Part shown: positions 1 through 64,000 of the stretch, in pieces | Position numbering within the stretch: the stretch's first letter is position 1 | How the letters are laid out: every line of letters begins with the position of its first letter | Source: Oceanispirochaeta sp. | Lineage (GTDB): Bacteria > Spirochaetota > Spirochaetia > DSM-2461 | NCBI GenBank assembly: GCA_963663385.2 | Contig: CAXXXD010000002.1 | Span: forward strand, 1,632,001-1,696,000 | Direction of reading: 5' to 3' | Length of the DNA: 64,000 nucleotides | The notes under the pieces: model-generated | Databases searched by the model: none | Seen by the model: the letters and a program-made list of their open reading frames with translations, nothing else | What the model was told of the DNA's origin: nothing | Program-made: the position numbers and the translations under genes

Positions 1-662
1 ACGCTGATTATCCTGTTTCTGCCGGCAATCAGCCATAGATCGTCCGAGCCGGCCAGAGAGGAGTAGAAAGACATTTCATCGATCGTTATAAAAAACAGGA
101 TTTCCCGGTCTCCGAAATTCTGAAGGATGGCGTAATTGACCGTCCTGCCTTCTTCCGTCCGCCCTTCCAGAACCAGGGATTTATTGAACCCTTTCATTTT
201 TTTCAAACGGGATATCATATTGGTCCCTGCGGACTCCTCCAGCCCCATGACATCTAAGAAGTATGACGTTTTAGACAGGCTGCTGACCGGATTGATGACG
301 GAATACTCCTCTCCGGAATAGGACACGCCGATTGTGTACCTGAATCCCGATAGCTTGAGAAGATTTTTCTTCAGTTCCTTTTGAACGTTGAAGGAATTGA
401 AGTAGTAATCCTTTTCTTCGGAATAAGCCCATAGCTCGATTATTTCGGAGGTGCGGATGTTATTGAGGGAGGTATAGATAATATCCATCTGGACATCGAG
501 CTGCTGAGCCTGGGATGATATCAGTTTCTGGATGGCGTGCTTACTCTCCTCATTGGCGATTTTACCGTTGAAAAAAATAAAACCGCCCGAAATTACGGAG
601 ATAAATACAAGAAGAAGAGATGAATATGTGAGAAATATTTTTTTTCTATATGTTCCTTTCAC
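1..662 (-). CDS. Membrane-anchored sensor/regulator, N-terminal part (runs off the window edge); possibly a YesS-like AraC regulator or a sensor kinase
   Basis: Manual translation from GTG at 662 gives MKGTYRKKIFLTYSSLLLVFISVISGGFIFF..., a basic N-terminus, one TM helix and a helical extracytoplasmic domain. It lies directly downstream of the sulfatase genes. It is absent from the ORF track, presumably because no stop falls in the window. Confidence 0.55.
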   Translation of the reverse strand, partial: MKGTYRKKIFLTYSSLLLVFISVISGGFIFFNGKIANEESKHAIQKLISSQAQQLDVQMDIIYTSLNNIRTSEIIELWAYSEEKDYYFNSFNVQKELKKNLLKLSGFRYTIGVSYSGEEYSVINPVSSLSKTSYFLDVMGLEESAGTNMISRLKKMKGFNKSLVLEGRTEEGRTVNYAILQNFGDREILFFITIDEMSFYSSLAGSDDLWLIAGRNRIIS

Positions 663-714
663 TTTTTCCGCTCATGTCCTTATTATATTTGAAGCACTGG
701 ATAATATCACTTTT

Positions 715-2082
715 TCAGGATATCAGCCAGTCTCCCTGCCTGGTCATTGTGTTCAGGCATAACGCCCTCAGTTCCCCTGCCTTATCCTTGTATTCCGATT
801 TCCCCGCGCAATTGGTCAGTTCCATCGGATCGGCGGACAGGTCATAGAGTTCCTCTCTGTCATCGGGAGTATAGATGTATTTATAGCCGCCTTTGACGAC
901 TCCTCTTCTCATATTACCGTACCATGATATCCCGGAGAACTGGAGGAACAGGGCCCTGTCTCCTGCCGTTTTTTCCCCTCTGATTACCGGTAGAAGGGAT
1001 TGCCCCTCCAGCTGACGCTCCGGGGGCTCCGAAATGAGATCCAGAATGGTCGGCATGATATCGAGGTGGGATACGGCTTCCCGCGAGAGGCCTGTGTTTT
1101 CTTCCGGAATCCTCAGAAGCAGCGGAACCCGGACAGCCTGTTCGTAGAGCTCCATTTTCTGGAACATCCTGTGCTGTCCCAGATGATCCCCATGGTCGGA
1201 TGTGAAGATTACGGCCGTACTGTTCCAGAGGCCTTTCTCCTTCAGAGCATCAATAACCCTGCCTATGGCCCTGTCTGCCAGGTGAACAAGGCCCAGGTGG
1301 GCAGACCAGGCTTCCCTCCATTGCTGTTCACCTACATTTTCCGCCAGTCTGGCCGGCACGCCGTTCCTCCTTTTGGGAGGCTCTCCAACAGCGGGTATGC
1401 CAACATTGTCAGGGAGCTTTATCTGTTCGGGAGGAAAGAGTGAGTAATAGGGTTCGGGAAGCCGCATGGGCGGATGAGGCGCCCATAAATTCAGGAACAG
1501 GGCAAAAGGTCTGTCCCTGTCCTCCCGGATATAATCGACGGCTCTGTCGGCAAACCAGTTATCCAGAAAGACAGATTCGTCATAAGGGAAAAGGGAGCGG
1601 CGGGGATTGGAGTATCGTCTCTCCACATCCTTTCCATTCTCGGTCATCAGGAAGGCATCCGTATTTCTCCTGTCCGGAGTGAGATCGATGCCCCTCTCTT
1701 CCGCCCAGGTTTCGTATTCACCGTTGCTCTGCCAGCACCGGAAGTCGACATCCTCTTCAAGAGGAGGCAGAACCCGGATGTGATGAACCCCGATATGGGC
1801 CATTTCATAACCGGCCTGCTCCAGGTATTTATGAATGGTTTTCTGAGCCGTTGCTGACTCCCCGGCCCAGTCGTTATAGGTCACGCCGTTTTCGATGGGC
1901 GGGATTCCGGTTGCCAGAGCCGTTCTGGCCGGAACGCAGAGGGGCGATGTATTGTAGCAGCTGCTGAAATGAAACGAATCCCTCATAAGCCTGTTCAGGT
2001 TAGGAGTCACTTCCTTTCCGCACTGAATCATTCCGAGGCTGTCGTTGCGCTGATGGTCCGTCATAATATGCAGTATATTCAC
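715..2082 (-). CDS. Sulfatase (formylglycine-dependent, choline-sulfatase-like)
   Basis: NILHIMTDHQR N-terminus, CxPxR motif (LCVPAR), TSDHGD, ELYDLSADP. Confidence 0.93.
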   Translation of the reverse strand: MNILHIMTDHQRNDSLGMIQCGKEVTPNLNRLMRDSFHFSSCYNTSPLCVPARTALATGIPPIENGVTYNDWAGESATAQKTIHKYLEQAGYEMAHIGVHHIRVLPPLEEDVDFRCWQSNGEYETWAEERGIDLTPDRRNTDAFLMTENGKDVERRYSNPRRSLFPYDESVFLDNWFADRAVDYIREDRDRPFALFLNLWAPHPPMRLPEPYYSLFPPEQIKLPDNVGIPAVGEPPKRRNGVPARLAENVGEQQWREAWSAHLGLVHLADRAIGRVIDALKEKGLWNSTAVIFTSDHGDHLGQHRMFQKMELYEQAVRVPLLLRIPEENTGLSREAVSHLDIMPTILDLISEPPERQLEGQSLLPVIRGEKTAGDRALFLQFSGISWYGNMRRGVVKGGYKYIYTPDDREELYDLSADPMELTNCAGKSEYKDKAGELRALCLNTMTRQGDWLIS

Positions 2083-3500
2083 AGTTCATCTCCAAAGGGA
2101 TCGTTGATAGAGTCCAGCCAGTCTTTCAGCCTGGCTTCAAGCGCCGCCGCGACGGAACTGTCTCCGGGAGATTCCGGCATTAATGGGGCAGTCTGAAGGG
2201 GATCTTCCATCAGATTGTAGAGGTACCGGACCGTTTTCTCTCCCGGAGCGTATCCGCGGTGAACCACATAGCAGTGACTGTGGGTTCTCAGGGCTCTCCA
2301 TCCGTATGAAAGATTGTTCAATCCCTTCTGCTCAAATGCCCTTACGGCGTCCGCCCGGCCGGGGTAAGCTGCCAGAAAAGCCTGTTCGGGAAGGGCCCCA
2401 CACTCCCTGCCCAGCATATGGTCCGAGTAATCAAATCCCTGAACGCTGTCTCCGGGACGGATTCCCATAAGAGCCAGGATAGACGGCAGGTGATCGGGGC
2501 TGTTCAGAAGTGCTCCGGTCCGGTCCGGTTGTATTTTCCCGGGCCACCTGATGATAAAGGGGATGCCCACGGACTCTTCGAACCAGACATGTTTATGGAG
2601 AAGACTGTGGGATCCCAGCATTTCGCCGTGGTCCGCCGAAAGCACGACGATGGTATTGTCTTTCAGCCCCGCTTCCTCAAGGTAATCGAGAAGCCGGCCC
2701 ACATTGTGATCGATCCCCGATACGGCGGCGAAGTAATTCAAGCAGTCTTCCCTGTGTTCAGCGTCGCTTAAATTTTCCCATGGACCCGTATGGTCTTTTA
2801 CCCGTCCTGTCCGGACATTGTCCCTCGGTTTGAAAGAGGTATTCCGGTAAAGGTCTCTGTAGCAGGAGGGAACCTGATCGAAGGGCGTATGGGGCGGATT
2901 GTAGGATATAAACAGGGCAAAAGGATTCCAGGCTTGATTCTGCTCTTCCAGAAAACGGAGAGCCGTGTCTGTTTCATGTTCAACCGACCATTTCCCGGGC
3001 CTGATCTTCCTGTGGGAATCCTCCCAGTAGTGGGGATCGGCATGGTTATCCATGGCGCCGTAGGAATGCCAGAAGTCGAAGCCCTGCCGTTTTTCTCCCG
3101 GAGGGGTATAGGCGTCCCAGCCTGACGCACCGGAAAGAGGATGGTCGCTGTTGTTGAGTTCCGGGTTGTCGAGGTGCCATTTCCCCAGGTAGGCTGTGGA
3201 GTAACCCTCGCGTTTCAGGCTGTTGCCGAAGGAATCATCGTCGGGTTTCAGGTACACGGGGGAGGGCAGCCCGGTTTTGCAGTTTGTCCAGACACCGGTA
3301 GAGAAGGGGTATTTGCCCGTCATCATCGAAGCCCTGTGGGGAGAACATAGGGGACAAGCCGAGAGAGCCTGGTCGAAAACCAGCGATTCCGATGCGAAGG
3401 CATCCATTCTCGGTGTCAGCACGGGATCTTCATTCATAAAGCCGAGGGCGTGGCGACGCCACTGATCGGCGAAAATATATATCAGGTTCGGTTTCTTCAT
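2079..3500 (-). CDS. Sulfatase
   Basis: KPNLIYIFADQWR, CSPHRAS, GKWHL, SADHGE motifs; 4-bp overlap with the downstream sulfatase. Confidence 0.93.
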   Translation of the reverse strand: MKKPNLIYIFADQWRRHALGFMNEDPVLTPRMDAFASESLVFDQALSACPLCSPHRASMMTGKYPFSTGVWTNCKTGLPSPVYLKPDDDSFGNSLKREGYSTAYLGKWHLDNPELNNSDHPLSGASGWDAYTPPGEKRQGFDFWHSYGAMDNHADPHYWEDSHRKIRPGKWSVEHETDTALRFLEEQNQAWNPFALFISYNPPHTPFDQVPSCYRDLYRNTSFKPRDNVRTGRVKDHTGPWENLSDAEHREDCLNYFAAVSGIDHNVGRLLDYLEEAGLKDNTIVVLSADHGEMLGSHSLLHKHVWFEESVGIPFIIRWPGKIQPDRTGALLNSPDHLPSILALMGIRPGDSVQGFDYSDHMLGRECGALPEQAFLAAYPGRADAVRAFEQKGLNNLSYGWRALRTHSHCYVVHRGYAPGEKTVRYLYNLMEDPLQTAPLMPESPGDSSVAAALEARLKDWLDSINDPFGDEL

Positions 3501-3521
3501 TCTGCTTCACTTCTGTTGAAC

Positions 3522-3541
3522 GGAGGTCCCGAAGGACCTCC
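3522..3541 (-). terminator. Intergenic hairpin (mRNA stabiliser or weak terminator) after the SBP gene
   Basis: GGAGGTCC-CGAA-GGACCTCC is a perfect 8-bp stem; it gives a C(UUCG)G loop on the minus-strand transcript; no U-tract. Confidence 0.5.
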
Positions 3542-3550
3542 TCTGTTTAT

Positions 3551-5113
3551 TTAAAGACCGTTATACACATCAAAGGCTGCCTGATTTATTTCAATGGCCT
3601 TTTCGATGCCTTTGTCTTTGAGCTTCCGGACATAGGAGGGATAATCCGCTTCGAAATCCGAACTGCCCATCAGCCATTTCTGGATCATTTCAAGTGTGTA
3701 ATTTTCTATCTGGGACATAATTCTCAGATATTCCCTTTCCTGTTCAGGGGTGTATTTCAGAAGGATGTAGCCGTCGCTTGTGGGAATTTCTCTTTTTACA
3801 TACCCGCCGTCGATGTACATCTGCATTCCCTCTGCGGCAATTTCGTTCAGCCATGCTTTTTCGTAGGCAAAATCCTGGACCATACCAATCCTGTACTGAA
3901 CGCCATATCCTCTCAGAGTCGCAAGAGCCGTTTTGTCGGAGTTCATGACTTTGTCCGTGTAAACCGGTTTATTGCCGTCAAGGGTATAGGTTTCCCCTTC
4001 GATTCCGTAGTTGATGAGCTTGTGCCCTTCGGGAGTAAAAAAGTAGTTGAAATATTTTATTACAGTTACAGGGTCCTCGCAGGACGAAGAGATTCCCCAT
4101 CCGGGACCATGGCATCTGGCGGATTTTTCAACTCTCTCGCCATTCTGGTTCTTAACGGGAATCATGGGTCTGAATTCAAATCCCTCGATCGTATCGGCCA
4201 GCTTGGTGTTGTAGTTGGCTGTCGATCCGAACCAGTCATGGGTGAATCCTCCGATATCCTGGCCGAGCATCACGTCTCTGGCCCCCAGTCCCCTGGTGAA
4301 TATCTCGGGATCGATCAGTCCCTCTTTGTACCATTTTGCCAGGGTTTTCATAGCCAGCTTGAATTCCTCCTCCATGGGACCGTAGACGATATTTCCGTCT
4401 TTGACGTCAAAGGAACTTGCGGCATCCCACATGTGAAAAAGGTTCCAGAGATTTCCGTCGCTGTTTCGTCTGAAATAGGGGATTTCATCGGCTTTTCCGT
4501 TTCCGTTGGGGTCCTGTGTCTTAAAAGCCGTCAGAGCATCATACAGTTCGTCGATGGTCTGGGGAACTTCCAGGTTGAGCTTCTTCAGCCAGTCCGTTCT
4601 GATGAAGTAACCCATAGCCACATCCACTTCCATGAACTTGGGTACCACATAGATGTTTCCGTCCAGAGATGTGGCCGCTTTCAGATAATCGGGATTCTCA
4701 TCCAGAATCCTCTGAAGATCCGGAGCGTGTTCGGCAATAAGATCGTTCAGGGGAATCAGTCCTCCCTCTCTTCCGAGGGATTCCAGTTTGGATATATCCC
4801 TGTACCCAATGATATCGGGAAGGTCTCCGGCAGTGATCATGAGGTTGAAAGCCGACTGCTCGTCCGACGAGCTCTGGGACGCAACGCCTTTCAGGTATAC
4901 GTTGGTGTTTTCCGCTGAGGCCTTGAACACGGGCCATTCGGGGTTGAAGGGCATGTTGTTAAAAATATTAAAATAGGTGAACTCCAGGGGAGTCGAGCTT
5001 ATAAGACTGCCGGTCAGCGGCACTTCCTGCTGTTTTCCCCTGTCCTGCTGCCCGTTGGCGAACAAACCACTGCCTAAAGCGCAGATGCACAAAATCAAAA
5101 ATACTCTTTTCAT
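3551..5113 (-). CDS. ABC transporter extracellular solute-binding protein (LplA-like, carbohydrate)
   Basis: Start reassigned to MKRVF... (AAGGAG upstream); signal peptide, GDLPDII, IRTDWLKKLNLEVPQT, DPNGNGKADEIP motifs. Confidence 0.9.
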   Translation of the reverse strand: MKRVFLILCICALGSGLFANGQQDRGKQQEVPLTGSLISSTPLEFTYFNIFNNMPFNPEWPVFKASAENTNVYLKGVASQSSSDEQSAFNLMITAGDLPDIIGYRDISKLESLGREGGLIPLNDLIAEHAPDLQRILDENPDYLKAATSLDGNIYVVPKFMEVDVAMGYFIRTDWLKKLNLEVPQTIDELYDALTAFKTQDPNGNGKADEIPYFRRNSDGNLWNLFHMWDAASSFDVKDGNIVYGPMEEEFKLAMKTLAKWYKEGLIDPEIFTRGLGARDVMLGQDIGGFTHDWFGSTANYNTKLADTIEGFEFRPMIPVKNQNGERVEKSARCHGPGWGISSSCEDPVTVIKYFNYFFTPEGHKLINYGIEGETYTLDGNKPVYTDKVMNSDKTALATLRGYGVQYRIGMVQDFAYEKAWLNEIAAEGMQMYIDGGYVKREIPTSDGYILLKYTPEQEREYLRIMSQIENYTLEMIQKWLMGSSDFEADYPSYVRKLKDKGIEKAIEINQAAFDVYNGL

Positions 5114-5165
5114 GAATAACTCCTTTTTCCGACTGCAGGGCAGGCGGTAATATAAATATCGCAAT

Positions 5166-6062
5166 TTATCCTTTTATTGAACCGACCATGGCTCCTCTTT
5201 TGAAAAACCGCTGGATATAGGGATAAATAACAAGCATGGGAACCGCTGCGATAATGATCACAGCGTATATGACCGTAAGGGGTGAGCTGAGAGACTCGGG
5301 AGATATGATTCCCGCTTCGTCAGCTCCGGAAACCCGGTCTACGATCAGTTTTTTTAGCAGAACCTGGAGGGGAATCTTCGAATCGTCCCGCAGCAGTACC
5401 ATGGACCAGAAATAACCGTTCCACCGGGAGACGGCGTAAAACATCCCCACAGTCGCCAGCGCAGGCTTGGACAGGGGCAGGTATACGGTCCTGAAAATCT
5501 GATAACTGTTGGCTCCATCGATAAATGCGGCTTCCTCAAGAGATCGGGGAACCGATTCGAAAAAGGTTTTCATAATCATCAGGTTGTAGGTGTTTATGGC
5601 AAACACCAGCAGAACGGATGTTCTGGAGTCCATCAGGTGCAAATCCACTACGTTCAGATAGAAGGGGATTGTCCCCGCTTTGAACCAGAGTGTAATTACA
5701 GCCATAAGCATAAAGAACTTTCTGAAAAGCAGCCTTTCCTTGGAAAGAACATACGCACCCGTCGTGGTGAACAGCATATTTACGAATGTGCCGAAAAATG
5801 TGTAGTAAAATGTATTGCCGTAGGCTGTCCACAGTCCCTCAATGGCAAAAGCCTTTCTGAATGAATCGAGCGTGAAACCCACGGGAAGAATCGTCACTTC
5901 TCCCGTAAGAAGGTAGTAGGGTTTGCTGACCGAAGCAATAACAATGTAGTAGAGCGGATAGAGGACAAGCAGTGTCAATACAATACAGAGGATCGTATTG
6001 AACAGGTTGAATGCCTTTTCACCCGCGGTTTCCCGCAGAAGGCCGTTTTTTATATTTACCAT
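5166..6062 (-). CDS. Carbohydrate ABC transporter permease (LplC-like)
   Basis: EAA loop (SLEEAAFIDGA), multiple TM helices, C-terminal GAMVGSIKG. Confidence 0.92.
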   Translation of the reverse strand: MVNIKNGLLRETAGEKAFNLFNTILCIVLTLLVLYPLYYIVIASVSKPYYLLTGEVTILPVGFTLDSFRKAFAIEGLWTAYGNTFYYTFFGTFVNMLFTTTGAYVLSKERLLFRKFFMLMAVITLWFKAGTIPFYLNVVDLHLMDSRTSVLLVFAINTYNLMIMKTFFESVPRSLEEAAFIDGANSYQIFRTVYLPLSKPALATVGMFYAVSRWNGYFWSMVLLRDDSKIPLQVLLKKLIVDRVSGADEAGIISPESLSSPLTVIYAVIIIAAVPMLVIYPYIQRFFKRGAMVGSIKG

Positions 6063-6074
6063 TTAATTCCCCTT

Positions 6075-7007
6075 TTATAAGAGACCGTTCTCTGTTATTT
6101 TTTTACTGATGCTGTTGGACAGCAGGACCAGTCCCAGAGCTATCAGAGCCTCAAACAGCCCGGCAGCGGTAGCGAGCCCGAACTGCTGCTGCTGGATTCC
6201 GATTCTGTACACAAATGTACTGATGACGTCGGATGTCTCGAAAGTCGCCGGCTGGTAAAGCAGGATAATGGACTCAAATCCTATATTGATCATCTTGCCT
6301 ATGTTGAGAACGAACATGATCATAATCGTGGGAAGTATGGTGGGGACCGTAATATTCAGCATCTGGCTCCACTTTCCCGCGCCGTCGACTCTGGCCGCTT
6401 CATAAAGCTGCTGGTCGATTCCGGCCAGGGCCGCGATATACACAATGGCGTTGAAACCCGTTTCCCTCCAGACAATCATGGATGTGTAGATTTCTCTGAA
6501 ATATTCAGGCTTGACCATAAAGTAGACCGATTCGCCTCCCATCTTTTTAATCAGGGTGTTTATAATGCCCGAGCTGGGAGATAGAAAATTGACAACCATT
6601 CCGCATACAACGACTATGGAAATAAAGTAAGGCATAAAGGAAACCGTCTGCACTGTTTTCTTGAACCAGACAGATTTGAGCTCATTGATCAGAAGAGCCA
6701 GGATAATCGACGCGGGAAAGGCGAAGACTATTCTGTACAGGGTAATAAATAGTGTGTTTTTTACTGTTCTCAGAAAATCGTCGCTTCCCATAAAGACCCT
6801 GAAATTTTCAAGGCCGATCCAGTCGCTTCCGCCCATTCCCCGGAATATGCTGTAATCCTGAAACGCGATAAGAAGTCCGCCCATGGGTTTGTATGCGAAT
6901 AGGCAGTACCATATGAACATCGGCAGCAGGAGCATATACAGCGTCCAGTCCTGCCTTATTATTTTTCCGTAATTCTGAAGAGATTTTACCATCCCTTTCT
7001 CTTTCAT
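6075..7007 (-). CDS. Carbohydrate ABC transporter permease (LplB-like)
   Basis: EAA loop (LYEAARVDGA); start reassigned to ATG at 7007 behind a GGAGGA RBS. Confidence 0.9.
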   Translation of the reverse strand: MKEKGMVKSLQNYGKIIRQDWTLYMLLLPMFIWYCLFAYKPMGGLLIAFQDYSIFRGMGGSDWIGLENFRVFMGSDDFLRTVKNTLFITLYRIVFAFPASIILALLINELKSVWFKKTVQTVSFMPYFISIVVVCGMVVNFLSPSSGIINTLIKKMGGESVYFMVKPEYFREIYTSMIVWRETGFNAIVYIAALAGIDQQLYEAARVDGAGKWSQMLNITVPTILPTIMIMFVLNIGKMINIGFESIILLYQPATFETSDVISTFVYRIGIQQQQFGLATAAGLFEALIALGLVLLSNSISKKITENGLL

Positions 7008-7444
7008 TCGTTCCTCCAAATTTTTCTTCAACGGAGTCAGTTTAAACTCCGATTTAGAAAAACGTATATTGCTATTAATCAACAGGTTTGCCGTTTTCCA
7101 TTCCGGGAAGGGGGCTTTGTGTGATAATAAATCATCATTTTTCAACAGAAGTGCGAATATCAACAACCTGCTTTTTTGATATTGAGGAGGGATTCCCGCG
7201 ATATGGCATGTTGTGGAATGCTTTAAAGGGGCTGGTGATGTAAGTGAAGTCAATTATTATTCCGGAAGAGGGGAGCTCTATTATTATGAATATCCCGGTC
7301 GCAGGAATCCGGTTAACGGCGGAGGGAAAGGCAGGATTTCATCCCGGTCCTTTCACGTTTCTCTGAGAATCGGCTGATTTTCTTCTAAGCCAATTTATAC
7401 CAGATTTCCTGATTTAACCCGCCGACAACGTTTCTAATGATTCC

Positions 7445-8875
7445 TCAGTGATCTCCTTTCCGGGGATCCTGATCAAATAGGGAAATCGCCCCTATATACA
7501 GACGGACAGCCTGTTCCAAAGTTGTCAGACTTACGGCCTCATCGGGCCCATGGGCATCCCCGTAGTTCTCCCCGAGAGGCTTTTTTTCTTCCGGATTTCC
7601 TGCTCCGAAACCAACCGCTCCAGGGATTTTGCGGGCATATGTTCCTCCAGCCATTGTATAGGGAAGGGTATGAGAACCTGTCATCCTGTTATAAAGTTCT
7701 GTCAGATTCTGAACCAGAGGACTTTCTGCTTTCACAATCGAGGGAGGGCTGTCAAAAATGACACTGTATTCTCCCCCTGCAGGCTTTATCAAATCAGTTA
7801 CAGCTCCTTTAATCCTCTCTGATCTGTCCGTTACCGGATAGCGGATATCCAGGGAAAGGATTACTTCCTGTTCTTTCATTCTCAGCATGGTGGCACAGCA
7901 GCTCAGAGAACCTGAAATCTCATCTGTATACCCGATACCGGAGTTTTGACAGTATGGATCAGATAGAATGGTATCCAATACAGACAGGATCCCCTCATCT
8001 TCGGCAGGAAATAACTCCAGGGTCTTTACAAATGTAACAATAGGTAAAAGGGCATTTTTCCCTGTCTGAGGGGCAGAAGAATGAGCACTCCTCCCGGCTG
8101 CCTCCAGTACAAGGATTCCATTGCAGTTGCCCGCTGTCAAACCCTCCGGTAGAACAGTGGCATCAATTCTGTCAGGATCCCCCTTCAGTTCAATACGAGC
8201 ATACTCTGCCACCGATGAGGGTGTACTACCTCCTTCAAAATGAACAATCTTTTTACTGCGGAGAGGGAGCCTGAGGTCCAGGCGCAGGATTCCCTTTTCT
8301 CCGTGGCAAACCGGAAAATCATCATCCGCAACCAATGAGATATCCGGTGCGGGAGCATGTTCCAGATAATAATCCATATCATCCATGCCCCGCTCTTCGT
8401 TGCACCCTAATACCAGGAATATCCGATTTTTTAGTATGATTCTATTGCGAATGAAATACTTAAGGGCGAATAGAAGAGCAACTACTGGGCCTTTATCATC
8501 AACGGTACCACGCCCTACAATATAATCTGCGATGCGGGTAGCCTGAAACGGAGGATATCTCCACCCCTCGCCGGCAGGTACAACATCAAGATGCCCGAAC
8601 AGGGCAATGCTCGCCCCATCGGAAGCTTTTCCCGCCGGAAGTCCTATTTCAGTACAGTAATTGTCAAAATTCCGGACGGTAAATCCCATTTCCCGTGCGA
8701 TTTCTTCCGCCTTTACAAGAACATTGAAACAGCTTTCACCGTAAGGTTTTCCCGGCTGAGATTCCTCCCGGACACTGGGAATGGTAATCAGTTGAGATAA
8801 CACCGAAATCATGGATTCACGATTCTCTTCCAGAAAACGTTCTATCCCGACCGGATCAAGAGATGCCTTTGTCAT
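7445..8875 (-). CDS. M20 family dipeptidase (PepV/Sapep-like)
   Basis: GHLDVVPAG, GRGTVDDKGP, GCNEE, GGTYAR, AHGPDE metal-binding motifs. Confidence 0.9.
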   Translation of the reverse strand: MTKASLDPVGIERFLEENRESMISVLSQLITIPSVREESQPGKPYGESCFNVLVKAEEIAREMGFTVRNFDNYCTEIGLPAGKASDGASIALFGHLDVVPAGEGWRYPPFQATRIADYIVGRGTVDDKGPVVALLFALKYFIRNRIILKNRIFLVLGCNEERGMDDMDYYLEHAPAPDISLVADDDFPVCHGEKGILRLDLRLPLRSKKIVHFEGGSTPSSVAEYARIELKGDPDRIDATVLPEGLTAGNCNGILVLEAAGRSAHSSAPQTGKNALLPIVTFVKTLELFPAEDEGILSVLDTILSDPYCQNSGIGYTDEISGSLSCCATMLRMKEQEVILSLDIRYPVTDRSERIKGAVTDLIKPAGGEYSVIFDSPPSIVKAESPLVQNLTELYNRMTGSHTLPYTMAGGTYARKIPGAVGFGAGNPEEKKPLGENYGDAHGPDEAVSLTTLEQAVRLYIGAISLFDQDPRKGDH

Positions 8876-8940
8876 ATTTATTCCTCTTTTATTATTGGGT
8901 TACCTGAATTTCCTATTCAGGTATACCACAATCCTGATTA

Positions 8941-9098
8941 AAGTCAAATATTTTACTAAAACAAAGTAAAAAATTTACTTGATTCAACATGATTCTTCTG
9001 GTTTCCCTAAAAAAAATCTATTTTCATGCAATAAATTTCTTGACAAGGAAGTGGAAACGGGTAAAAATCAGTAAACAAGTTAATAATTTTACTAAAAT
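8941..9098. promoter_or_regulatory. Divergent promoter region with repeated putative LacI/EbgR-type operators
   Basis: TTTTACTAAAA occurs at 8951-8961 and 9087-9097 (near-palindrome ATTTTA-C-TAAAAT); further AGTAAA half-sites; TTGACA at 9040 (+) and TTGACT on the minus strand near 8942-8947. Confidence 0.5.
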
Positions 9099-9117
9099 CT
9101 ATATATGCGGTGAGTAA

Positions 9118-13289
<4,172 letters not shown>

Positions 13290-13305
13290 AAGGAGATCCT
13301 ACTGA

Positions 13306-14187
13306 ATGAAAAAATCCAGCGATGCTTTCCGCATCAATCAGAAAAATGCCCCGTACTTTTTTTTAGCTCCGGTAATCATTGTTTTTCTGTTGTTTATGAT
13401 CTACCCGATCATCCATTCTTTTATCCTCAGTTTTCAGAAATTCGAAGACGGGATTTACAGCTTCGTCGGTTTTGGAAACTATATAACACTTCTGCAGGAC
13501 CCGGTTTTCTGGAATGCCTTGAAGAATACCTTCATCTACCTGTTGTTCCAGGTGCCCCTTATGGTTGTACTGTCCCTGTCCCTGGCTGTTCTCCTGGACC
13601 AGAGTTTTCTGCGTATGAAACCGCTGTTCCGTATGACCCTGTTCCTTCCGTCCATCACAGCACTGGTTGCCTATGCAATTGTTTTCAAGATGATGCTGAA
13701 TACGGAATACGGGATTGTCAACCATCTGCTACAAACGGCAGGACTCCCGAAGATTGACTGGCTGAATACAACCTGGGGGGCTCGTGTTTCCATCATAATG
13801 GCTATCACCTGGAGATGGACTGGATACAATATGGTCATTATGATTGCAGGATTGCAGTCCATCCCGACCTCTCTGTACGAATCCGCCTGTATCGACGGGG
13901 CGAATGCCTGGGTAAAACTGACTAAAATTACTATCCCGATGATGAAGCATATCATTCTGTTTGTCAGTATCACGTCCACCATAGGAACCCTCATGCTCTT
14001 TGATGAATCCCTGATTCTCACTAATGGAGGACCTGACAATGCGACAATCACAACAGGACACCATCTATACAATTCAGGTTTTCAGTTCTTCAAGTTTGGT
14101 TATGCCGCATCCATAAGCTATGTCCTGGTTTTGATTATCGCAGTTCTGTCATTCATACAATTCAAGCTTTCCAGAGAGGAAAAATGA
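13306..14187 (+). CDS. Sugar ABC transporter permease (lactose-type)
   Basis: LYESACIDGA EAA loop, TM helices. Confidence 0.92.
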   Translation: MKKSSDAFRINQKNAPYFFLAPVIIVFLLFMIYPIIHSFILSFQKFEDGIYSFVGFGNYITLLQDPVFWNALKNTFIYLLFQVPLMVVLSLSLAVLLDQSFLRMKPLFRMTLFLPSITALVAYAIVFKMMLNTEYGIVNHLLQTAGLPKIDWLNTTWGARVSIIMAITWRWTGYNMVIMIAGLQSIPTSLYESACIDGANAWVKLTKITIPMMKHIILFVSITSTIGTLMLFDESLILTNGGPDNATITTGHHLYNSGFQFFKFGYAASISYVLVLIIAVLSFIQFKLSREEK

Positions 14188-14999
14188 TGAAGAAGACTCT
14201 AACTTATCTCATTCTGATAATAGCCCTAGTTATATCCTTATTCCCTTTTTACTTTATGTTTATCTCTGCCGGGAATTCCAACAACGAAATCCTGAGATCT
14301 CCTCCATCCCTTACATATGGCCCCTATATAAAGGACAATCTGATTGCTCTGAACGGTAAAATCAATCTTCTCAGAGTCATTTTCAATTCATTGTTCATAA
14401 CTGGCAGTTATACGATACTGTCAATACTGATCCACTCAATGGCCGGTTTTGCTCTGAGTAAGTACCATTTCCGTATGAAAAACGTGTTTTTTGCCATCAT
14501 TATGACGACCATGATGATACCCGCGCAGGTACTCTATGTCCCTCTCTTTACCCTGATGAACAGGATTGGATGGGTAAACAGTTATCAGGCCGTTATACTT
14601 CCGACACTGGCCAATGCCTTCGGAATCTTTCTGATGCGGCAGAATATGCTCTCCTTTCCCGATGCTCTGATGGAAGCGGCAAGGATAGATGGCTACAGCG
14701 AATTCTCAATCTTTTTCCAGATCGTATTACCCAATATGAAATCGGCATTAGGGGCTCTGGGTATCTATATGTTCCTGAGTATGTGGAACAGCTTTATGTG
14801 GCCCCTCATCATAATGAGCACAAAAAATATGTATAACTTTCCTGTAGCACTCTCCATGCTGGACGGCAATATCTGGCAGAAGAATTACGGAGTTATCATG
14901 CTGGCAACGTCAATTGCGACTCTTCCGATCCTGGTTATATTCCTGATACTGCAGAATCAGTTTATATCCGGTGTTATGGGAGGAGCTGTGAAAGAATAG
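14184..14999 (+). CDS. Sugar ABC transporter permease
   Basis: LMEAARIDG EAA loop, C-terminal GVMGGAVKE. Confidence 0.92.
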   Translation: MMKKTLTYLILIIALVISLFPFYFMFISAGNSNNEILRSPPSLTYGPYIKDNLIALNGKINLLRVIFNSLFITGSYTILSILIHSMAGFALSKYHFRMKNVFFAIIMTTMMIPAQVLYVPLFTLMNRIGWVNSYQAVILPTLANAFGIFLMRQNMLSFPDALMEAARIDGYSEFSIFFQIVLPNMKSALGALGIYMFLSMWNSFMWPLIIMSTKNMYNFPVALSMLDGNIWQKNYGVIMLATSIATLPILVIFLILQNQFISGVMGGAVKE

Positions 15000-15055
15000 A
15001 GATTTGTTTCACCTGAGATAAATCAATTAAATCTGTTGAAAAATTGGAGGACTTA

Positions 15056-16336
15056 ATGAAAAAAAGGAAATCAGTATTTCTGGTAATGCTGGCGGCCCTG
15101 ATAGGACTGACCGGCTGTTCCAAAACGGAAGTAGCCGATGCAAAGGCAGAGAGCGGCAGGATTGAGGGCGATCTGATCGTCTGGAGCTGGGATGTCGCTC
15201 TGGCTCACCTGCAGGAGGTGTCGCCGGCATTCCAGGAACAGTATCCCGATGTTAAATTTAACTTTGAGGAAATGGGAACAACCCAGATCTACAGTAAGAT
15301 GACCACCTCGCTGGCTTCCGGGATCGGTTTGCCGGATATTGTTTCTCTGGAAGGGGAACAGATGACTAAATTCGGAACCAAATTCCCTGATAAATTCATG
15401 GATCTCACTAACCAGATAGATACAGCCATGTTTCTGCCTGTCAAAATCGGAGAATGTACTTCTTCCGGAAAAATCATAGCCTATCCATGGGATGCCGGCC
15501 CCTGCGGTCTTTACTATCGTGCCGATATTTTCGAGGAAGCCGGTATTGATGCTCAGAAAATAAAAACCTGGGATGATTTTATCGATGCCGGAAAGGTTCT
15601 GAAACAGAAAACCGGGGTAGCGATGATGCCCCTGGCTACTTCACGAAAGGATACGTTTTACAGGCTGTTGATGATGCAGCTCGGAACCTTCTATTTTGAT
15701 GAAACCGGTAAAACACAGGTAAACTCTCCCGAATCCATTCAAGCCATGGAAATGGTCAAGAAAATATATGACGCGGGAATCACTATAAACGACGGAAGCT
15801 GGGATGATTACGTCATATCCATCAAGGAAGGTCTGGTCGCTACAGTTCCCGAAGCCGTCTGGCTGATTGGAACAATCAAGGATGCAGCTCCGGATACAGC
15901 CGGAAAGTGGAGGGTTATGCCTTTGCCGGGATTTGATGAGACCAGCAGAAACGGGTCCTCAAACGGAGGATCTGTTCTGGCAATCCCCGCCGTAACCAAA
16001 CATCCGGAAGCCGCCGCTGCCTTTGCCCAATTCGCCATGACTGATAAAGCCGGATTGGTACAGGGTTTTAAAAATTACGGTCTGTACCCATCTTATATTC
16101 CTGTTTACAGCGAAGATATCTTTCAGCAGGGAGATGATTTTTTCGGAGGACAGAAAATTTACAGTGTTTTCAATGAAATTGGAAAAAGCATCCCCGCAGT
16201 AAATTACACCGAAAATTTTGCCGAAACCCTGGACCTTTCCAAAAATGCTGTGGCCAAGGTACTCCTGAAAGGGGCTGAAGTAACCTCAACCATGAACAAT
16301 CTTCAGGATGAGCTGAAAGCCAAATTCGGAAAATAG
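15056..16336 (+). CDS. Sugar ABC transporter substrate-binding lipoprotein
   Basis: Lipobox LTGC, IVWSW, GLPDIV, LYYRADIFEEAGID, NGGSVLAI; GGAGG RBS before MKKRK. Confidence 0.9.
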   Translation: MKKRKSVFLVMLAALIGLTGCSKTEVADAKAESGRIEGDLIVWSWDVALAHLQEVSPAFQEQYPDVKFNFEEMGTTQIYSKMTTSLASGIGLPDIVSLEGEQMTKFGTKFPDKFMDLTNQIDTAMFLPVKIGECTSSGKIIAYPWDAGPCGLYYRADIFEEAGIDAQKIKTWDDFIDAGKVLKQKTGVAMMPLATSRKDTFYRLLMMQLGTFYFDETGKTQVNSPESIQAMEMVKKIYDAGITINDGSWDDYVISIKEGLVATVPEAVWLIGTIKDAAPDTAGKWRVMPLPGFDETSRNGSSNGGSVLAIPAVTKHPEAAAAFAQFAMTDKAGLVQGFKNYGLYPSYIPVYSEDIFQQGDDFFGGQKIYSVFNEIGKSIPAVNYTENFAETLDLSKNAVAKVLLKGAEVTSTMNNLQDELKAKFGK

Positions 16337-16362
16337 ACATCCGGTTTCCAAATGAATACTGA

Positions 16363-16392
16363 GCGGACTGTTTAACCACAGTCCGTTTTTTT
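16363..16392 (+). terminator. Rho-independent terminator-like hairpin after the SBP gene
   Basis: GCGGACTGT-ttaacc-ACAGTCCGT followed by a T run. Confidence 0.7.
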
Positions 16393-16405
16393 AAAGAGGA
16401 TATAA

Positions 16406-17785
16406 TTGAAAGAAACAAAGCGGATCCGGAAAGAGATCCTTATACTTATCCTGCCTATTATTCTGGAAAACATACTTCAGATTTCCGCAGGGATTATTTC
16501 AACAGCAATGATCGGCCGCCTGACATCAGCCGATGTCTCAGGTCAGGGGATCTGCCTACGCCTTACCGATACGCTCTGGTGTCTTTACAAGGGGATCAGT
16601 ATTGGGGCAACTGTCCTGGTCGCCAGGGCTTATGGAGAGAAGAACTACAATAAAGGAAGATACATTATAACTCAGACATTCTTAACTGCCGTTCCTCTGT
16701 CATTGATCTTCGCTCTTATCCTGACCTTATATCCTCTCACTTTCCTGCATTTCTTTACAGAGAATCCTCTCATCCTCGGACAGGCTCTGAAGTTTATGAG
16801 AATTATTGTCTTCGGTTTTCCGTTTGTCATATCAATGCAGATCGTTACAGCAGCCTTCCAGGGACATGGCGATACAAAGACGCCGATGTTCATAGCTCTG
16901 CTGGTTAATATTATCAATATAGGTTTAGGACGTGTGTTTATCTTCGGCTTATGGGGAATTCCCTCACTGGGGATCAGCGGGGCAGCATTGTCTCTTGTCA
17001 TATCGCAGGGAAGCGGAGCTTTAACAGGTATTTATCTGCTTTATAGAAAGAAAGGTCTTCTGTACCGGAAAGAAAAAACCTTAAAAATGGCACAGCCTGA
17101 CAGTCGGATTATCAGAGAAATTTACCATATAGGTCTGCCTGCATCCTTTGAAAGCATGTTCTGGCAGTTTTCGGCTATCATTCTCAGTAAAATCATCCTT
17201 TCCTACGGGGATATGCCCTTTGCGGCCTACCAGCTGGGAATCCAGGCTGAGACAATTACAGAGATGCCCGCAATAGGGTTCGGAATCGCGGCAACCACCC
17301 TGACCGGTAAAGCAATAGGCATGCAGAATCCCGAACTCGGAAGGCGCTATTTCAAACAACTTATTCGGCTGTCCCTATCGATAAGTATTGTAACCTCCTT
17401 TCTACTGATCTTTTTCCCCGGAGGATTTATGAATCTGATGACGGACAAACCGGAGTTGAAGGACATCGGGATACTCTATGTGTTTATCATGGGCTTTATT
17501 CAAATACCTCAAAATCTCTCACGGATCTACAATGGTGTTATTCGGGCCGTCGGTTTTCCCCGTATCCCCATGTACGTTGCCGGCATTGGAATCTGGGGAT
17601 TCAGGATACCATTTGCTTTCCTTACAGCCTATGTATTTCATTGGGATATCCTATTGATATGGTTATGCATTGCCCTGGATCAGGCTATACGATACATTCT
17701 CAGTGTTTTTATATATAAAAAAAAGGGGATATTTCAATTGGAACTTTGTAAAACTGAAAAGCTGGTAGAAGGACATGCCGTATGA
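16406..17785 (+). CDS. MATE family efflux transporter
   Basis: 12-TM pattern, QGHGDTKTPM, LGISGAALS motifs. Confidence 0.9.
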   Translation: MKETKRIRKEILILILPIILENILQISAGIISTAMIGRLTSADVSGQGICLRLTDTLWCLYKGISIGATVLVARAYGEKNYNKGRYIITQTFLTAVPLSLIFALILTLYPLTFLHFFTENPLILGQALKFMRIIVFGFPFVISMQIVTAAFQGHGDTKTPMFIALLVNIINIGLGRVFIFGLWGIPSLGISGAALSLVISQGSGALTGIYLLYRKKGLLYRKEKTLKMAQPDSRIIREIYHIGLPASFESMFWQFSAIILSKIILSYGDMPFAAYQLGIQAETITEMPAIGFGIAATTLTGKAIGMQNPELGRRYFKQLIRLSLSISIVTSFLLIFFPGGFMNLMTDKPELKDIGILYVFIMGFIQIPQNLSRIYNGVIRAVGFPRIPMYVAGIGIWGFRIPFAFLTAYVFHWDILLIWLCIALDQAIRYILSVFIYKKKGIFQLELCKTEKLVEGHAV

Positions 17786-18711
17786 ATAGCCGGAATAAAG
17801 GGTCTATTTTTGCGGATTTATCACTAATTATCGTTGCGGCCATCTGGGGATCAGGATTTATTGCCACCCAATATGCGATCGACAGCCAGATGAGTGCAAG
17901 TCTGATTATGGTTCTTCGATTTACAATTGCCTCTCTTGCAATAGGCGGATTTTTTTATAAAGCAGTCCGGACCATTACCTATCGTGAAATAGTGATAGGT
18001 TTACCGGCAGGCGTTCTGCTTTTCCTGGCCTTTTTTGCTCAGACTATCGGGCTTGAATATACGACTCCGTCGAATAATGCCTTCATAACCTCTACAAATG
18101 TTATTATGGTACCGTTTATTTCCTGGATGCTCCTGAAAAAAGCACCGCAGTTGAAGTCCTTTATTCTGGCGACGGTCTGTTTAGCTGGTATCGCCCTGTT
18201 AACCTGGGTTCCCGGGAAGGGGATCAGTTTTAATACGGGAGATCTGCTGACCCTGTTTTGCGCTCTTCTTTTTGCCGGGCATATTTCCTATCTGGATCTG
18301 GCTTCCAAGAAAATATCAGCTTCTAAATTAACCTTTCTTCAGATGATAACGGCGGCAGTTTTATCCTTTTTCTCTCTGATTCTATTTGATCTGAATTCCA
18401 TCAGCCAGGCAGATTTATCCACGGGGCTTATCCCGACTCTCTATCTTGGTTTTTTCAGCACATGCCTCTGTTTTCTTATACAAACCTCCGCACAAAAGAA
18501 AACTACCTCAACCAAGGCTGCTTTATTTTTATCCACAGAGAGTCTATTCGGGAGTTCTTTTTCAGTGGCCCTTGGTTTGGAGCCTCTTACACATGCAATG
18601 ATTCTGGGAGGAGCGTTAATTATGTCTGCTATTCTCTTTTCAGAAATAAAAATCAAGAAAAAATGGCGAAAAGGCCAGTCTGATTTCAGTATGAACGAAA
18701 ATGGAACTTAA
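17782..18711 (+). CDS. DMT/EamA family transporter
   Basis: IWGSGF, GLEYTTPSNNAFIT, GDLLTL; two EamA repeats. Confidence 0.9.
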   Translation: MNSRNKGSIFADLSLIIVAAIWGSGFIATQYAIDSQMSASLIMVLRFTIASLAIGGFFYKAVRTITYREIVIGLPAGVLLFLAFFAQTIGLEYTTPSNNAFITSTNVIMVPFISWMLLKKAPQLKSFILATVCLAGIALLTWVPGKGISFNTGDLLTLFCALLFAGHISYLDLASKKISASKLTFLQMITAAVLSFFSLILFDLNSISQADLSTGLIPTLYLGFFSTCLCFLIQTSAQKKTTSTKAALFLSTESLFGSSFSVALGLEPLTHAMILGGALIMSAILFSEIKIKKKWRKGQSDFSMNENGT

Positions 18712-18880
18712 CAGGGTAAGGGCAGGTCATAGCTTTGCAAAATACGACTTATTCAATCTAATCTGATCTGCCTGATTTCCGATGTCAGAAATCAGGCCAG
18801 CCTGTCTTCCTGGAACCTGAGCTATACAACAGAGCCCTATTTCTGAACTATCCTTTCTAATAGATACTACTGCTTCTTTT

Positions 18881-19840
18881 GTAAGCGGTAATTCTTCCCA
18901 CATTGACAGCATTTTAGGCCTGAGGGATCAGATTGAAATATCTTCAGCAGTTAAGTTGTAGGGAAGTAATTTTTCATAATCACTCTGTTTTTCACAGCAG
19001 GGCAATTCCCGGAAGATGAAGTACAAGTAAGCATAAACAGGAAGATTATTCATCTTCGCAGAGTCAACAAGGCTGTACAGAATTGCCGATGATTCAGCAC
19101 CTTTCGGGCTCCCGGCAAAAAGCCAGTTTTTTCTTCCGATTACAAATGGTCTGATTGCATTTTCAGCGCTATTGTTCGAAGGAGTCAATACCGGATTTTC
19201 CAGATACAAAACCAGCTGCTCCCAGTTGATTAATGTGTACTTCATCGCCTTTCCGAACTCTAAAGAGGGAGGGACTTGAGGATAAAGGAGGGTCAGTTTT
19301 TTCTGTAATTTATCCAGTATCGGTTCTGCCCTGTTTTTCCTCTGCTTGTAAAAACCTTTTAGCGAATAATTCATCCCGTAGAGATTCCAGTTCAAATAGG
19401 TCCTTTATCAGGTCGAGAATTTGCTTCGCTTCTGCATCCTTTTTCTTGGTTGCTTCCCAGTATTGGAAGAACTTTCTTCTGGCATGAGCCCAGCATAAAA
19501 CATGTTTTATATCTCCCTCGACTTTCTTTCGAGCGGTACGATATGCCTCAAAATCATCGGTCTGAATCCAGCCTGAAAAATCTTCTAAAAACTCCAAAGG
19601 GATCGTATGGGACCGACCTTGTTCGTACTGGAATATGACACATTTTTTATCAGGATCTCTTCTAAGAAAGACCCACATCCATGATTTATCAGCAGTTTTT
19701 CGCTTCGGCTCTTTTAACACCTGAACCCTTGTCTCATCAGCATTGATGACATTGCCGGATTTGATGTTTTCTTTCAGCAATTCATATAGTGGCTTACAGG
19801 CTGTTGCTGACTTAATCGTAAGATTGCTCAATGTCGCCCG
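18881..19840 (-). pseudogene. tnpC: Truncated, frameshifted IS66-family element (3' part of tnpC plus terminal IR), a diverged relative of the two complete copies
   Basis: Terminal GTAAGCGGTAATTCTTCCC at 18881; ORFs 19310-19831 and 18928-19395 are two frames of one TnpC (ADET, CWAHARRKF, NNSAENAIRP). Confidence 0.88.
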
Positions 19841-19863
19841 GATGCTCGCCCATGCATCCGGGA

Positions 19864-20013
19864 ATTGGTCAATATAAAATATCTCTGGTGTAAAGCTCAG
19901 GGATATGTTTGATCAAATCAGGATTTAGTTTGCTCCATGGAGTGAACCGCTCCGTGCGGACCCGCTTGCAGGGTGGTGTGGGGCCCGAGGTTAGAAGCCT
20001 CCGGCTACCCGAT
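19864..20013 (+). mobile_element. Degenerate 3' remnant of a group II intron (end of RT ORF plus domains V-VI)
   Basis: Encodes ...LVNIKYLWCKAQGYV*, then GAACCGC...CCGGCTACCCGAT as in the full copies. Confidence 0.85.
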
Positions 20014-20023
20014 TTCTGCAGTC

Positions 20024-20527
20024 TTATTTTTTATTGTCTAACCTCATAATTATAGATGTCCCTGCCGCACCACATTCAATAAAACCATTTCTTTCATATA
20101 ATCTAACTGCAGGATTATCCGGATCAACGCTTAATGAAATTGAATCTATTTTATATTTTGTTTGATTTAATAATTCTTTTAATAATGCTGATCCAATTTT
20201 CTGCCCACGCTTGTGGTAATCGACTGCAATTCCGAGTTCTGGTATATTATCAGCTATGTATCCATATCCTTTATCGCTGGAAGTGAAGTAACGTAGCCAA
20301 ATTGCTCCTATTCTTTTTTTTGTTTTATTATCAATAGCAATGTATCCAAAATCTCCTTTTTTACCCCAATTCTCAACATATTTACGAATTTTGGGATCTT
20401 TGATTATATCACGATCCGGAGGAGGGGAATTTGTATCAACATATATTGATTGGTAGAGCATTTCATATAGAAAATCCTGATCATTGACACCTATTTTTCT
20501 TAATAAAAAATTATTTTCATTTCCCAT
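20024..20527 (-). CDS. GNAT N-acetyltransferase (integron cassette gene)
   Basis: Motif A (IAVDYHKRGQKIGSALL), SLSVDPDNPAVRLYERNGF; bounded by an R' candidate (ACATAAC, 20843-20849) and the intron remnant at 20013. Confidence 0.88.
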   Translation of the reverse strand: MGNENNFLLRKIGVNDQDFLYEMLYQSIYVDTNSPPPDRDIIKDPKIRKYVENWGKKGDFGYIAIDNKTKKRIGAIWLRYFTSSDKGYGYIADNIPELGIAVDYHKRGQKIGSALLKELLNQTKYKIDSISLSVDPDNPAVRLYERNGFIECGAAGTSIIMRLDNKK

Positions 20528-20849
20528 ACATTTATTCCTTGATTTAAATATTTAATATTATTGAATTATTTCATTACGGTGTAAATATAAAAAATATGTA
20601 TAACTTTTTTATATAAAACCTAATAAATAATTTCAGTTATGATAAAATACTTACCTACACAATATTCTCAGTTCCAAGTTTCTTTATTTACCACCGGAGG
20701 TTAAATCCATAACCAAATATTTCTTTGCATACTTTCCAATTCTATTTTCTATGGCACATAATTTTTTCCCATCCGCCGCAGGCGGATTAATATATTCTGA
20801 TTTTGAAAAACAATTCACTAATCATAATAAATATCCCGCCTTACATAAC

Positions 20850-21250
20850 GAGACTGTAGAAAAACTCAAACTGGGTATTTTCAAGGCTCCCCTGAAAGTA
20901 CTCATTTGGAAAAATCATTCATCTCTTTGATTTCAATATTAAATCCGATTAAAACCGGCTATATTCAACTACAATTGGTTTATCCTACGCTATACCCATT
21001 CTTTAGCACTTTTCCGTATTCCTACGCACTATACTGCTGGATTTTCCCGATATTATGCACGATACAGTACAACAACCACTGTGTCCGGACCTTTTCCGTA
21101 CCCCGTAAAGTAAAGCGATTCAGCTTTTTCATTCCGGCAATATGTCCGAATACAGGTCCCACCGTATACCGACCGTCATTGCTTCTGAAGTCGGGGGATT
21201 TCAGCCACATGTCATGACCGGCAGGGTAGATAAGCTGGTTGGTTGCCGTA
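20850..21250 (-). pseudogene. IS1182-family transposase remnant with terminal IR
   Basis: C-terminal DDE_Tnp_1_6-like motif (VGPVFGHI...RFTLRGTEKVRTQWLLYCIVHNIGK); end sequence GAGACTGTAGAAAAAC at 20850. Confidence 0.7.
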
Positions 21251-21332
21251 TCCATGGAGTGAACCGCTCCGTGCGGACCCGCATGCTCATTTGATGTGGG
21301 GGTTGGAGGTTAAAAGCCTCCGGCTACCCGAT
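21251..21332 (+). mobile_element. Degenerate group II intron domain V-VI remnant
   Basis: TCCATGGAGTGAACCGC...GCCTCCGGCTACCCGAT with mutated DV stem. Confidence 0.85.
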
Positions 21333-21351
21333 TTACGCAGACTTTTTAATT

Positions 21352-21627
21352 CTATTTATATGCTTCATCATGGGACCCAATACTTATGGGAATTATAGTT
21401 TCATCTTGGATCAGGAATTCGATTGTTATTCGGTATGAAATATTAATAGATATACTATATAGTTCTGATAAATTCCCTTTTAACTGATGTAAGCGTAGAG
21501 ATGGGTGATTAGGATTTATTTCCATTAGCTGTAAAGTCTTAGAATACTGTCTTTTTATCTCTGGGTGTTTTTTTAAAAATTTTGCAGCTTTTTTTTCATA
21601 ACTATGTGTAAATATGATTTTAGGCAT
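21352..21627 (-). CDS. Type II TA toxin, RelE/ParE (YafQ/YoeB-like) superfamily
   Basis: 91 aa; NPNHPSLRLHQLKG, SISINISYRI, IGSHDEAY; overlaps the upstream antitoxin. Confidence 0.88.
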   Translation of the reverse strand: MPKIIFTHSYEKKAAKFLKKHPEIKRQYSKTLQLMEINPNHPSLRLHQLKGNLSELYSISINISYRITIEFLIQDETIIPISIGSHDEAYK

Positions 21628-21877
21628 CAGTTATTCTTTCTATATGGTCTTCAATACTCCCGGTATAATAATTTCCTTCTTGTATATCTTTTTTTGCTTC
21701 AACTAATGCGGCTTCAAGTTCACATTCTCTTAAGCGGTTGTATTCATCAATAGAAAGAACAATATATTTAATTTTACCTCTGACAGTTATAACTGCTTCA
21801 TTCTCCTCAGAGATCACTTGATCCAGAACTGAGACACCTTTAATTTTCAAATCATTGGCTGTTATACTATTAAACAT
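21620..21877 (-). CDS. Type II TA antitoxin, Phd/YefM family
   Basis: ITANDLK, AVITVRGKIKYIVLSIDEY; acidic C-terminus. Confidence 0.88.
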   Translation of the reverse strand: MFNSITANDLKIKGVSVLDQVISEENEAVITVRGKIKYIVLSIDEYNRLRECELEAALVEAKKDIQEGNYYTGSIEDHIERITDA

Positions 21878-21895
21878 TTTTTTACCTCATTATCA

Positions 21896-21924
21896 ATAGT
21901 ACGATTAATTGTGCTCTAAATCAA
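21896..21924 (-). promoter_or_regulatory. Sigma70 promoter of the TA cassette
   Basis: TTGATT-17 bp-TACTAT on the minus strand, just inside a GTTATAG core-site candidate (21927-21933); an imperfect AGCAC...GTACT palindrome overlaps it. Confidence 0.65.
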
Positions 21925-22409
21925 TTCTATAACAGTTGAATTATTATGTATTTTCTAAGAAAGGGTAACCTCGCAAATTATCTTGGACCAATCTCTTATG
22001 AACCTATCTAACTGACAAAGATCATTTCACAAAACAGTTGAATCAGTTTTCTCATCCTCCGAACATAAAAAAAGGAGCAACTCCCCGCCAAGGTTTCTGC
22101 TCCTTAAATCTCACTCCCTCCCCAAAAGGAGGAAACTTAACTGTTACTTCTTTTTCGGATATCTTTACAAAAATTTCAAGCCCTTGGAAAAGATTTTTTC
22201 TGGAATAAACCAAATCATTGTCCAAAATGCGGAAGCCGGGTACTCTGGGGCCATGGTTTTGTTTACCGCTACTTCAATGAATTTCCGGAAGCCCTTCTTC
22301 TCAAACGATACCGTTGTCCCTGCTGCGGAGCAGTGTACCAATAGAAATATCTGACTAGGCGATCCTGGGGCTGGTCGCAAACAAGTTTGCTGCTCGCCCA
22401 TGCAACCAG

Positions 22410-22906
22410 GGTGTTTCTATGGAATACAGGATCCGGAAACTCAATGAGTATATCCGGGCCCTGGTCACAGCTCCGCTGTTGCTCGGGTATGCGGCCGAGC
22501 TGGATGAACTATTATGGAATCTCCCAGTATTACAGCCCTCTTCAGAACCTAGATGATTGGCTCCGCAGGAGGATTCGCATGTGCTATTGGAAACAATGGC
22601 GTTATCCCAGAACAAAAGTCAGGAAACTGATGGAATTGGGTATCCCTAAAGATTTTGCAATTATTACAGGTGCCAGTAGTAAATCCTACTGGCATCTCTC
22701 CAAGTCATACGCTACCAATGCGGCGATGTCCAACAAATGGCTGGAAGAGCAAGGATTGGTCAATATCAAATACCTCTGGTGCAAAGCCCAGGGATATGTT
22801 TGATCAAATCAGGATTTTAGTTTGCTCCATGGAGTGAACCGCCCTGTGCGGACCCGCATGCAGGGTGGTGTGGGGGCTGGAGGTTAAAAGCCTCCGGCTA
22901 CCCGAT
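22410..22906 (+). mobile_element. Degenerate 3' remnant of a second, diverged group II intron variant
   Basis: Domain X peptide WMNYYGISQYYSPLQNLDDWLRRRIRMCYWKQWR...KAQGYV* differs from the main copies; DV-DVI intact, ends CCCGAT at 22906; ~40-bp foreign insertion near 22460. Confidence 0.88.
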
Positions 22907-23495
22907 TTATGAAGGAGTTTTTTAATTATATCTAACTCCAAATATTTGTTCTGTACTTTACATTGTTTTCAAAAGTCCAACCACTTCAGTTACACGCGTG
23001 GAATGTCTGGAGGAAGCCGGAATGCAAAACCGGGAGCCCATGTACAAGAATGTGATAGAAGGCTCAGTTCCAGAGGCGAGTCAGCCAATGATGACGATGC
23101 CCCGTGGGTATGGAATAGGGTAAATCACAGGGTTGTCCGGGGACAGTGTACAGTCTTATTCGGGGAGATCTGTCTGCGGGGCGGTGATGTGTTCTTTTAA
23201 ACTGAGAATCCGGTAGGGAACCGGAAAACCAATCCCCGGCTTTTCAGAGGGTGACACTCTGGAAATGAGCAAGATTATCTTGAGTACAAATAAGTCGTCA
23301 CAGGTTTAAAAGCACGGTATAGCATCAACGGGAGCAATCTCGTTGATTAGCAGGCAGAAGTCAGCAGAAGGCATAGTAACCAACGCCCGGAGTAATGTCC
23401 GGTTCACGGTGAAGGCCTGAACATTTCACAAGGAGGAGCCTTATGGTTCTCAAAGGAACAATTTTAGCACTGGCCGAAATAACTTTTGGCGAATT

Positions 23496-24523
23496 ATGGA
23501 GAAACCAGCCTTGAACGATTCTATGATGGATTTGATTTTATCATCTGAAAACATGCGTAAGGCCTGGAAACAGGTCAAACGCAATGGCGGCAGTCCGGGA
23601 GTCAATGGCATGACTATTGAGAAATTTCCGGAATATCTACGCAGAAGATGGAGTAAAATCAAGCAAGCTTTGCTTTTGGGGTACTATGTACCCTCTCCGG
23701 TGCTCAGGGTGGAAATCCCCAAGAGATCCGGAGGTATGCGAATGCTGGGTATTCCCACTATTTTAGACAGGGTTATCCAACAGGCTATTTCACAGGTTTT
23801 GAATCCTCTATTCGATTCGGATTTTTCGGAAAGCAGTTTTGGATTCAGGCCGGGAAGATCGGCTCACGGAGCAGTACGACAGGTAAATACCTATGTTAAA
23901 TCGGGATACAAGTATGCAGTTGATCTGGACTTGGAAAAGTTCTTTGATACGGTAAATCACGATATTCTGATGCATTGTGTGGCTAAGAAAGTCCGGGACA
24001 AATCAGTCCTGAAATTGATTGGCCGCTACCTGAGAGCCGGTATTATGGACAAGGATGGGATTAAAATCCCTACTGAAATCGGGACTCCTCAAGGAGGCCC
24101 GTTATCACCTCTACTTTCCAATATCCTTCTTGATAATTTCGATAAGGAGTTGGAACGGAGAAACCTGTGCTTTGCACGTTACGCAGATGATGCATTAATT
24201 GTATCAAAACGCCTGTGTGATGGAAAAGCTATATTGACTGAAATAAGTGATTATCTCAGTCGCAGGTTAAAATTGGTTGTAAACCAGAAGAAAAGCAAGG
24301 TGTGTAAAATCTCCGAATGCAGTTTTCTGGGATTCACTTTCAAGGGTAAGAAAATCCGATGGACTGAATCATCCTTTCGGGAGTTTCAATATCAGTTAAA
24401 GCATTTGACAAGACGGTCTTGGGGGGTATCAATGGAATATCGATTCCGGAAACTTAACGAGTATATCCGGGGGTGGATGAACTATTATGGTATTTCCCAA
24501 TATTACAGACCTCTACAATCAAT
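23496..24523 (+). pseudogene. ltrA: Group II intron reverse transcriptase/maturase, interrupted by IS66 (remainder 28865-29125)
   Basis: RT motifs LGIPTILDR, DLDLEKFFD, GTPQGGPLSP, RYADD; cut in domain X. Confidence 0.92.
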
Positions 24524-24585
24524 GTAAGCGGTAATTCTCTCCATCTTGCGTGATTTCGAAATGATTATATACTCCATGAAAAATC

Positions 24586-24882
24586 ATGGAGGAACCTAAT
24601 ATGACCAACTGGAATTGGCCTGAATTAATCGAAGAACAAAAACAGAGCGGGAAAACAATTTCTGAGTTCTGCGCAGATAAAGGAGTTCACTATACATCTT
24701 TCTACAAGAATCGAAAAAAATTAAAGAAAAGCAGTTTTATTGAAATCAAACAGAAAGCCCCGGTATTACAGCCACAAAACCCCACAATGATACTCAGATA
24801 CAAGGATTTCTCATTGGATCTGGCATCAGGTTATAACAGGCAATCCCTGATAGATCTTCTGAAGATTCTGAGAGAGTTGTAA
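24586..24882 (+). CDS. tnpA: IS66 accessory protein TnpA
   Basis: 98 aa; W..LIEEQKQSGKTISEFC HTH; first ORF inside the IS66 IR. Confidence 0.88.
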   Translation: MEEPNMTNWNWPELIEEQKQSGKTISEFCADKGVHYTSFYKNRKKLKKSSFIEIKQKAPVLQPQNPTMILRYKDFSLDLASGYNRQSLIDLLKILREL

Positions 24883-27215
24883 TGTTTGGTACGCCCGACA
24901 TGGCTGTACGCTAATGAGGTGAAAGTCCTCTACAGGTGCCCACGTATAGTGAACATGCTATACCAACTGTTAGCTGAAGGCAAGGGCATTTCCGCGAGGG
25001 AATGTCTGGAGGAAGCCGGAATGCAAAACCGGGAGCCCATGTACAAGAATGTGATAGAAGGCTCAGTTCCAGAGGCGAGTCAGCCAATGATGACGATGCC
25101 CCGTGGGTATGGAATAGGGTAAATCACAGGGTTGTCCGGGGACAGTGTACAGTCTTATTCGGGGAGATCTGTCTGCGGGGCGGTAATGTGTTCTTTTAAA
25201 CTGAGAATCCGGTAGGGAACCGGAAAACCAATCCCCGGCTTTTCAGAGGGTGACACTCTGGAAATGAGCAAGATTATCTTGAGTACAAATAAGTCGTCAC
25301 AGGTTTAAAAGCACGGTATAGCATCAACGGGAGCAATCTCGTTGATTAGCAGGCAGAAGTCAGCAGAAGGCATAGTAACCAACGCCCGGAGTAATGTCCG
25401 GTTCACGGTGAAGGCCTGAACATTTCACAAGGAGGAGCCTTATGGTTCTCAAAGGAACAATTTTAGCACTGGCCGAAATAACTTTTGGCGAATTATGGAG
25501 AAACCAGCCTTGAACGATTCTATGATGGATTTGATTTTATCATCTGAAAACATGCGTAAGGCCTGGAAACAGGTCAAACGCAATGGCGGCAGTCCGGGAG
25601 TCAATGGCATGACTATTGAGAAATTTCCGGAATATCTACGCAGAAGATGGAGTAAAATCAAGCAAGCTTTGCTTTTGGGGTACTATGTACCCTCTCCGGT
25701 GCTCAGGGTGGAAATCCCCAAGAGATCCGGAGGTATGCGAATGCTGGGTATTCCCACTATTTTAGACAGGGTTATCCAACAGGCTATTTCACAGGTTTTG
25801 AATCCTCTATTCGATTCGGATTTTTCGGAAAGCAGTTTTGGATTCAGGCCGGGAAGATCGGCTCACGGAGCAGTACGACAGGTAAATACCTATGTTAAAT
25901 CGGGATACAAGTATGCAGTTGATCTGGACTTGGAAAAGTTCTTTGATACGGTAAATCACGATATTCTGATGCATTGTGTGGCTAAGAAAGTCCGGGACAA
26001 ATCAGTCCTGAAATTGATTGGCCGCTACCTGAGAGCCGGTATTATGGACAAGGAGGGGATTAAAATCCCTACTGAAATCGGGACTCCTCAAGGAGGCCCG
26101 TTATCACCTCTACTTTCCAATATCCTTCTTGATAATTTCGATAAGGAGTTGGAACGGAGAAACCTGTGCTTTGCACGTTACGCAGATGATGCATTAATTG
26201 TATCAAAACGCCTGTGTGATGGAAAAGCTATATTGACTGAAATAAGTGATTATCTCAGTCGCAGGTTAAAATTGGTTGTAAACCAGAAGAAAAGCAAGGT
26301 GTGTAAAATCTCCGAATGCAGTTTTCTGGGATTCACTTTCAAGGGTAAGAAAATCCGATGGACTGAATCATCCTTTCGGGAGTTTCAATATCAGTTAAAG
26401 CATTTGACAAGACGGTCTTGGGGGGTATCAATGGAATATCGATTCCGGAAACTTAACGAGTATATCCGGGGGTGGATGAACTATTATGGTATTTCCCAAT
26501 ATTACAGACCTCTACAATCAATTGATGAATGGCTGAGAAGAAGAATCCGTATGTGCTACTGGAAACAGTGGCGTTACCCCAGAACAAAAGTCAGGAAACT
26601 GATGGAGCTGGGTATTCCGAAAGATTTTGCCATTATGACAGGAGCAAGTAGTAAGTCCTACTGGCATCTGTCAAAAGGCTATGCAACCAATGCCGCTATG
26701 TCCAATAAATGGTTGGAAGAGCAAGGATTGATCAATATTAAGGCCCTCTGGTGTAAAATCCAGGGCTACACATGATCAAATTATAGTTTCGTTTGCTCCA
26801 TGGAGTGAACCGCCCTGTGCGGACCCGCATGCAGGGTGGTGTGGGGGCTGGAGGTTAAAAGCCTCCGGCTACCCGATTTGACCTGAACGAATACCGGATC
26901 TTTCTGAGACCCGGCACGACAGACTTAAGAAAAGCGATCAACGGATTATCTCTGTTTATCCAGAATGAAATGAATCATGATTTATTCGCCAAATCGCTAT
27001 TCCTCTTTTGTAACCGGCAGAGAAAACTTCTGAAAATTGTCTACTGGGATAATACCGGTTTTTGTCTCTGGCAGAAGAGACTGGAAGAGAACAGATATCC
27101 CTGGCCGGAAACAGATGAAGATGCTAAAGAGATCAGCATGGATGAATTGAAAATGCTCCTGACGGGAATAGACTTTTTCAAAGCGCATAAAAAATTATCA
27201 TATTCCCGTATTTAG
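24882..27215 (+). CDS. tnpB: IS66 TnpB split by a group II intron (exon 1 24882-24888, exon 2 26878-27215; 114 aa when spliced)
   Basis: ATGTTTG + TTGACCTG rejoin to MFVDLNEY..., matching the uninterrupted start at 41271(-); TDLRKAINGL, LFLFCNR, GFCLWQKRLE. Confidence 0.92.
24889..26877 (+). mobile_element. Group II intron copy B (intact, 1,989 bp)
   Basis: 5' GTACGCCCGACATGG, 3' DV (GAACCGCCCTGTGCGGACCCGCATGCAGGGTGGTG), DVI and terminal AT; boundaries fixed by the intact tnpB allele. Confidence 0.97.
25495..26775 (+). CDS. ltrA: Group II intron reverse transcriptase/maturase (no endonuclease domain)
   Basis: 426 aa; RT0-7 with YADD, domain X (RGWMNYY, WLRRRIRMCYWKQW); no HNH domain. Confidence 0.96.
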   Translation: MEKPALNDSMMDLILSSENMRKAWKQVKRNGGSPGVNGMTIEKFPEYLRRRWSKIKQALLLGYYVPSPVLRVEIPKRSGGMRMLGIPTILDRVIQQAISQVLNPLFDSDFSESSFGFRPGRSAHGAVRQVNTYVKSGYKYAVDLDLEKFFDTVNHDILMHCVAKKVRDKSVLKLIGRYLRAGIMDKEGIKIPTEIGTPQGGPLSPLLSNILLDNFDKELERRNLCFARYADDALIVSKRLCDGKAILTEISDYLSRRLKLVVNQKKSKVCKISECSFLGFTFKGKKIRWTESSFREFQYQLKHLTRRSWGVSMEYRFRKLNEYIRGWMNYYGISQYYRPLQSIDEWLRRRIRMCYWKQWRYPRTKVRKLMELGIPKDFAIMTGASSKSYWHLSKGYATNAAMSNKWLEEQGLINIKALWCKIQGYT

Positions 27216-27254
27216 AGATTTTATAATTATAGAAACTTTGATAGAATTCCCCGT

Positions 27255-28817
27255 ATGGAGAATGAAGAACAGCATTTAAGAGAACAACTTGATGCACAAA
27301 AAATAGAAATTGCTGAACTGAAAAGACTTAATGCCATTCTCCAGGAGCAAGTAGCAAAACTGAACCTCCTGCACTTTGGAACAAAATCAGAGAAGATAAC
27401 TGCCGAAGATAAGAAACAAGCTTCTCTCTTCAATGAAGCGGAAGATAGTGCTTTTGCTCAGAATGATGAAGAGCAGGAGAAAAATGTTATTGAAACGGTT
27501 GAGGTCGGTTCCTACAAGAAAAATATTAAAAAATCCGGCCGGAAACCTCTGCCGGCAGATCTGCCGAGAGAGATCGTGGAATATGATATTCCGGATAAAG
27601 ATAAGATCTGTGCCTGCGGAACAGAAAAGACCTGTATCGGTGAAGATGTTTCCGAGAGAGCAAAAATTATTCCGTCAAAAGTCGTTGTTATTCAGGAACG
27701 TAGAAAAAAGTACTCCTGCAAGAATTGTGAAGGGACGACTCTTGATGAAGCTGCTGTACAGACCGCAGAAGGAGCAAAGCATCTGGTCGCGGGCAGTATT
27801 GCCGATGAAAGCCTGCTCGCTTGGAGTATAAGCGAAAAGTTTGAGTTCGCTCTTCCTTTCTACAGGCAATCAAAACGGTTAAACCAGATAGGCATACCGA
27901 TCCCCCGGGCGACATTGAGCAATCTTACGATAAAATCGGCAACGGCATGTAAGCCTCTATATGATTTGCTGAAAGAAAACATTAAATCCGGTTCCATTAT
28001 TAATGCCGATGAGACGAGAGTTCAGGTTCTAAAGGAACCGAAACGAAAAGCTTCAGATAAATCATGGATGTGGGTCTTTCTCAGAGGAGATCCCGATAAA
28101 AAATGTGTCATATTTCAGTATGAGCAAGGCCGATCCCATGCAATTCCGTTGGATTTCTTGGAAAATTACTCTGGCTGGGTTCAAACTGATGATTTTGAGG
28201 CCTACCATACTGCCCGAAAAAAAGTTGATGGAGATATAAAGCATGTCTTATGCTGGGCCCATGCCAGAAGAAAGTTCTTCCAATATTGGGAATCAACCAA
28301 GAAAAAAGATGCAGAAGCAAAGCAAATTCTCGACCTGATAAAGGATCTGTTTGAACTGGAATCATTACGGGATAATTATTCGCTAAAAGGGTTTCATAAA
28401 CAGCGACAAAATAGAGCAGAACCGATACTAGATAAGTTACAGAAAAAACTGACGAAGCTTTATCCTCAAGTACCTCCTTCTTTAGAGTTCGGTAAGGCGA
28501 TGAAGTATACATTGAGCAACTGGGAGCAGTTGGTTCTATATCTGAAAAATCCTGTTTTGACTCCTTCGAACAATAGCGCTGAAAATGCAATCAGACCCTT
28601 CGTAATCGGGAGAAAAAACTGGCTTTTTGCCGGAAGCCCGAAAGGTGCTGAATCATCGGCAATTCTGTACAGTCTCGTTGAATCTGCGAAGATGAACAAT
28701 CTTCCAGTTTATGCTTACTTGTACTTTATCTTCCGGGAATTGCCCTGCTGTGAAAAACAGAGTGATTATGAAAAATTACTTCCCTATAATTTAACTGCTG
28801 AAGATATTGCAATCTGA
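27255..28817 (+). CDS. tnpC: IS66 DDE transposase TnpC
   Basis: 520 aa; leucine zipper, Zn-finger (CACG...CKNC), ADET, CWAHARRKF, NNSAENAIRP. Confidence 0.95.
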   Translation: MENEEQHLREQLDAQKIEIAELKRLNAILQEQVAKLNLLHFGTKSEKITAEDKKQASLFNEAEDSAFAQNDEEQEKNVIETVEVGSYKKNIKKSGRKPLPADLPREIVEYDIPDKDKICACGTEKTCIGEDVSERAKIIPSKVVVIQERRKKYSCKNCEGTTLDEAAVQTAEGAKHLVAGSIADESLLAWSISEKFEFALPFYRQSKRLNQIGIPIPRATLSNLTIKSATACKPLYDLLKENIKSGSIINADETRVQVLKEPKRKASDKSWMWVFLRGDPDKKCVIFQYEQGRSHAIPLDFLENYSGWVQTDDFEAYHTARKKVDGDIKHVLCWAHARRKFFQYWESTKKKDAEAKQILDLIKDLFELESLRDNYSLKGFHKQRQNRAEPILDKLQKKLTKLYPQVPPSLEFGKAMKYTLSNWEQLVLYLKNPVLTPSNNSAENAIRPFVIGRKNWLFAGSPKGAESSAILYSLVESAKMNNLPVYAYLYFIFRELPCCEKQSDYEKLLPYNLTAEDIAI

Positions 28818-29300
28818 TCCATCAGTCCTAAAATGCTGTCAATGTGGGAAGAATTACCGCTTACCAATCAATTGATGAATGGCTGAGAAGAAGAATCCGT
28901 ATGTGCTACTGGAAACAGTGGCGTTACCCCAGAACAAAAGTCAGGAAACTGATGGAGCTGGGTATTCCGAAAGATTTTGCCATTATGACAGGAGCAAGTA
29001 GTAAGTCCTACTGGCATCTGTCAAAAGGCTATGCAACCAATGCCGCTATGTCCAATAAATGGTTGGAAGAGCAAGGATTGATCAATATTAAGGCCCTCTG
29101 GTGTAAAATCCAGGGCTACACATGATCAAATTATAGTTTCGTTTGCTCCATGGAGTGAACCGCCCTGTGCGGACCCGCTTGCAGGGTGGTGTGGGGGCTG
29201 GAGGTTAAAAGCCTCCGGCTACCCGATTTATACGGCCCGCATTTTACCAACATCTTCCGCGCCCCCGCCGAAGCACAGGACGTGCGGAGGTGGATTTCTT

Positions 29301-31985
29301 TCAATCTTTGTACTCCCTGAAACTTCTCATAAGACCATCAAATGAAGTCGGTTTATACTTATGAAAAGCCGCTTCATCAACAAAGACAAAATCAAAATGT
29401 ATATCTTTCTGAACTCTGTTGATGTCTTCACACCACTGCTTAAGTCTTTTCATCTTTTCCGGTACATCCAAATCTTCAAGACCTTTTGTTTCGACAATTA
29501 CTATCTCTTTATTTGTGACTTTCACAAGAAAATCCGGGTAGTAATTTGAAGGAAAACCATCTTTATTGATGTAATCAATAGTAAAGTGAACTGCTAGGAA
29601 GTTTTTGGCATAGGAAATAATGTCGGTACAATCTTCAAGAAAAGCTGCAAATTCAAGTTCAAGATGGCTGTCTCCAATAATTTTATTAAAAACAGATTTC
29701 TTGGGTATGATGAAACCTTGATCTTTAGCAACAAAGGGTCGTGTTTTTCTCAATTTTATATAATCGCGAATCTCTGCATCGCCTTTATCCTGCACAGTCA
29801 GTTCATTAATATATTTCTTGAATGATTCAATGATCGTTTTTGTGGCCTGTAGTTCAGATAAATTTCTTAGTGTATTCAGATCATCGATTTCAACGGTTTC
29901 TTGAAATAAATGATTGGCAATGAAATCCTTAACTTTGCCATAAAGAACATCGTATCCGCTGACAAGCCGTAAATCTTTCATTATTACCTGAGCGAAGTAA
30001 CCTACGACACTTCTATAATCTGTTACCGCAGTTGTATCCAGGTGCGTGACATGATTTACCTCGTTGGTGGTAATATCCTTAAAAACAATTTCACGTTTTT
30101 GTTCTTCTGAAAATTCAAGATATTCAATCTTTTGATTACCGAAAGATGAAGGGTTTAAGTTGGCAAAATTTTTATATTCACGATATATTCGGGGAGTAAG
30201 AACAGGTATTTCGATATCCAACTTTTCAATATCCTTGTTGGTATTTTCATTATCAACTTCAACAATGATCGGTGCTTTCGGTGCTGTGCCTTCCCCCATT
30301 GGTTTCCGTTCAAGCTCAACACCTTCACTTTGGATTGATTCAACAAAATCCATAAATGCATCAGTTCCGACAATGCTGACATATTCTTCTATGTCAGAAC
30401 CAAAGTACATACGGCGCAAACCACGGCCAAGTGTTTGTTCCGGTAAGATATTGCTTTTAGAAGAATATGCACGAAGTCCAACTATAGTTGTTACATTTCG
30501 AACATCCCAGCCTTCTTTCAGCATTAGAACTGATACGATGGCTTTGTACGGGCTATCCCAGCTATCAATTTTATTGGATTCATCTCGTAATTTGTCTAAT
30601 TCTTCTTTTTTCTTACCTGTTGTGGATTCTGAGATTTCACCACTTTTATTGGTATGAATAGTCATCACTGAATCTTTAAACTCCGGGAAGCTTGATTCAA
30701 GATATTCTGCAACTTCATCACAGTTTTTTGTGTCATCTGTCATAATGAAAAGAATGGCCTTTTTTCCAAGCTTTTCATGTTCAGAGTACACCTTCCGCCA
30801 TTCTTCAACTCCGAGATTAATGTAGTCGGAATACCGTTCTGTAAAAAGTGAGCTTTGTTTTTCTGCAAGTTTTGCTCGACTTGCACTATCAGGTAATACC
30901 GGATGCTTTACAACATTTTGTGAAATGGCTTCTACTAACGGATAATCAGAAATTGTCTGAACAAAAATTGCTCCGTTATTGTGTTTAGGTGTTGCAGTCA
31001 CATCAACCTGTAAAGAAAGAAAATGATCCTTTTGAAGGAGCTTATTATGTATATCCTGAATTGATTTAAACCAAGCAAGTTTAGAATCATGAATATGATG
31101 GGCTTCGTCATTTAACACAACAAGCTCGTCAATATCTCTAACAATCTCACCAAGATCAACTTTGGAGTCTGTTGTTTTTCCAGTCGGACGTTTACCAAGG
31201 AAATAATCCATTGTGTTTTCAGCAGCAAAACTTGCCTCGGCAGTATCAGCTGAATAAACACGATGAATATTGGTCAAAAAGATATTTCCTGTTTTGCGGA
31301 CAATACTGACATCATCCTGTATATGAAGTGTCAATTGAAAATCATCCTGCCAATTCTGACCGTCATACCCGTTGTCCGGAAGAATCGGGTCTTCAAAGAA
31401 AATTCGCAGTCCGTCAAAATCAGTTCTGATCCGGTCAAGAACAATGATATTAGGGGCAATTAAAAGGAAGTTTCTGGCAAGTTCCGAGTCTTCTTCATAG
31501 GTTTTATGAAAGTACGCCCATGCAAGGATCAGACTCATGACTTTTGTTTTACCGCTTCCGGTAGCCATTTTAACTACAAGCCGCCTCCATTCCTCATCAA
31601 ACATTCCCGCAGAAACCGCCTGGGAGGAATCGTAGCGAAGCATATCGTATTTATCTTTAACCTTTACCACATCATAAAGATAGATAACGGTTTCCACGGC
31701 TTCTCTTTGTGCATAGTAATACTTGAAAGGAATAACTGAACCATCGGCCTTGGGAATGAGGTGTTCGGTTTTAAACCACCAATTCAGCAAAGAAATGCTG
31801 GTATTGCTGGCTCCTTCATAATTTTTCTCCCTCCAGCCATGGATTTCTTTCCTTAACGAATGAACCAGAGGAGGCAGCAATTTTTCATAACTCGATTCCC
31901 TTAATGCTTCGTCAGCAGGGAACCAGCGGACATCCGGGTGAAGAATTTCATAAGGGGATGATGGAAAATCGGGATGTATTGCCAT
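29301..31985 (-). CDS. res: Type III restriction enzyme Res subunit (SF2 helicase + PD-(D/E)xK nuclease)
   Basis: MATGSGKT, LNDEAHH, TATP, LKEGWDV, QTLGRGLR, YPDFLV...IVETKG. Confidence 0.92.
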   Translation of the reverse strand: MAIHPDFPSSPYEILHPDVRWFPADEALRESSYEKLLPPLVHSLRKEIHGWREKNYEGASNTSISLLNWWFKTEHLIPKADGSVIPFKYYYAQREAVETVIYLYDVVKVKDKYDMLRYDSSQAVSAGMFDEEWRRLVVKMATGSGKTKVMSLILAWAYFHKTYEEDSELARNFLLIAPNIIVLDRIRTDFDGLRIFFEDPILPDNGYDGQNWQDDFQLTLHIQDDVSIVRKTGNIFLTNIHRVYSADTAEASFAAENTMDYFLGKRPTGKTTDSKVDLGEIVRDIDELVVLNDEAHHIHDSKLAWFKSIQDIHNKLLQKDHFLSLQVDVTATPKHNNGAIFVQTISDYPLVEAISQNVVKHPVLPDSASRAKLAEKQSSLFTERYSDYINLGVEEWRKVYSEHEKLGKKAILFIMTDDTKNCDEVAEYLESSFPEFKDSVMTIHTNKSGEISESTTGKKKEELDKLRDESNKIDSWDSPYKAIVSVLMLKEGWDVRNVTTIVGLRAYSSKSNILPEQTLGRGLRRMYFGSDIEEYVSIVGTDAFMDFVESIQSEGVELERKPMGEGTAPKAPIIVEVDNENTNKDIEKLDIEIPVLTPRIYREYKNFANLNPSSFGNQKIEYLEFSEEQKREIVFKDITTNEVNHVTHLDTTAVTDYRSVVGYFAQVIMKDLRLVSGYDVLYGKVKDFIANHLFQETVEIDDLNTLRNLSELQATKTIIESFKKYINELTVQDKGDAEIRDYIKLRKTRPFVAKDQGFIIPKKSVFNKIIGDSHLELEFAAFLEDCTDIISYAKNFLAVHFTIDYINKDGFPSNYYPDFLVKVTNKEIVIVETKGLEDLDVPEKMKRLKQWCEDINRVQKDIHFDFVFVDEAAFHKYKPTSFDGLMRSFREYKD

Positions 31986-34177
31986 TATTTTTTACCCCCT
32001 ACGGTTATTTCTGCGATTCTCATTGTATCGTTGCCGAATATGTCTACGACTTTTACAGCTATCTTATACCGTCCGGGAGAGCACTCATGGAAAGTGCTTT
32101 TCAATTCTAGTGTACGGTCTTTTTTCGTTCGGAAAGACTGCCACTCGTTTTCAAAAATATAATCACCAGTCCAGCGTTCTTCGACTTCGCCTGTTTCTTC
32201 GTTAGGAACACGGATGATTTCTCTTTTACTCTCGAAGTTGAAGTCAACTGACCAGTAATCAATCCAGTCTGTCCATTTTTTTGTAAGGATTTCTTTTACA
32301 ACAATACCGTTCTTATCTTTGCTGACTTTTACTATCTGGCCATTATCAACGGTTATCTTGTTCTTTCCATTCTTTAAGCCTTCCGCAACACTGTCTATGG
32401 TTTCCTGAGTGTAGTAAACAGAAAAGTCTGTCAGTTCAACAGCAATACTGTTTCCTTTTACCAAGGGCTTGATTTCTATATAGCTGACATCATGAAAAAC
32501 GACCTGATTTTTTTCGATTGCACGGCGGTCAAAAACTTCCCGGGGAATATATTTGGGAGCAATATCAATTCCCTTATTTTTTGCTTCATCAAGGATATTT
32601 GGAAAAAGTCCCATTTCAAACTCAAAAGCAAGAATATCAACACGAGTAACATTGTTCTTACGGCATTCAAGGATGATTTCTTCTACGAAAAGTCGTGTTA
32701 CTGGCAAGTTAATCGGGCCAACCGCGACTAGTCTTCCTGCCTTTTTTCCGTGGAACGCAGGGAATCCTTCTACAAGTTGTGCTTTATAGGCATGAAGAAT
32801 CAGTTCAGTAAAATTTTTCTCTTTTTCTTCAATCTGCCGCTGTTTTTCTTCTTCCCTGAGGTTTTTATTGATGCCGATGTAGTGCTGTCGTTCGTATTTA
32901 CCAAGGTTTAGCACTTCAAAAGCACGGAAATCTTTTCCATCTTCTTTAATTTGACGTTGTACCTGAATCATTCTTTTACGTGTAGTGTGTATTGAAAATT
33001 TACCCAGATCGGCGACTATCCACTTTCTATTCAGTTTTTCGGCAACAGAAGCTAATGTTCCTGAACCACAGAAGAAGTCTGCAACTATGTCATTTTCATT
33101 TGAGCTTGCTTGAATGATACGTTCAAGCAAACCTTCCGGCTTTTGAGTAGCATATCCAAGTCTTTCACTACCCATGGCATTAATCATATTAATGTCATCC
33201 CAAATATTTTCTATTGGCCGTCCTTTAAGTTCCCAAGTATATTGCTTAAATTCAGGATATTTTGCTGTTTCAGAATGTCGCAATCTACTTTCTGACTTTA
33301 ACTGGTTATATCTTTCATCAGAATAAGTTGCCATTACTTGCCATCTATACTTGCCTCGTTCATCTTCATATTTAAATCGTTCATAATATTCATCCGGATA
33401 TTCACCATATTGAATGTTAAATTGATAGTCATCCTTGTTTTTTGTATACAAGAATATGGTGTCTGTATTAACTGAGAATTTCTTTGAAATAGCTTTTACA
33501 GTATTAGTTCTTCTGCGCCAGAGTATTTCATTTAGGAAATTATCTTTTCCAAATATTTCTTCAAGTACGTTTCTTATATAAGAGTTAACTCTCCAATCAC
33601 AATGAACATAAATGCTCCCATTATCTGCTAACAAGTCTCGCATTAGAACTAATCGTTCATATAACATCGCTATAAAACTATCTGCTCCCTTGCCCCAGGT
33701 ATCTCGATAAGCTATTTCTTCTAAAATACCGGGTTCTTTGTGCAGAGTTTCATCACCAATCTCAATATCCATGGAAAAATCAGCACCAACATCAAATGGA
33801 GGATCAATATATATGAGCTTAATTCCGCCATTACGTTCAATTTCTTCACGTAGCGGACCGTTTTTCAAAGATGATAAGATCAATTTATTATCACCCCAGA
33901 TCAGTTTGTTAGTCCATCCTTTTTGTTGTCGCCCGCGGGAATCAAAAAGATTCATTTGCATACTTGAATCTTCCGGCTTTTCTGCACGTGGTTCATCAAC
34001 CTGTTCAATTACCTGAAAAGGAAGAACGATATTACAGACTTCATATGTTTTGCCATTCCAGACAAGTTCTACTTCCCGCTTATCGTCGAAAAGAAGGAAA
34101 CGGTATTTGTCCGGTAGGGGTTTCCCGGCTTCAATGTATTTGATGATGTCACGTTTTTCATTGTCGGTTAGTGTCAT
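31985..34177 (-). CDS. mod: Type III R-M DNA methyltransferase (Mod; beta-class N6/N4)
   Basis: IYIDPPF catalytic motif before the [26 protein letters not shown] motif. Confidence 0.93.
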
Positions 34178-35032
34178 TTATATTTCTCCTCTCACAGGTG
34201 CTTTATCATTATCGTGTTGCGGTTCATAATGCCAGAAATTTATCGGGTTCTTCGGGTCATAAGTAAAAAGGCATTGCTTACTGTTCAGACCAACCCCATA
34301 TTTTCCGGCTTTGCATTTATTATTAAAAAGATCTAGAAGTTTAAATCTGTAACTTTCCCGATTAGTGAATAATACATTTTCTTCTTCAAATAAAGAAGGT
34401 GCTTGTTGTTGCTTCCATTGTGCATAGGCTGAATATGAATCTTTTGAGAATACTGCCATTCCGGAAAAAAGGTCAGCCACTTGAATCAATGGTTCCACTT
34501 TGGAACATTGTTCCTGAAAGGATTCAATTGAATAATGTGTGTCTGAAAAGAAAAACCCAAAAAGATTGTGATGAAAATCCTGTTGCCTTCCTTTGGCAGA
34601 GAGGCAGTCATGGATCGTTGTCCAATCAATTCCGTTTCTTTGATCAGGTCGAATATCCCATTTGGCAGATTTCGGTCTTCGTTTCATGGAGCCGCTTAGT
34701 AAATGAAAGAACATCCTTTCATAATTTGCCATATCATCACGCCCCTGGATTTTGTGACGTGAATCGTGAGTGTCCCAAATAAGGGTATCTATTCTCATTT
34801 TATGATTTCGAATATTTGTAAATATATAGTTGACTATTTTTTCAGCACAGAAATAGTATTTCGCGTCTTTAAGCTTTTGCCATTTAAATTCTGAAATATT
34901 TGAACTATCTAAGATTGCGGATATTTCCTCTTGTGCCTTTCCCCATACCTTTCTATGTATAGAAAATGCCGAAAGACTTTGAAATCTTGATGCGGTTATT
35001 TGACTTTCATCTGTAAAGACAACGTATTCCAA
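34178..35032 (-). CDS. DUF3800-like protein (RNase H-like fold)
   Basis: N-terminal VFTDES, EFKW, SKVEPLIQVADLFSG; abuts mod. Confidence 0.75.
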   Translation of the reverse strand: MEYVVFTDESQITASRFQSLSAFSIHRKVWGKAQEEISAILDSSNISEFKWQKLKDAKYYFCAEKIVNYIFTNIRNHKMRIDTLIWDTHDSRHKIQGRDDMANYERMFFHLLSGSMKRRPKSAKWDIRPDQRNGIDWTTIHDCLSAKGRQQDFHHNLFGFFFSDTHYSIESFQEQCSKVEPLIQVADLFSGMAVFSKDSYSAYAQWKQQQAPSLFEEENVLFTNRESYRFKLLDLFNNKCKAGKYGVGLNSKQCLFTYDPKNPINFWHYEPQHDNDKAPVRGEI

Positions 35033-35152
35033 ATTAATCCCTTATTATATCATTCTTTGCCCGGCATGGACGCCGGGCTTCTTAGGGCGCGGTCTTTATG
35101 TCCATATCTCATTATTTGAATCATATTTTCTCTATTTTGAGAAATTTTGTCC

Positions 35153-35244
35153 GTATAACGCCGATTTCTGCTGATTGCCGTATATGGCGGAGTTATTGCG
35201 AACAGCAAGAACTGTGACATAGGCAATTCAGTAGCAAATCTTTG
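35153..35244 (-). other. attC site of the PIN cassette (98 bp when rejoined with 41831-41836), split by intron copy C
   Basis: On +, GTATAAC...G|TTATAT; imperfect stem GATTT-CTGCTGA-TTGCC / GGCAAT-TCAGTAGC-AAATC. Confidence 0.88.
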
Positions 35245-35850
35245 GTACGCCCGACATGGCTGTACGCTAATGAGGTGAAAGTCCTCTACAGGTGCCCACG
35301 TATAGTGAACATGCTATACCAACTGTTAGCTGAAGGCAAGGGCATTTCCGCGAGGGAATGTCTGGAGGAAGCCGGAATGCAAAACCGGGAGCCCATGTAC
35401 AAGAATGTGATAGAAGGCTCAGTTCCAGAGGCGAGTCAGCCAATGATGACGATGCCCCGTGGGTATGGAATAGGGTAAATCACAGGGTTGTCCGGGGACA
35501 GTGTACAGTCTTATTCGGGGAGATCTGTCTGCGGGGCGGTAATGTGTTCTTTTAAACTGAGAATCCGGTAGGGAACCGGAAAACCAATCCCCGGCTTTTC
35601 AGAGGGTGACACTCTGGAAATGAGCAAGATTATCTTGAGTACAAATAAGTCGTCACAGGTTTAAAAGCACGGTATAGCATCAACGGGAGCAATCTCGTTG
35701 ATTAGCAGGCAGAAGTCAGCAGAAGGCATAGTAACCAACGCCCGGAGTAATGTCCGGTTCACGGTGAAGGCCTGAACATTTCACAAGGAGGAGCCTTATG
35801 GTTCTCAAAGGAACAATTTTAGCACTGGCCGAAATAACTTTTGGCGAATT

Positions 35851-37040
35851 ATGGAGAAACCAGCCTTGAACGATTCTATGATGGATTTGATTTTATCATC
35901 TGAAAACATGCGTAAGGCCTGGAAACAGGTCAAACGCAATGGCGGCAGTCCGGGAGTCAATGGCATGACTATTGAGAAATTTCCGGAATATCTACGCAGA
36001 AGATGGAGTAAAATCAAGCAAGCTTTGCTTTTGGGGTACTATGTACCCTCTCCGGTGCTCAGGGTGGAAATCCCCAAGAGATCCGGAGGTATGCGAATGC
36101 TGGGTATTCCCACTATTTTAGACAGGGTTATCCAACAGGCTATTTCACAGGTTTTGAATCCTCTATTCGATTCGGATTTTTCGGAAAGCAGTTTTGGATT
36201 CAGGCCGGGAAGATCGGCTCACGGAGCAGTACGACAGGTAAATACCTATGTTAAATCGGGATACAAGTATGCAGTTGATCTGGACTTGGAAAAGTTCTTT
36301 GATACGGTAAATCACGATATTCTGATGCATTGTGTGGCTAAGAAAGTCCGGGACAAATCAGTCCTGAAATTGATTGGCCGCTACCTGAGAGCCGGTATTA
36401 TGGACAAGGAGGGGATTAAAATCCCTACTGAAATCGGGACTCCTCAAGGAGGCCCGTTATCACCTCTACTTTCCAATATCCTTCTTGATAATTTCGATAA
36501 GGAGTTGGAACGGAGAAACCTGTGCTTTGCACGTTACGCAGATGATGCATTAATTGTATCAAAACGCCTGTGTGATGGAAAAGCTATATTGACTGAAATA
36601 AGTGATTATCTCAGTCGCAGGTTAAAATTGGTTGTAAACCAGAAGAAAAGCAAGGTGTGTAAAATCTCCGAATGCAGTTTTCTGGGATTCACTTTCAAGG
36701 GTAAGAAAATCCGATGGACTGAATCATCCTTTCGGGAGTTTCAATATCAGTTAAAGCATTTGACAAGACGGTCTTGGGGGGTATCAATGGAATATCGATT
36801 CCGGAAACTTAACGAGTATATCCGGGGGTGGATGAACTATTATGGTATTTCCCAATATTACAGACCTCTACAATCAATTGATGAATGGCTGAGAAGAAGA
36901 ATCCGTATGTGCTACTGGAAACAGTGGCGTTACCCCAGAACAAAAGTCAGGAAACTGATGGAGCTGGGTATTCCGAAAGATTTTGCCATTATGACAGGAG
37001 CAAGTAGTAAGTCCTACTGGCATCTGTCAAAAGGCTATGC
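35851..37040 (+). pseudogene. ltrA: Group II intron RT/maturase truncated by IS66 (397 of 426 aa)
   Basis: Identical to the intact RT up to the IS66 IR. Confidence 0.9.
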
Positions 37041-37087
37041 GTAAGCGGTAATTCTTCCCACATTGACAGCATTTTAGGACTGATGGA

Positions 37088-38650
37088 TCAGATTGCAATA
37101 TCTTCAGCAGTTAAGTTATAGGGAAGTAATTTTTCATAATCACTCTGTTTTTCACAGCAGGGCAATTCCCGGAAGATAAAGTACAAGTAAGCATAAACTG
37201 GAAGATTGTTCATCTTCGCAGATTCAACGAGACTGTACAGAATTGCCGATGATTCAGCACCTTTCGGGCTTCCGGCAAAAAGCCAGTTTTTTCTCCCGAT
37301 TACGAAGGGTCTGATTGCATTTTCAGCGCTATTGTTCGAAGGAGTCAAAACAGGATTTTTCAGATATAGAACCAACTGCTCCCAGTTGCTCAATGTATAC
37401 TTCATCGCCTTACCGAACTCTAAAGAAGGAGGTACTTGAGGATAAAGCTTCGTCAGTTTTTTCTGTAACTTATCTAGTATCGGTTCTGCTCTATTTTGTC
37501 GCTGTTTATGAAACCCTTTTAGCGAATAATTATCCCGTAATGATTCCAGTTCAAACAGATCCTTTATCAGGTCGAGAATTTGCTTTGCTTCTGCATCTTT
37601 TTTCTTGGTTGATTCCCAATATTGGAAGAACTTTCTTCTGGCATGGGCCCAGCATAAGACATGCTTTATATCTCCATCAACTTTTTTTCGGGCAGTATGG
37701 TAGGCCTCAAAATCATCAGTTTGAACCCAGCCAGAGTAATTTTCCAAGAAATCCAACGGAATTGCATGGGATCGGCCTTGCTCATACTGAAATATGACAC
37801 ATTTTTTATCGGGATCTCCTCTGAGAAAGACCCACATCCATGATTTATCTGAAGCTTTTCGTTTCGGTTCCTTTAGAACCTGAACTCTCGTCTCATCGGC
37901 ATTAATAATGGAACCGGATTTAATGTTTTCTTTCAGCAAATCATATAGAGGCTTACATGCCGTTGCCGATTTTATCGTAAGATTGCTCAATGTCGCCCGG
38001 GGGATCGGTATGCCTATCTGGTTTAACCGTTTTGATTGCCTGTAGAAAGGAAGAGCGAACTCAAACTTTTCGCTTATACTCCAAGCGAGCAGGCTTTCAT
38101 CGGCAATACTGCCCGCGACCAGATGCTTTGCTCCTTCTGCGGTCTGTACAGCAGCTTCATCAAGAGTCGTCCCTTCACAATTCTTGCAGGAGTACTTTTT
38201 TCTACGTTCCTGAATAACAACGACTTTTGACGGAATAATTTTTGCTCTCTCGGAAACATCTTCACCGATACAGGTCTTTTCTGTTCCGCAGGCACAGATC
38301 TTATCTTTATCCGGAATATCATATTCCACGATCTCTCTCGGCAGATCTGCCGGCAGAGGTTTCCGGCCGGATTTTTTAATATTTTTCTTGTAGGAACCGA
38401 CCTCAACCGTTTCAATAACATTTTTCTCCTGCTCTTCATCATTCTGAGCAAAAGCACTATCTTCCGCTTCATTGAAGAGAGAAGCTTGTTTCTTATCTTC
38501 GGCAGTTATCTTCTCTGATTTTGTTCCAAAGTGCAGGAGGTTCAGTTTTGCTACTTGCTCCTGGAGAATGGCATTAAGTCTTTTCAGTTCAGCAATTTCT
38601 ATTTTTTGTGCATCAAGTTGTTCTCTTAAATGCTGTTCTTCATTCTCCAT
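37088..38650 (-). CDS. tnpC: IS66 DDE transposase TnpC
   Basis: Protein identical to 27255-28817. Confidence 0.95.
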   Translation of the reverse strand: MENEEQHLREQLDAQKIEIAELKRLNAILQEQVAKLNLLHFGTKSEKITAEDKKQASLFNEAEDSAFAQNDEEQEKNVIETVEVGSYKKNIKKSGRKPLPADLPREIVEYDIPDKDKICACGTEKTCIGEDVSERAKIIPSKVVVIQERRKKYSCKNCEGTTLDEAAVQTAEGAKHLVAGSIADESLLAWSISEKFEFALPFYRQSKRLNQIGIPIPRATLSNLTIKSATACKPLYDLLKENIKSGSIINADETRVQVLKEPKRKASDKSWMWVFLRGDPDKKCVIFQYEQGRSHAIPLDFLENYSGWVQTDDFEAYHTARKKVDGDIKHVLCWAHARRKFFQYWESTKKKDAEAKQILDLIKDLFELESLRDNYSLKGFHKQRQNRAEPILDKLQKKLTKLYPQVPPSLEFGKAMKYTLSNWEQLVLYLKNPVLTPSNNSAENAIRPFVIGRKNWLFAGSPKGAESSAILYSLVESAKMNNLPVYAYLYFIFRELPCCEKQSDYEKLLPYNLTAEDIAI

Positions 38651-38826
38651 ACGGGGAATTCTATCAAAGTTTCTATAATTATAAAATCTCTAAATACGGG
38701 AATGTGAGCAACGGTGCTAGAGTTCCTACATTCAGCGGCGAAAAAGTTCCGCTTTTACTGACATAAAAAGGGGCAAATATCCTAAAGTAGAGATTACCAC
38801 ACCTACTACAAAAGGAACCTGCCCCT

Positions 38827-40110
38827 ATGTGTCAAAAGGAAGATCGCATGCATGTAGCACGCATCATGGCCAACGAAGGCCATACTCAAAAGTATATCGC
38901 TGAGTATCTTGGTGTCAGCGACCGGATGGTAAGGAAATACCTGAATCCGGACTTCAGAACCCGTCCCAGGAAATCCCGGGAAAGCATCCTTAAACCATTC
39001 TACCCCATAATAGAAGATACCTTGGAAAATGATCCATACTTCAACCTCGTTTATCTTCATGAGAGACTACAAAACTCCGGTTATTCTGGAAAAATGACAA
39101 TCCTACGTGACTATGCCCGGAAGTACAGGAAGAAACTGATTGAGAAAGCAGTAATCCGCTTTGAAACAGAGCCGGGAAGACAGGCCCAAGTTGACTGGAA
39201 AGAATGCGGAAAAATGGAGATTGATGGCAAACTTCAGAAAGTATATGCATTTGTCATGCTGCTGGGATATAGTAGGATCCCGTTTGTCCTTTTCTCCTTG
39301 GATATGACCTCGCCGACATTGCTCCAAGCCCATCTGATGGCATTCCGGTTCTTCGGTGCTGTTCCGAAGGAAATTCTTTACGACAACATGAGAACAGCCT
39401 GGTACAACAACGGCGGTGTCTGGCACGTGAACTCAAAGCTCCTGGCCTTTGCTTCAGCCTGTGGTTTCACTCCTCTTCGCTGCCAAGTTCGTAGACCGCA
39501 AACTAAGGGAAAGGTAGAGCGTTTTATCGGTTACCTGGGCCACAACTTCTTGATCCGTGAAGAAGCAATGAAGAGCCGCTCAATAAACGATTTAAACCTG
39601 ACTGTCTCCAAATGGATCAAAACAGTAGTGGAACAGCAGATGAGCCAATTTAAACAGACTCGAAAAGAGAGATTTGAGTACGAAAGGCAGTTTATGAACC
39701 CTTGGAACCCTGAGGCAGCTCCAGATGTAAGGCTGGTTAAAGAACTGCTTGTCTCCAGAGAAGGGTTTATTCGTTTTGAATCAAACAAGTACAGCATTCC
39801 CGCGGACTTCATAGGACAAGTTGCGACACTGAAAGTAGATACGCTGGCAAGAACTGCCGCTATCTTCATTGATGGGGCCCCTGTTAGAACCTTCAAGCTT
39901 CTGACAAAAGGTGCGAAATTAGAATCTATCCGAAAGATTGATACCGACTCACTGGTTAAACGCTGGAAGAAAGAGAATCGCATGACAAAAAGGAATGTCG
40001 TTGCCAGTGTCCCGGAAATAAAGAATACTCCCAGGTCATCATTGATGCATACAGAGGTTGATACACGCCATCCTGAAAGCTACGACAAGCTTATGGGGGT
40101 AACAGCATGA
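38827..40110 (+). CDS. istA: IS21 transposase IstA
   Basis: HTH, RFETEPGRQAQVDW, ILYDNM, PQTKGKVER. Confidence 0.95.
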   Translation: MCQKEDRMHVARIMANEGHTQKYIAEYLGVSDRMVRKYLNPDFRTRPRKSRESILKPFYPIIEDTLENDPYFNLVYLHERLQNSGYSGKMTILRDYARKYRKKLIEKAVIRFETEPGRQAQVDWKECGKMEIDGKLQKVYAFVMLLGYSRIPFVLFSLDMTSPTLLQAHLMAFRFFGAVPKEILYDNMRTAWYNNGGVWHVNSKLLAFASACGFTPLRCQVRRPQTKGKVERFIGYLGHNFLIREEAMKSRSINDLNLTVSKWIKTVVEQQMSQFKQTRKERFEYERQFMNPWNPEAAPDVRLVKELLVSREGFIRFESNKYSIPADFIGQVATLKVDTLARTAAIFIDGAPVRTFKLLTKGAKLESIRKIDTDSLVKRWKKENRMTKRNVVASVPEIKNTPRSSLMHTEVDTRHPESYDKLMGVTA

Positions 40111-40871
40111 ATGTACTGCAGGAGACCATAGAGATCAGGATGAACGACTTAGGGCTGGAGTTTATGGCGGCGGGGTTGGAGAGCTTCCTTGAAGCTCAAT
40201 CTCACACAGAAAACACTCTCTCTCAGTCAATTGCAGACCTATTGGAACTGGAGTACGTTCCCCGTAAGGAGAGAGCTGCAAAAAGCCGTCTGAAGCTCTC
40301 TGGAATGCCATCGATCAAGCTATTAGAGGACTTCGACCTATCCTGGTTGAAGGGAGGATTGACCGCTGCTCAACTGGCAGAGTTTTCTAGTCTGGCTTTC
40401 ATTGAAAGAAAGGAAAATCTAGTACTGATGGGGCCAAGTGGATTGGGTAAAACCCATTTGATGCTAGCTCTGGCTCATAAAGCCTGTCAGAATGGTTATA
40501 CTGTATGGTATACAAGCTGCATCGATCTGATGGAGAATCTGACCCATGCCCGGGAGCAGGGGCGGTTGAAGCGACGGCTTACCTGGCTTAGAAAGCCTCA
40601 TCTCATCCTTATCGATGAAGTTGGCTACGAGAACCTGACGAAAGAACAGGCCAACTTGTTTTTTCAGATTGTAAACACCCGCTATGAACAAGGCAGTATG
40701 ATCATCACCACAAACAAGTCTTTCGGTCGTTGGGCTGAGATTCTGGATGATGAAGCCATTGCGACAGCGACTATAGACAGGCTCCTTCACCATGCACATG
40801 TCCTGAGTCTTAAAGGGGATTCATACCGGATGAAAGACCGGTTGAAAATAGGGATCGTTGATCCTGTTTAA
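40107..40871 (+). CDS. istB: IS21 AAA+ helper ATPase IstB
   Basis: GPSGLGKTHL, LILIDEVG, IITTNK, DRLLHHA, GDSYR. Confidence 0.95.
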   Translation: MNVLQETIEIRMNDLGLEFMAAGLESFLEAQSHTENTLSQSIADLLELEYVPRKERAAKSRLKLSGMPSIKLLEDFDLSWLKGGLTAAQLAEFSSLAFIERKENLVLMGPSGLGKTHLMLALAHKACQNGYTVWYTSCIDLMENLTHAREQGRLKRRLTWLRKPHLILIDEVGYENLTKEQANLFFQIVNTRYEQGSMIITTNKSFGRWAEILDDEAIATATIDRLLHHAHVLSLKGDSYRMKDRLKIGIVDPV

Positions 40872-41271
40872 TTTTACCCAGAAGCGGAACTTTTAAACCG
40901 TTGAAATGAGGAACTTTTTCACCGCTGTTGACACGGGAATATGATAATTTTTTATGCGCTTTGAAAAAGTCTATTCCCGTCAGGAGCATTTTCAATTCAT
41001 CCATGCTGATCTCTTTAGCATCTTCATCTGTTTCCGGCCAGGGATATCTGTTCTCTTCCAGTCTCTTCTGCCAGAGACAAAAACCGGTATTATCCCAGTA
41101 GACAATTTTCAGAAGTTTTCTCTGCCGGTTACAAAAGAGGAATAGCGATTTGGCGAATAAATCATGATTCATTTCATTCTGGATAAACAGAGATAATCCG
41201 TTGATCGCTTTTCTTAAGTCTGTCGTGCCGGGTCTCAGAAAGATCCGGTATTCGTTCAGGTCAACAAACAT
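40810..41271 (-). CDS. tnpB: IS66 TnpB with its last codon replaced by a ~40-aa read-through into IS21
   Basis: MFVDLNEY...KKLSYSR followed by IS21-derived VNSGEKVP... Confidence 0.88.
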   Translation of the reverse strand: MFVDLNEYRIFLRPGTTDLRKAINGLSLFIQNEMNHDLFAKSLFLFCNRQRKLLKIVYWDNTGFCLWQKRLEENRYPWPETDEDAKEISMDELKMLLTGIDFFKAHKKLSYSRVNSGEKVPHFNGLKVPLLGKIKQDQRSLFSTGLSSGMNPL

Positions 41272-41567
41272 TACAACTCTCTCAGAATCTTCAGAAGATC
41301 TATCAGGGATTGCCTGTTATAACCTGATGCCAGATCCAATGAGAAATCCTTGTATCTGAGTATCATTGTGGGGTTTTGTGGCTGTAATACCGGGGCTTTC
41401 TGTTTGATTTCAATAAAACTGCTTTTCTTTAATTTTTTTCGATTCTTGTAGAAAGATGTATAGTGAACTCCTTTATCTGCGCAGAACTCAGAAATTGTTT
41501 TCCCGCTCTGTTTTTGTTCTTCGATTAATTCAGGCCAATTCCAGTTGGTCATATTAGGTTCCTCCAT
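41271..41567 (-). CDS. tnpA: IS66 accessory protein TnpA
   Basis: Identical to 24586-24882. Confidence 0.88.
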   Translation of the reverse strand: MEEPNMTNWNWPELIEEQKQSGKTISEFCADKGVHYTSFYKNRKKLKKSSFIEIKQKAPVLQPQNPTMILRYKDFSLDLASGYNRQSLIDLLKILREL

Positions 41568-41844
41568 GATTTTTCATGGAGTATATAATCATTTCGAAAT
41601 CACGCAAGATGGAGAGAATTACCGCTTACGGCTATGCAACCAATGCCGCTATGTCCAATAAATGGTTGGAAGAGCAAGGATTGATCAATATTAAGGCCCT
41701 CTGGTGTAAAATCCAGGGCTACACATGATCAAATTATAGTTTCGTTTGCTCCATGGAGTGAACCGCCCTGTGCGGACCCGCATGCAGGGTGGTGTGGGGG
41801 CTGGAGGTTAAAAGCCTCCGGCTACCCGATTTATATATATCGCA

Positions 41845-43128
41845 TTATTCATCAGCAAATAAATCTTTGAGTCGTCTTGATCTTTTAGGATGTCTTAATC
41901 TTCTAAAAGCCTTAGATTCTAAGAATTCAAAATCATCAATATCAAGATCAAGTTTTTCACAAATTTCCTCATCAGAAATGAAATTAATATTTGTAATATA
42001 TTTTGAAAGTATTATTTCTTTTTCAACATCTGGCAATGTTTCTATGCTCTCTTGCATCAAGTCATAGATTTCCTTTTCACTGTATTTGGTTTTTAGTCTA
42101 GGATTTCGTTCCCCAAATATACGACCAATCAATGTTACCACTAGTTCAATATTTCTTTCATTATTTAATGATTTTAAGAATTCAATTTCCTTAATAGTTG
42201 ATTGTACTTGAAGTTCATCGTTTTTATCTATTTTCATTATTTTGTAATTCTGTGCATACTTTATGAATTCATCTATGCTATACATATAAAAAAGTAGATT
42301 GGTTTCATCAGAAAATTCATTTATCAACTCTGGCCTAGGACCTAATATTTTTTTTCCATCTTTCAACCACCAATCTTCTTTAGTTTCATTTGTGATAAAT
42401 ATGATTGATCTTTTTTCTTTTTTTGCTTTTTCTAGAATTTGATTCCAAATAATTAAATCACCAAATTTCTTTAGATTCTCTTTTTCTTTACTATCCATAT
42501 AACCAGGAGGAATACTATTCTGATATCTAAAATCCCCAATTTTCTCTATTTTCTGAAGTACATCATAAGAATATTTTTCACCAATGCAGTTATCAAAAAT
42601 ATCTGAGACTTTTTCCAAAATAGAATCTGAAACAAGTAATTTAGTGTAATAATTTCTGTATCTCTTTAACTGAATAAAATCATTATATTTGTAAATTGAT
42701 TCAATTGATTCATTTACAGCCTCTAATTCATATTCAAGTTCATTCAGAATATTACTTGTATTAGTAATAAATGGATGGCGCTTTTCCATTTTTGGATTTT
42801 GTCTAAACTTATTCAATTCCTCAATAAATTTCTTTTTAAATGATTCTTTCAAGACACTTTCACTCTCTTCAAATCGCTCGTAAATTCTAATCTGTTCTTT
42901 GATTACTGCAATACGATTATCATGATATTCATGAGCGACTTGATAAGGTAACCATAGTCTATTACTTTTTATTGAGTTGAGTATTTGAATAACATTCTGA
43001 CTTGATTCTTTAGAATATCTATATAAATCTAATAGAACATTTGTATCAAAAACAAAAATACAGTTATTCCATAATTCACTGAATATTTTCTGGTCAAAAT
43101 CATAATATCCTTTTAGAACTTTTCTCAT
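41845..43128 (-). CDS. PIN-like ribonuclease (DUF4935-type) with a C-terminal sigma70 region-4-like domain; cassette gene
   Basis: IFVFDTNVLLDLYRYS, LWLPYQVAHEY, IPPGYMD, GDLIIWNQI, FITNETKEDWW; C-terminus ...ESKAFRRLRHPKRSRRLKDLF. Confidence 0.85.
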   Translation of the reverse strand: MRKVLKGYYDFDQKIFSELWNNCIFVFDTNVLLDLYRYSKESSQNVIQILNSIKSNRLWLPYQVAHEYHDNRIAVIKEQIRIYERFEESESVLKESFKKKFIEELNKFRQNPKMEKRHPFITNTSNILNELEYELEAVNESIESIYKYNDFIQLKRYRNYYTKLLVSDSILEKVSDIFDNCIGEKYSYDVLQKIEKIGDFRYQNSIPPGYMDSKEKENLKKFGDLIIWNQILEKAKKEKRSIIFITNETKEDWWLKDGKKILGPRPELINEFSDETNLLFYMYSIDEFIKYAQNYKIMKIDKNDELQVQSTIKEIEFLKSLNNERNIELVVTLIGRIFGERNPRLKTKYSEKEIYDLMQESIETLPDVEKEIILSKYITNINFISDEEICEKLDLDIDDFEFLESKAFRRLRHPKRSRRLKDLFADE

Positions 43129-43172
43129 CTAATCCTCAATTTTATAAATTTATGCTCTTTAACCTTGTGTCG

Positions 43173-43276
43173 ATATAACATCGATTTAACAAGCGGCCAG
43201 AAAGCTGGCGGATTCTGTGCCTGCGAAGCAGAAAAGCACAGAATGTGAAAGCCTGGACGACTTGTTCAAATCTTTG
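43173..43276 (-). other. attC site of the Abi-alpha/DUF2441 cassette (110 bp when rejoined with 45266-45271), split by intron copy D
   Basis: ATATAAC...G|TTATAC; stems GATTT-AACAAG / CTTGTT-C-AAATC and TTCTGTGC / GCACAGAA. Confidence 0.9.
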
Positions 43277-45265
43277 GTACGCCCGACATGGCTGTACGCT
43301 AATGAGGTGAAAGTCCTCTACAGGTGCCCACGTATAGTGAACATGCTATACCAACTGTTAGCTGAAGGCAAGGGCATTTCCGCGAGGGAATGTCTGGAGG
43401 AAGCCGGAATGCAAAACCGGGAGCCCATGTACAAGAATGTGATAGAAGGCTCAGTTCCAGAGGCGAGTCAGCCAATGATGACGATGCCCCGTGGGTATGG
43501 AATAGGGTAAATCACAGGGTTGTCCGGGGACAGTGTACAGTCTTATTCGGGGAGATCTGTCTGCGGGGCGGTAATGTGTTCTTTTAAACTGAGAATCCGG
43601 TAGGGAACCGGAAAACCAATCCCCGGCTTTTCAGAGGGTGACACTCTGGAAATGAGCAAGATTATCTTGAGTACAAATAAGTCGTCACAGGTTTAAAAGC
43701 ACGGTATAGCATCAACGGGAGCAATCTCGTTGATTAGCAGGCAGAAGTCAGCAGAAGGCATAGTAACCAACGCCCGGAGTAATGTCCGGTTCACGGTGAA
43801 GGCCTGAACATTTCACAAGGAGGAGCCTTATGGTTCTCAAAGGAACAATTTTAGCACTGGCCGAAATAACTTTTGGCGAATTATGGAGAAACCAGCCTTG
43901 AACGATTCTATGATGGATTTGATTTTATCATCTGAAAACATGCGTAAGGCCTGGAAACAGGTCAAACGCAATGGCGGCAGTCCGGGAGTCAATGGCATGA
44001 CTATTGAGAAATTTCCGGAATATCTACGCAGAAGATGGAGTAAAATCAAGCAAGCTTTGCTTTTGGGGTACTATGTACCCTCTCCGGTGCTCAGGGTGGA
44101 AATCCCCAAGAGATCCGGAGGTATGCGAATGCTGGGTATTCCCACTATTTTAGACAGGGTTATCCAACAGGCTATTTCACAGGTTTTGAATCCTCTATTC
44201 GATTCGGATTTTTCGGAAAGCAGTTTTGGATTCAGGCCGGGAAGATCGGCTCACGGAGCAGTACGACAGGTAAATACCTATGTTAAATCGGGATACAAGT
44301 ATGCAGTTGATCTGGACTTGGAAAAGTTCTTTGATACGGTAAATCACGATATTCTGATGCATTGTGTGGCTAAGAAAGTCCGGGACAAATCAGTCCTGAA
44401 ATTGATTGGCCGCTACCTGAGAGCCGGTATTATGGACAAGGAGGGGATTAAAATCCCTACTGAAATCGGGACTCCTCAAGGAGGCCCGTTATCACCTCTA
44501 CTTTCCAATATCCTTCTTGATAATTTCGATAAGGAGTTGGAACGGAGAAACCTGTGCTTTGCACGTTACGCAGATGATGCATTAATTGTATCAAAACGCC
44601 TGTGTGATGGAAAAGCTATATTGACTGAAATAAGTGATTATCTCAGTCGCAGGTTAAAATTGGTTGTAAACCAGAAGAAAAGCAAGGTGTGTAAAATCTC
44701 CGAATGCAGTTTTCTGGGATTCACTTTCAAGGGTAAGAAAATCCGATGGACTGAATCATCCTTTCGGGAGTTTCAATATCAGTTAAAGCATTTGACAAGA
44801 CGGTCTTGGGGGGTATCAATGGAATATCGATTCCGGAAACTTAACGAGTATATCCGGGGGTGGATGAACTATTATGGTATTTCCCAATATTACAGACCTC
44901 TACAATCAATTGATGAATGGCTGAGAAGAAGAATCCGTATGTGCTACTGGAAACAGTGGCGTTACCCCAGAACAAAAGTCAGGAAACTGATGGAGCTGGG
45001 TATTCCGAAAGATTTTGCCATTATGACAGGAGCAAGTAGTAAGTCCTACTGGCATCTGTCAAAAGGCTATGCAACCAATGCCGCTATGTCCAATAAATGG
45101 TTGGAAGAGCAAGGATTGATCAATATTAAGGCCCTCTGGTGTAAAATCCAGGGCTACACATGATCAAATTATAGTTTCGTTTGCTCCATGGAGTGAACCG
45201 CCCTGTGCGGACCCGCATGCAGGGTGGTGTGGGGGCTGGAGGTTAAAAGCCTCCGGCTACCCGAT
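43277..45265 (+). mobile_element. Group II intron copy D (intact)
   Basis: Same ends and length (1,989 bp) as copy B. Confidence 0.97.
43883..45163 (+). CDS. ltrA: Group II intron RT/maturase
   Basis: Identical 426-aa protein. Confidence 0.96.
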   Translation: MEKPALNDSMMDLILSSENMRKAWKQVKRNGGSPGVNGMTIEKFPEYLRRRWSKIKQALLLGYYVPSPVLRVEIPKRSGGMRMLGIPTILDRVIQQAISQVLNPLFDSDFSESSFGFRPGRSAHGAVRQVNTYVKSGYKYAVDLDLEKFFDTVNHDILMHCVAKKVRDKSVLKLIGRYLRAGIMDKEGIKIPTEIGTPQGGPLSPLLSNILLDNFDKELERRNLCFARYADDALIVSKRLCDGKAILTEISDYLSRRLKLVVNQKKSKVCKISECSFLGFTFKGKKIRWTESSFREFQYQLKHLTRRSWGVSMEYRFRKLNEYIRGWMNYYGISQYYRPLQSIDEWLRRRIRMCYWKQWRYPRTKVRKLMELGIPKDFAIMTGASSKSYWHLSKGYATNAAMSNKWLEEQGLINIKALWCKIQGYT

Positions 45266-45754
45266 TTATACAGTGTTTATTTTTTTCACAATCCTTACTT
45301 CTGATTCAACTAATAATTCTGCTTCAAAATTTGTATCTATTGTATTAATACCTTGCCAATATTGATGAGCTTGTAACTCAAGAGCTGGTAATACTGGTCT
45401 GCTATGAGGTATTCTTTCGTATAGTTTCATTGAACATCTGTGTATCATTTTATCTGAGATAATTTCAACTTCGTATAAATGACAACCTTCTCTATTGTCT
45501 TTTTTTAAGAAATCAGTTGATTCTTCTATTGTTTCAAATAAAAATATGGATTTTAATCTACTAGGATGCTCTGGATAATGTTTTAATCGAATTAATTCAA
45601 AGGTTTGTTCTTGAAATAGCCTCCAAATCATAGCCCTTTCATTATCATTGCCATATAAAATGTAATTCTCATTTATTATTTTACCCATGCTTCCTGGTTG
45701 GAGAATATCACCAGCGGATAATTTTCTTTCATTTAGATGATAGTATTTCTTCAA
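45266..45754 (-). CDS. DUF2441-like protein (possible ADP-ribosyltransferase-like fold); cassette gene
   Basis: YYH...EQTFELIRLKHYPEHPSRLKSIFLF...YEVEI...YWQG...ELLVE pattern; the stop codon lies in the R'' box. Confidence 0.65.
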   Translation of the reverse strand: MKKYYHLNERKLSAGDILQPGSMGKIINENYILYGNDNERAMIWRLFQEQTFELIRLKHYPEHPSRLKSIFLFETIEESTDFLKKDNREGCHLYEVEIISDKMIHRCSMKLYERIPHSRPVLPALELQAHQYWQGINTIDTNFEAELLVESEVRIVKKINTV

Positions 45755-45756
45755 CG

Positions 45757-46476
45757 TTAAAATCCTTCTTTAGGAATACAAGCATTGATGAAGAGTTTCC
45801 CAAAATCTGTTAAAACCCACCGACTTCTTCTACGTGTGCCTGTTTGAGTGTTGCTTTCACGTATTGGTTTTTCATCATATACTGGCCAATTGACTAAGCT
45901 TAAAGAGTCTAAATGGTTATAATAAAGATCTAAATTGTCAGGAAATATCAATGACTCTAATGGTGCTTCTTTTTTTTCAAATCTACGATTTATAAATCGA
46001 TTATTTATTCTGTCCATATCAAATACGTCTACGAACTCAAACTCAACCTTATTTAGTTCATATAGAAGAATTGCTTCATCATGTGATAGTTGTGAAATTA
46101 TATGAACAAATGATGGATGAGCTTTATCTAATTCATCTTTATTTACGGATTTAAGTAATAACTCTTCAAACATTTTCCATAAAGGTGAATCCTCATTAAG
46201 ATATTGCATTTTTTCAATTGCTGGCCCTACTATCTCAGGTGATGCAGATATTTGTTTATCTTTGGGAATTTTGCTAATTCTATTTTTTACAAATTTTTCG
46301 AATCGATCTTGAAAGGCTGAGGTAATCTGTAGTGGTGCAAGTAACAATCTTGCAGTCTTTACAACATCTAATCCTATTTTGCTAATTTCTGTAAGTGGTT
46401 TTGATGCTACATCCTTATATGTTTCTAGTAAAACCTCAGGTGGTATGTTTTTCATTATTTCTTCTGGATCAGACAT
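45757..46476 (-). CDS. Abi-alpha/DUF4393 family protein; cassette gene
   Basis: YKDVASKP, PEIVGPAIE, MFEELL, AHPSFVHIISQLSHDEAILL, LTDFGKLFINAC. Confidence 0.8.
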   Translation of the reverse strand: MSDPEEIMKNIPPEVLLETYKDVASKPLTEISKIGLDVVKTARLLLAPLQITSAFQDRFEKFVKNRISKIPKDKQISASPEIVGPAIEKMQYLNEDSPLWKMFEELLLKSVNKDELDKAHPSFVHIISQLSHDEAILLYELNKVEFEFVDVFDMDRINNRFINRRFEKKEAPLESLIFPDNLDLYYNHLDSLSLVNWPVYDEKPIRESNTQTGTRRRSRWVLTDFGKLFINACIPKEGF

Positions 46477-46497
46477 TTTTTACCCCCATTTTCATCT

Positions 46498-46609
46498 GTA
46501 TAACGCCCGCATCAGCTGCAATTTTGTCCCGAAGGGTTGGCGTAGTTTTTGAAATGAGCGAAGCGACTTCAAAAACTATGACAAAAAAATTGTCAGTTGC
46601 ATGCGATTG
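46498..46609 (-). other. attC site of the three-gene SMC cassette (118 bp when rejoined with 48599-48604), split by intron copy E
   Basis: GTATAAC...G|TTATGT; stems CGCAT-CAGCTG-CAATTTT / AAAATTG-T-CAGTTG-C-ATGCG and TAGTTTTTGAA / TTCAAAAACTA. Confidence 0.9.
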
Positions 46610-48598
46610 GTACGCCCGACATGGCTGTACGCTAATGAGGTGAAAGTCCTCTACAGGTGCCCACGTATAGTGAACATGCTATACCAACTGTTAGCTGAAG
46701 GCAAGGGCATTTCCGCGAGGGAATGTCTGGAGGAAGCCGGAATGCAAAACCGGGAGCCCATGTACAAGAATGTGATAGAAGGCTCAGTTCCAGAGGCGAG
46801 TCAGCCAATGATGACGATGCCCCGTGGGTATGGAATAGGGTAAATCACAGGGTTGTCCGGGGACAGTGTACAGTCTTATTCGGGGAGATCTGTCTGCGGG
46901 GCGGTAATGTGTTCTTTTAAACTGAGAATCCGGTAGGGAACCGGAAAACCAATCCCCGGCTTTTCAGAGGGTGACACTCTGGAAATGAGCAAGATTATCT
47001 TGAGTACAAATAAGTCGTCACAGGTTTAAAAGCACGGTATAGCATCAACGGGAGCAATCTCGTTGATTAGCAGGCAGAAGTCAGCAGAAGGCATAGTAAC
47101 CAACGCCCGGAGTAATGTCCGGTTCACGGTGAAGGCCTGAACATTTCACAAGGAGGAGCCTTATGGTTCTCAAAGGAACAATTTTAGCACTGGCCGAAAT
47201 AACTTTTGGCGAATTATGGAGAAACCAGCCTTGAACGATTCTATGATGGATTTGATTTTATCATCTGAAAACATGCGTAAGGCCTGGAAACAGGTCAAAC
47301 GCAATGGCGGCAGTCCGGGAGTCAATGGCATGACTATTGAGAAATTTCCGGAATATCTACGCAGAAGATGGAGTAAAATCAAGCAAGCTTTGCTTTTGGG
47401 GTACTATGTACCCTCTCCGGTGCTCAGGGTGGAAATCCCCAAGAGATCCGGAGGTATGCGAATGCTGGGTATTCCCACTATTTTAGACAGGGTTATCCAA
47501 CAGGCTATTTCACAGGTTTTGAATCCTCTATTCGATTCGGATTTTTCGGAAAGCAGTTTTGGATTCAGGCCGGGAAGATCGGCTCACGGAGCAGTACGAC
47601 AGGTAAATACCTATGTTAAATCGGGATACAAGTATGCAGTTGATCTGGACTTGGAAAAGTTCTTTGATACGGTAAATCACGATATTCTGATGCATTGTGT
47701 GGCTAAGAAAGTCCGGGACAAATCAGTCCTGAAATTGATTGGCCGCTACCTGAGAGCCGGTATTATGGACAAGGAGGGGATTAAAATCCCTACTGAAATC
47801 GGGACTCCTCAAGGAGGCCCGTTATCACCTCTACTTTCCAATATCCTTCTTGATAATTTCGATAAGGAGTTGGAACGGAGAAACCTGTGCTTTGCACGTT
47901 ACGCAGATGATGCATTAATTGTATCAAAACGCCTGTGTGATGGAAAAGCTATATTGACTGAAATAAGTGATTATCTCAGTCGCAGGTTAAAATTGGTTGT
48001 AAACCAGAAGAAAAGCAAGGTGTGTAAAATCTCCGAATGCAGTTTTCTGGGATTCACTTTCAAGGGTAAGAAAATCCGATGGACTGAATCATCCTTTCGG
48101 GAGTTTCAATATCAGTTAAAGCATTTGACAAGACGGTCTTGGGGGGTATCAATGGAATATCGATTCCGGAAACTTAACGAGTATATCCGGGGGTGGATGA
48201 ACTATTATGGTATTTCCCAATATTACAGACCTCTACAATCAATTGATGAATGGCTGAGAAGAAGAATCCGTATGTGCTACTGGAAACAGTGGCGTTACCC
48301 CAGAACAAAAGTCAGGAAACTGATGGAGCTGGGTATTCCGAAAGATTTTGCCATTATGACAGGAGCAAGTAGTAAGTCCTACTGGCATCTGTCAAAAGGC
48401 TATGCAACCAATGCCGCTATGTCCAATAAATGGTTGGAAGAGCAAGGATTGATCAATATTAAGGCCCTCTGGTGTAAAATCCAGGGCTACACATGATCAA
48501 ATTATAGTTTCGTTTGCTCCATGGAGTGAACCGCCCTGTGCGGACCCGCATGCAGGGTGGTGTGGGGGCTGGAGGTTAAAAGCCTCCGGCTACCCGAT
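46610..48598 (+). mobile_element. Group II intron copy E (intact)
   Basis: Same ends and length as copy B. Confidence 0.97.
47216..48496 (+). CDS. ltrA: Group II intron RT/maturase
   Basis: Identical 426-aa protein. Confidence 0.96.
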   Translation: MEKPALNDSMMDLILSSENMRKAWKQVKRNGGSPGVNGMTIEKFPEYLRRRWSKIKQALLLGYYVPSPVLRVEIPKRSGGMRMLGIPTILDRVIQQAISQVLNPLFDSDFSESSFGFRPGRSAHGAVRQVNTYVKSGYKYAVDLDLEKFFDTVNHDILMHCVAKKVRDKSVLKLIGRYLRAGIMDKEGIKIPTEIGTPQGGPLSPLLSNILLDNFDKELERRNLCFARYADDALIVSKRLCDGKAILTEISDYLSRRLKLVVNQKKSKVCKISECSFLGFTFKGKKIRWTESSFREFQYQLKHLTRRSWGVSMEYRFRKLNEYIRGWMNYYGISQYYRPLQSIDEWLRRRIRMCYWKQWRYPRTKVRKLMELGIPKDFAIMTGASSKSYWHLSKGYATNAAMSNKWLEEQGLINIKALWCKIQGYT

Positions 48599-48624
48599 TT
48601 ATGTGTCCTCGTTTTGATACATAT

Positions 48625-50295
48625 TCATAATAGATTGATCATCACATGATGTAAATTTACTTCCATTCCATTTCTATTATGAACTGTTGTTATGTTCCGA
48701 ACATCCGCATATATTTTCTCATCTATAATTTGATCTGTCCGCTCATAAACGAAATTATATTCTTCTATGTAAGTACAATATTTCTCCCATAATTTATCAA
48801 AATATACAGCATTTGAATAAATCAATATAATATTTTGCTTTAATCCAGTTGAGTCGTAATTAAATATTTTATCAATATGTAAATTGATATATGTTTTATC
48901 AAGAGAATCAAGATTTAAAGCCTCTATTATTGTGAATGGACGCTTCTTCTTATCATAAACAAGTATATCAATCTCGCCTGCATTCTTTCCAGTTGCTGAT
49001 TTACTCCATCTTGTCTGATCTTTTACATGATATTTAGATGTTTCAAGCAGAGTGGCAATAAATGTATTTCTATCATCTTCAGAAAAATTACCTCTATAAT
49101 TTCTATTCCCTTGCATTTTAATGCAGGCAGAAATTAAACTATCAAAAATATTTTGAAATGAATATTCTTGCAATTCTTCAAAACACTTTAATATACTTAC
49201 AGGATCATCTGGATCTATTTTTGATATGACAATATCTCTTCTACTTTGTGGAATATAATGAAACAATTCTGACATTTTGCTTTTTATACTCTCATTCTCA
49301 ACTTTTTTTTTTAGATTTTTATCTCTAATTATATTGGTCATATTCTGTAAAAATTGTAATTTTTCTTCTTCTGAAATACATTCCTTTTTTAATAACTCTA
49401 TTTTCGATAGCTGGGATTGAAAATTACAAGAGAAGAAAGGAACAATAAACTTAGTATTGATAATATTCTTAAATTGTTTAGAGATTGTACTCTTATTCAA
49501 TCGTTCGTTTAATAATTCGTTTTCAATTTCAGAATAATAGAGAAATAGCTCATCCATATCTGATCTAAAATTCAACCAATCATCTGGTTTTTTTGAATAT
49601 ATTTTTGCCACAGAAAAAAGAATCCTGTAAAATCCAAAATAGAAAGAACTGATTAGATTATTGATTGAAAGAGATACAATTTTAAAGATTAATTCAGGGA
49701 TTTTGCTCAAGTATTGATCTACTAAAGGTGTTTGATGTTTTACTAAATTTAATAATACAGCTGTTACAAGACTGAAAAACTCTGAATCTACTCTATTTTC
49801 AATAGTGTTTTTTGATTGAAGAAAAAAGTCATTTGATCTTTCAATATTCTGTATGAAATTAATTGTATCTAAAGAGAAAAAACTCTTTTGCATAAAGATA
49901 AGACCAAGATTATACAGAGCCTCTGAAGATATCTCTAAATCACTATTAATCGATGAAGTTTCATAAACTGACTCAATCTCTGAAGATTCTTTTTCGTAGA
50001 ATAAATGTAAGATTTTTAGTCTCTGAACCTCGAGAAAGGCGTCATTTTCAGATTGCCAATCATCTAATAGTAATGATAGTATTTGTCTTTCTTTAATATT
50101 ACCAAGCAAGAAATGATCAAAAAGAAGAGTTAGTGCTTCTTTTTTGACATATGAGTTTTCAGATCTATGTAAGATAATACCTTTGATAAATATAAAGAAA
50201 TCGCTTTGAGTTTTATTGCAAAATATATTATCATCTCTTAAATAGTTGAGTTTTTCATTCATTCCTTTTTTGTTAAATCTCTCTAGATTAGACAT
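48625..50295 (-). CDS. Alpha-helical protein with a C-terminal PD-(D/E)xK-like nuclease domain; cassette gene
   Basis: 556 aa; C-terminal SEDDRN...AGEIDILV...IIEALNL resembles an REase fold (E...D...ExA variant). Confidence 0.6.
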   Translation of the reverse strand: MSNLERFNKKGMNEKLNYLRDDNIFCNKTQSDFFIFIKGIILHRSENSYVKKEALTLLFDHFLLGNIKERQILSLLLDDWQSENDAFLEVQRLKILHLFYEKESSEIESVYETSSINSDLEISSEALYNLGLIFMQKSFFSLDTINFIQNIERSNDFFLQSKNTIENRVDSEFFSLVTAVLLNLVKHQTPLVDQYLSKIPELIFKIVSLSINNLISSFYFGFYRILFSVAKIYSKKPDDWLNFRSDMDELFLYYSEIENELLNERLNKSTISKQFKNIINTKFIVPFFSCNFQSQLSKIELLKKECISEEEKLQFLQNMTNIIRDKNLKKKVENESIKSKMSELFHYIPQSRRDIVISKIDPDDPVSILKCFEELQEYSFQNIFDSLISACIKMQGNRNYRGNFSEDDRNTFIATLLETSKYHVKDQTRWSKSATGKNAGEIDILVYDKKKRPFTIIEALNLDSLDKTYINLHIDKIFNYDSTGLKQNIILIYSNAVYFDKLWEKYCTYIEEYNFVYERTDQIIDEKIYADVRNITTVHNRNGMEVNLHHVMINLL

Positions 50296-52381
50296 TAGAA
50301 TATAAACTCATTTTCTGGTGTATTTAGTTCGTTATCAACAATATTTGAGAGCTTCCTCTCTGCTGTTCCTATTAATATTTGTAAATTATCACCAAAACGA
50401 CTATGAATACTTTTTAATACGCGAGATAATCCACTAGATATTTATCATCAGCTTCTTCTTTCCCGGGACTATCGATTATCAAAAAACGCGTATGTCTACC
50501 AAAATTTCTTTCAATATCTAATTGAATTAAACTCAAATAAAATGCAAGTTTAGCTCGTAGCTGTTCTCCTTCAGCTATATCATTAAATGAGATGAAATCA
50601 CCATCTTGATTATAAAGTATATCAAATTTATCATTTATTGAAATTTCAGAGATTGAAGTTAATCCCAATTCGTTGATCTCATTAAGCATTATAGATTTCA
50701 ATTTATCAAGAATATCTTTACCTTCTTTAAAACGTATGATGTTCAATCTATTAATAGCATCTTCTATAACAGTAATTTGACTATCAAAATCAATTTCTTT
50801 GTTCTCTACAACTTTTTGATTTCCCTCAATTTGAAATTGAATTACTGCCTTTTTTGCTAATAACTTATCTCGTAGATCTCTTGTAGGTGATATGGATTCT
50901 ATTTCTTCTTTCGTTTTAGTTAATTCTTCATTTAATTTATCAAGAACTGTTGAATTTTGTCTCATTACATTTATATTATCTAGTTCGGAATATAAGTCTT
51001 TCTCTTTATTCTTATATTCACCATATTCTATTTCTAAACTTTGAAGTTCTTTAGTAATATTACTATTTAGATTCTTCAAGTCTTCGATTTTGTTCTGAAT
51101 ATTATCAATTTGAAAGTCAGATTCGGAATTTAACTCTTCACTGCATAATGAACACTTACGGTCGTGAACATTTCCTTTAGCTTTATCTTTGCTAATTTTG
51201 TGATTACAGCTAGGACATTGAGTAATATTGAGGTTTGAAAAAAAGACTCCTATATCACTGTATTCAGTTAAGTCATTTATTCTTTTAATATTTTTATTGA
51301 TTTCTCCATTTAGTCTCGATATTTTCTGCTCTAAACTTTTTAACTCATTATTGGTTTTTTTTAATATTAAGTATTTATCATTATATAGTTTCTCATTTTC
51401 TGCTGTCTTATTGTTCTCATTTTTTATTTGAACAATTAGAGATTCACTTTTATCCAATAAGGGTTTTAATGTTATATCAGATTCTGATTCTATTCTTGAT
51501 AACTCTTGTTCAACAGTCGCTAATTGATTTTTCAGTTCAACAAAATCTTTATGTTGTGTATCATTTTTTTCTAAATATTGCTGTTTAGATTTTTCATTGA
51601 GAATGAAATCCTTACGAATACAAAGTTGATTGATGGGGTAAGTAAAATGTAAACCGAGAAGCATTTGAAATACTTTTCTATCTTGACCTCCAAAAATGAG
51701 GCTTGAAGAATCTTTGGACTCAAGAAAAATAGATTTAAAATAAGTTCTCCAACTTGTTCCTACTTCCAGTAACTCATTACTGTCTTTTGCAGAGTTTTTT
51801 TGTGTCCATTTTAATGAATAATATGAAAATTGTTGAAAGAAAAAATCCTCAATCTTCTTTTGATATTCGATTTCACTCTTTGCATTGAAAATTTCTTTAT
51901 CTTTATTCTGTTCTAGTTCATTAATATTTTTATAGTGACCAAATAATAATGATGCACTAAGTCTTCCTTCAAGATTGAGGTATGCTGTATATTTTCTTTC
52001 CCCTATAGAAAAACAAAGAAGTAAATCATCAATCCACTTTTTTATATTTTGCTTAATTGAATTACTACCAGTTAAAATATATTTAATCATTTTAAAAATG
52101 CTAGATTTTCCTTTTAGGTTATCAGCAATAATGATATTTATTCCATTTCCAAACTCTTGATTATAGTCAATAATATTACCTGTATAAATATGTCTATCAG
52201 AAGTTCTCTTTTGGCCTTTAAAATGGATATAATCAATTTTAATATTTTTTCCTGTTGATATAGGAGTATCCTTTAAATAAGATTCTTCAAGACTAAGAAG
52301 CTCTTCTATTTCATTTAGAGTATATTTATCCTTATAATCATCATATAACTCATTTAAAAATTTCTTGAAATCAAAAATCAT
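50295..52381 (-). pseudogene. SMC/Rad50-like ABC ATPase with a frameshift near 50417-50441 (ORF track: 50414-52381)
   Basis: Walker A ADNLKGKSS, coiled coils, CPSC...CSLC hinge, signature IAEGEQ, Walker B FLIIDSPG; the missing C-terminus (…LQILIGTAE…EFIF*) continues in another frame to a TAATG overlap with the next gene. Confidence 0.82.
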
Positions 52382-53031
52382 AAAGGCTCTCCATAAATAT
52401 TCCTAAATTTATTTAATACTTGATCTTCTATACTACCGATATAGTCTTTATACGAAGTATTTTTGTATTCTGAAATCTTGTATTGTGAAATTTTTAATTC
52501 AGTTCCAGATAAATTTCCAAAGTATTTTTTTATTAATGCACATCTATTAGCGTACCATTGAAAACTTTTATGATCTTCAAAATCATCTTTCATTTTATTA
52601 ACTGCTATTTCAGTTATATAGTATTCCTTTTCAATTGTACGCATAGATGTGCTTTTTTTACTATGAAATTCAATAAACTCAATACCAACAAGAAAAGCTA
52701 TAATATCATCAATATCCTCATAAGCTCCAAAGAAAAATCGTTCCATTTCAAGCCTTCTAATTTGAGGTTCATTGTTCTTAAAAATTGATTGTACTTCTTC
52801 TTTTATTGTCTTTTTGTCTTCAATATTTTTTTCAGCAATTTCAAGTAATTCATAAGCCAAATAATCAGGATTTCGTAATAAAAAATCGATTTTCTGAATT
52901 TTCACTTCGCTCTTAAAAAGTTTCTTTCTTGAAGGAAATTGTGAATCAGAAAAGTTCTCTGAAAAAAAATATAAAATGAGAAAGATCCTCAACTTATCTT
53001 TATAATCTCTTATTATTTCATTTTCAGTCAA
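52378..53031 (-). CDS. Hypothetical 217-aa protein, possible winged-helix 'middle component' of an ABC three-component system
   Basis: TTG start behind AGGAG; ATGA overlap with the ATPase; KIQKIDFLLRNPDYL, FFGAYEDIDDIIAFL. Confidence 0.6.
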   Translation of the reverse strand: MTENEIIRDYKDKLRIFLILYFFSENFSDSQFPSRKKLFKSEVKIQKIDFLLRNPDYLAYELLEIAEKNIEDKKTIKEEVQSIFKNNEPQIRRLEMERFFFGAYEDIDDIIAFLVGIEFIEFHSKKSTSMRTIEKEYYITEIAVNKMKDDFEDHKSFQWYANRCALIKKYFGNLSGTELKISQYKISEYKNTSYKDYIGSIEDQVLNKFRNIYGEPL

Positions 53032-53066
53032 ATTTATTCTCCTGTAATTATTGATACCTTTTGTAC

Positions 53067-53235
53067 ACATAACGCCAAAATATGCTGCGGAGCGGCCTGG
53101 CCGAAGGACAGGTACAGGCGCTTTTCTTGCAGACTTATTTTAAACAGTAATTTGTTTTTAAGAAAGAACTATTTATCAGCATACTGTATCTCTGCAAGAA
53201 ATGTGATCTGTAGCGACGACAGTATAATTTTCTTG
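53067..53235 (-). other. attC site of the first cassette (175 bp when rejoined with 55225-55230), split by intron copy F
   Basis: ACATAAC...G|TTATGT perfect R boxes; AAAATATGCTG / CAGTATAATTTT and TTCTTGCAGA / TCTGCAAGAA stems. Confidence 0.82.
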
Positions 53236-55224
53236 GTACGCCCGACATGGCTGTACGCTAATGAGGTGAAAGTCCTCTACAGGTGCCCACGTATAGTGAA
53301 CATGCTATACCAACTGTTAGCTGAAGGCAAGGGCATTTCCGCGAGGGAATGTCTGGAGGAAGCCGGAATGCAAAACCGGGAGCCCATGTACAAGAATGTG
53401 ATAGAAGGCTCAGTTCCAGAGGCGAGTCAGCCAATGATGACGATGCCCCGTGGGTATGGAATAGGGTAAATCACAGGGTTGTCCGGGGACAGTGTACAGT
53501 CTTATTCGGGGAGATCTGTCTGCGGGGCGGTAATGTGTTCTTTTAAACTGAGAATCCGGTAGGGAACCGGAAAACCAATCCCCGGCTTTTCAGAGGGTGA
53601 CACTCTGGAAATGAGCAAGATTATCTTGAGTACAAATAAGTCGTCACAGGTTTAAAAGCACGGTATAGCATCAACGGGAGCAATCTCGTTGATTAGCAGG
53701 CAGAAGTCAGCAGAAGGCATAGTAACCAACGCCCGGAGTAATGTCCGGTTCACGGTGAAGGCCTGAACATTTCACAAGGAGGAGCCTTATGGTTCTCAAA
53801 GGAACAATTTTAGCACTGGCCGAAATAACTTTTGGCGAATTATGGAGAAACCAGCCTTGAACGATTCTATGATGGATTTGATTTTATCATCTGAAAACAT
53901 GCGTAAGGCCTGGAAACAGGTCAAACGCAATGGCGGCAGTCCGGGAGTCAATGGCATGACTATTGAGAAATTTCCGGAATATCTACGCAGAAGATGGAGT
54001 AAAATCAAGCAAGCTTTGCTTTTGGGGTACTATGTACCCTCTCCGGTGCTCAGGGTGGAAATCCCCAAGAGATCCGGAGGTATGCGAATGCTGGGTATTC
54101 CCACTATTTTAGACAGGGTTATCCAACAGGCTATTTCACAGGTTTTGAATCCTCTATTCGATTCGGATTTTTCGGAAAGCAGTTTTGGATTCAGGCCGGG
54201 AAGATCGGCTCACGGAGCAGTACGACAGGTAAATACCTATGTTAAATCGGGATACAAGTATGCAGTTGATCTGGACTTGGAAAAGTTCTTTGATACGGTA
54301 AATCACGATATTCTGATGCATTGTGTGGCTAAGAAAGTCCGGGACAAATCAGTCCTGAAATTGATTGGCCGCTACCTGAGAGCCGGTATTATGGACAAGG
54401 AGGGGATTAAAATCCCTACTGAAATCGGGACTCCTCAAGGAGGCCCGTTATCACCTCTACTTTCCAATATCCTTCTTGATAATTTCGATAAGGAGTTGGA
54501 ACGGAGAAACCTGTGCTTTGCACGTTACGCAGATGATGCATTAATTGTATCAAAACGCCTGTGTGATGGAAAAGCTATATTGACTGAAATAAGTGATTAT
54601 CTCAGTCGCAGGTTAAAATTGGTTGTAAACCAGAAGAAAAGCAAGGTGTGTAAAATCTCCGAATGCAGTTTTCTGGGATTCACTTTCAAGGGTAAGAAAA
54701 TCCGATGGACTGAATCATCCTTTCGGGAGTTTCAATATCAGTTAAAGCATTTGACAAGACGGTCTTGGGGGGTATCAATGGAATATCGATTCCGGAAACT
54801 TAACGAGTATATCCGGGGGTGGATGAACTATTATGGTATTTCCCAATATTACAGACCTCTACAATCAATTGATGAATGGCTGAGAAGAAGAATCCGTATG
54901 TGCTACTGGAAACAGTGGCGTTACCCCAGAACAAAAGTCAGGAAACTGATGGAGCTGGGTATTCCGAAAGATTTTGCCATTATGACAGGAGCAAGTAGTA
55001 AGTCCTACTGGCATCTGTCAAAAGGCTATGCAACCAATGCCGCTATGTCCAATAAATGGTTGGAAGAGCAAGGATTGATCAATATTAAGGCCCTCTGGTG
55101 TAAAATCCAGGGCTACACATGATCAAATTATAGTTTCGTTTGCTCCATGGAGTGAACCGCCCTGTGCGGACCCGCATGCAGGGTGGTGTGGGGGCTGGAG
55201 GTTAAAAGCCTCCGGCTACCCGAT
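53236..55224 (+). mobile_element. Group II intron copy F (intact)
   Basis: Same ends and length as copy B. Confidence 0.97.
53842..55122 (+). CDS. ltrA: Group II intron RT/maturase
   Basis: Identical 426-aa protein. Confidence 0.96.
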   Translation: MEKPALNDSMMDLILSSENMRKAWKQVKRNGGSPGVNGMTIEKFPEYLRRRWSKIKQALLLGYYVPSPVLRVEIPKRSGGMRMLGIPTILDRVIQQAISQVLNPLFDSDFSESSFGFRPGRSAHGAVRQVNTYVKSGYKYAVDLDLEKFFDTVNHDILMHCVAKKVRDKSVLKLIGRYLRAGIMDKEGIKIPTEIGTPQGGPLSPLLSNILLDNFDKELERRNLCFARYADDALIVSKRLCDGKAILTEISDYLSRRLKLVVNQKKSKVCKISECSFLGFTFKGKKIRWTESSFREFQYQLKHLTRRSWGVSMEYRFRKLNEYIRGWMNYYGISQYYRPLQSIDEWLRRRIRMCYWKQWRYPRTKVRKLMELGIPKDFAIMTGASSKSYWHLSKGYATNAAMSNKWLEEQGLINIKALWCKIQGYT

Positions 55225-55448
55225 TTATGTCTACAGCATTTTGTAAATCACCGATGCCATATCAGGCAAGAATATCTTAATAAACGTAGGTGAAGGCGAA
55301 TGCCCTTATTTCCACTTCTGCCAGCCGCAACCGGCGTCAAAGATTGATAATCAGTGTAGTGTGAGCATCAATCAACCCGTATCAAAACCCTAAAACCTAC
55401 TAAATCATCTGGCAATTATGAAAGAACCAGAAGTACAAAATGTGTTCG

Positions 55449-55455
55449 ATATAAC
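55449..55455 (-). other. Candidate attI core site (GTTATAT on the minus strand)
   Basis: GTT core between the first attC and intI, ~270 bp upstream of intI; no attC-like hairpin seen behind it; context resembles the cassette start at 43179. Confidence 0.5.
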
Positions 55456-55728
55456 TTATTATCTCTTGAACAAGGTATTCCTCAATTTCCTGAAAAACCT
55501 TGCATTCATATCTATATAGCATATAAATGGTCAGCAAATTACTGATTTATAGCAAGAGATAAGTAAAAAACGCTTCATTTTACACCGGATTTCAACATCA
55601 TTAAAGAGAATATTCTACTAACTTTAGTTAGCATTTCAGCATTGAGGAGCAAAATACCCTGCTTTTGAAGCAGTATTACCCTTATACCCGTAAAAATACC
55701 TTGAAAGACATAATAGGAGAAGATTCAT

Positions 55729-56955
55729 ATGACATATAAAGATTATCTAAGAGAAAAGGCGGGAATCTCTGAAAAATATATTCCATATTATGAACACTGG
55801 ATTACATTGTATCATAAATATATTAAGGAAAACCCGGAGAACTGTCGTTTAACAGCCTTTGAAAAATCATTACTTTCGCAATATAAGGACTGGCAAATCG
55901 ATCAGGCCGTAGAATCAGTAAAGCATTATCAGTTCTATTCAGGCATTAAAAAACAAGAGTCATCAGCAAATTGTCCGGATTCAGATTCTGAATGGAACCG
56001 GTTAATAGAAACAATGAAACAAATGCTGCGACTGAAACACCGTTCCTATCAGACGGAAAAAAGTTATTTAAAATGGATTCAATCATTTCATATATATATA
56101 AAGGGGAAAAATACAGCTCAACTGGATTCTAGGGATATGAAAAACTTTCTTACTTATCTGGCCGTGGAGAAAAAAGTTTCCCTGTCTACCCAAAATCAGG
56201 CATTCAATTCTCTGCTGTTTCTGTACCGTTCTGTGTTGGAGATTCCCGTAGAGGACCTGGGAAATACAATCAGGTCAAAGCTCCCATCCCGGCTGCCTGT
56301 CGTATTAAACAAGGATGAAATCAGAAGCATTTTATCCCTCATGCCGCCGGGTTATCGCCTAATGGCATCCATAATCTATGGCGGTGGATTGAGACTGGAT
56401 GAATGCCTTTCTCTGCGTATAAAAGATCTGGATCTGGATGTACCCTCCGTTACGGTCAGGGAAGGAAAGGGAAAAAAGGATCGAATAACGCTCCTTCCAA
56501 CTGCTCTGGTTCCTCTATTAAAAGATCATATCCTGTCTGTAAAAATAATATATGAATCAGGCGTAAAAAAGGATCTGCCCGGCGTGTCAATTCCGGAATC
56601 CCTGAACAGAAAATACCCCAATGCTTTCAAAGAGTGGGGGTGGTTCTGGTTATTCCCTTCAAAAAACATAACGGTAAACCCTTATACCGGCCAGTTAAAC
56701 CGCTTTCATCTGCATCCTTCAGGATTGCAGAGGGCCTTTAAAGAAGCTGTCAGACAGACCGGGATTACAAAGAGGGCATCCGTACACACCCTGCGTCACA
56801 GCTTTGCCACCCATCTGCTGGAGGCAGGGTACGACATCAGAACCATACAGGAACTTATGGGACACAGCTCCCTGCAGACAACCATGATCTATACCCACGT
56901 GGCCGGTAAAAACCGGCTCGGCGTTATCAGTCCGGGGGAATCTCTTTTTACGTAA
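55729..56955 (+). CDS. intI: Integron integrase (tyrosine recombinase)
   Basis: SYQTEKSY, STQNQAFNSLLFLY, YGGGLR, IntI-specific insertion (SLNRKYPNAFKEWGWFWLFPS), HTLRHSFATHLL, LMGH, TMIYTHV; AGGAG RBS. Confidence 0.96.
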   Translation: MTYKDYLREKAGISEKYIPYYEHWITLYHKYIKENPENCRLTAFEKSLLSQYKDWQIDQAVESVKHYQFYSGIKKQESSANCPDSDSEWNRLIETMKQMLRLKHRSYQTEKSYLKWIQSFHIYIKGKNTAQLDSRDMKNFLTYLAVEKKVSLSTQNQAFNSLLFLYRSVLEIPVEDLGNTIRSKLPSRLPVVLNKDEIRSILSLMPPGYRLMASIIYGGGLRLDECLSLRIKDLDLDVPSVTVREGKGKKDRITLLPTALVPLLKDHILSVKIIYESGVKKDLPGVSIPESLNRKYPNAFKEWGWFWLFPSKNITVNPYTGQLNRFHLHPSGLQRAFKEAVRQTGITKRASVHTLRHSFATHLLEAGYDIRTIQELMGHSSLQTTMIYTHVAGKNRLGVISPGESLFT

Positions 56956-57679
56956 GGGAATCCGTATTGTAGATAACGGGAGTCTGTCCCTTCCATTCAC
57001 TCCAGACCTCACCGTTATCAATCAGTTCCGCCATAAAGTGGGCCACATTTATCCGGCTGGTTTTGCCGGGATTGAATATGACGCTCCGTACAGGGGAGGG
57101 GTACAGTTTATAGGGCGTTACGGCCTTGTTATCGATCAGGCTGTCCGGACGGACCGCCGCCCACTCGATAGAGCTGTGATTGCTTCCGATTTTCAGACGA
57201 AGGTGATCGGCCGCCTCTTCGCTGTCCGAATAGGGTGGCACCAGCGCGCGGATCAGTCCGGTTACGATTGTCTCTCCTGTGGAGATCTTCTCACTCAGAC
57301 CGGGATTCCTGTACCCGGAGGTACTCATAAAAACAAATTTTACCGGTTTTTCCTTACTGTTTTCTTCCAGGGCCCCGCACAGCAGGCGAACAGTATCCCT
57401 TACAAGTTTTCTGGGCTTCCCGAAAACCCCCTTGAAGGTAATATTGTGGCCCAGGCAGGACGCAACCGCATCACATCCTTTAAGGTGGCTCCGCATTTCC
57501 TCCTGTGATATATCCAGTACGGATGCCTTGATGATTTCCAGGTTCCGGTTACCCGGAACCGCTTCCGGGAAGCTGTCCGTATGGCGTACAACGGCCCTTA
57601 CCCGGTGACCGCGATTCAGCAGCTCCTCCGTAAGAAGCCGGCCGGTTGCTCCAGTCGCTCCAACAATTAAAACAGTCAT
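56948..57679 (-). CDS. NAD(P)-binding oxidoreductase (flavin reductase / atypical SDR)
   Basis: VLIVGATGATGR Rossmann motif, WAAVRP, SRINVAHFM. Confidence 0.85.
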   Translation of the reverse strand: MTVLIVGATGATGRLLTEELLNRGHRVRAVVRHTDSFPEAVPGNRNLEIIKASVLDISQEEMRSHLKGCDAVASCLGHNITFKGVFGKPRKLVRDTVRLLCGALEENSKEKPVKFVFMSTSGYRNPGLSEKISTGETIVTGLIRALVPPYSDSEEAADHLRLKIGSNHSSIEWAAVRPDSLIDNKAVTPYKLYPSPVRSVIFNPGKTSRINVAHFMAELIDNGEVWSEWKGQTPVIYNTDSLT

Positions 57680-57774
57680 GGAAACCTCCTGATTTTAAAT
57701 AATAGTATAGCTGTAAAGAATAAGCACTAATAACTTTTCACAAAAAGAAAACAGTATCAGCGAGGTCAGGTTAT

Positions 57775-57800
57775 ACCCCTCCCAAGGAGGGGAAAGGGGA
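57775..57800. repeat. Dispersed palindromic intergenic repeat (second copy 60221-60246; related hairpin 60341-60380)
   Basis: ACCCCTCC(CA/TG)AGGAGGGGAAAGGGGA is present on both sides of the YyaL gene; CCCCTCTCCCTCTGGGAGAGGGG hairpin nearby. Confidence 0.65.
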
Positions 57801-57996
57801 GATCCAGAGGGCGGATAACAGAGGCGGCCGCCGAAGCCCGAAAGAGCCCGGCCCGGAGGGATTTGCCATAAAAAATATATATGCTAGTAAAACAGTAATG
57901 AATATATTAACTTATTTATAGGGGAACAGGGAAGCGGGCATTATTTATACTGCTCTGCCCTTTTGTCAGGACCTTCTGTTTTCCCGGGGAGAGAGA

Positions 57997-59991
57997 ATGC
58001 CGAAAGCCAATAGACTGATTAATGAATCCAGCCCCTATCTGCAGCAGCATGCGCACAACCCTGTTGACTGGTACCCCTGGGGGGAGGATGCCTTCCTGAA
58101 AGCCCGGAAAGAGGATAAACCTGTTATTATCAGCGTCGGATACTCGTCCTGTCACTGGTGTCATGTTATGGAAGAGGAGTCGTTTGAAGATATAGATGCG
58201 GCAAGACTGATGAACGAGAGCTTTGTCTGTATTAAGGTAGACCGGGAGGAAAGACCCGATATTGATACCAGCTACATGAATGCCCTGCAGCTGATAACAG
58301 GGCAGGGGGGCTGGCCTATGAATATGTTTGCTCTGCCCGATGGGAGACCTTTTTACGGGGGGACCTATTTTCCTAAAAGTAACTGGATCCGCATATTGAA
58401 GGCTGTTTCTGAGCAGTATTCCTCCAACAGGGAGAACATCCTGAACGCTGCAGAAAGTATCGATACCGGAGTGGACCGCTATAGACTGAGTGTCCTGGAA
58501 CCGGCAGATGTCAAAGATTACGGGATTAAGGATCTTAAAAAAGCCGTATCAAAGGTTATGCCCCAGCTGGACAGACGGAAAGGGGGTATCAGCGGAGTTC
58601 CGAAATTCCCTATGCCTGTGTTCAACCGGTTTCTGCTGGCCTGGTCTTATCTGCAGAATGATGAGGATATTCTGAATTATGCCCTTATGACCCTGGACAG
58701 CATGGCTGCCGGAGGGATATATGACCAGATAGGGGGCGGATTTGCCAGATACTCTACAGACGGGGACTGGAGAGTCCCTCATTTTGAAAAGATGCTCTAC
58801 GACAACGCCCAGCTGGTCTCTCTCTTTTCGGATGCCTATAAAGTATCGGGGAAGGAGCGTTATAAAGATGTCGTAATACATACGCTGGAATTTATAAAAC
58901 GGGAGATGGCCTCTCCCGAGGGAGTTTTTTATTCTGCTCTTGATGCCGACAGCGAGGGCCGGGAAGGTCTGTATTATATCTGGAAGGAAGAGGAGCTGAA
59001 GCTTCTTCTGAAAGAGGACTATGATTTAGCCGCGGATGTTTTCCGGATCGGGAAGGAAGGGCTCTGGGAGGACGGGTACAATATTCTTCTCATGCCGGAA
59101 CCGGAGCGTTTAAGTTCTTCACAGAAGGCGCGTCTGGAAAACATCAGGCGGATTCTGATGGCAAATCGAATTAAAAGGACTCCCCCGGGGCTGGACGATA
59201 AATCTCTAACATCCTGGAACGGCATGATGATTAAAGCCTATGCGGACGCCTATAAAGCTTTTGCGGATCCCTCCTGGCTGAAGAGCGCTGTTACCGCGGC
59301 CGATTTTATACTGGATCATTTTATACGTTCCGACGGGGGCCTGTTTCACGCCTATAAGGACGGTAAGGCCTATATAGGCGGTTTCCTGGAGGATTATGCC
59401 CACCTGGCAGACGGGCTTATCTCCCTGTATGAAGCAGGAGGCAATCCGGAGTATCTGAACAAAGCCGCCGGGCTGATGGAAATAGCCATTGAGGATTTTT
59501 ACAGTGAGGATCACAGGATTCTCTACTCAACCGTAGAAGGGGATAGTCTCCTGAACCGCGATATGGAGATTATTGATACAACCTGGCCTTCGGCCAACGG
59601 GGTCAGCGCACACAACCTGTTCAGGCTGGCCAGGCTTACGGGTTCTTCTCTATATGCGCAGATGGCGGAGGATATAACGGACAGAATGAGCCGCCGGGTA
59701 CTGGATAATCCCCTCTATTTATCTCACTGGGCGGAACTGATGCTGTATATAAAGGGCGATTTTTTTGAGCTTGTTACGGCAGGTCCCGATGCGGAAGAGA
59801 TTCACCGGCAGCTGACTAGGGAGTATCTGCCCCATACGGTGCTGGCTTTCAGCACTGTTCCCCGGGAATCGGACATGCTGTTCCGGGGGCGTTGCAGGAA
59901 TGACAGAACACAGATTTTTGTGTGCCGGGATAACAGCTGCGGACTCCCCTTTGAAAAGCCCGAAGAAGCCCTGAAACAGATATTCCCCTAA
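57997..59991 (+). CDS. Thioredoxin domain-containing protein, YyaL/SSP411 (DUF255) family
   Basis: [56 protein letters not shown]. Confidence 0.95.
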
Positions 59992-60381
59992 TCCGGCAAA
60001 AACCAGGACAGTTTAACCCTCCGAATCCCCTGGTCACAACCAACGGTTGCTGCTCTGGTAGTACACTTCGTTTACTGCTCGAGTATGTATCCGACTCCGG
60101 TATGCAGCCGGCCTCTCAGTCTCCCGGTCCCGTTTAATCTCACCGGAGAGGAGACGTCAATTTGGTTTCCCGCCTTTGGAGGGATTAAGAGAGGTCCGGG
60201 AGATGCGATTGGAAGGTTGCACCCCTCCTGAGGAGGGGAAAGGGGAGGTCCAAAAAAATCCCCCGCCCGGGATCCCCGAGCGTAGTCGAGGTGGGCGGAG
60301 GGATAAAGGCTGCCCCCTGTCGCAAAAAACAGGACAATTCTCCCCTCTCCCTCTGGGAGAGGGGCTGGGGGAGAGGGAGGC

Positions 60382-62040
60382 TTAAGCCTTCTCGTATTTC
60401 AGAGTTTCAGTGGGCTGGTTGCACACTTCGTCCGGACCGTAGTACTGAATCGCACCGGGAAAGGTGAAGGCTGTTTCAACGGCCCATTTGTCTCTGTTTT
60501 CCGCCAGGACTTTGAAAGGAGCGCCGTCCAGTTCAACCAGGGCTTTTTTGATAACCGGTTTTTTGGATCCGTGTCTCTGCTCCATATTCATCATCATGGT
60601 AAGAGGACATCCTCCGGGTACCCACTGATCGGCGGGTTTCTGCAGGTCAGCAACATTGGAGATGTAACCGGTCAGACCGTGAGACATCAGGATGAACGCG
60701 GAGTAACCCAGGGAGTAGCAGTAGTCAGAGTCGAAGTTGGAGGGGAAAGCACAACGGCCTTCGTATCCGAAGAAGTGAGCCAGTGCGTTGAATTTCCCGC
60801 TGAAATTACCTTCAACCTTCATCTGGTTCAGTTTTTCTCCCACCATCTCGATCAGGAGTTTTTCGGTTTCGATTCTGGAAACCTGTACGTTTCCATGGGG
60901 GTCTCTGTCCATAAGGAGCTGCATCTGAATGGCTCTGGGGAGAGAAGAGAAGACATAGGAAGCATCCTTGTCCAGCTTCTGGTTCAGCCATTCCTGCTGA
61001 TCTTCGAAAGTTTTAAGGGTTCCGAAGTAATCCGCATGATGGGCCATCAGGTCGTTCAGCTGGGCGATCAGGGCTCCCACTTCGGGGATAAACTCGATCA
61101 GACCTTCGGGGATAAGGGCAACACCGAAGTTGCATCCCTTTTCCGCTCTTTTAACAACCACATCGATAACCTGGTCTACAACCTGTGCCAGGGTCATCTT
61201 TTGGGCTTCCACTTCCTCTGAAATAATACAGAGGTTGGGCTGGGTCTGAAGGGCGCATTCCAGAGCGATATGAGAAGCGCTCCGTCCCATCAGTTTAATA
61301 AAGTGCCAGTATTTTTTGGCGGAGTTTGAGTCTTTTTCGATGTTTCCGATCAGCTCGGAGTAGGTTTTGGTTGCCGTGTCGAAACCGAAGGAGGTTTCGA
61401 TATACTCGTTTTTCAGGTCGCCGTCGATGGTTTTGGGACAGCCCACAACGGTAATGCCGGCCTCTTTCTGGGCAAAGTACTCGGCCAGAACCGCACCGTT
61501 GGTATTGGAGTCGTCTCCGCCGATGATAACAACGCCTGTAATGTCATGTTTGCGGCAGGTTGCCAGAGACATTTCAAACTGTTCTTCCGTTTCCAGTTTG
61601 TCACGGCCGGATCCGATAATATCGAATCCTCCGGTGTTCCTGTAGGCGTCCATCAGGGCATCGTCAATTTCAACAAGCTTGCCGTTCATGATACCGGCGG
61701 GGCCGCCGAGGAATCCGTAGAGTTTGGATTCGGGGTTGGAGTTTTTCAGTCCGTCGTACAGACCGGCGATGACATTGTGTCCGCCGGGAGCCTGTCCGCC
61801 CGAAAGGATAACGCCCAGGTTGACCTTCTTGCCGGCATTGGCGTTGGCGCCTTTTACAAAGCGGGCGATGGGGTTGCCGTAGGTTTTGGCAAACAGAGCT
61901 TTTACGTCAGCCTGATCGGCTACGGATTCTGTGGGTTCTCCCAGTTCGCAGGTGATATTCCTGATATCGCCCTGGAGTACCGCCGGCAGTTTGGGCTGGT
62001 AGGCGTATCGGGCTTTCTGCAGAGGTGATAATTCACTCAT
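60382..62040 (-). CDS. pfp: Pyrophosphate-dependent phosphofructokinase (long clade)
   Basis: [36 protein letters not shown]. Confidence 0.95.
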
Positions 62041-62257
62041 GGTATAAAACTCCTCGTGGTTTTCATCCCTAGCGGGACGCTGATTAATAGATTTTCAGGG
62101 GTATTTCAAACAGATCAATCCGTATCGGTCTGCACCCCGGTATTACTGATATTATCTATGTTTATAAAGAGAAAGGGGCATAAGGTCAAGGGAAGGAGGG
62201 GGATAAGAAAGCCGGGAAATCCTATTGTCGGACAATTGGACTTCCCGGCGGGGTTTG

Positions 62258-63250
62258 TCATTCGGGAAAATACGCCCTTACGTAAAGGGCGGGACCGGCA
62301 ATTTCCAGGATTTCTATTTTGTTTTTCATCAGCCTGAGTCCGGTAATATAGAGGTAGTCCTCATTTCCGTTGGAGATACCCCATGTCCGGGCCGAAAAGG
62401 GTGTCTCTCCGAAGTTTAGATCGGATCCGCTCCCCACCGTCACATAACCTCTGCCCGACAGGTCGGAAAAAAGGGCCTCCTCCCAGAACCCGACGCTCTT
62501 TTTAGGGTAGTTATCCGTTTTCCGTACCCTGAGTTTCACCCCCTCGGGCGAAATGGCCAGGAATTCCGGGCTGTCGTCGATCAGGGCGAACCCTTCGGGC
62601 AGTTCCATCCTTGGGCCTCCGAACCCCGATCGGCCGGAAAGCCGACCGTTATACAGGAAGTCGAAAAAGTCTACCGAATTGATCCAGTCGAATCGGGACG
62701 GGCGGGAATCGGGAATCGTCTGGTTCTGAAAAGTGAGCCTGACCGTAACCAGAGCATAGCTGCGGTCATTCTCCATTTTCCGTATGATTCCCCGGTACAT
62801 ATCGATTTCGTTCATCAGACGCCGGATCTCCTTCTCCAGGGTAAGTGTCCCTTCCACATCGGAGCTGTCTATGTAGGAGATATTCTTGGCCAGGATCTCC
62901 TCCCGGGCTTCCAGGGCGGAGCGGCTGGCAAGGAGCTGCTCCCGCAGATCATGGGTATTCTGGCTGTATTCCACCAGCTCCTCGCTGATCTCATCCAGAT
63001 AAACCCTGAGACTGTCAACCGCTTTATCGGGAAGGCGGAGGCTGATCTGTTCCTGAGTCTTGTAGATAAAATACCCGTTCTGTTCTTCCGCCCAGTCCGT
63101 AAGGGCGTCCGCAGCCTGCTGCCTGTCTTTTACCAGCAGGCGGGCATCTACCTCATAGTAGAGGGTATCCTCCCTGTCCTGAGCGTACAGAGCTGCTGTA
63201 AGCAGAAGGCCGAATGATATCAGAAGAGTTAATACTTTTTTCCGGTTCAT
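62258..63250 (-). CDS. Exported DUF4349-like protein
   Basis: Signal peptide; SLRLP...coiled coil...LEKEIRRL...YALVTVRL pattern. Confidence 0.6.
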   Translation of the reverse strand: MNRKKVLTLLISFGLLLTAALYAQDREDTLYYEVDARLLVKDRQQAADALTDWAEEQNGYFIYKTQEQISLRLPDKAVDSLRVYLDEISEELVEYSQNTHDLREQLLASRSALEAREEILAKNISYIDSSDVEGTLTLEKEIRRLMNEIDMYRGIIRKMENDRSYALVTVRLTFQNQTIPDSRPSRFDWINSVDFFDFLYNGRLSGRSGFGGPRMELPEGFALIDDSPEFLAISPEGVKLRVRKTDNYPKKSVGFWEEALFSDLSGRGYVTVGSGSDLNFGETPFSARTWGISNGNEDYLYITGLRLMKNKIEILEIAGPALYVRAYFPE

Positions 63251-63978
63251 CTTATCTCTCCTTCTTCCAGGGCTTTATAGAGGGGAGAAAAATCCGTATC
63301 TGCATCGGATGAGAAGATTTCCACCACATGGATTTTCCTGTTCTCCACAATCAGGCCGACAAAGTAACGGAAGGGCTCCCTGTCCTTGCTGACAAACTCA
63401 ACGCCGGGCATCTCTTTGCTGCCGAAAACAAGGTCCTTCGGGGCGGCGGAGGCATAATAGTCCCCCAGATGGTGCAGGAGGGCTTTCCGCCAGAAAGCGC
63501 TGTCCCCTTCGGGGCTGTTTTCAACGGAACTGACGGTAATATTCGTTCCATAAGCGTTTTCCGCTATATAAACATCCTCCTTGCTGAACTCGGCGTATTC
63601 GTCTCCCGGATTCAGTTTTACGGAAGTCTCCAGTCTGGAGGAGACCGGGGAAAGGGGCGAGAGGGAGGCAATCCAGGGAAAGGGGATCTCCTGCCGGTAG
63701 GCATCCTCCTGAAGGCGGGGGATCAGCTCCACATTGATCCTTGAAAAGGCGATCCGGCTGTCCAGTATCTGCAGCTGCTGTCTGATGGATTCTATCTCTT
63801 CGGTCAGGCGGCCTATCTCCCGGAGAATCCGGGCCCTCTCCTTCGGGTCCGTGCTCCTTTCCAGCAGAACATAGAGGCGTTTGCGCGTCTCCTCGGCTGT
63901 TTTCAGTCTTGCCTGGGTATCCTGGTACCGGTCGGTTACATCCCAGGTGTCTATCTGCTGATACCTGATTTTTCCCAT
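63247..63978 (-). CDS. DUF4349-like protein (probably extends beyond the window edge)
   Basis: DVTDRYQDTQARLK, REIGRLTEEIESI, RIAFSRINVEL. Confidence 0.65.
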   Translation of the reverse strand: MGKIRYQQIDTWDVTDRYQDTQARLKTAEETRKRLYVLLERSTDPKERARILREIGRLTEEIESIRQQLQILDSRIAFSRINVELIPRLQEDAYRQEIPFPWIASLSPLSPVSSRLETSVKLNPGDEYAEFSKEDVYIAENAYGTNITVSSVENSPEGDSAFWRKALLHHLGDYYASAAPKDLVFGSKEMPGVEFVSKDREPFRYFVGLIVENRKIHVVEIFSSDADTDFSPLYKALEEGEIR

Positions 63979-64000
63979 GCCGAGAACCTCTTTAAACAGG

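Follow-up and report, generated by a model that had tools for sequence, protein, structure and literature searches.

A chromosomal defence integron of Oceanispirochaeta with a group II intron in every attC site detected beside its integrase gene

Group II introns of the IIC-attC type insert into the bottom strand of integron attC sites, run antisense to the cassettes and part a gene from its attC, as passages in PMC3001079 and PMC7923331 describe; mostly they occupy the last cassette (passages in PMC3001079). The introns of the locus described here resemble this type, represented by S.ma.I2 of Serratia marcescens and its relatives (Quiroga, Centron, Leon, Roy), in their bottom-strand insertion, antisense orientation, endonuclease-less IEP and length of about 2 kb. 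They share both termini (GTACGCC...GGCTACCCGAT) and three Rfam domains with introns of the class 1 integron on plasmid NZ_MF564291, which already shows two introns in consecutive attCs. By best-hit identity, only 50-52% aa to integron-borne introns, the IEP may belong to the monophyletic attC subclade of class C; among its best plasmid matches are introns that share these termini and sit in attCs of a class 1 integron. The occasional use of a terminator-like hairpin is also common to both, while the host junction, TTG/TT, lies one base upstream of the published TTGT/T, which was confirmed on the plasmid copies. Terminator-homing class C introns, as portrayed in parts of PMC4424553, are similar in their stem-loop target, very short exon match, lack of an endonuclease and replication-dependent mobility, but the introns of this locus go mainly to attC hairpins and not to terminators.

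The setting differs as well, the host being the chromosomal integron of an environmental anaerobe with defence cassettes instead of resistance cassettes. Defence cassettes and a homogeneous attC family are features of the sedentary chromosomal integrons that store anti-phage defence cassettes (bioRxiv 10.1101/2024.07.02.601686), from which this locus departs in its short array of full-size, multi-gene cassettes of 1.3-5.9 kb; the term intron is absent from that preprint. The intron type is already known. Unusual are the completeness of occupation (4 of 4 attCs, and 6 of 8 in a sister species, against one or two sites in known IIC-attC cases), its recurrence in that species and its link to the direction of replication.

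The window, meaning the whole stretch of 64,000 nucleotides that was analysed, holds a true integron, with an integrase, attCs and divergent cassettes (Table 1). The intI ORF is intact (408 aa), matches TIGR02249 at 380.6 bits (cut-off 265; aligned over 2-313 of 315) and carries the Pfam domains Phage_integrase and Phage_int_SAM_4. No second integron integrase was found in the host genome, which makes this intI its only one. All cassette ORFs lie on the minus strand, left of the plus-strand intI, and are thus divergent from it and co-oriented. Homology between copies of the first cassette stops at ...GATATAA/C near 55455, and the putative attI is placed from that boundary. For the GNAT acetyltransferase no NCBIfam model scored above its cut-off. 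The 118-nt gap at 50296-50413, between Lamassu genes, was considered as a further attC and rejected, as it folds at only -6.9 kcal/mol and has no model match.

Table 1. Coordinates of the integron features in the window, ordered by position (R1, attC covariance model).
Feature	Position	Strand	Basis or details
Intron remnant A, older 3' remnant, beside the IS66 fragment (18881-19831) that closes the array	19861..20013	+	Sequence comparison
GNAT acetyltransferase (20024-20527) cassette	20014..20843	-	Pfam
IS1182-like IS, deleted remnant, beginning directly after an ...ATAAC box	20844..21255	+	Sequence comparison
Intron remnant B, older 3' remnant	21251..21332	+	Sequence comparison
RelE/HigB-like toxin (21352-21627) and Phd/YefM antitoxin (21620-21877) cassette	21333..21933	-	Pfam
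Intron remnant C, older 3' remnant	22499..22906	+	86% to resident family, 91-92% to sister-species introns
Intron copy C'/E (23000-24523 and 28865-29227), without its first ~113 nt	23000..29227	+	Split by IS66 24524-28864
Intron copy D, intact, within IS66 24524-28864 at an ectopic TTG/TT	24889..26877	+	Sequence comparison
Type III restriction-modification (Res 29301-31985, Mod 31985-34177) and DUF3800/PDC-M04A (34178-35032) cassette	29228..35152	-	Pfam, PADLOC
attC, rebuilt 98 nt	35153..35244	+	R1 60.6 bits (35153-35250), fold -23.0 kcal/mol
Intron copy F (35245-37040 and 41630-41830), split	35245..41830	+	IS66 carrying IS21 (37041-41629)
PIN_8 domain protein (41845-43128) cassette	41831..43172	-	PF18476, 3.1e-63
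attC, rebuilt 110 nt	43173..43276	+	R1 60.5 bits (43173-43282), fold -29.5 kcal/mol
Intron copy G, intact	43277..45265	+	Rfam, identity
Abi_alpha/PDC-S47 (45757-46476) and DUF2441 protein (45266-45754) cassette	45266..46497	-	Pfam, PADLOC
attC, rebuilt 118 nt	46498..46609	+	R1 102.4 bits (46498-46615), fold -26.4 kcal/mol
Intron copy H, intact	46610..48598	+	Rfam, identity
Lamassu cassette (LmuC 52378-53070, LmuB 50414-52381, LmuA 48625-50295)	48599..53066	-	PADLOC E-values: LmuC 1.3e-68, LmuB 8.7e-135, LmuA 9.2e-42
attC of first cassette, without the last 6 nt of R'' (at 55225-55230); rebuilt 175 nt	53067..53235	+ (bottom strand)	R1 70.5 bits (match 53067-53241), fold -28.9 kcal/mol, R box 7/7
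Intron copy I, intact, 1989 nt, IEP 53842-55122	53236..55224	+	Rfam, Pfam, identity
First cassette, ORF-less, 231 nt, repeated in genome	55225..55455	-	98-100% identity to other copies
Putative attI/promoter region	55456..55728		Between intI start and end of first-cassette homology
intI	55729..56955	+	TIGR02249, Pfam

All nine intron 3' ends listed by the first-pass annotation were recovered at the same positions (the right-hand ends of the intron rows in Table 1). Seven coincide with the end of a match to Rfam RF00029 (domain V/VI); those at 20013 and 21332 are BLAST matches, 83% and 89% identical to the intron's 3' end. Together they represent four intact copies (D, G, H and I; 1989 nt, 100% identical), two copies interrupted by IS66 (2352 bp, with 8-bp target duplications, GGCTATGC in copy F) and three older, 5'-truncated remnants (A, B and C). 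All lie on the plus strand with the cassette ORFs on the minus strand, so the reported antisense orientation is correct. The first-pass annotation, which put eight ends beside cassettes, implied that one stands apart: that of copy D sits inside IS66 and away from any attC, and the empty counterpart of its site is visible in the other IS66 copy at 41265. Six of the eight ends outside IS66 fall within 0-73 nt of a minus-strand ORF stop, one adjoins the ORF-less first cassette, and the end of remnant C adjoins only a 93-nt remnant.

The junction reads TTG/GTACG...CCCGAT/TT at every copy. The intron has three Rfam domains (RF02001, RF01998 and RF00029) and encodes an IEP of 426 aa with RVT_1 and GIIM only, that is, reverse transcriptase and maturase without an endonuclease domain (TIGR04416, 401 bits). 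Judged by these sequence features, the window introns are attC-homing, class-C-type group II introns. Five copies share 100% identity along 1992 nt, which indicates a recent burst; the identity could also reflect gene conversion. The three remnants belong to a second intron lineage and thus point to an older intron wave. Among ten copies of the resident family in the host genome, six are found in attCs, one in IS66 and one beside a terminator-like hairpin, and the other two no longer have their 5' junction. The terminator-like insertion lies 1.5 Mb away (C2:97522), where the intron follows a hairpin and a T-run, and the resident intron is also found on two other contigs.

To locate attC sites, a covariance model (R1) was trained on 11 attCs of this genome that lack introns. 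In their alignment 21 of 32 pairs covary with compensatory changes and AAC/TTGTT is invariant, and the family is homogeneous across the host genome. Run with filters off, this family-specific model, which could overlook strongly divergent attCs, gave exactly four matches at E<1 in the 64 kb (60-102 bits; the next ones at E=3.4 and 6.3). Each of the four ends at an intron 5' end (TTG/GTACG), so occupancy is 4/4. In-silico removal of the introns restored hairpins of 98, 110, 118 and 175 nt, as had been claimed, and the rebuilt sites are good attCs by the covariance model, with folding energies of -23.0 to -29.5 kcal/mol and z-scores of -4.9 to -9.2 against 200 shuffles. R-box complementarity is 5-7 of 7 in the rebuilt sites, and with the intron in place only 3-4 of 7 pairs are possible with its first bases.

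The proposed split at TTG/TT in the R'' box agrees with the intact sites of the same genome, 13 of 15 of which read exactly TTG/TT and are therefore competent by sequence; the remaining two read ATG/TT and TTG/AT. The statement that no intron-free attC exists holds for the window and fails genome-wide, where 15 of the 21 model matches are intron-free, all of them in integrase-less arrays on contigs other than that of the window. In all six occupied attCs of the host genome the intron has entered the bottom strand and runs antisense to the cassettes, which confirms the orientation originally proposed. A heuristic scan for AAC...GTT hairpins over 17000-58000 returned no intact attC, only the internal stem of a split attC and a hairpin in a flanking gene. 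A site reading TTG/ATACT (C3:755210 in the host; C1:1295350 in the sister species) was considered as a junction with another inserted element and discarded, being a variant R'' beside an Eco57I-type methylase cassette.

Identical 2-kb repeats are hard to assemble, and Logan contigs extend just 24-25 nt into the intron and so do not bridge it. A collapsed or over-expanded repeat is nonetheless scarcely credible as the source of the repeated units. Intron k-mer depth is 7.8, 8.8 and 8.0 times cassette depth in three isolate runs from two samples (125.8/16, 358.7/40.8 and 322.8/40.2), giving about 8 intron copies, in agreement with the roughly 9 assembled. Every intron junction has unique flanks, and a second genome, that of the sister species, shows the same layout.

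Two proposals about what the introns do to the cassettes found no support. Shuffling by homologous recombination between the repeats left neither chimeric junctions nor empty-site or cassette-deletion joints with sides of at least 30 nt; joints with shorter sides in Logan contigs were set aside as repeat cross-matches. The alternating layout had also been likened to an intermediate of cassette creation as modelled by Leon and Roy, in which terminator-intron genes are joined to attCs through recombination between introns (outlined in passages of PMC7923331 and PMC3053210), and the insertion at a terminator-like hairpin would suit that model. Against it, intron removal turns every occupied site into a complete attC of a single homogeneous family, and no hybrid terminator/attC junction was seen. 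Moreover, the first cassette, which has no ORF of at least 50 aa and is 98-100% identical to copies on host contigs C1, C3 and C4, has copies that stand intron-free with their attC at five other places in the genome; the cassettes are thus older than the introns. Simple homing into pre-existing attCs of one family explains the layout, which makes an origin by cassette creation very improbable. The intron-free copies would fit a recent capture of the first cassette followed by intron insertion.

The sister species (G009) has a different integron, at a non-syntenic locus. Introns fill 6 of the 8 attCs beside its intI and 3 of 14 in the rest of that genome, and all nine have likewise entered the bottom strand and run antisense to the cassettes. 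The array contains at least three intron subfamilies, whose IEPs differ in ORF length and match the query at 72%, 81-82% and 83% identity; one subfamily of this species inserts at ...CGTTA/. Occupied sites are contiguous in both arrays, that of the host and that of the sister species.

The orientation of the arrays relative to replication provides a further comparison. Three measures identify the plus strand of contig C2, which carries the window, as the leading one: a positive GC skew in 35 of 37 50-kb bins, an excess of ORFs of at least 300 aa (645 on the plus and 488 on the minus strand), and the location of all three 16S genes on the plus strand. The attC bottom strands of the window lie on that strand and are therefore the lagging-strand template. 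In large chromosomal integrons attC bottom strands are biased to the leading-strand template, the arrangement typical of sedentary integrons. On C1, C3 and C4 the integrase-less arrays of the host are oriented the other way relative to replication than that of the window, an orientation read on C1 and at the C4 end from weak skew (-0.04 and +0.03) close to contig ends. Skew is positive in 19 of 20 sampled 20-kb flanks of the sister species. There, contig C3 without an intI has 3 of 6 attCs occupied in lagging-template orientation, and an array of opposite orientation, which shares a contig with intI and is only 230 kb away from it, has 0 of 6. Favourably oriented free sites also occur, namely two attCs beside the intron-rich array and both of those on contig C2 (0/2 occupied).

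Pooled over both genomes, 13 of 20 attCs with the bottom strand as lagging-strand template are occupied versus 2 of 23 in the opposite orientation (Fisher p=0.00025), a p-value that overstates the case because just two genomes, themselves related, contribute to the contrast and adjacent sites are not independent. Within the host genome orientation and intI proximity are fully confounded (4/4 versus 2/17); integrase-less arrays alone give 3/8 versus 2/23 (p=0.09). The saturation could be read as an effect of neighbourhood to which replication is irrelevant: ribonucleoproteins would act near their source, or IntI on nearby folded attCs would help, and a founder copy would spread along the integrase-linked array while distant arrays were rarely struck. 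The excess of occupied sites beside intI in both genomes, their contiguity in both arrays and the identity of the resident copies all favour such local spread. The presence of at least three subfamilies in the sister array does not, as spread from one founder does not explain that array. Nor do the half-filled sister contig without intI, the empty array of opposite orientation 230 kb from one, and the arrival of the resident intron at a terminator 1.5 Mb off and on two other contigs. Purely local spread is a possible but rather improbable explanation.

We favour, with a probability of roughly 0.6, the reading that the attCs of a chromosomal integron of working type were invaded serially by an active, endonuclease-less, attC-homing class-C intron, and that lagging-template orientation favours the filling. 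The intron ribonucleoprotein would recognise the folded, single-stranded bottom strand of an attC, a stem-loop with TTG/T after it, and would reverse-splice into the R'' box at G/TT. Insertion into the bottom strand at this point would leave the intron always antisense and R'' 2 kb from the rest of the site. On the lagging-strand template attC hairpins may fold from single-stranded DNA at each passage of the fork, and Okazaki fragments could prime reverse transcription; that endonuclease-less introns take replication-fork strands as primers is described in part of PMC4424553. With its bottom strands on this template the window array would fill up, and the integrase-less arrays of opposite orientation would remain almost intron-free. 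A broader generalisation is tentative, and we consider it possible with the odds against it: replication direction may decide which arrays attC-homing introns can colonise, lagging-template arrays would fill and turn into a one-way defence store, and intron load would be a hidden force behind the opposite-orientation bias. If occupancy does follow replication orientation, it offers a new reason for the bottom strands of large chromosomal integrons to lie on the leading-strand template.

Under serial invasion IntI would be unable to excise the resident cassettes any longer, since their R box cannot form, and the locked array suggested by the first-pass annotation is plausible from the sequence. 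Read-through from Pc would likewise be interrupted by the introns. Since attI and intI appear intact, one-way capture at attI should remain possible, and each newcomer would probably soon be occupied. The array would then act as a one-way store, trimmed only through IS insertions and deletions. Integrons are valued as on-demand cassette reshufflers, and an array with every attC split by an intron would be a case in which excision is disabled and capture is not.

Selection might also have kept the introns, if they lock defence cassettes against loss by excision and supply outward promoters that make the distant Pc unnecessary. Experiments on S.ma.I2 demonstrated outward promoters that restore the expression of downstream cassettes, and related IIC-attC introns are predicted to have them (passages in PMC3001079); in the window, multi-kb defence cassettes (Lamassu, Abi, PIN and type III RM) are set apart by all four occupied sites. 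In addition, the toxin-antitoxin cassette with intron remnant B is 91% identical to a cassette in the sister species, whose IntI is just 62% identical to that of the host. The promoter-like signal within the intron is, however, not significantly above background (7 promoter-like sites versus 4.0 +/- 1.9 expected in shuffles), with one 9/12 minus-strand site in the intron 5' region (47021-46994). IS66 has wrecked two (F and C'/E) of the array's six resident-family copies, and purifying selection is not seen. Identical copies have also settled at a terminator and within an IS, positions that offer no benefit of this kind. Selfish homing alone explains the data, and maintenance by selection is unlikely.

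Annotation is affected as well, as integron finders will overlook intron-filled arrays or cut them short, along with their defence systems. In the present array, which is short, most cassettes are of the anti-phage defence kind. Among 80 loci encoding IntI relatives an intron IEP lies nearby in one (L098), and just 18 of the 80 show at least 3 kb upstream of intI, so this set is unusable as a survey. In a class-wide search, which yielded no additional replicate, the intron lineage was present at E<=1e-120 in 4 of 301 sampled genomes.

The Oceanispirochaeta genome (5.3 Mb in four contigs, C1 to C4) encodes a single integron integrase, that of the window, which spans C2:1632001-1696000. All window cassettes lie on the minus strand to the left of this gene, and where the array ends there is a fragment of IS66 together with a gene for an EamA transporter (Table). 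An extra T after 50434 was present at full depth in all three isolate runs, so that one base is probably missing from the assembly close to the lmuB 3' end; the interval of 118 nt between lmuB and lmuA may therefore be an artefact.

Table. Integrase, cassettes and group II introns of the window
Feature	Position	Strand	Remark
Three short intron 3' remnants (A, B, C)	ends 20013, 21332, 22906	+	
GNAT gene cassette		-	
RelE/Phd pair cassette		-	
Intron without its first ~113 nt	23000-24523 + 28865-29227	+	split by another IS66
Intact intron, 1989 nt	24889-26877	+	BLAST
Type III restriction-modification + DUF3800 protein cassette	29228-35152	-	
Split intron	35245-37040 + 41630-41830	+	split by IS66 carrying IS21
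PIN_8 protein cassette	41831-43172	-	
Intact intron, 1989 nt	43277-45265	+	BLAST
Abi_alpha/PDC-S47 pair cassette	45266-46497	-	
Intact intron, 1989 nt	46610-48598	+	BLAST
Lamassu LmuC/B/A cassette	48599-53066	-	
Intact intron, 1989 nt	53236-55224	+	BLAST
ORF-less 231-nt cassette	55225-55455	-	nearest intI
intI, integron integrase	55729-56955	+	TIGR02249, 380.6 bits (cut-off 265)

The introns were mapped by using one copy as a BLAST query on the window, in which Rfam group II intron domains also occur on the plus strand (RF02001 and RF01998 six times each, RF00029 seven times). Each of the four full-length introns has an intact intron-encoded protein (IEP) of 426 aa (TIGR04416, 401 bits) with reverse transcriptase and maturase domains only, the endonuclease domain being absent. 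Over 1992 nt, five copies in the genome show 100% identity; the intron is also found behind a terminator-like hairpin at C2:97522. The remnants are just 83-89% identical to this resident family; remnants C and A share about 89-92% with introns of a sister species of the same genus (G009), which indicates that the array was invaded at least twice.

Because Rfam holds no attC model, a family-specific covariance model (R1) was built from 11 aligned intact attCs of the same family, reached via repeat searches in integrase-less arrays on C1, C3 and C4. The consensus fold has 32 pairs, 21 of them with compensatory changes, and AAC...TTGTT is invariant across the 11 sites. With filters off, R1 returned exactly four matches with E<1 in the whole window (102.4, 70.5, 60.6 and 60.5 bits; the next had E=3.4 and 6.3). 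All four terminate at an intron 5' end, in keeping with the first-pass annotation, which had described every recognisable attC as intron-filled. Joining the flanks in silico reproduced its rebuilt lengths of 98, 110, 118 and 175 nt, with folding energies between -23.0 and -29.5 kcal/mol (z from -4.9 to -9.2) and R boxes complementary at 5-7 of 7 positions. The junction reads ...TTG/GTACGCC...CCCGAT/TT..., and 13 of the 15 intact attCs of the genome carry TTG/TT, which upholds the proposed split: in the bottom strand, the intron separates the G of the R'' box from the TT that follows. A variant R'', TTG/ATACT, was seen at C3:755210-755306, adjoining an 813-aa Eco57I-type methylase cassette, and at a G009 attC (C1:1295350-1295524).

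The repeat array is not an assembly artefact. The ratio of intron word depth to flanking cassette depth was 7.8, 8.8 and 8.0 in the three isolate runs, which derive from two samples, in agreement with the roughly nine intron copies assembled, and the assembly is sound. No trustworthy empty-site joint was found in read contigs; these do not bridge the repeats and drop rare variants, so that failure to see such a joint does not show that empty sites are absent.

Saturation is a property of the window rather than of the genome. R1 identified 21 attCs genome-wide, with 3' ends checked: six are occupied (four in the window, one on C3, one on C4) and 15, all within integrase-less arrays, are intron-free. 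The earlier finding of no intron-free attC thus holds for the window (0 of 4 free) and fails beyond it.

Comparison with related arrays points to a second intron-rich integron. IEP matches at E<=1e-60 occur in eight of 38 genomes of the family, this one counted, and only G009 (three contigs) otherwise has many, with 12. Its single IntI is 62% identical to that of the window and lies at a non-syntenic locus, the orthologues of the window's flanking genes being 1.3 Mb away. R1 placed eight attCs upstream of it, the six nearest intI occupied and the two farthest free, and the introns of this array fall into at least three subfamilies; at other places in G009, introns fill 3 of 14 attCs. A third subfamily (L012:16049-16147; C1:1046049), whose IEP shares 72% identity with the query, has a junction displaced by three bases, ...CTCGTTA/GTACGCC. 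The RelE/Phd cassette and a 64-nt intron remnant (window 21269-21951) are 91% identical to G009 C1:1034451-1035132, which, despite the divergent IntI and the non-synteny, suggests that a cassette with a dead intron end was exchanged or long conserved between the two genomes. The adjoining 547 nt (21952-22498), between this cassette and remnant C, contain a reading frame that resembles a zinc ribbon (CxxC...CxxC) and is probably left over from a transposase; an attC would be expected there but is missing from the R1 hits in the window, while the G009 counterpart is present and intron-free.

Occupancy was then considered relative to replication. The plus strand of C2 is leading by three measures: positive GC skew in 35 of 37 bins, 645 long ORFs against 488 on the minus strand, and all three 16S genes. 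Window attC bottom strands and introns lie on this strand. In the integrase-less arrays, bottom strands are on minus with positive skew on C3 and C4 (both C4 16S genes on plus), and on plus with negative skew on C1. Skew is positive in 19 of 20 sampled 20-kb flanks in G009, where bottom strands on plus are occupied at 6/8 sites in the integrase-linked array and 3/6 in the C3 arrays, and those on minus (C1:1.29-1.30 Mb) at 0/6. Pooled occupancy is 13/20 where the bottom strand is the lagging-strand template versus 2/23 in the opposite orientation (Fisher p=0.00025, neighbouring sites not being independent); within integrase-less arrays alone the contrast gives p=0.09. These counts modestly suggest a link between occupancy and attC orientation, in two related genomes and with orientation confounded with closeness to intI in the first. 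The pattern would fit the priming at replication forks reported for endonuclease-less introns (PMC4424553). Literature searches found no statement tying attC-homing class C (IIC-attC) introns to replication orientation.

With the intron present, just 3-4 of 7 R-box pairs can form, using its first bases, so excision of resident cassettes is probably blocked, as had been proposed. Capture should still work, since intI and the inferred attI are intact. The first cassette occurs intron-free at five other genomic places; the window copy is 99.4% and 98.8% identical to intron-free copies versus 97.0% to the other occupied copy, which argues that its intron arrived independently, after capture. This cassette (53067-53235 + 55225-55455, with a long 175-nt attC) has about seven genomic copies (those outside the window at C1:37316, C3:727743, 728137, 732848, 742618 and C4:1188547), two of them occupied, and could be a promoter or small RNA. 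The Serratia marcescens intron S.ma.I2 is reported to have an outward promoter (PMC3001079); none was demonstrable in the window intron. Of the further ideas proposed, homologous recombination among the introns found no visible sign in its favour, and nothing in the data requires cassette genesis.

The observation is confirmed, and introns of this kind are already known. IIC-attC introns are the closest known counterparts, the window IEP being 50-52% identical to those on enterobacterial and Pseudomonas plasmids. In the class 1 integron of plasmid NZ_MF564291, two consecutive attCs each contain such an intron in antisense, with termini and Rfam domains that match those of the window intron; the plasmid introns have the junction TTGT/T, one base downstream of that in the window. 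Defence cassettes in chromosomal integrons have likewise been published (10.1101/2024.07.02.601686). What is new is a divergent IIC-attC-like member with a shifted junction, the occupancy of integrase-linked arrays in two different integrons (4/4 in the window's defence array, 6/8 in G009), and a testable connection to replication orientation.

Insertion sequences have reworked several introns. IS66 (2352 bp, 8-bp target duplications) inserted into the intron three times (window 24524-28864 and 37041-41629; C3:747712-750412), one window and the C3 insertion at the identical intron position 1792-1799. One IS66 was later invaded by the intron at 24889-26877 through an ectopic TTG/TT site, empty in the other IS66 copy, giving an intron-in-IS-in-intron nesting. 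An IS1182-like element (512-aa transposase, DDE_Tnp_1_6 and DUF772) occurs at C1:26333, C1:31782, C3:738708, C3:289465, C4:1193648 and C4:1182448, and in the window (20844-21255) as a deleted remnant joined to an intron remnant. An ...ATAAC box directly precedes its start in 7/7 aligned copies; most copies lie in cassette arrays, so the attC R' box may be its target.
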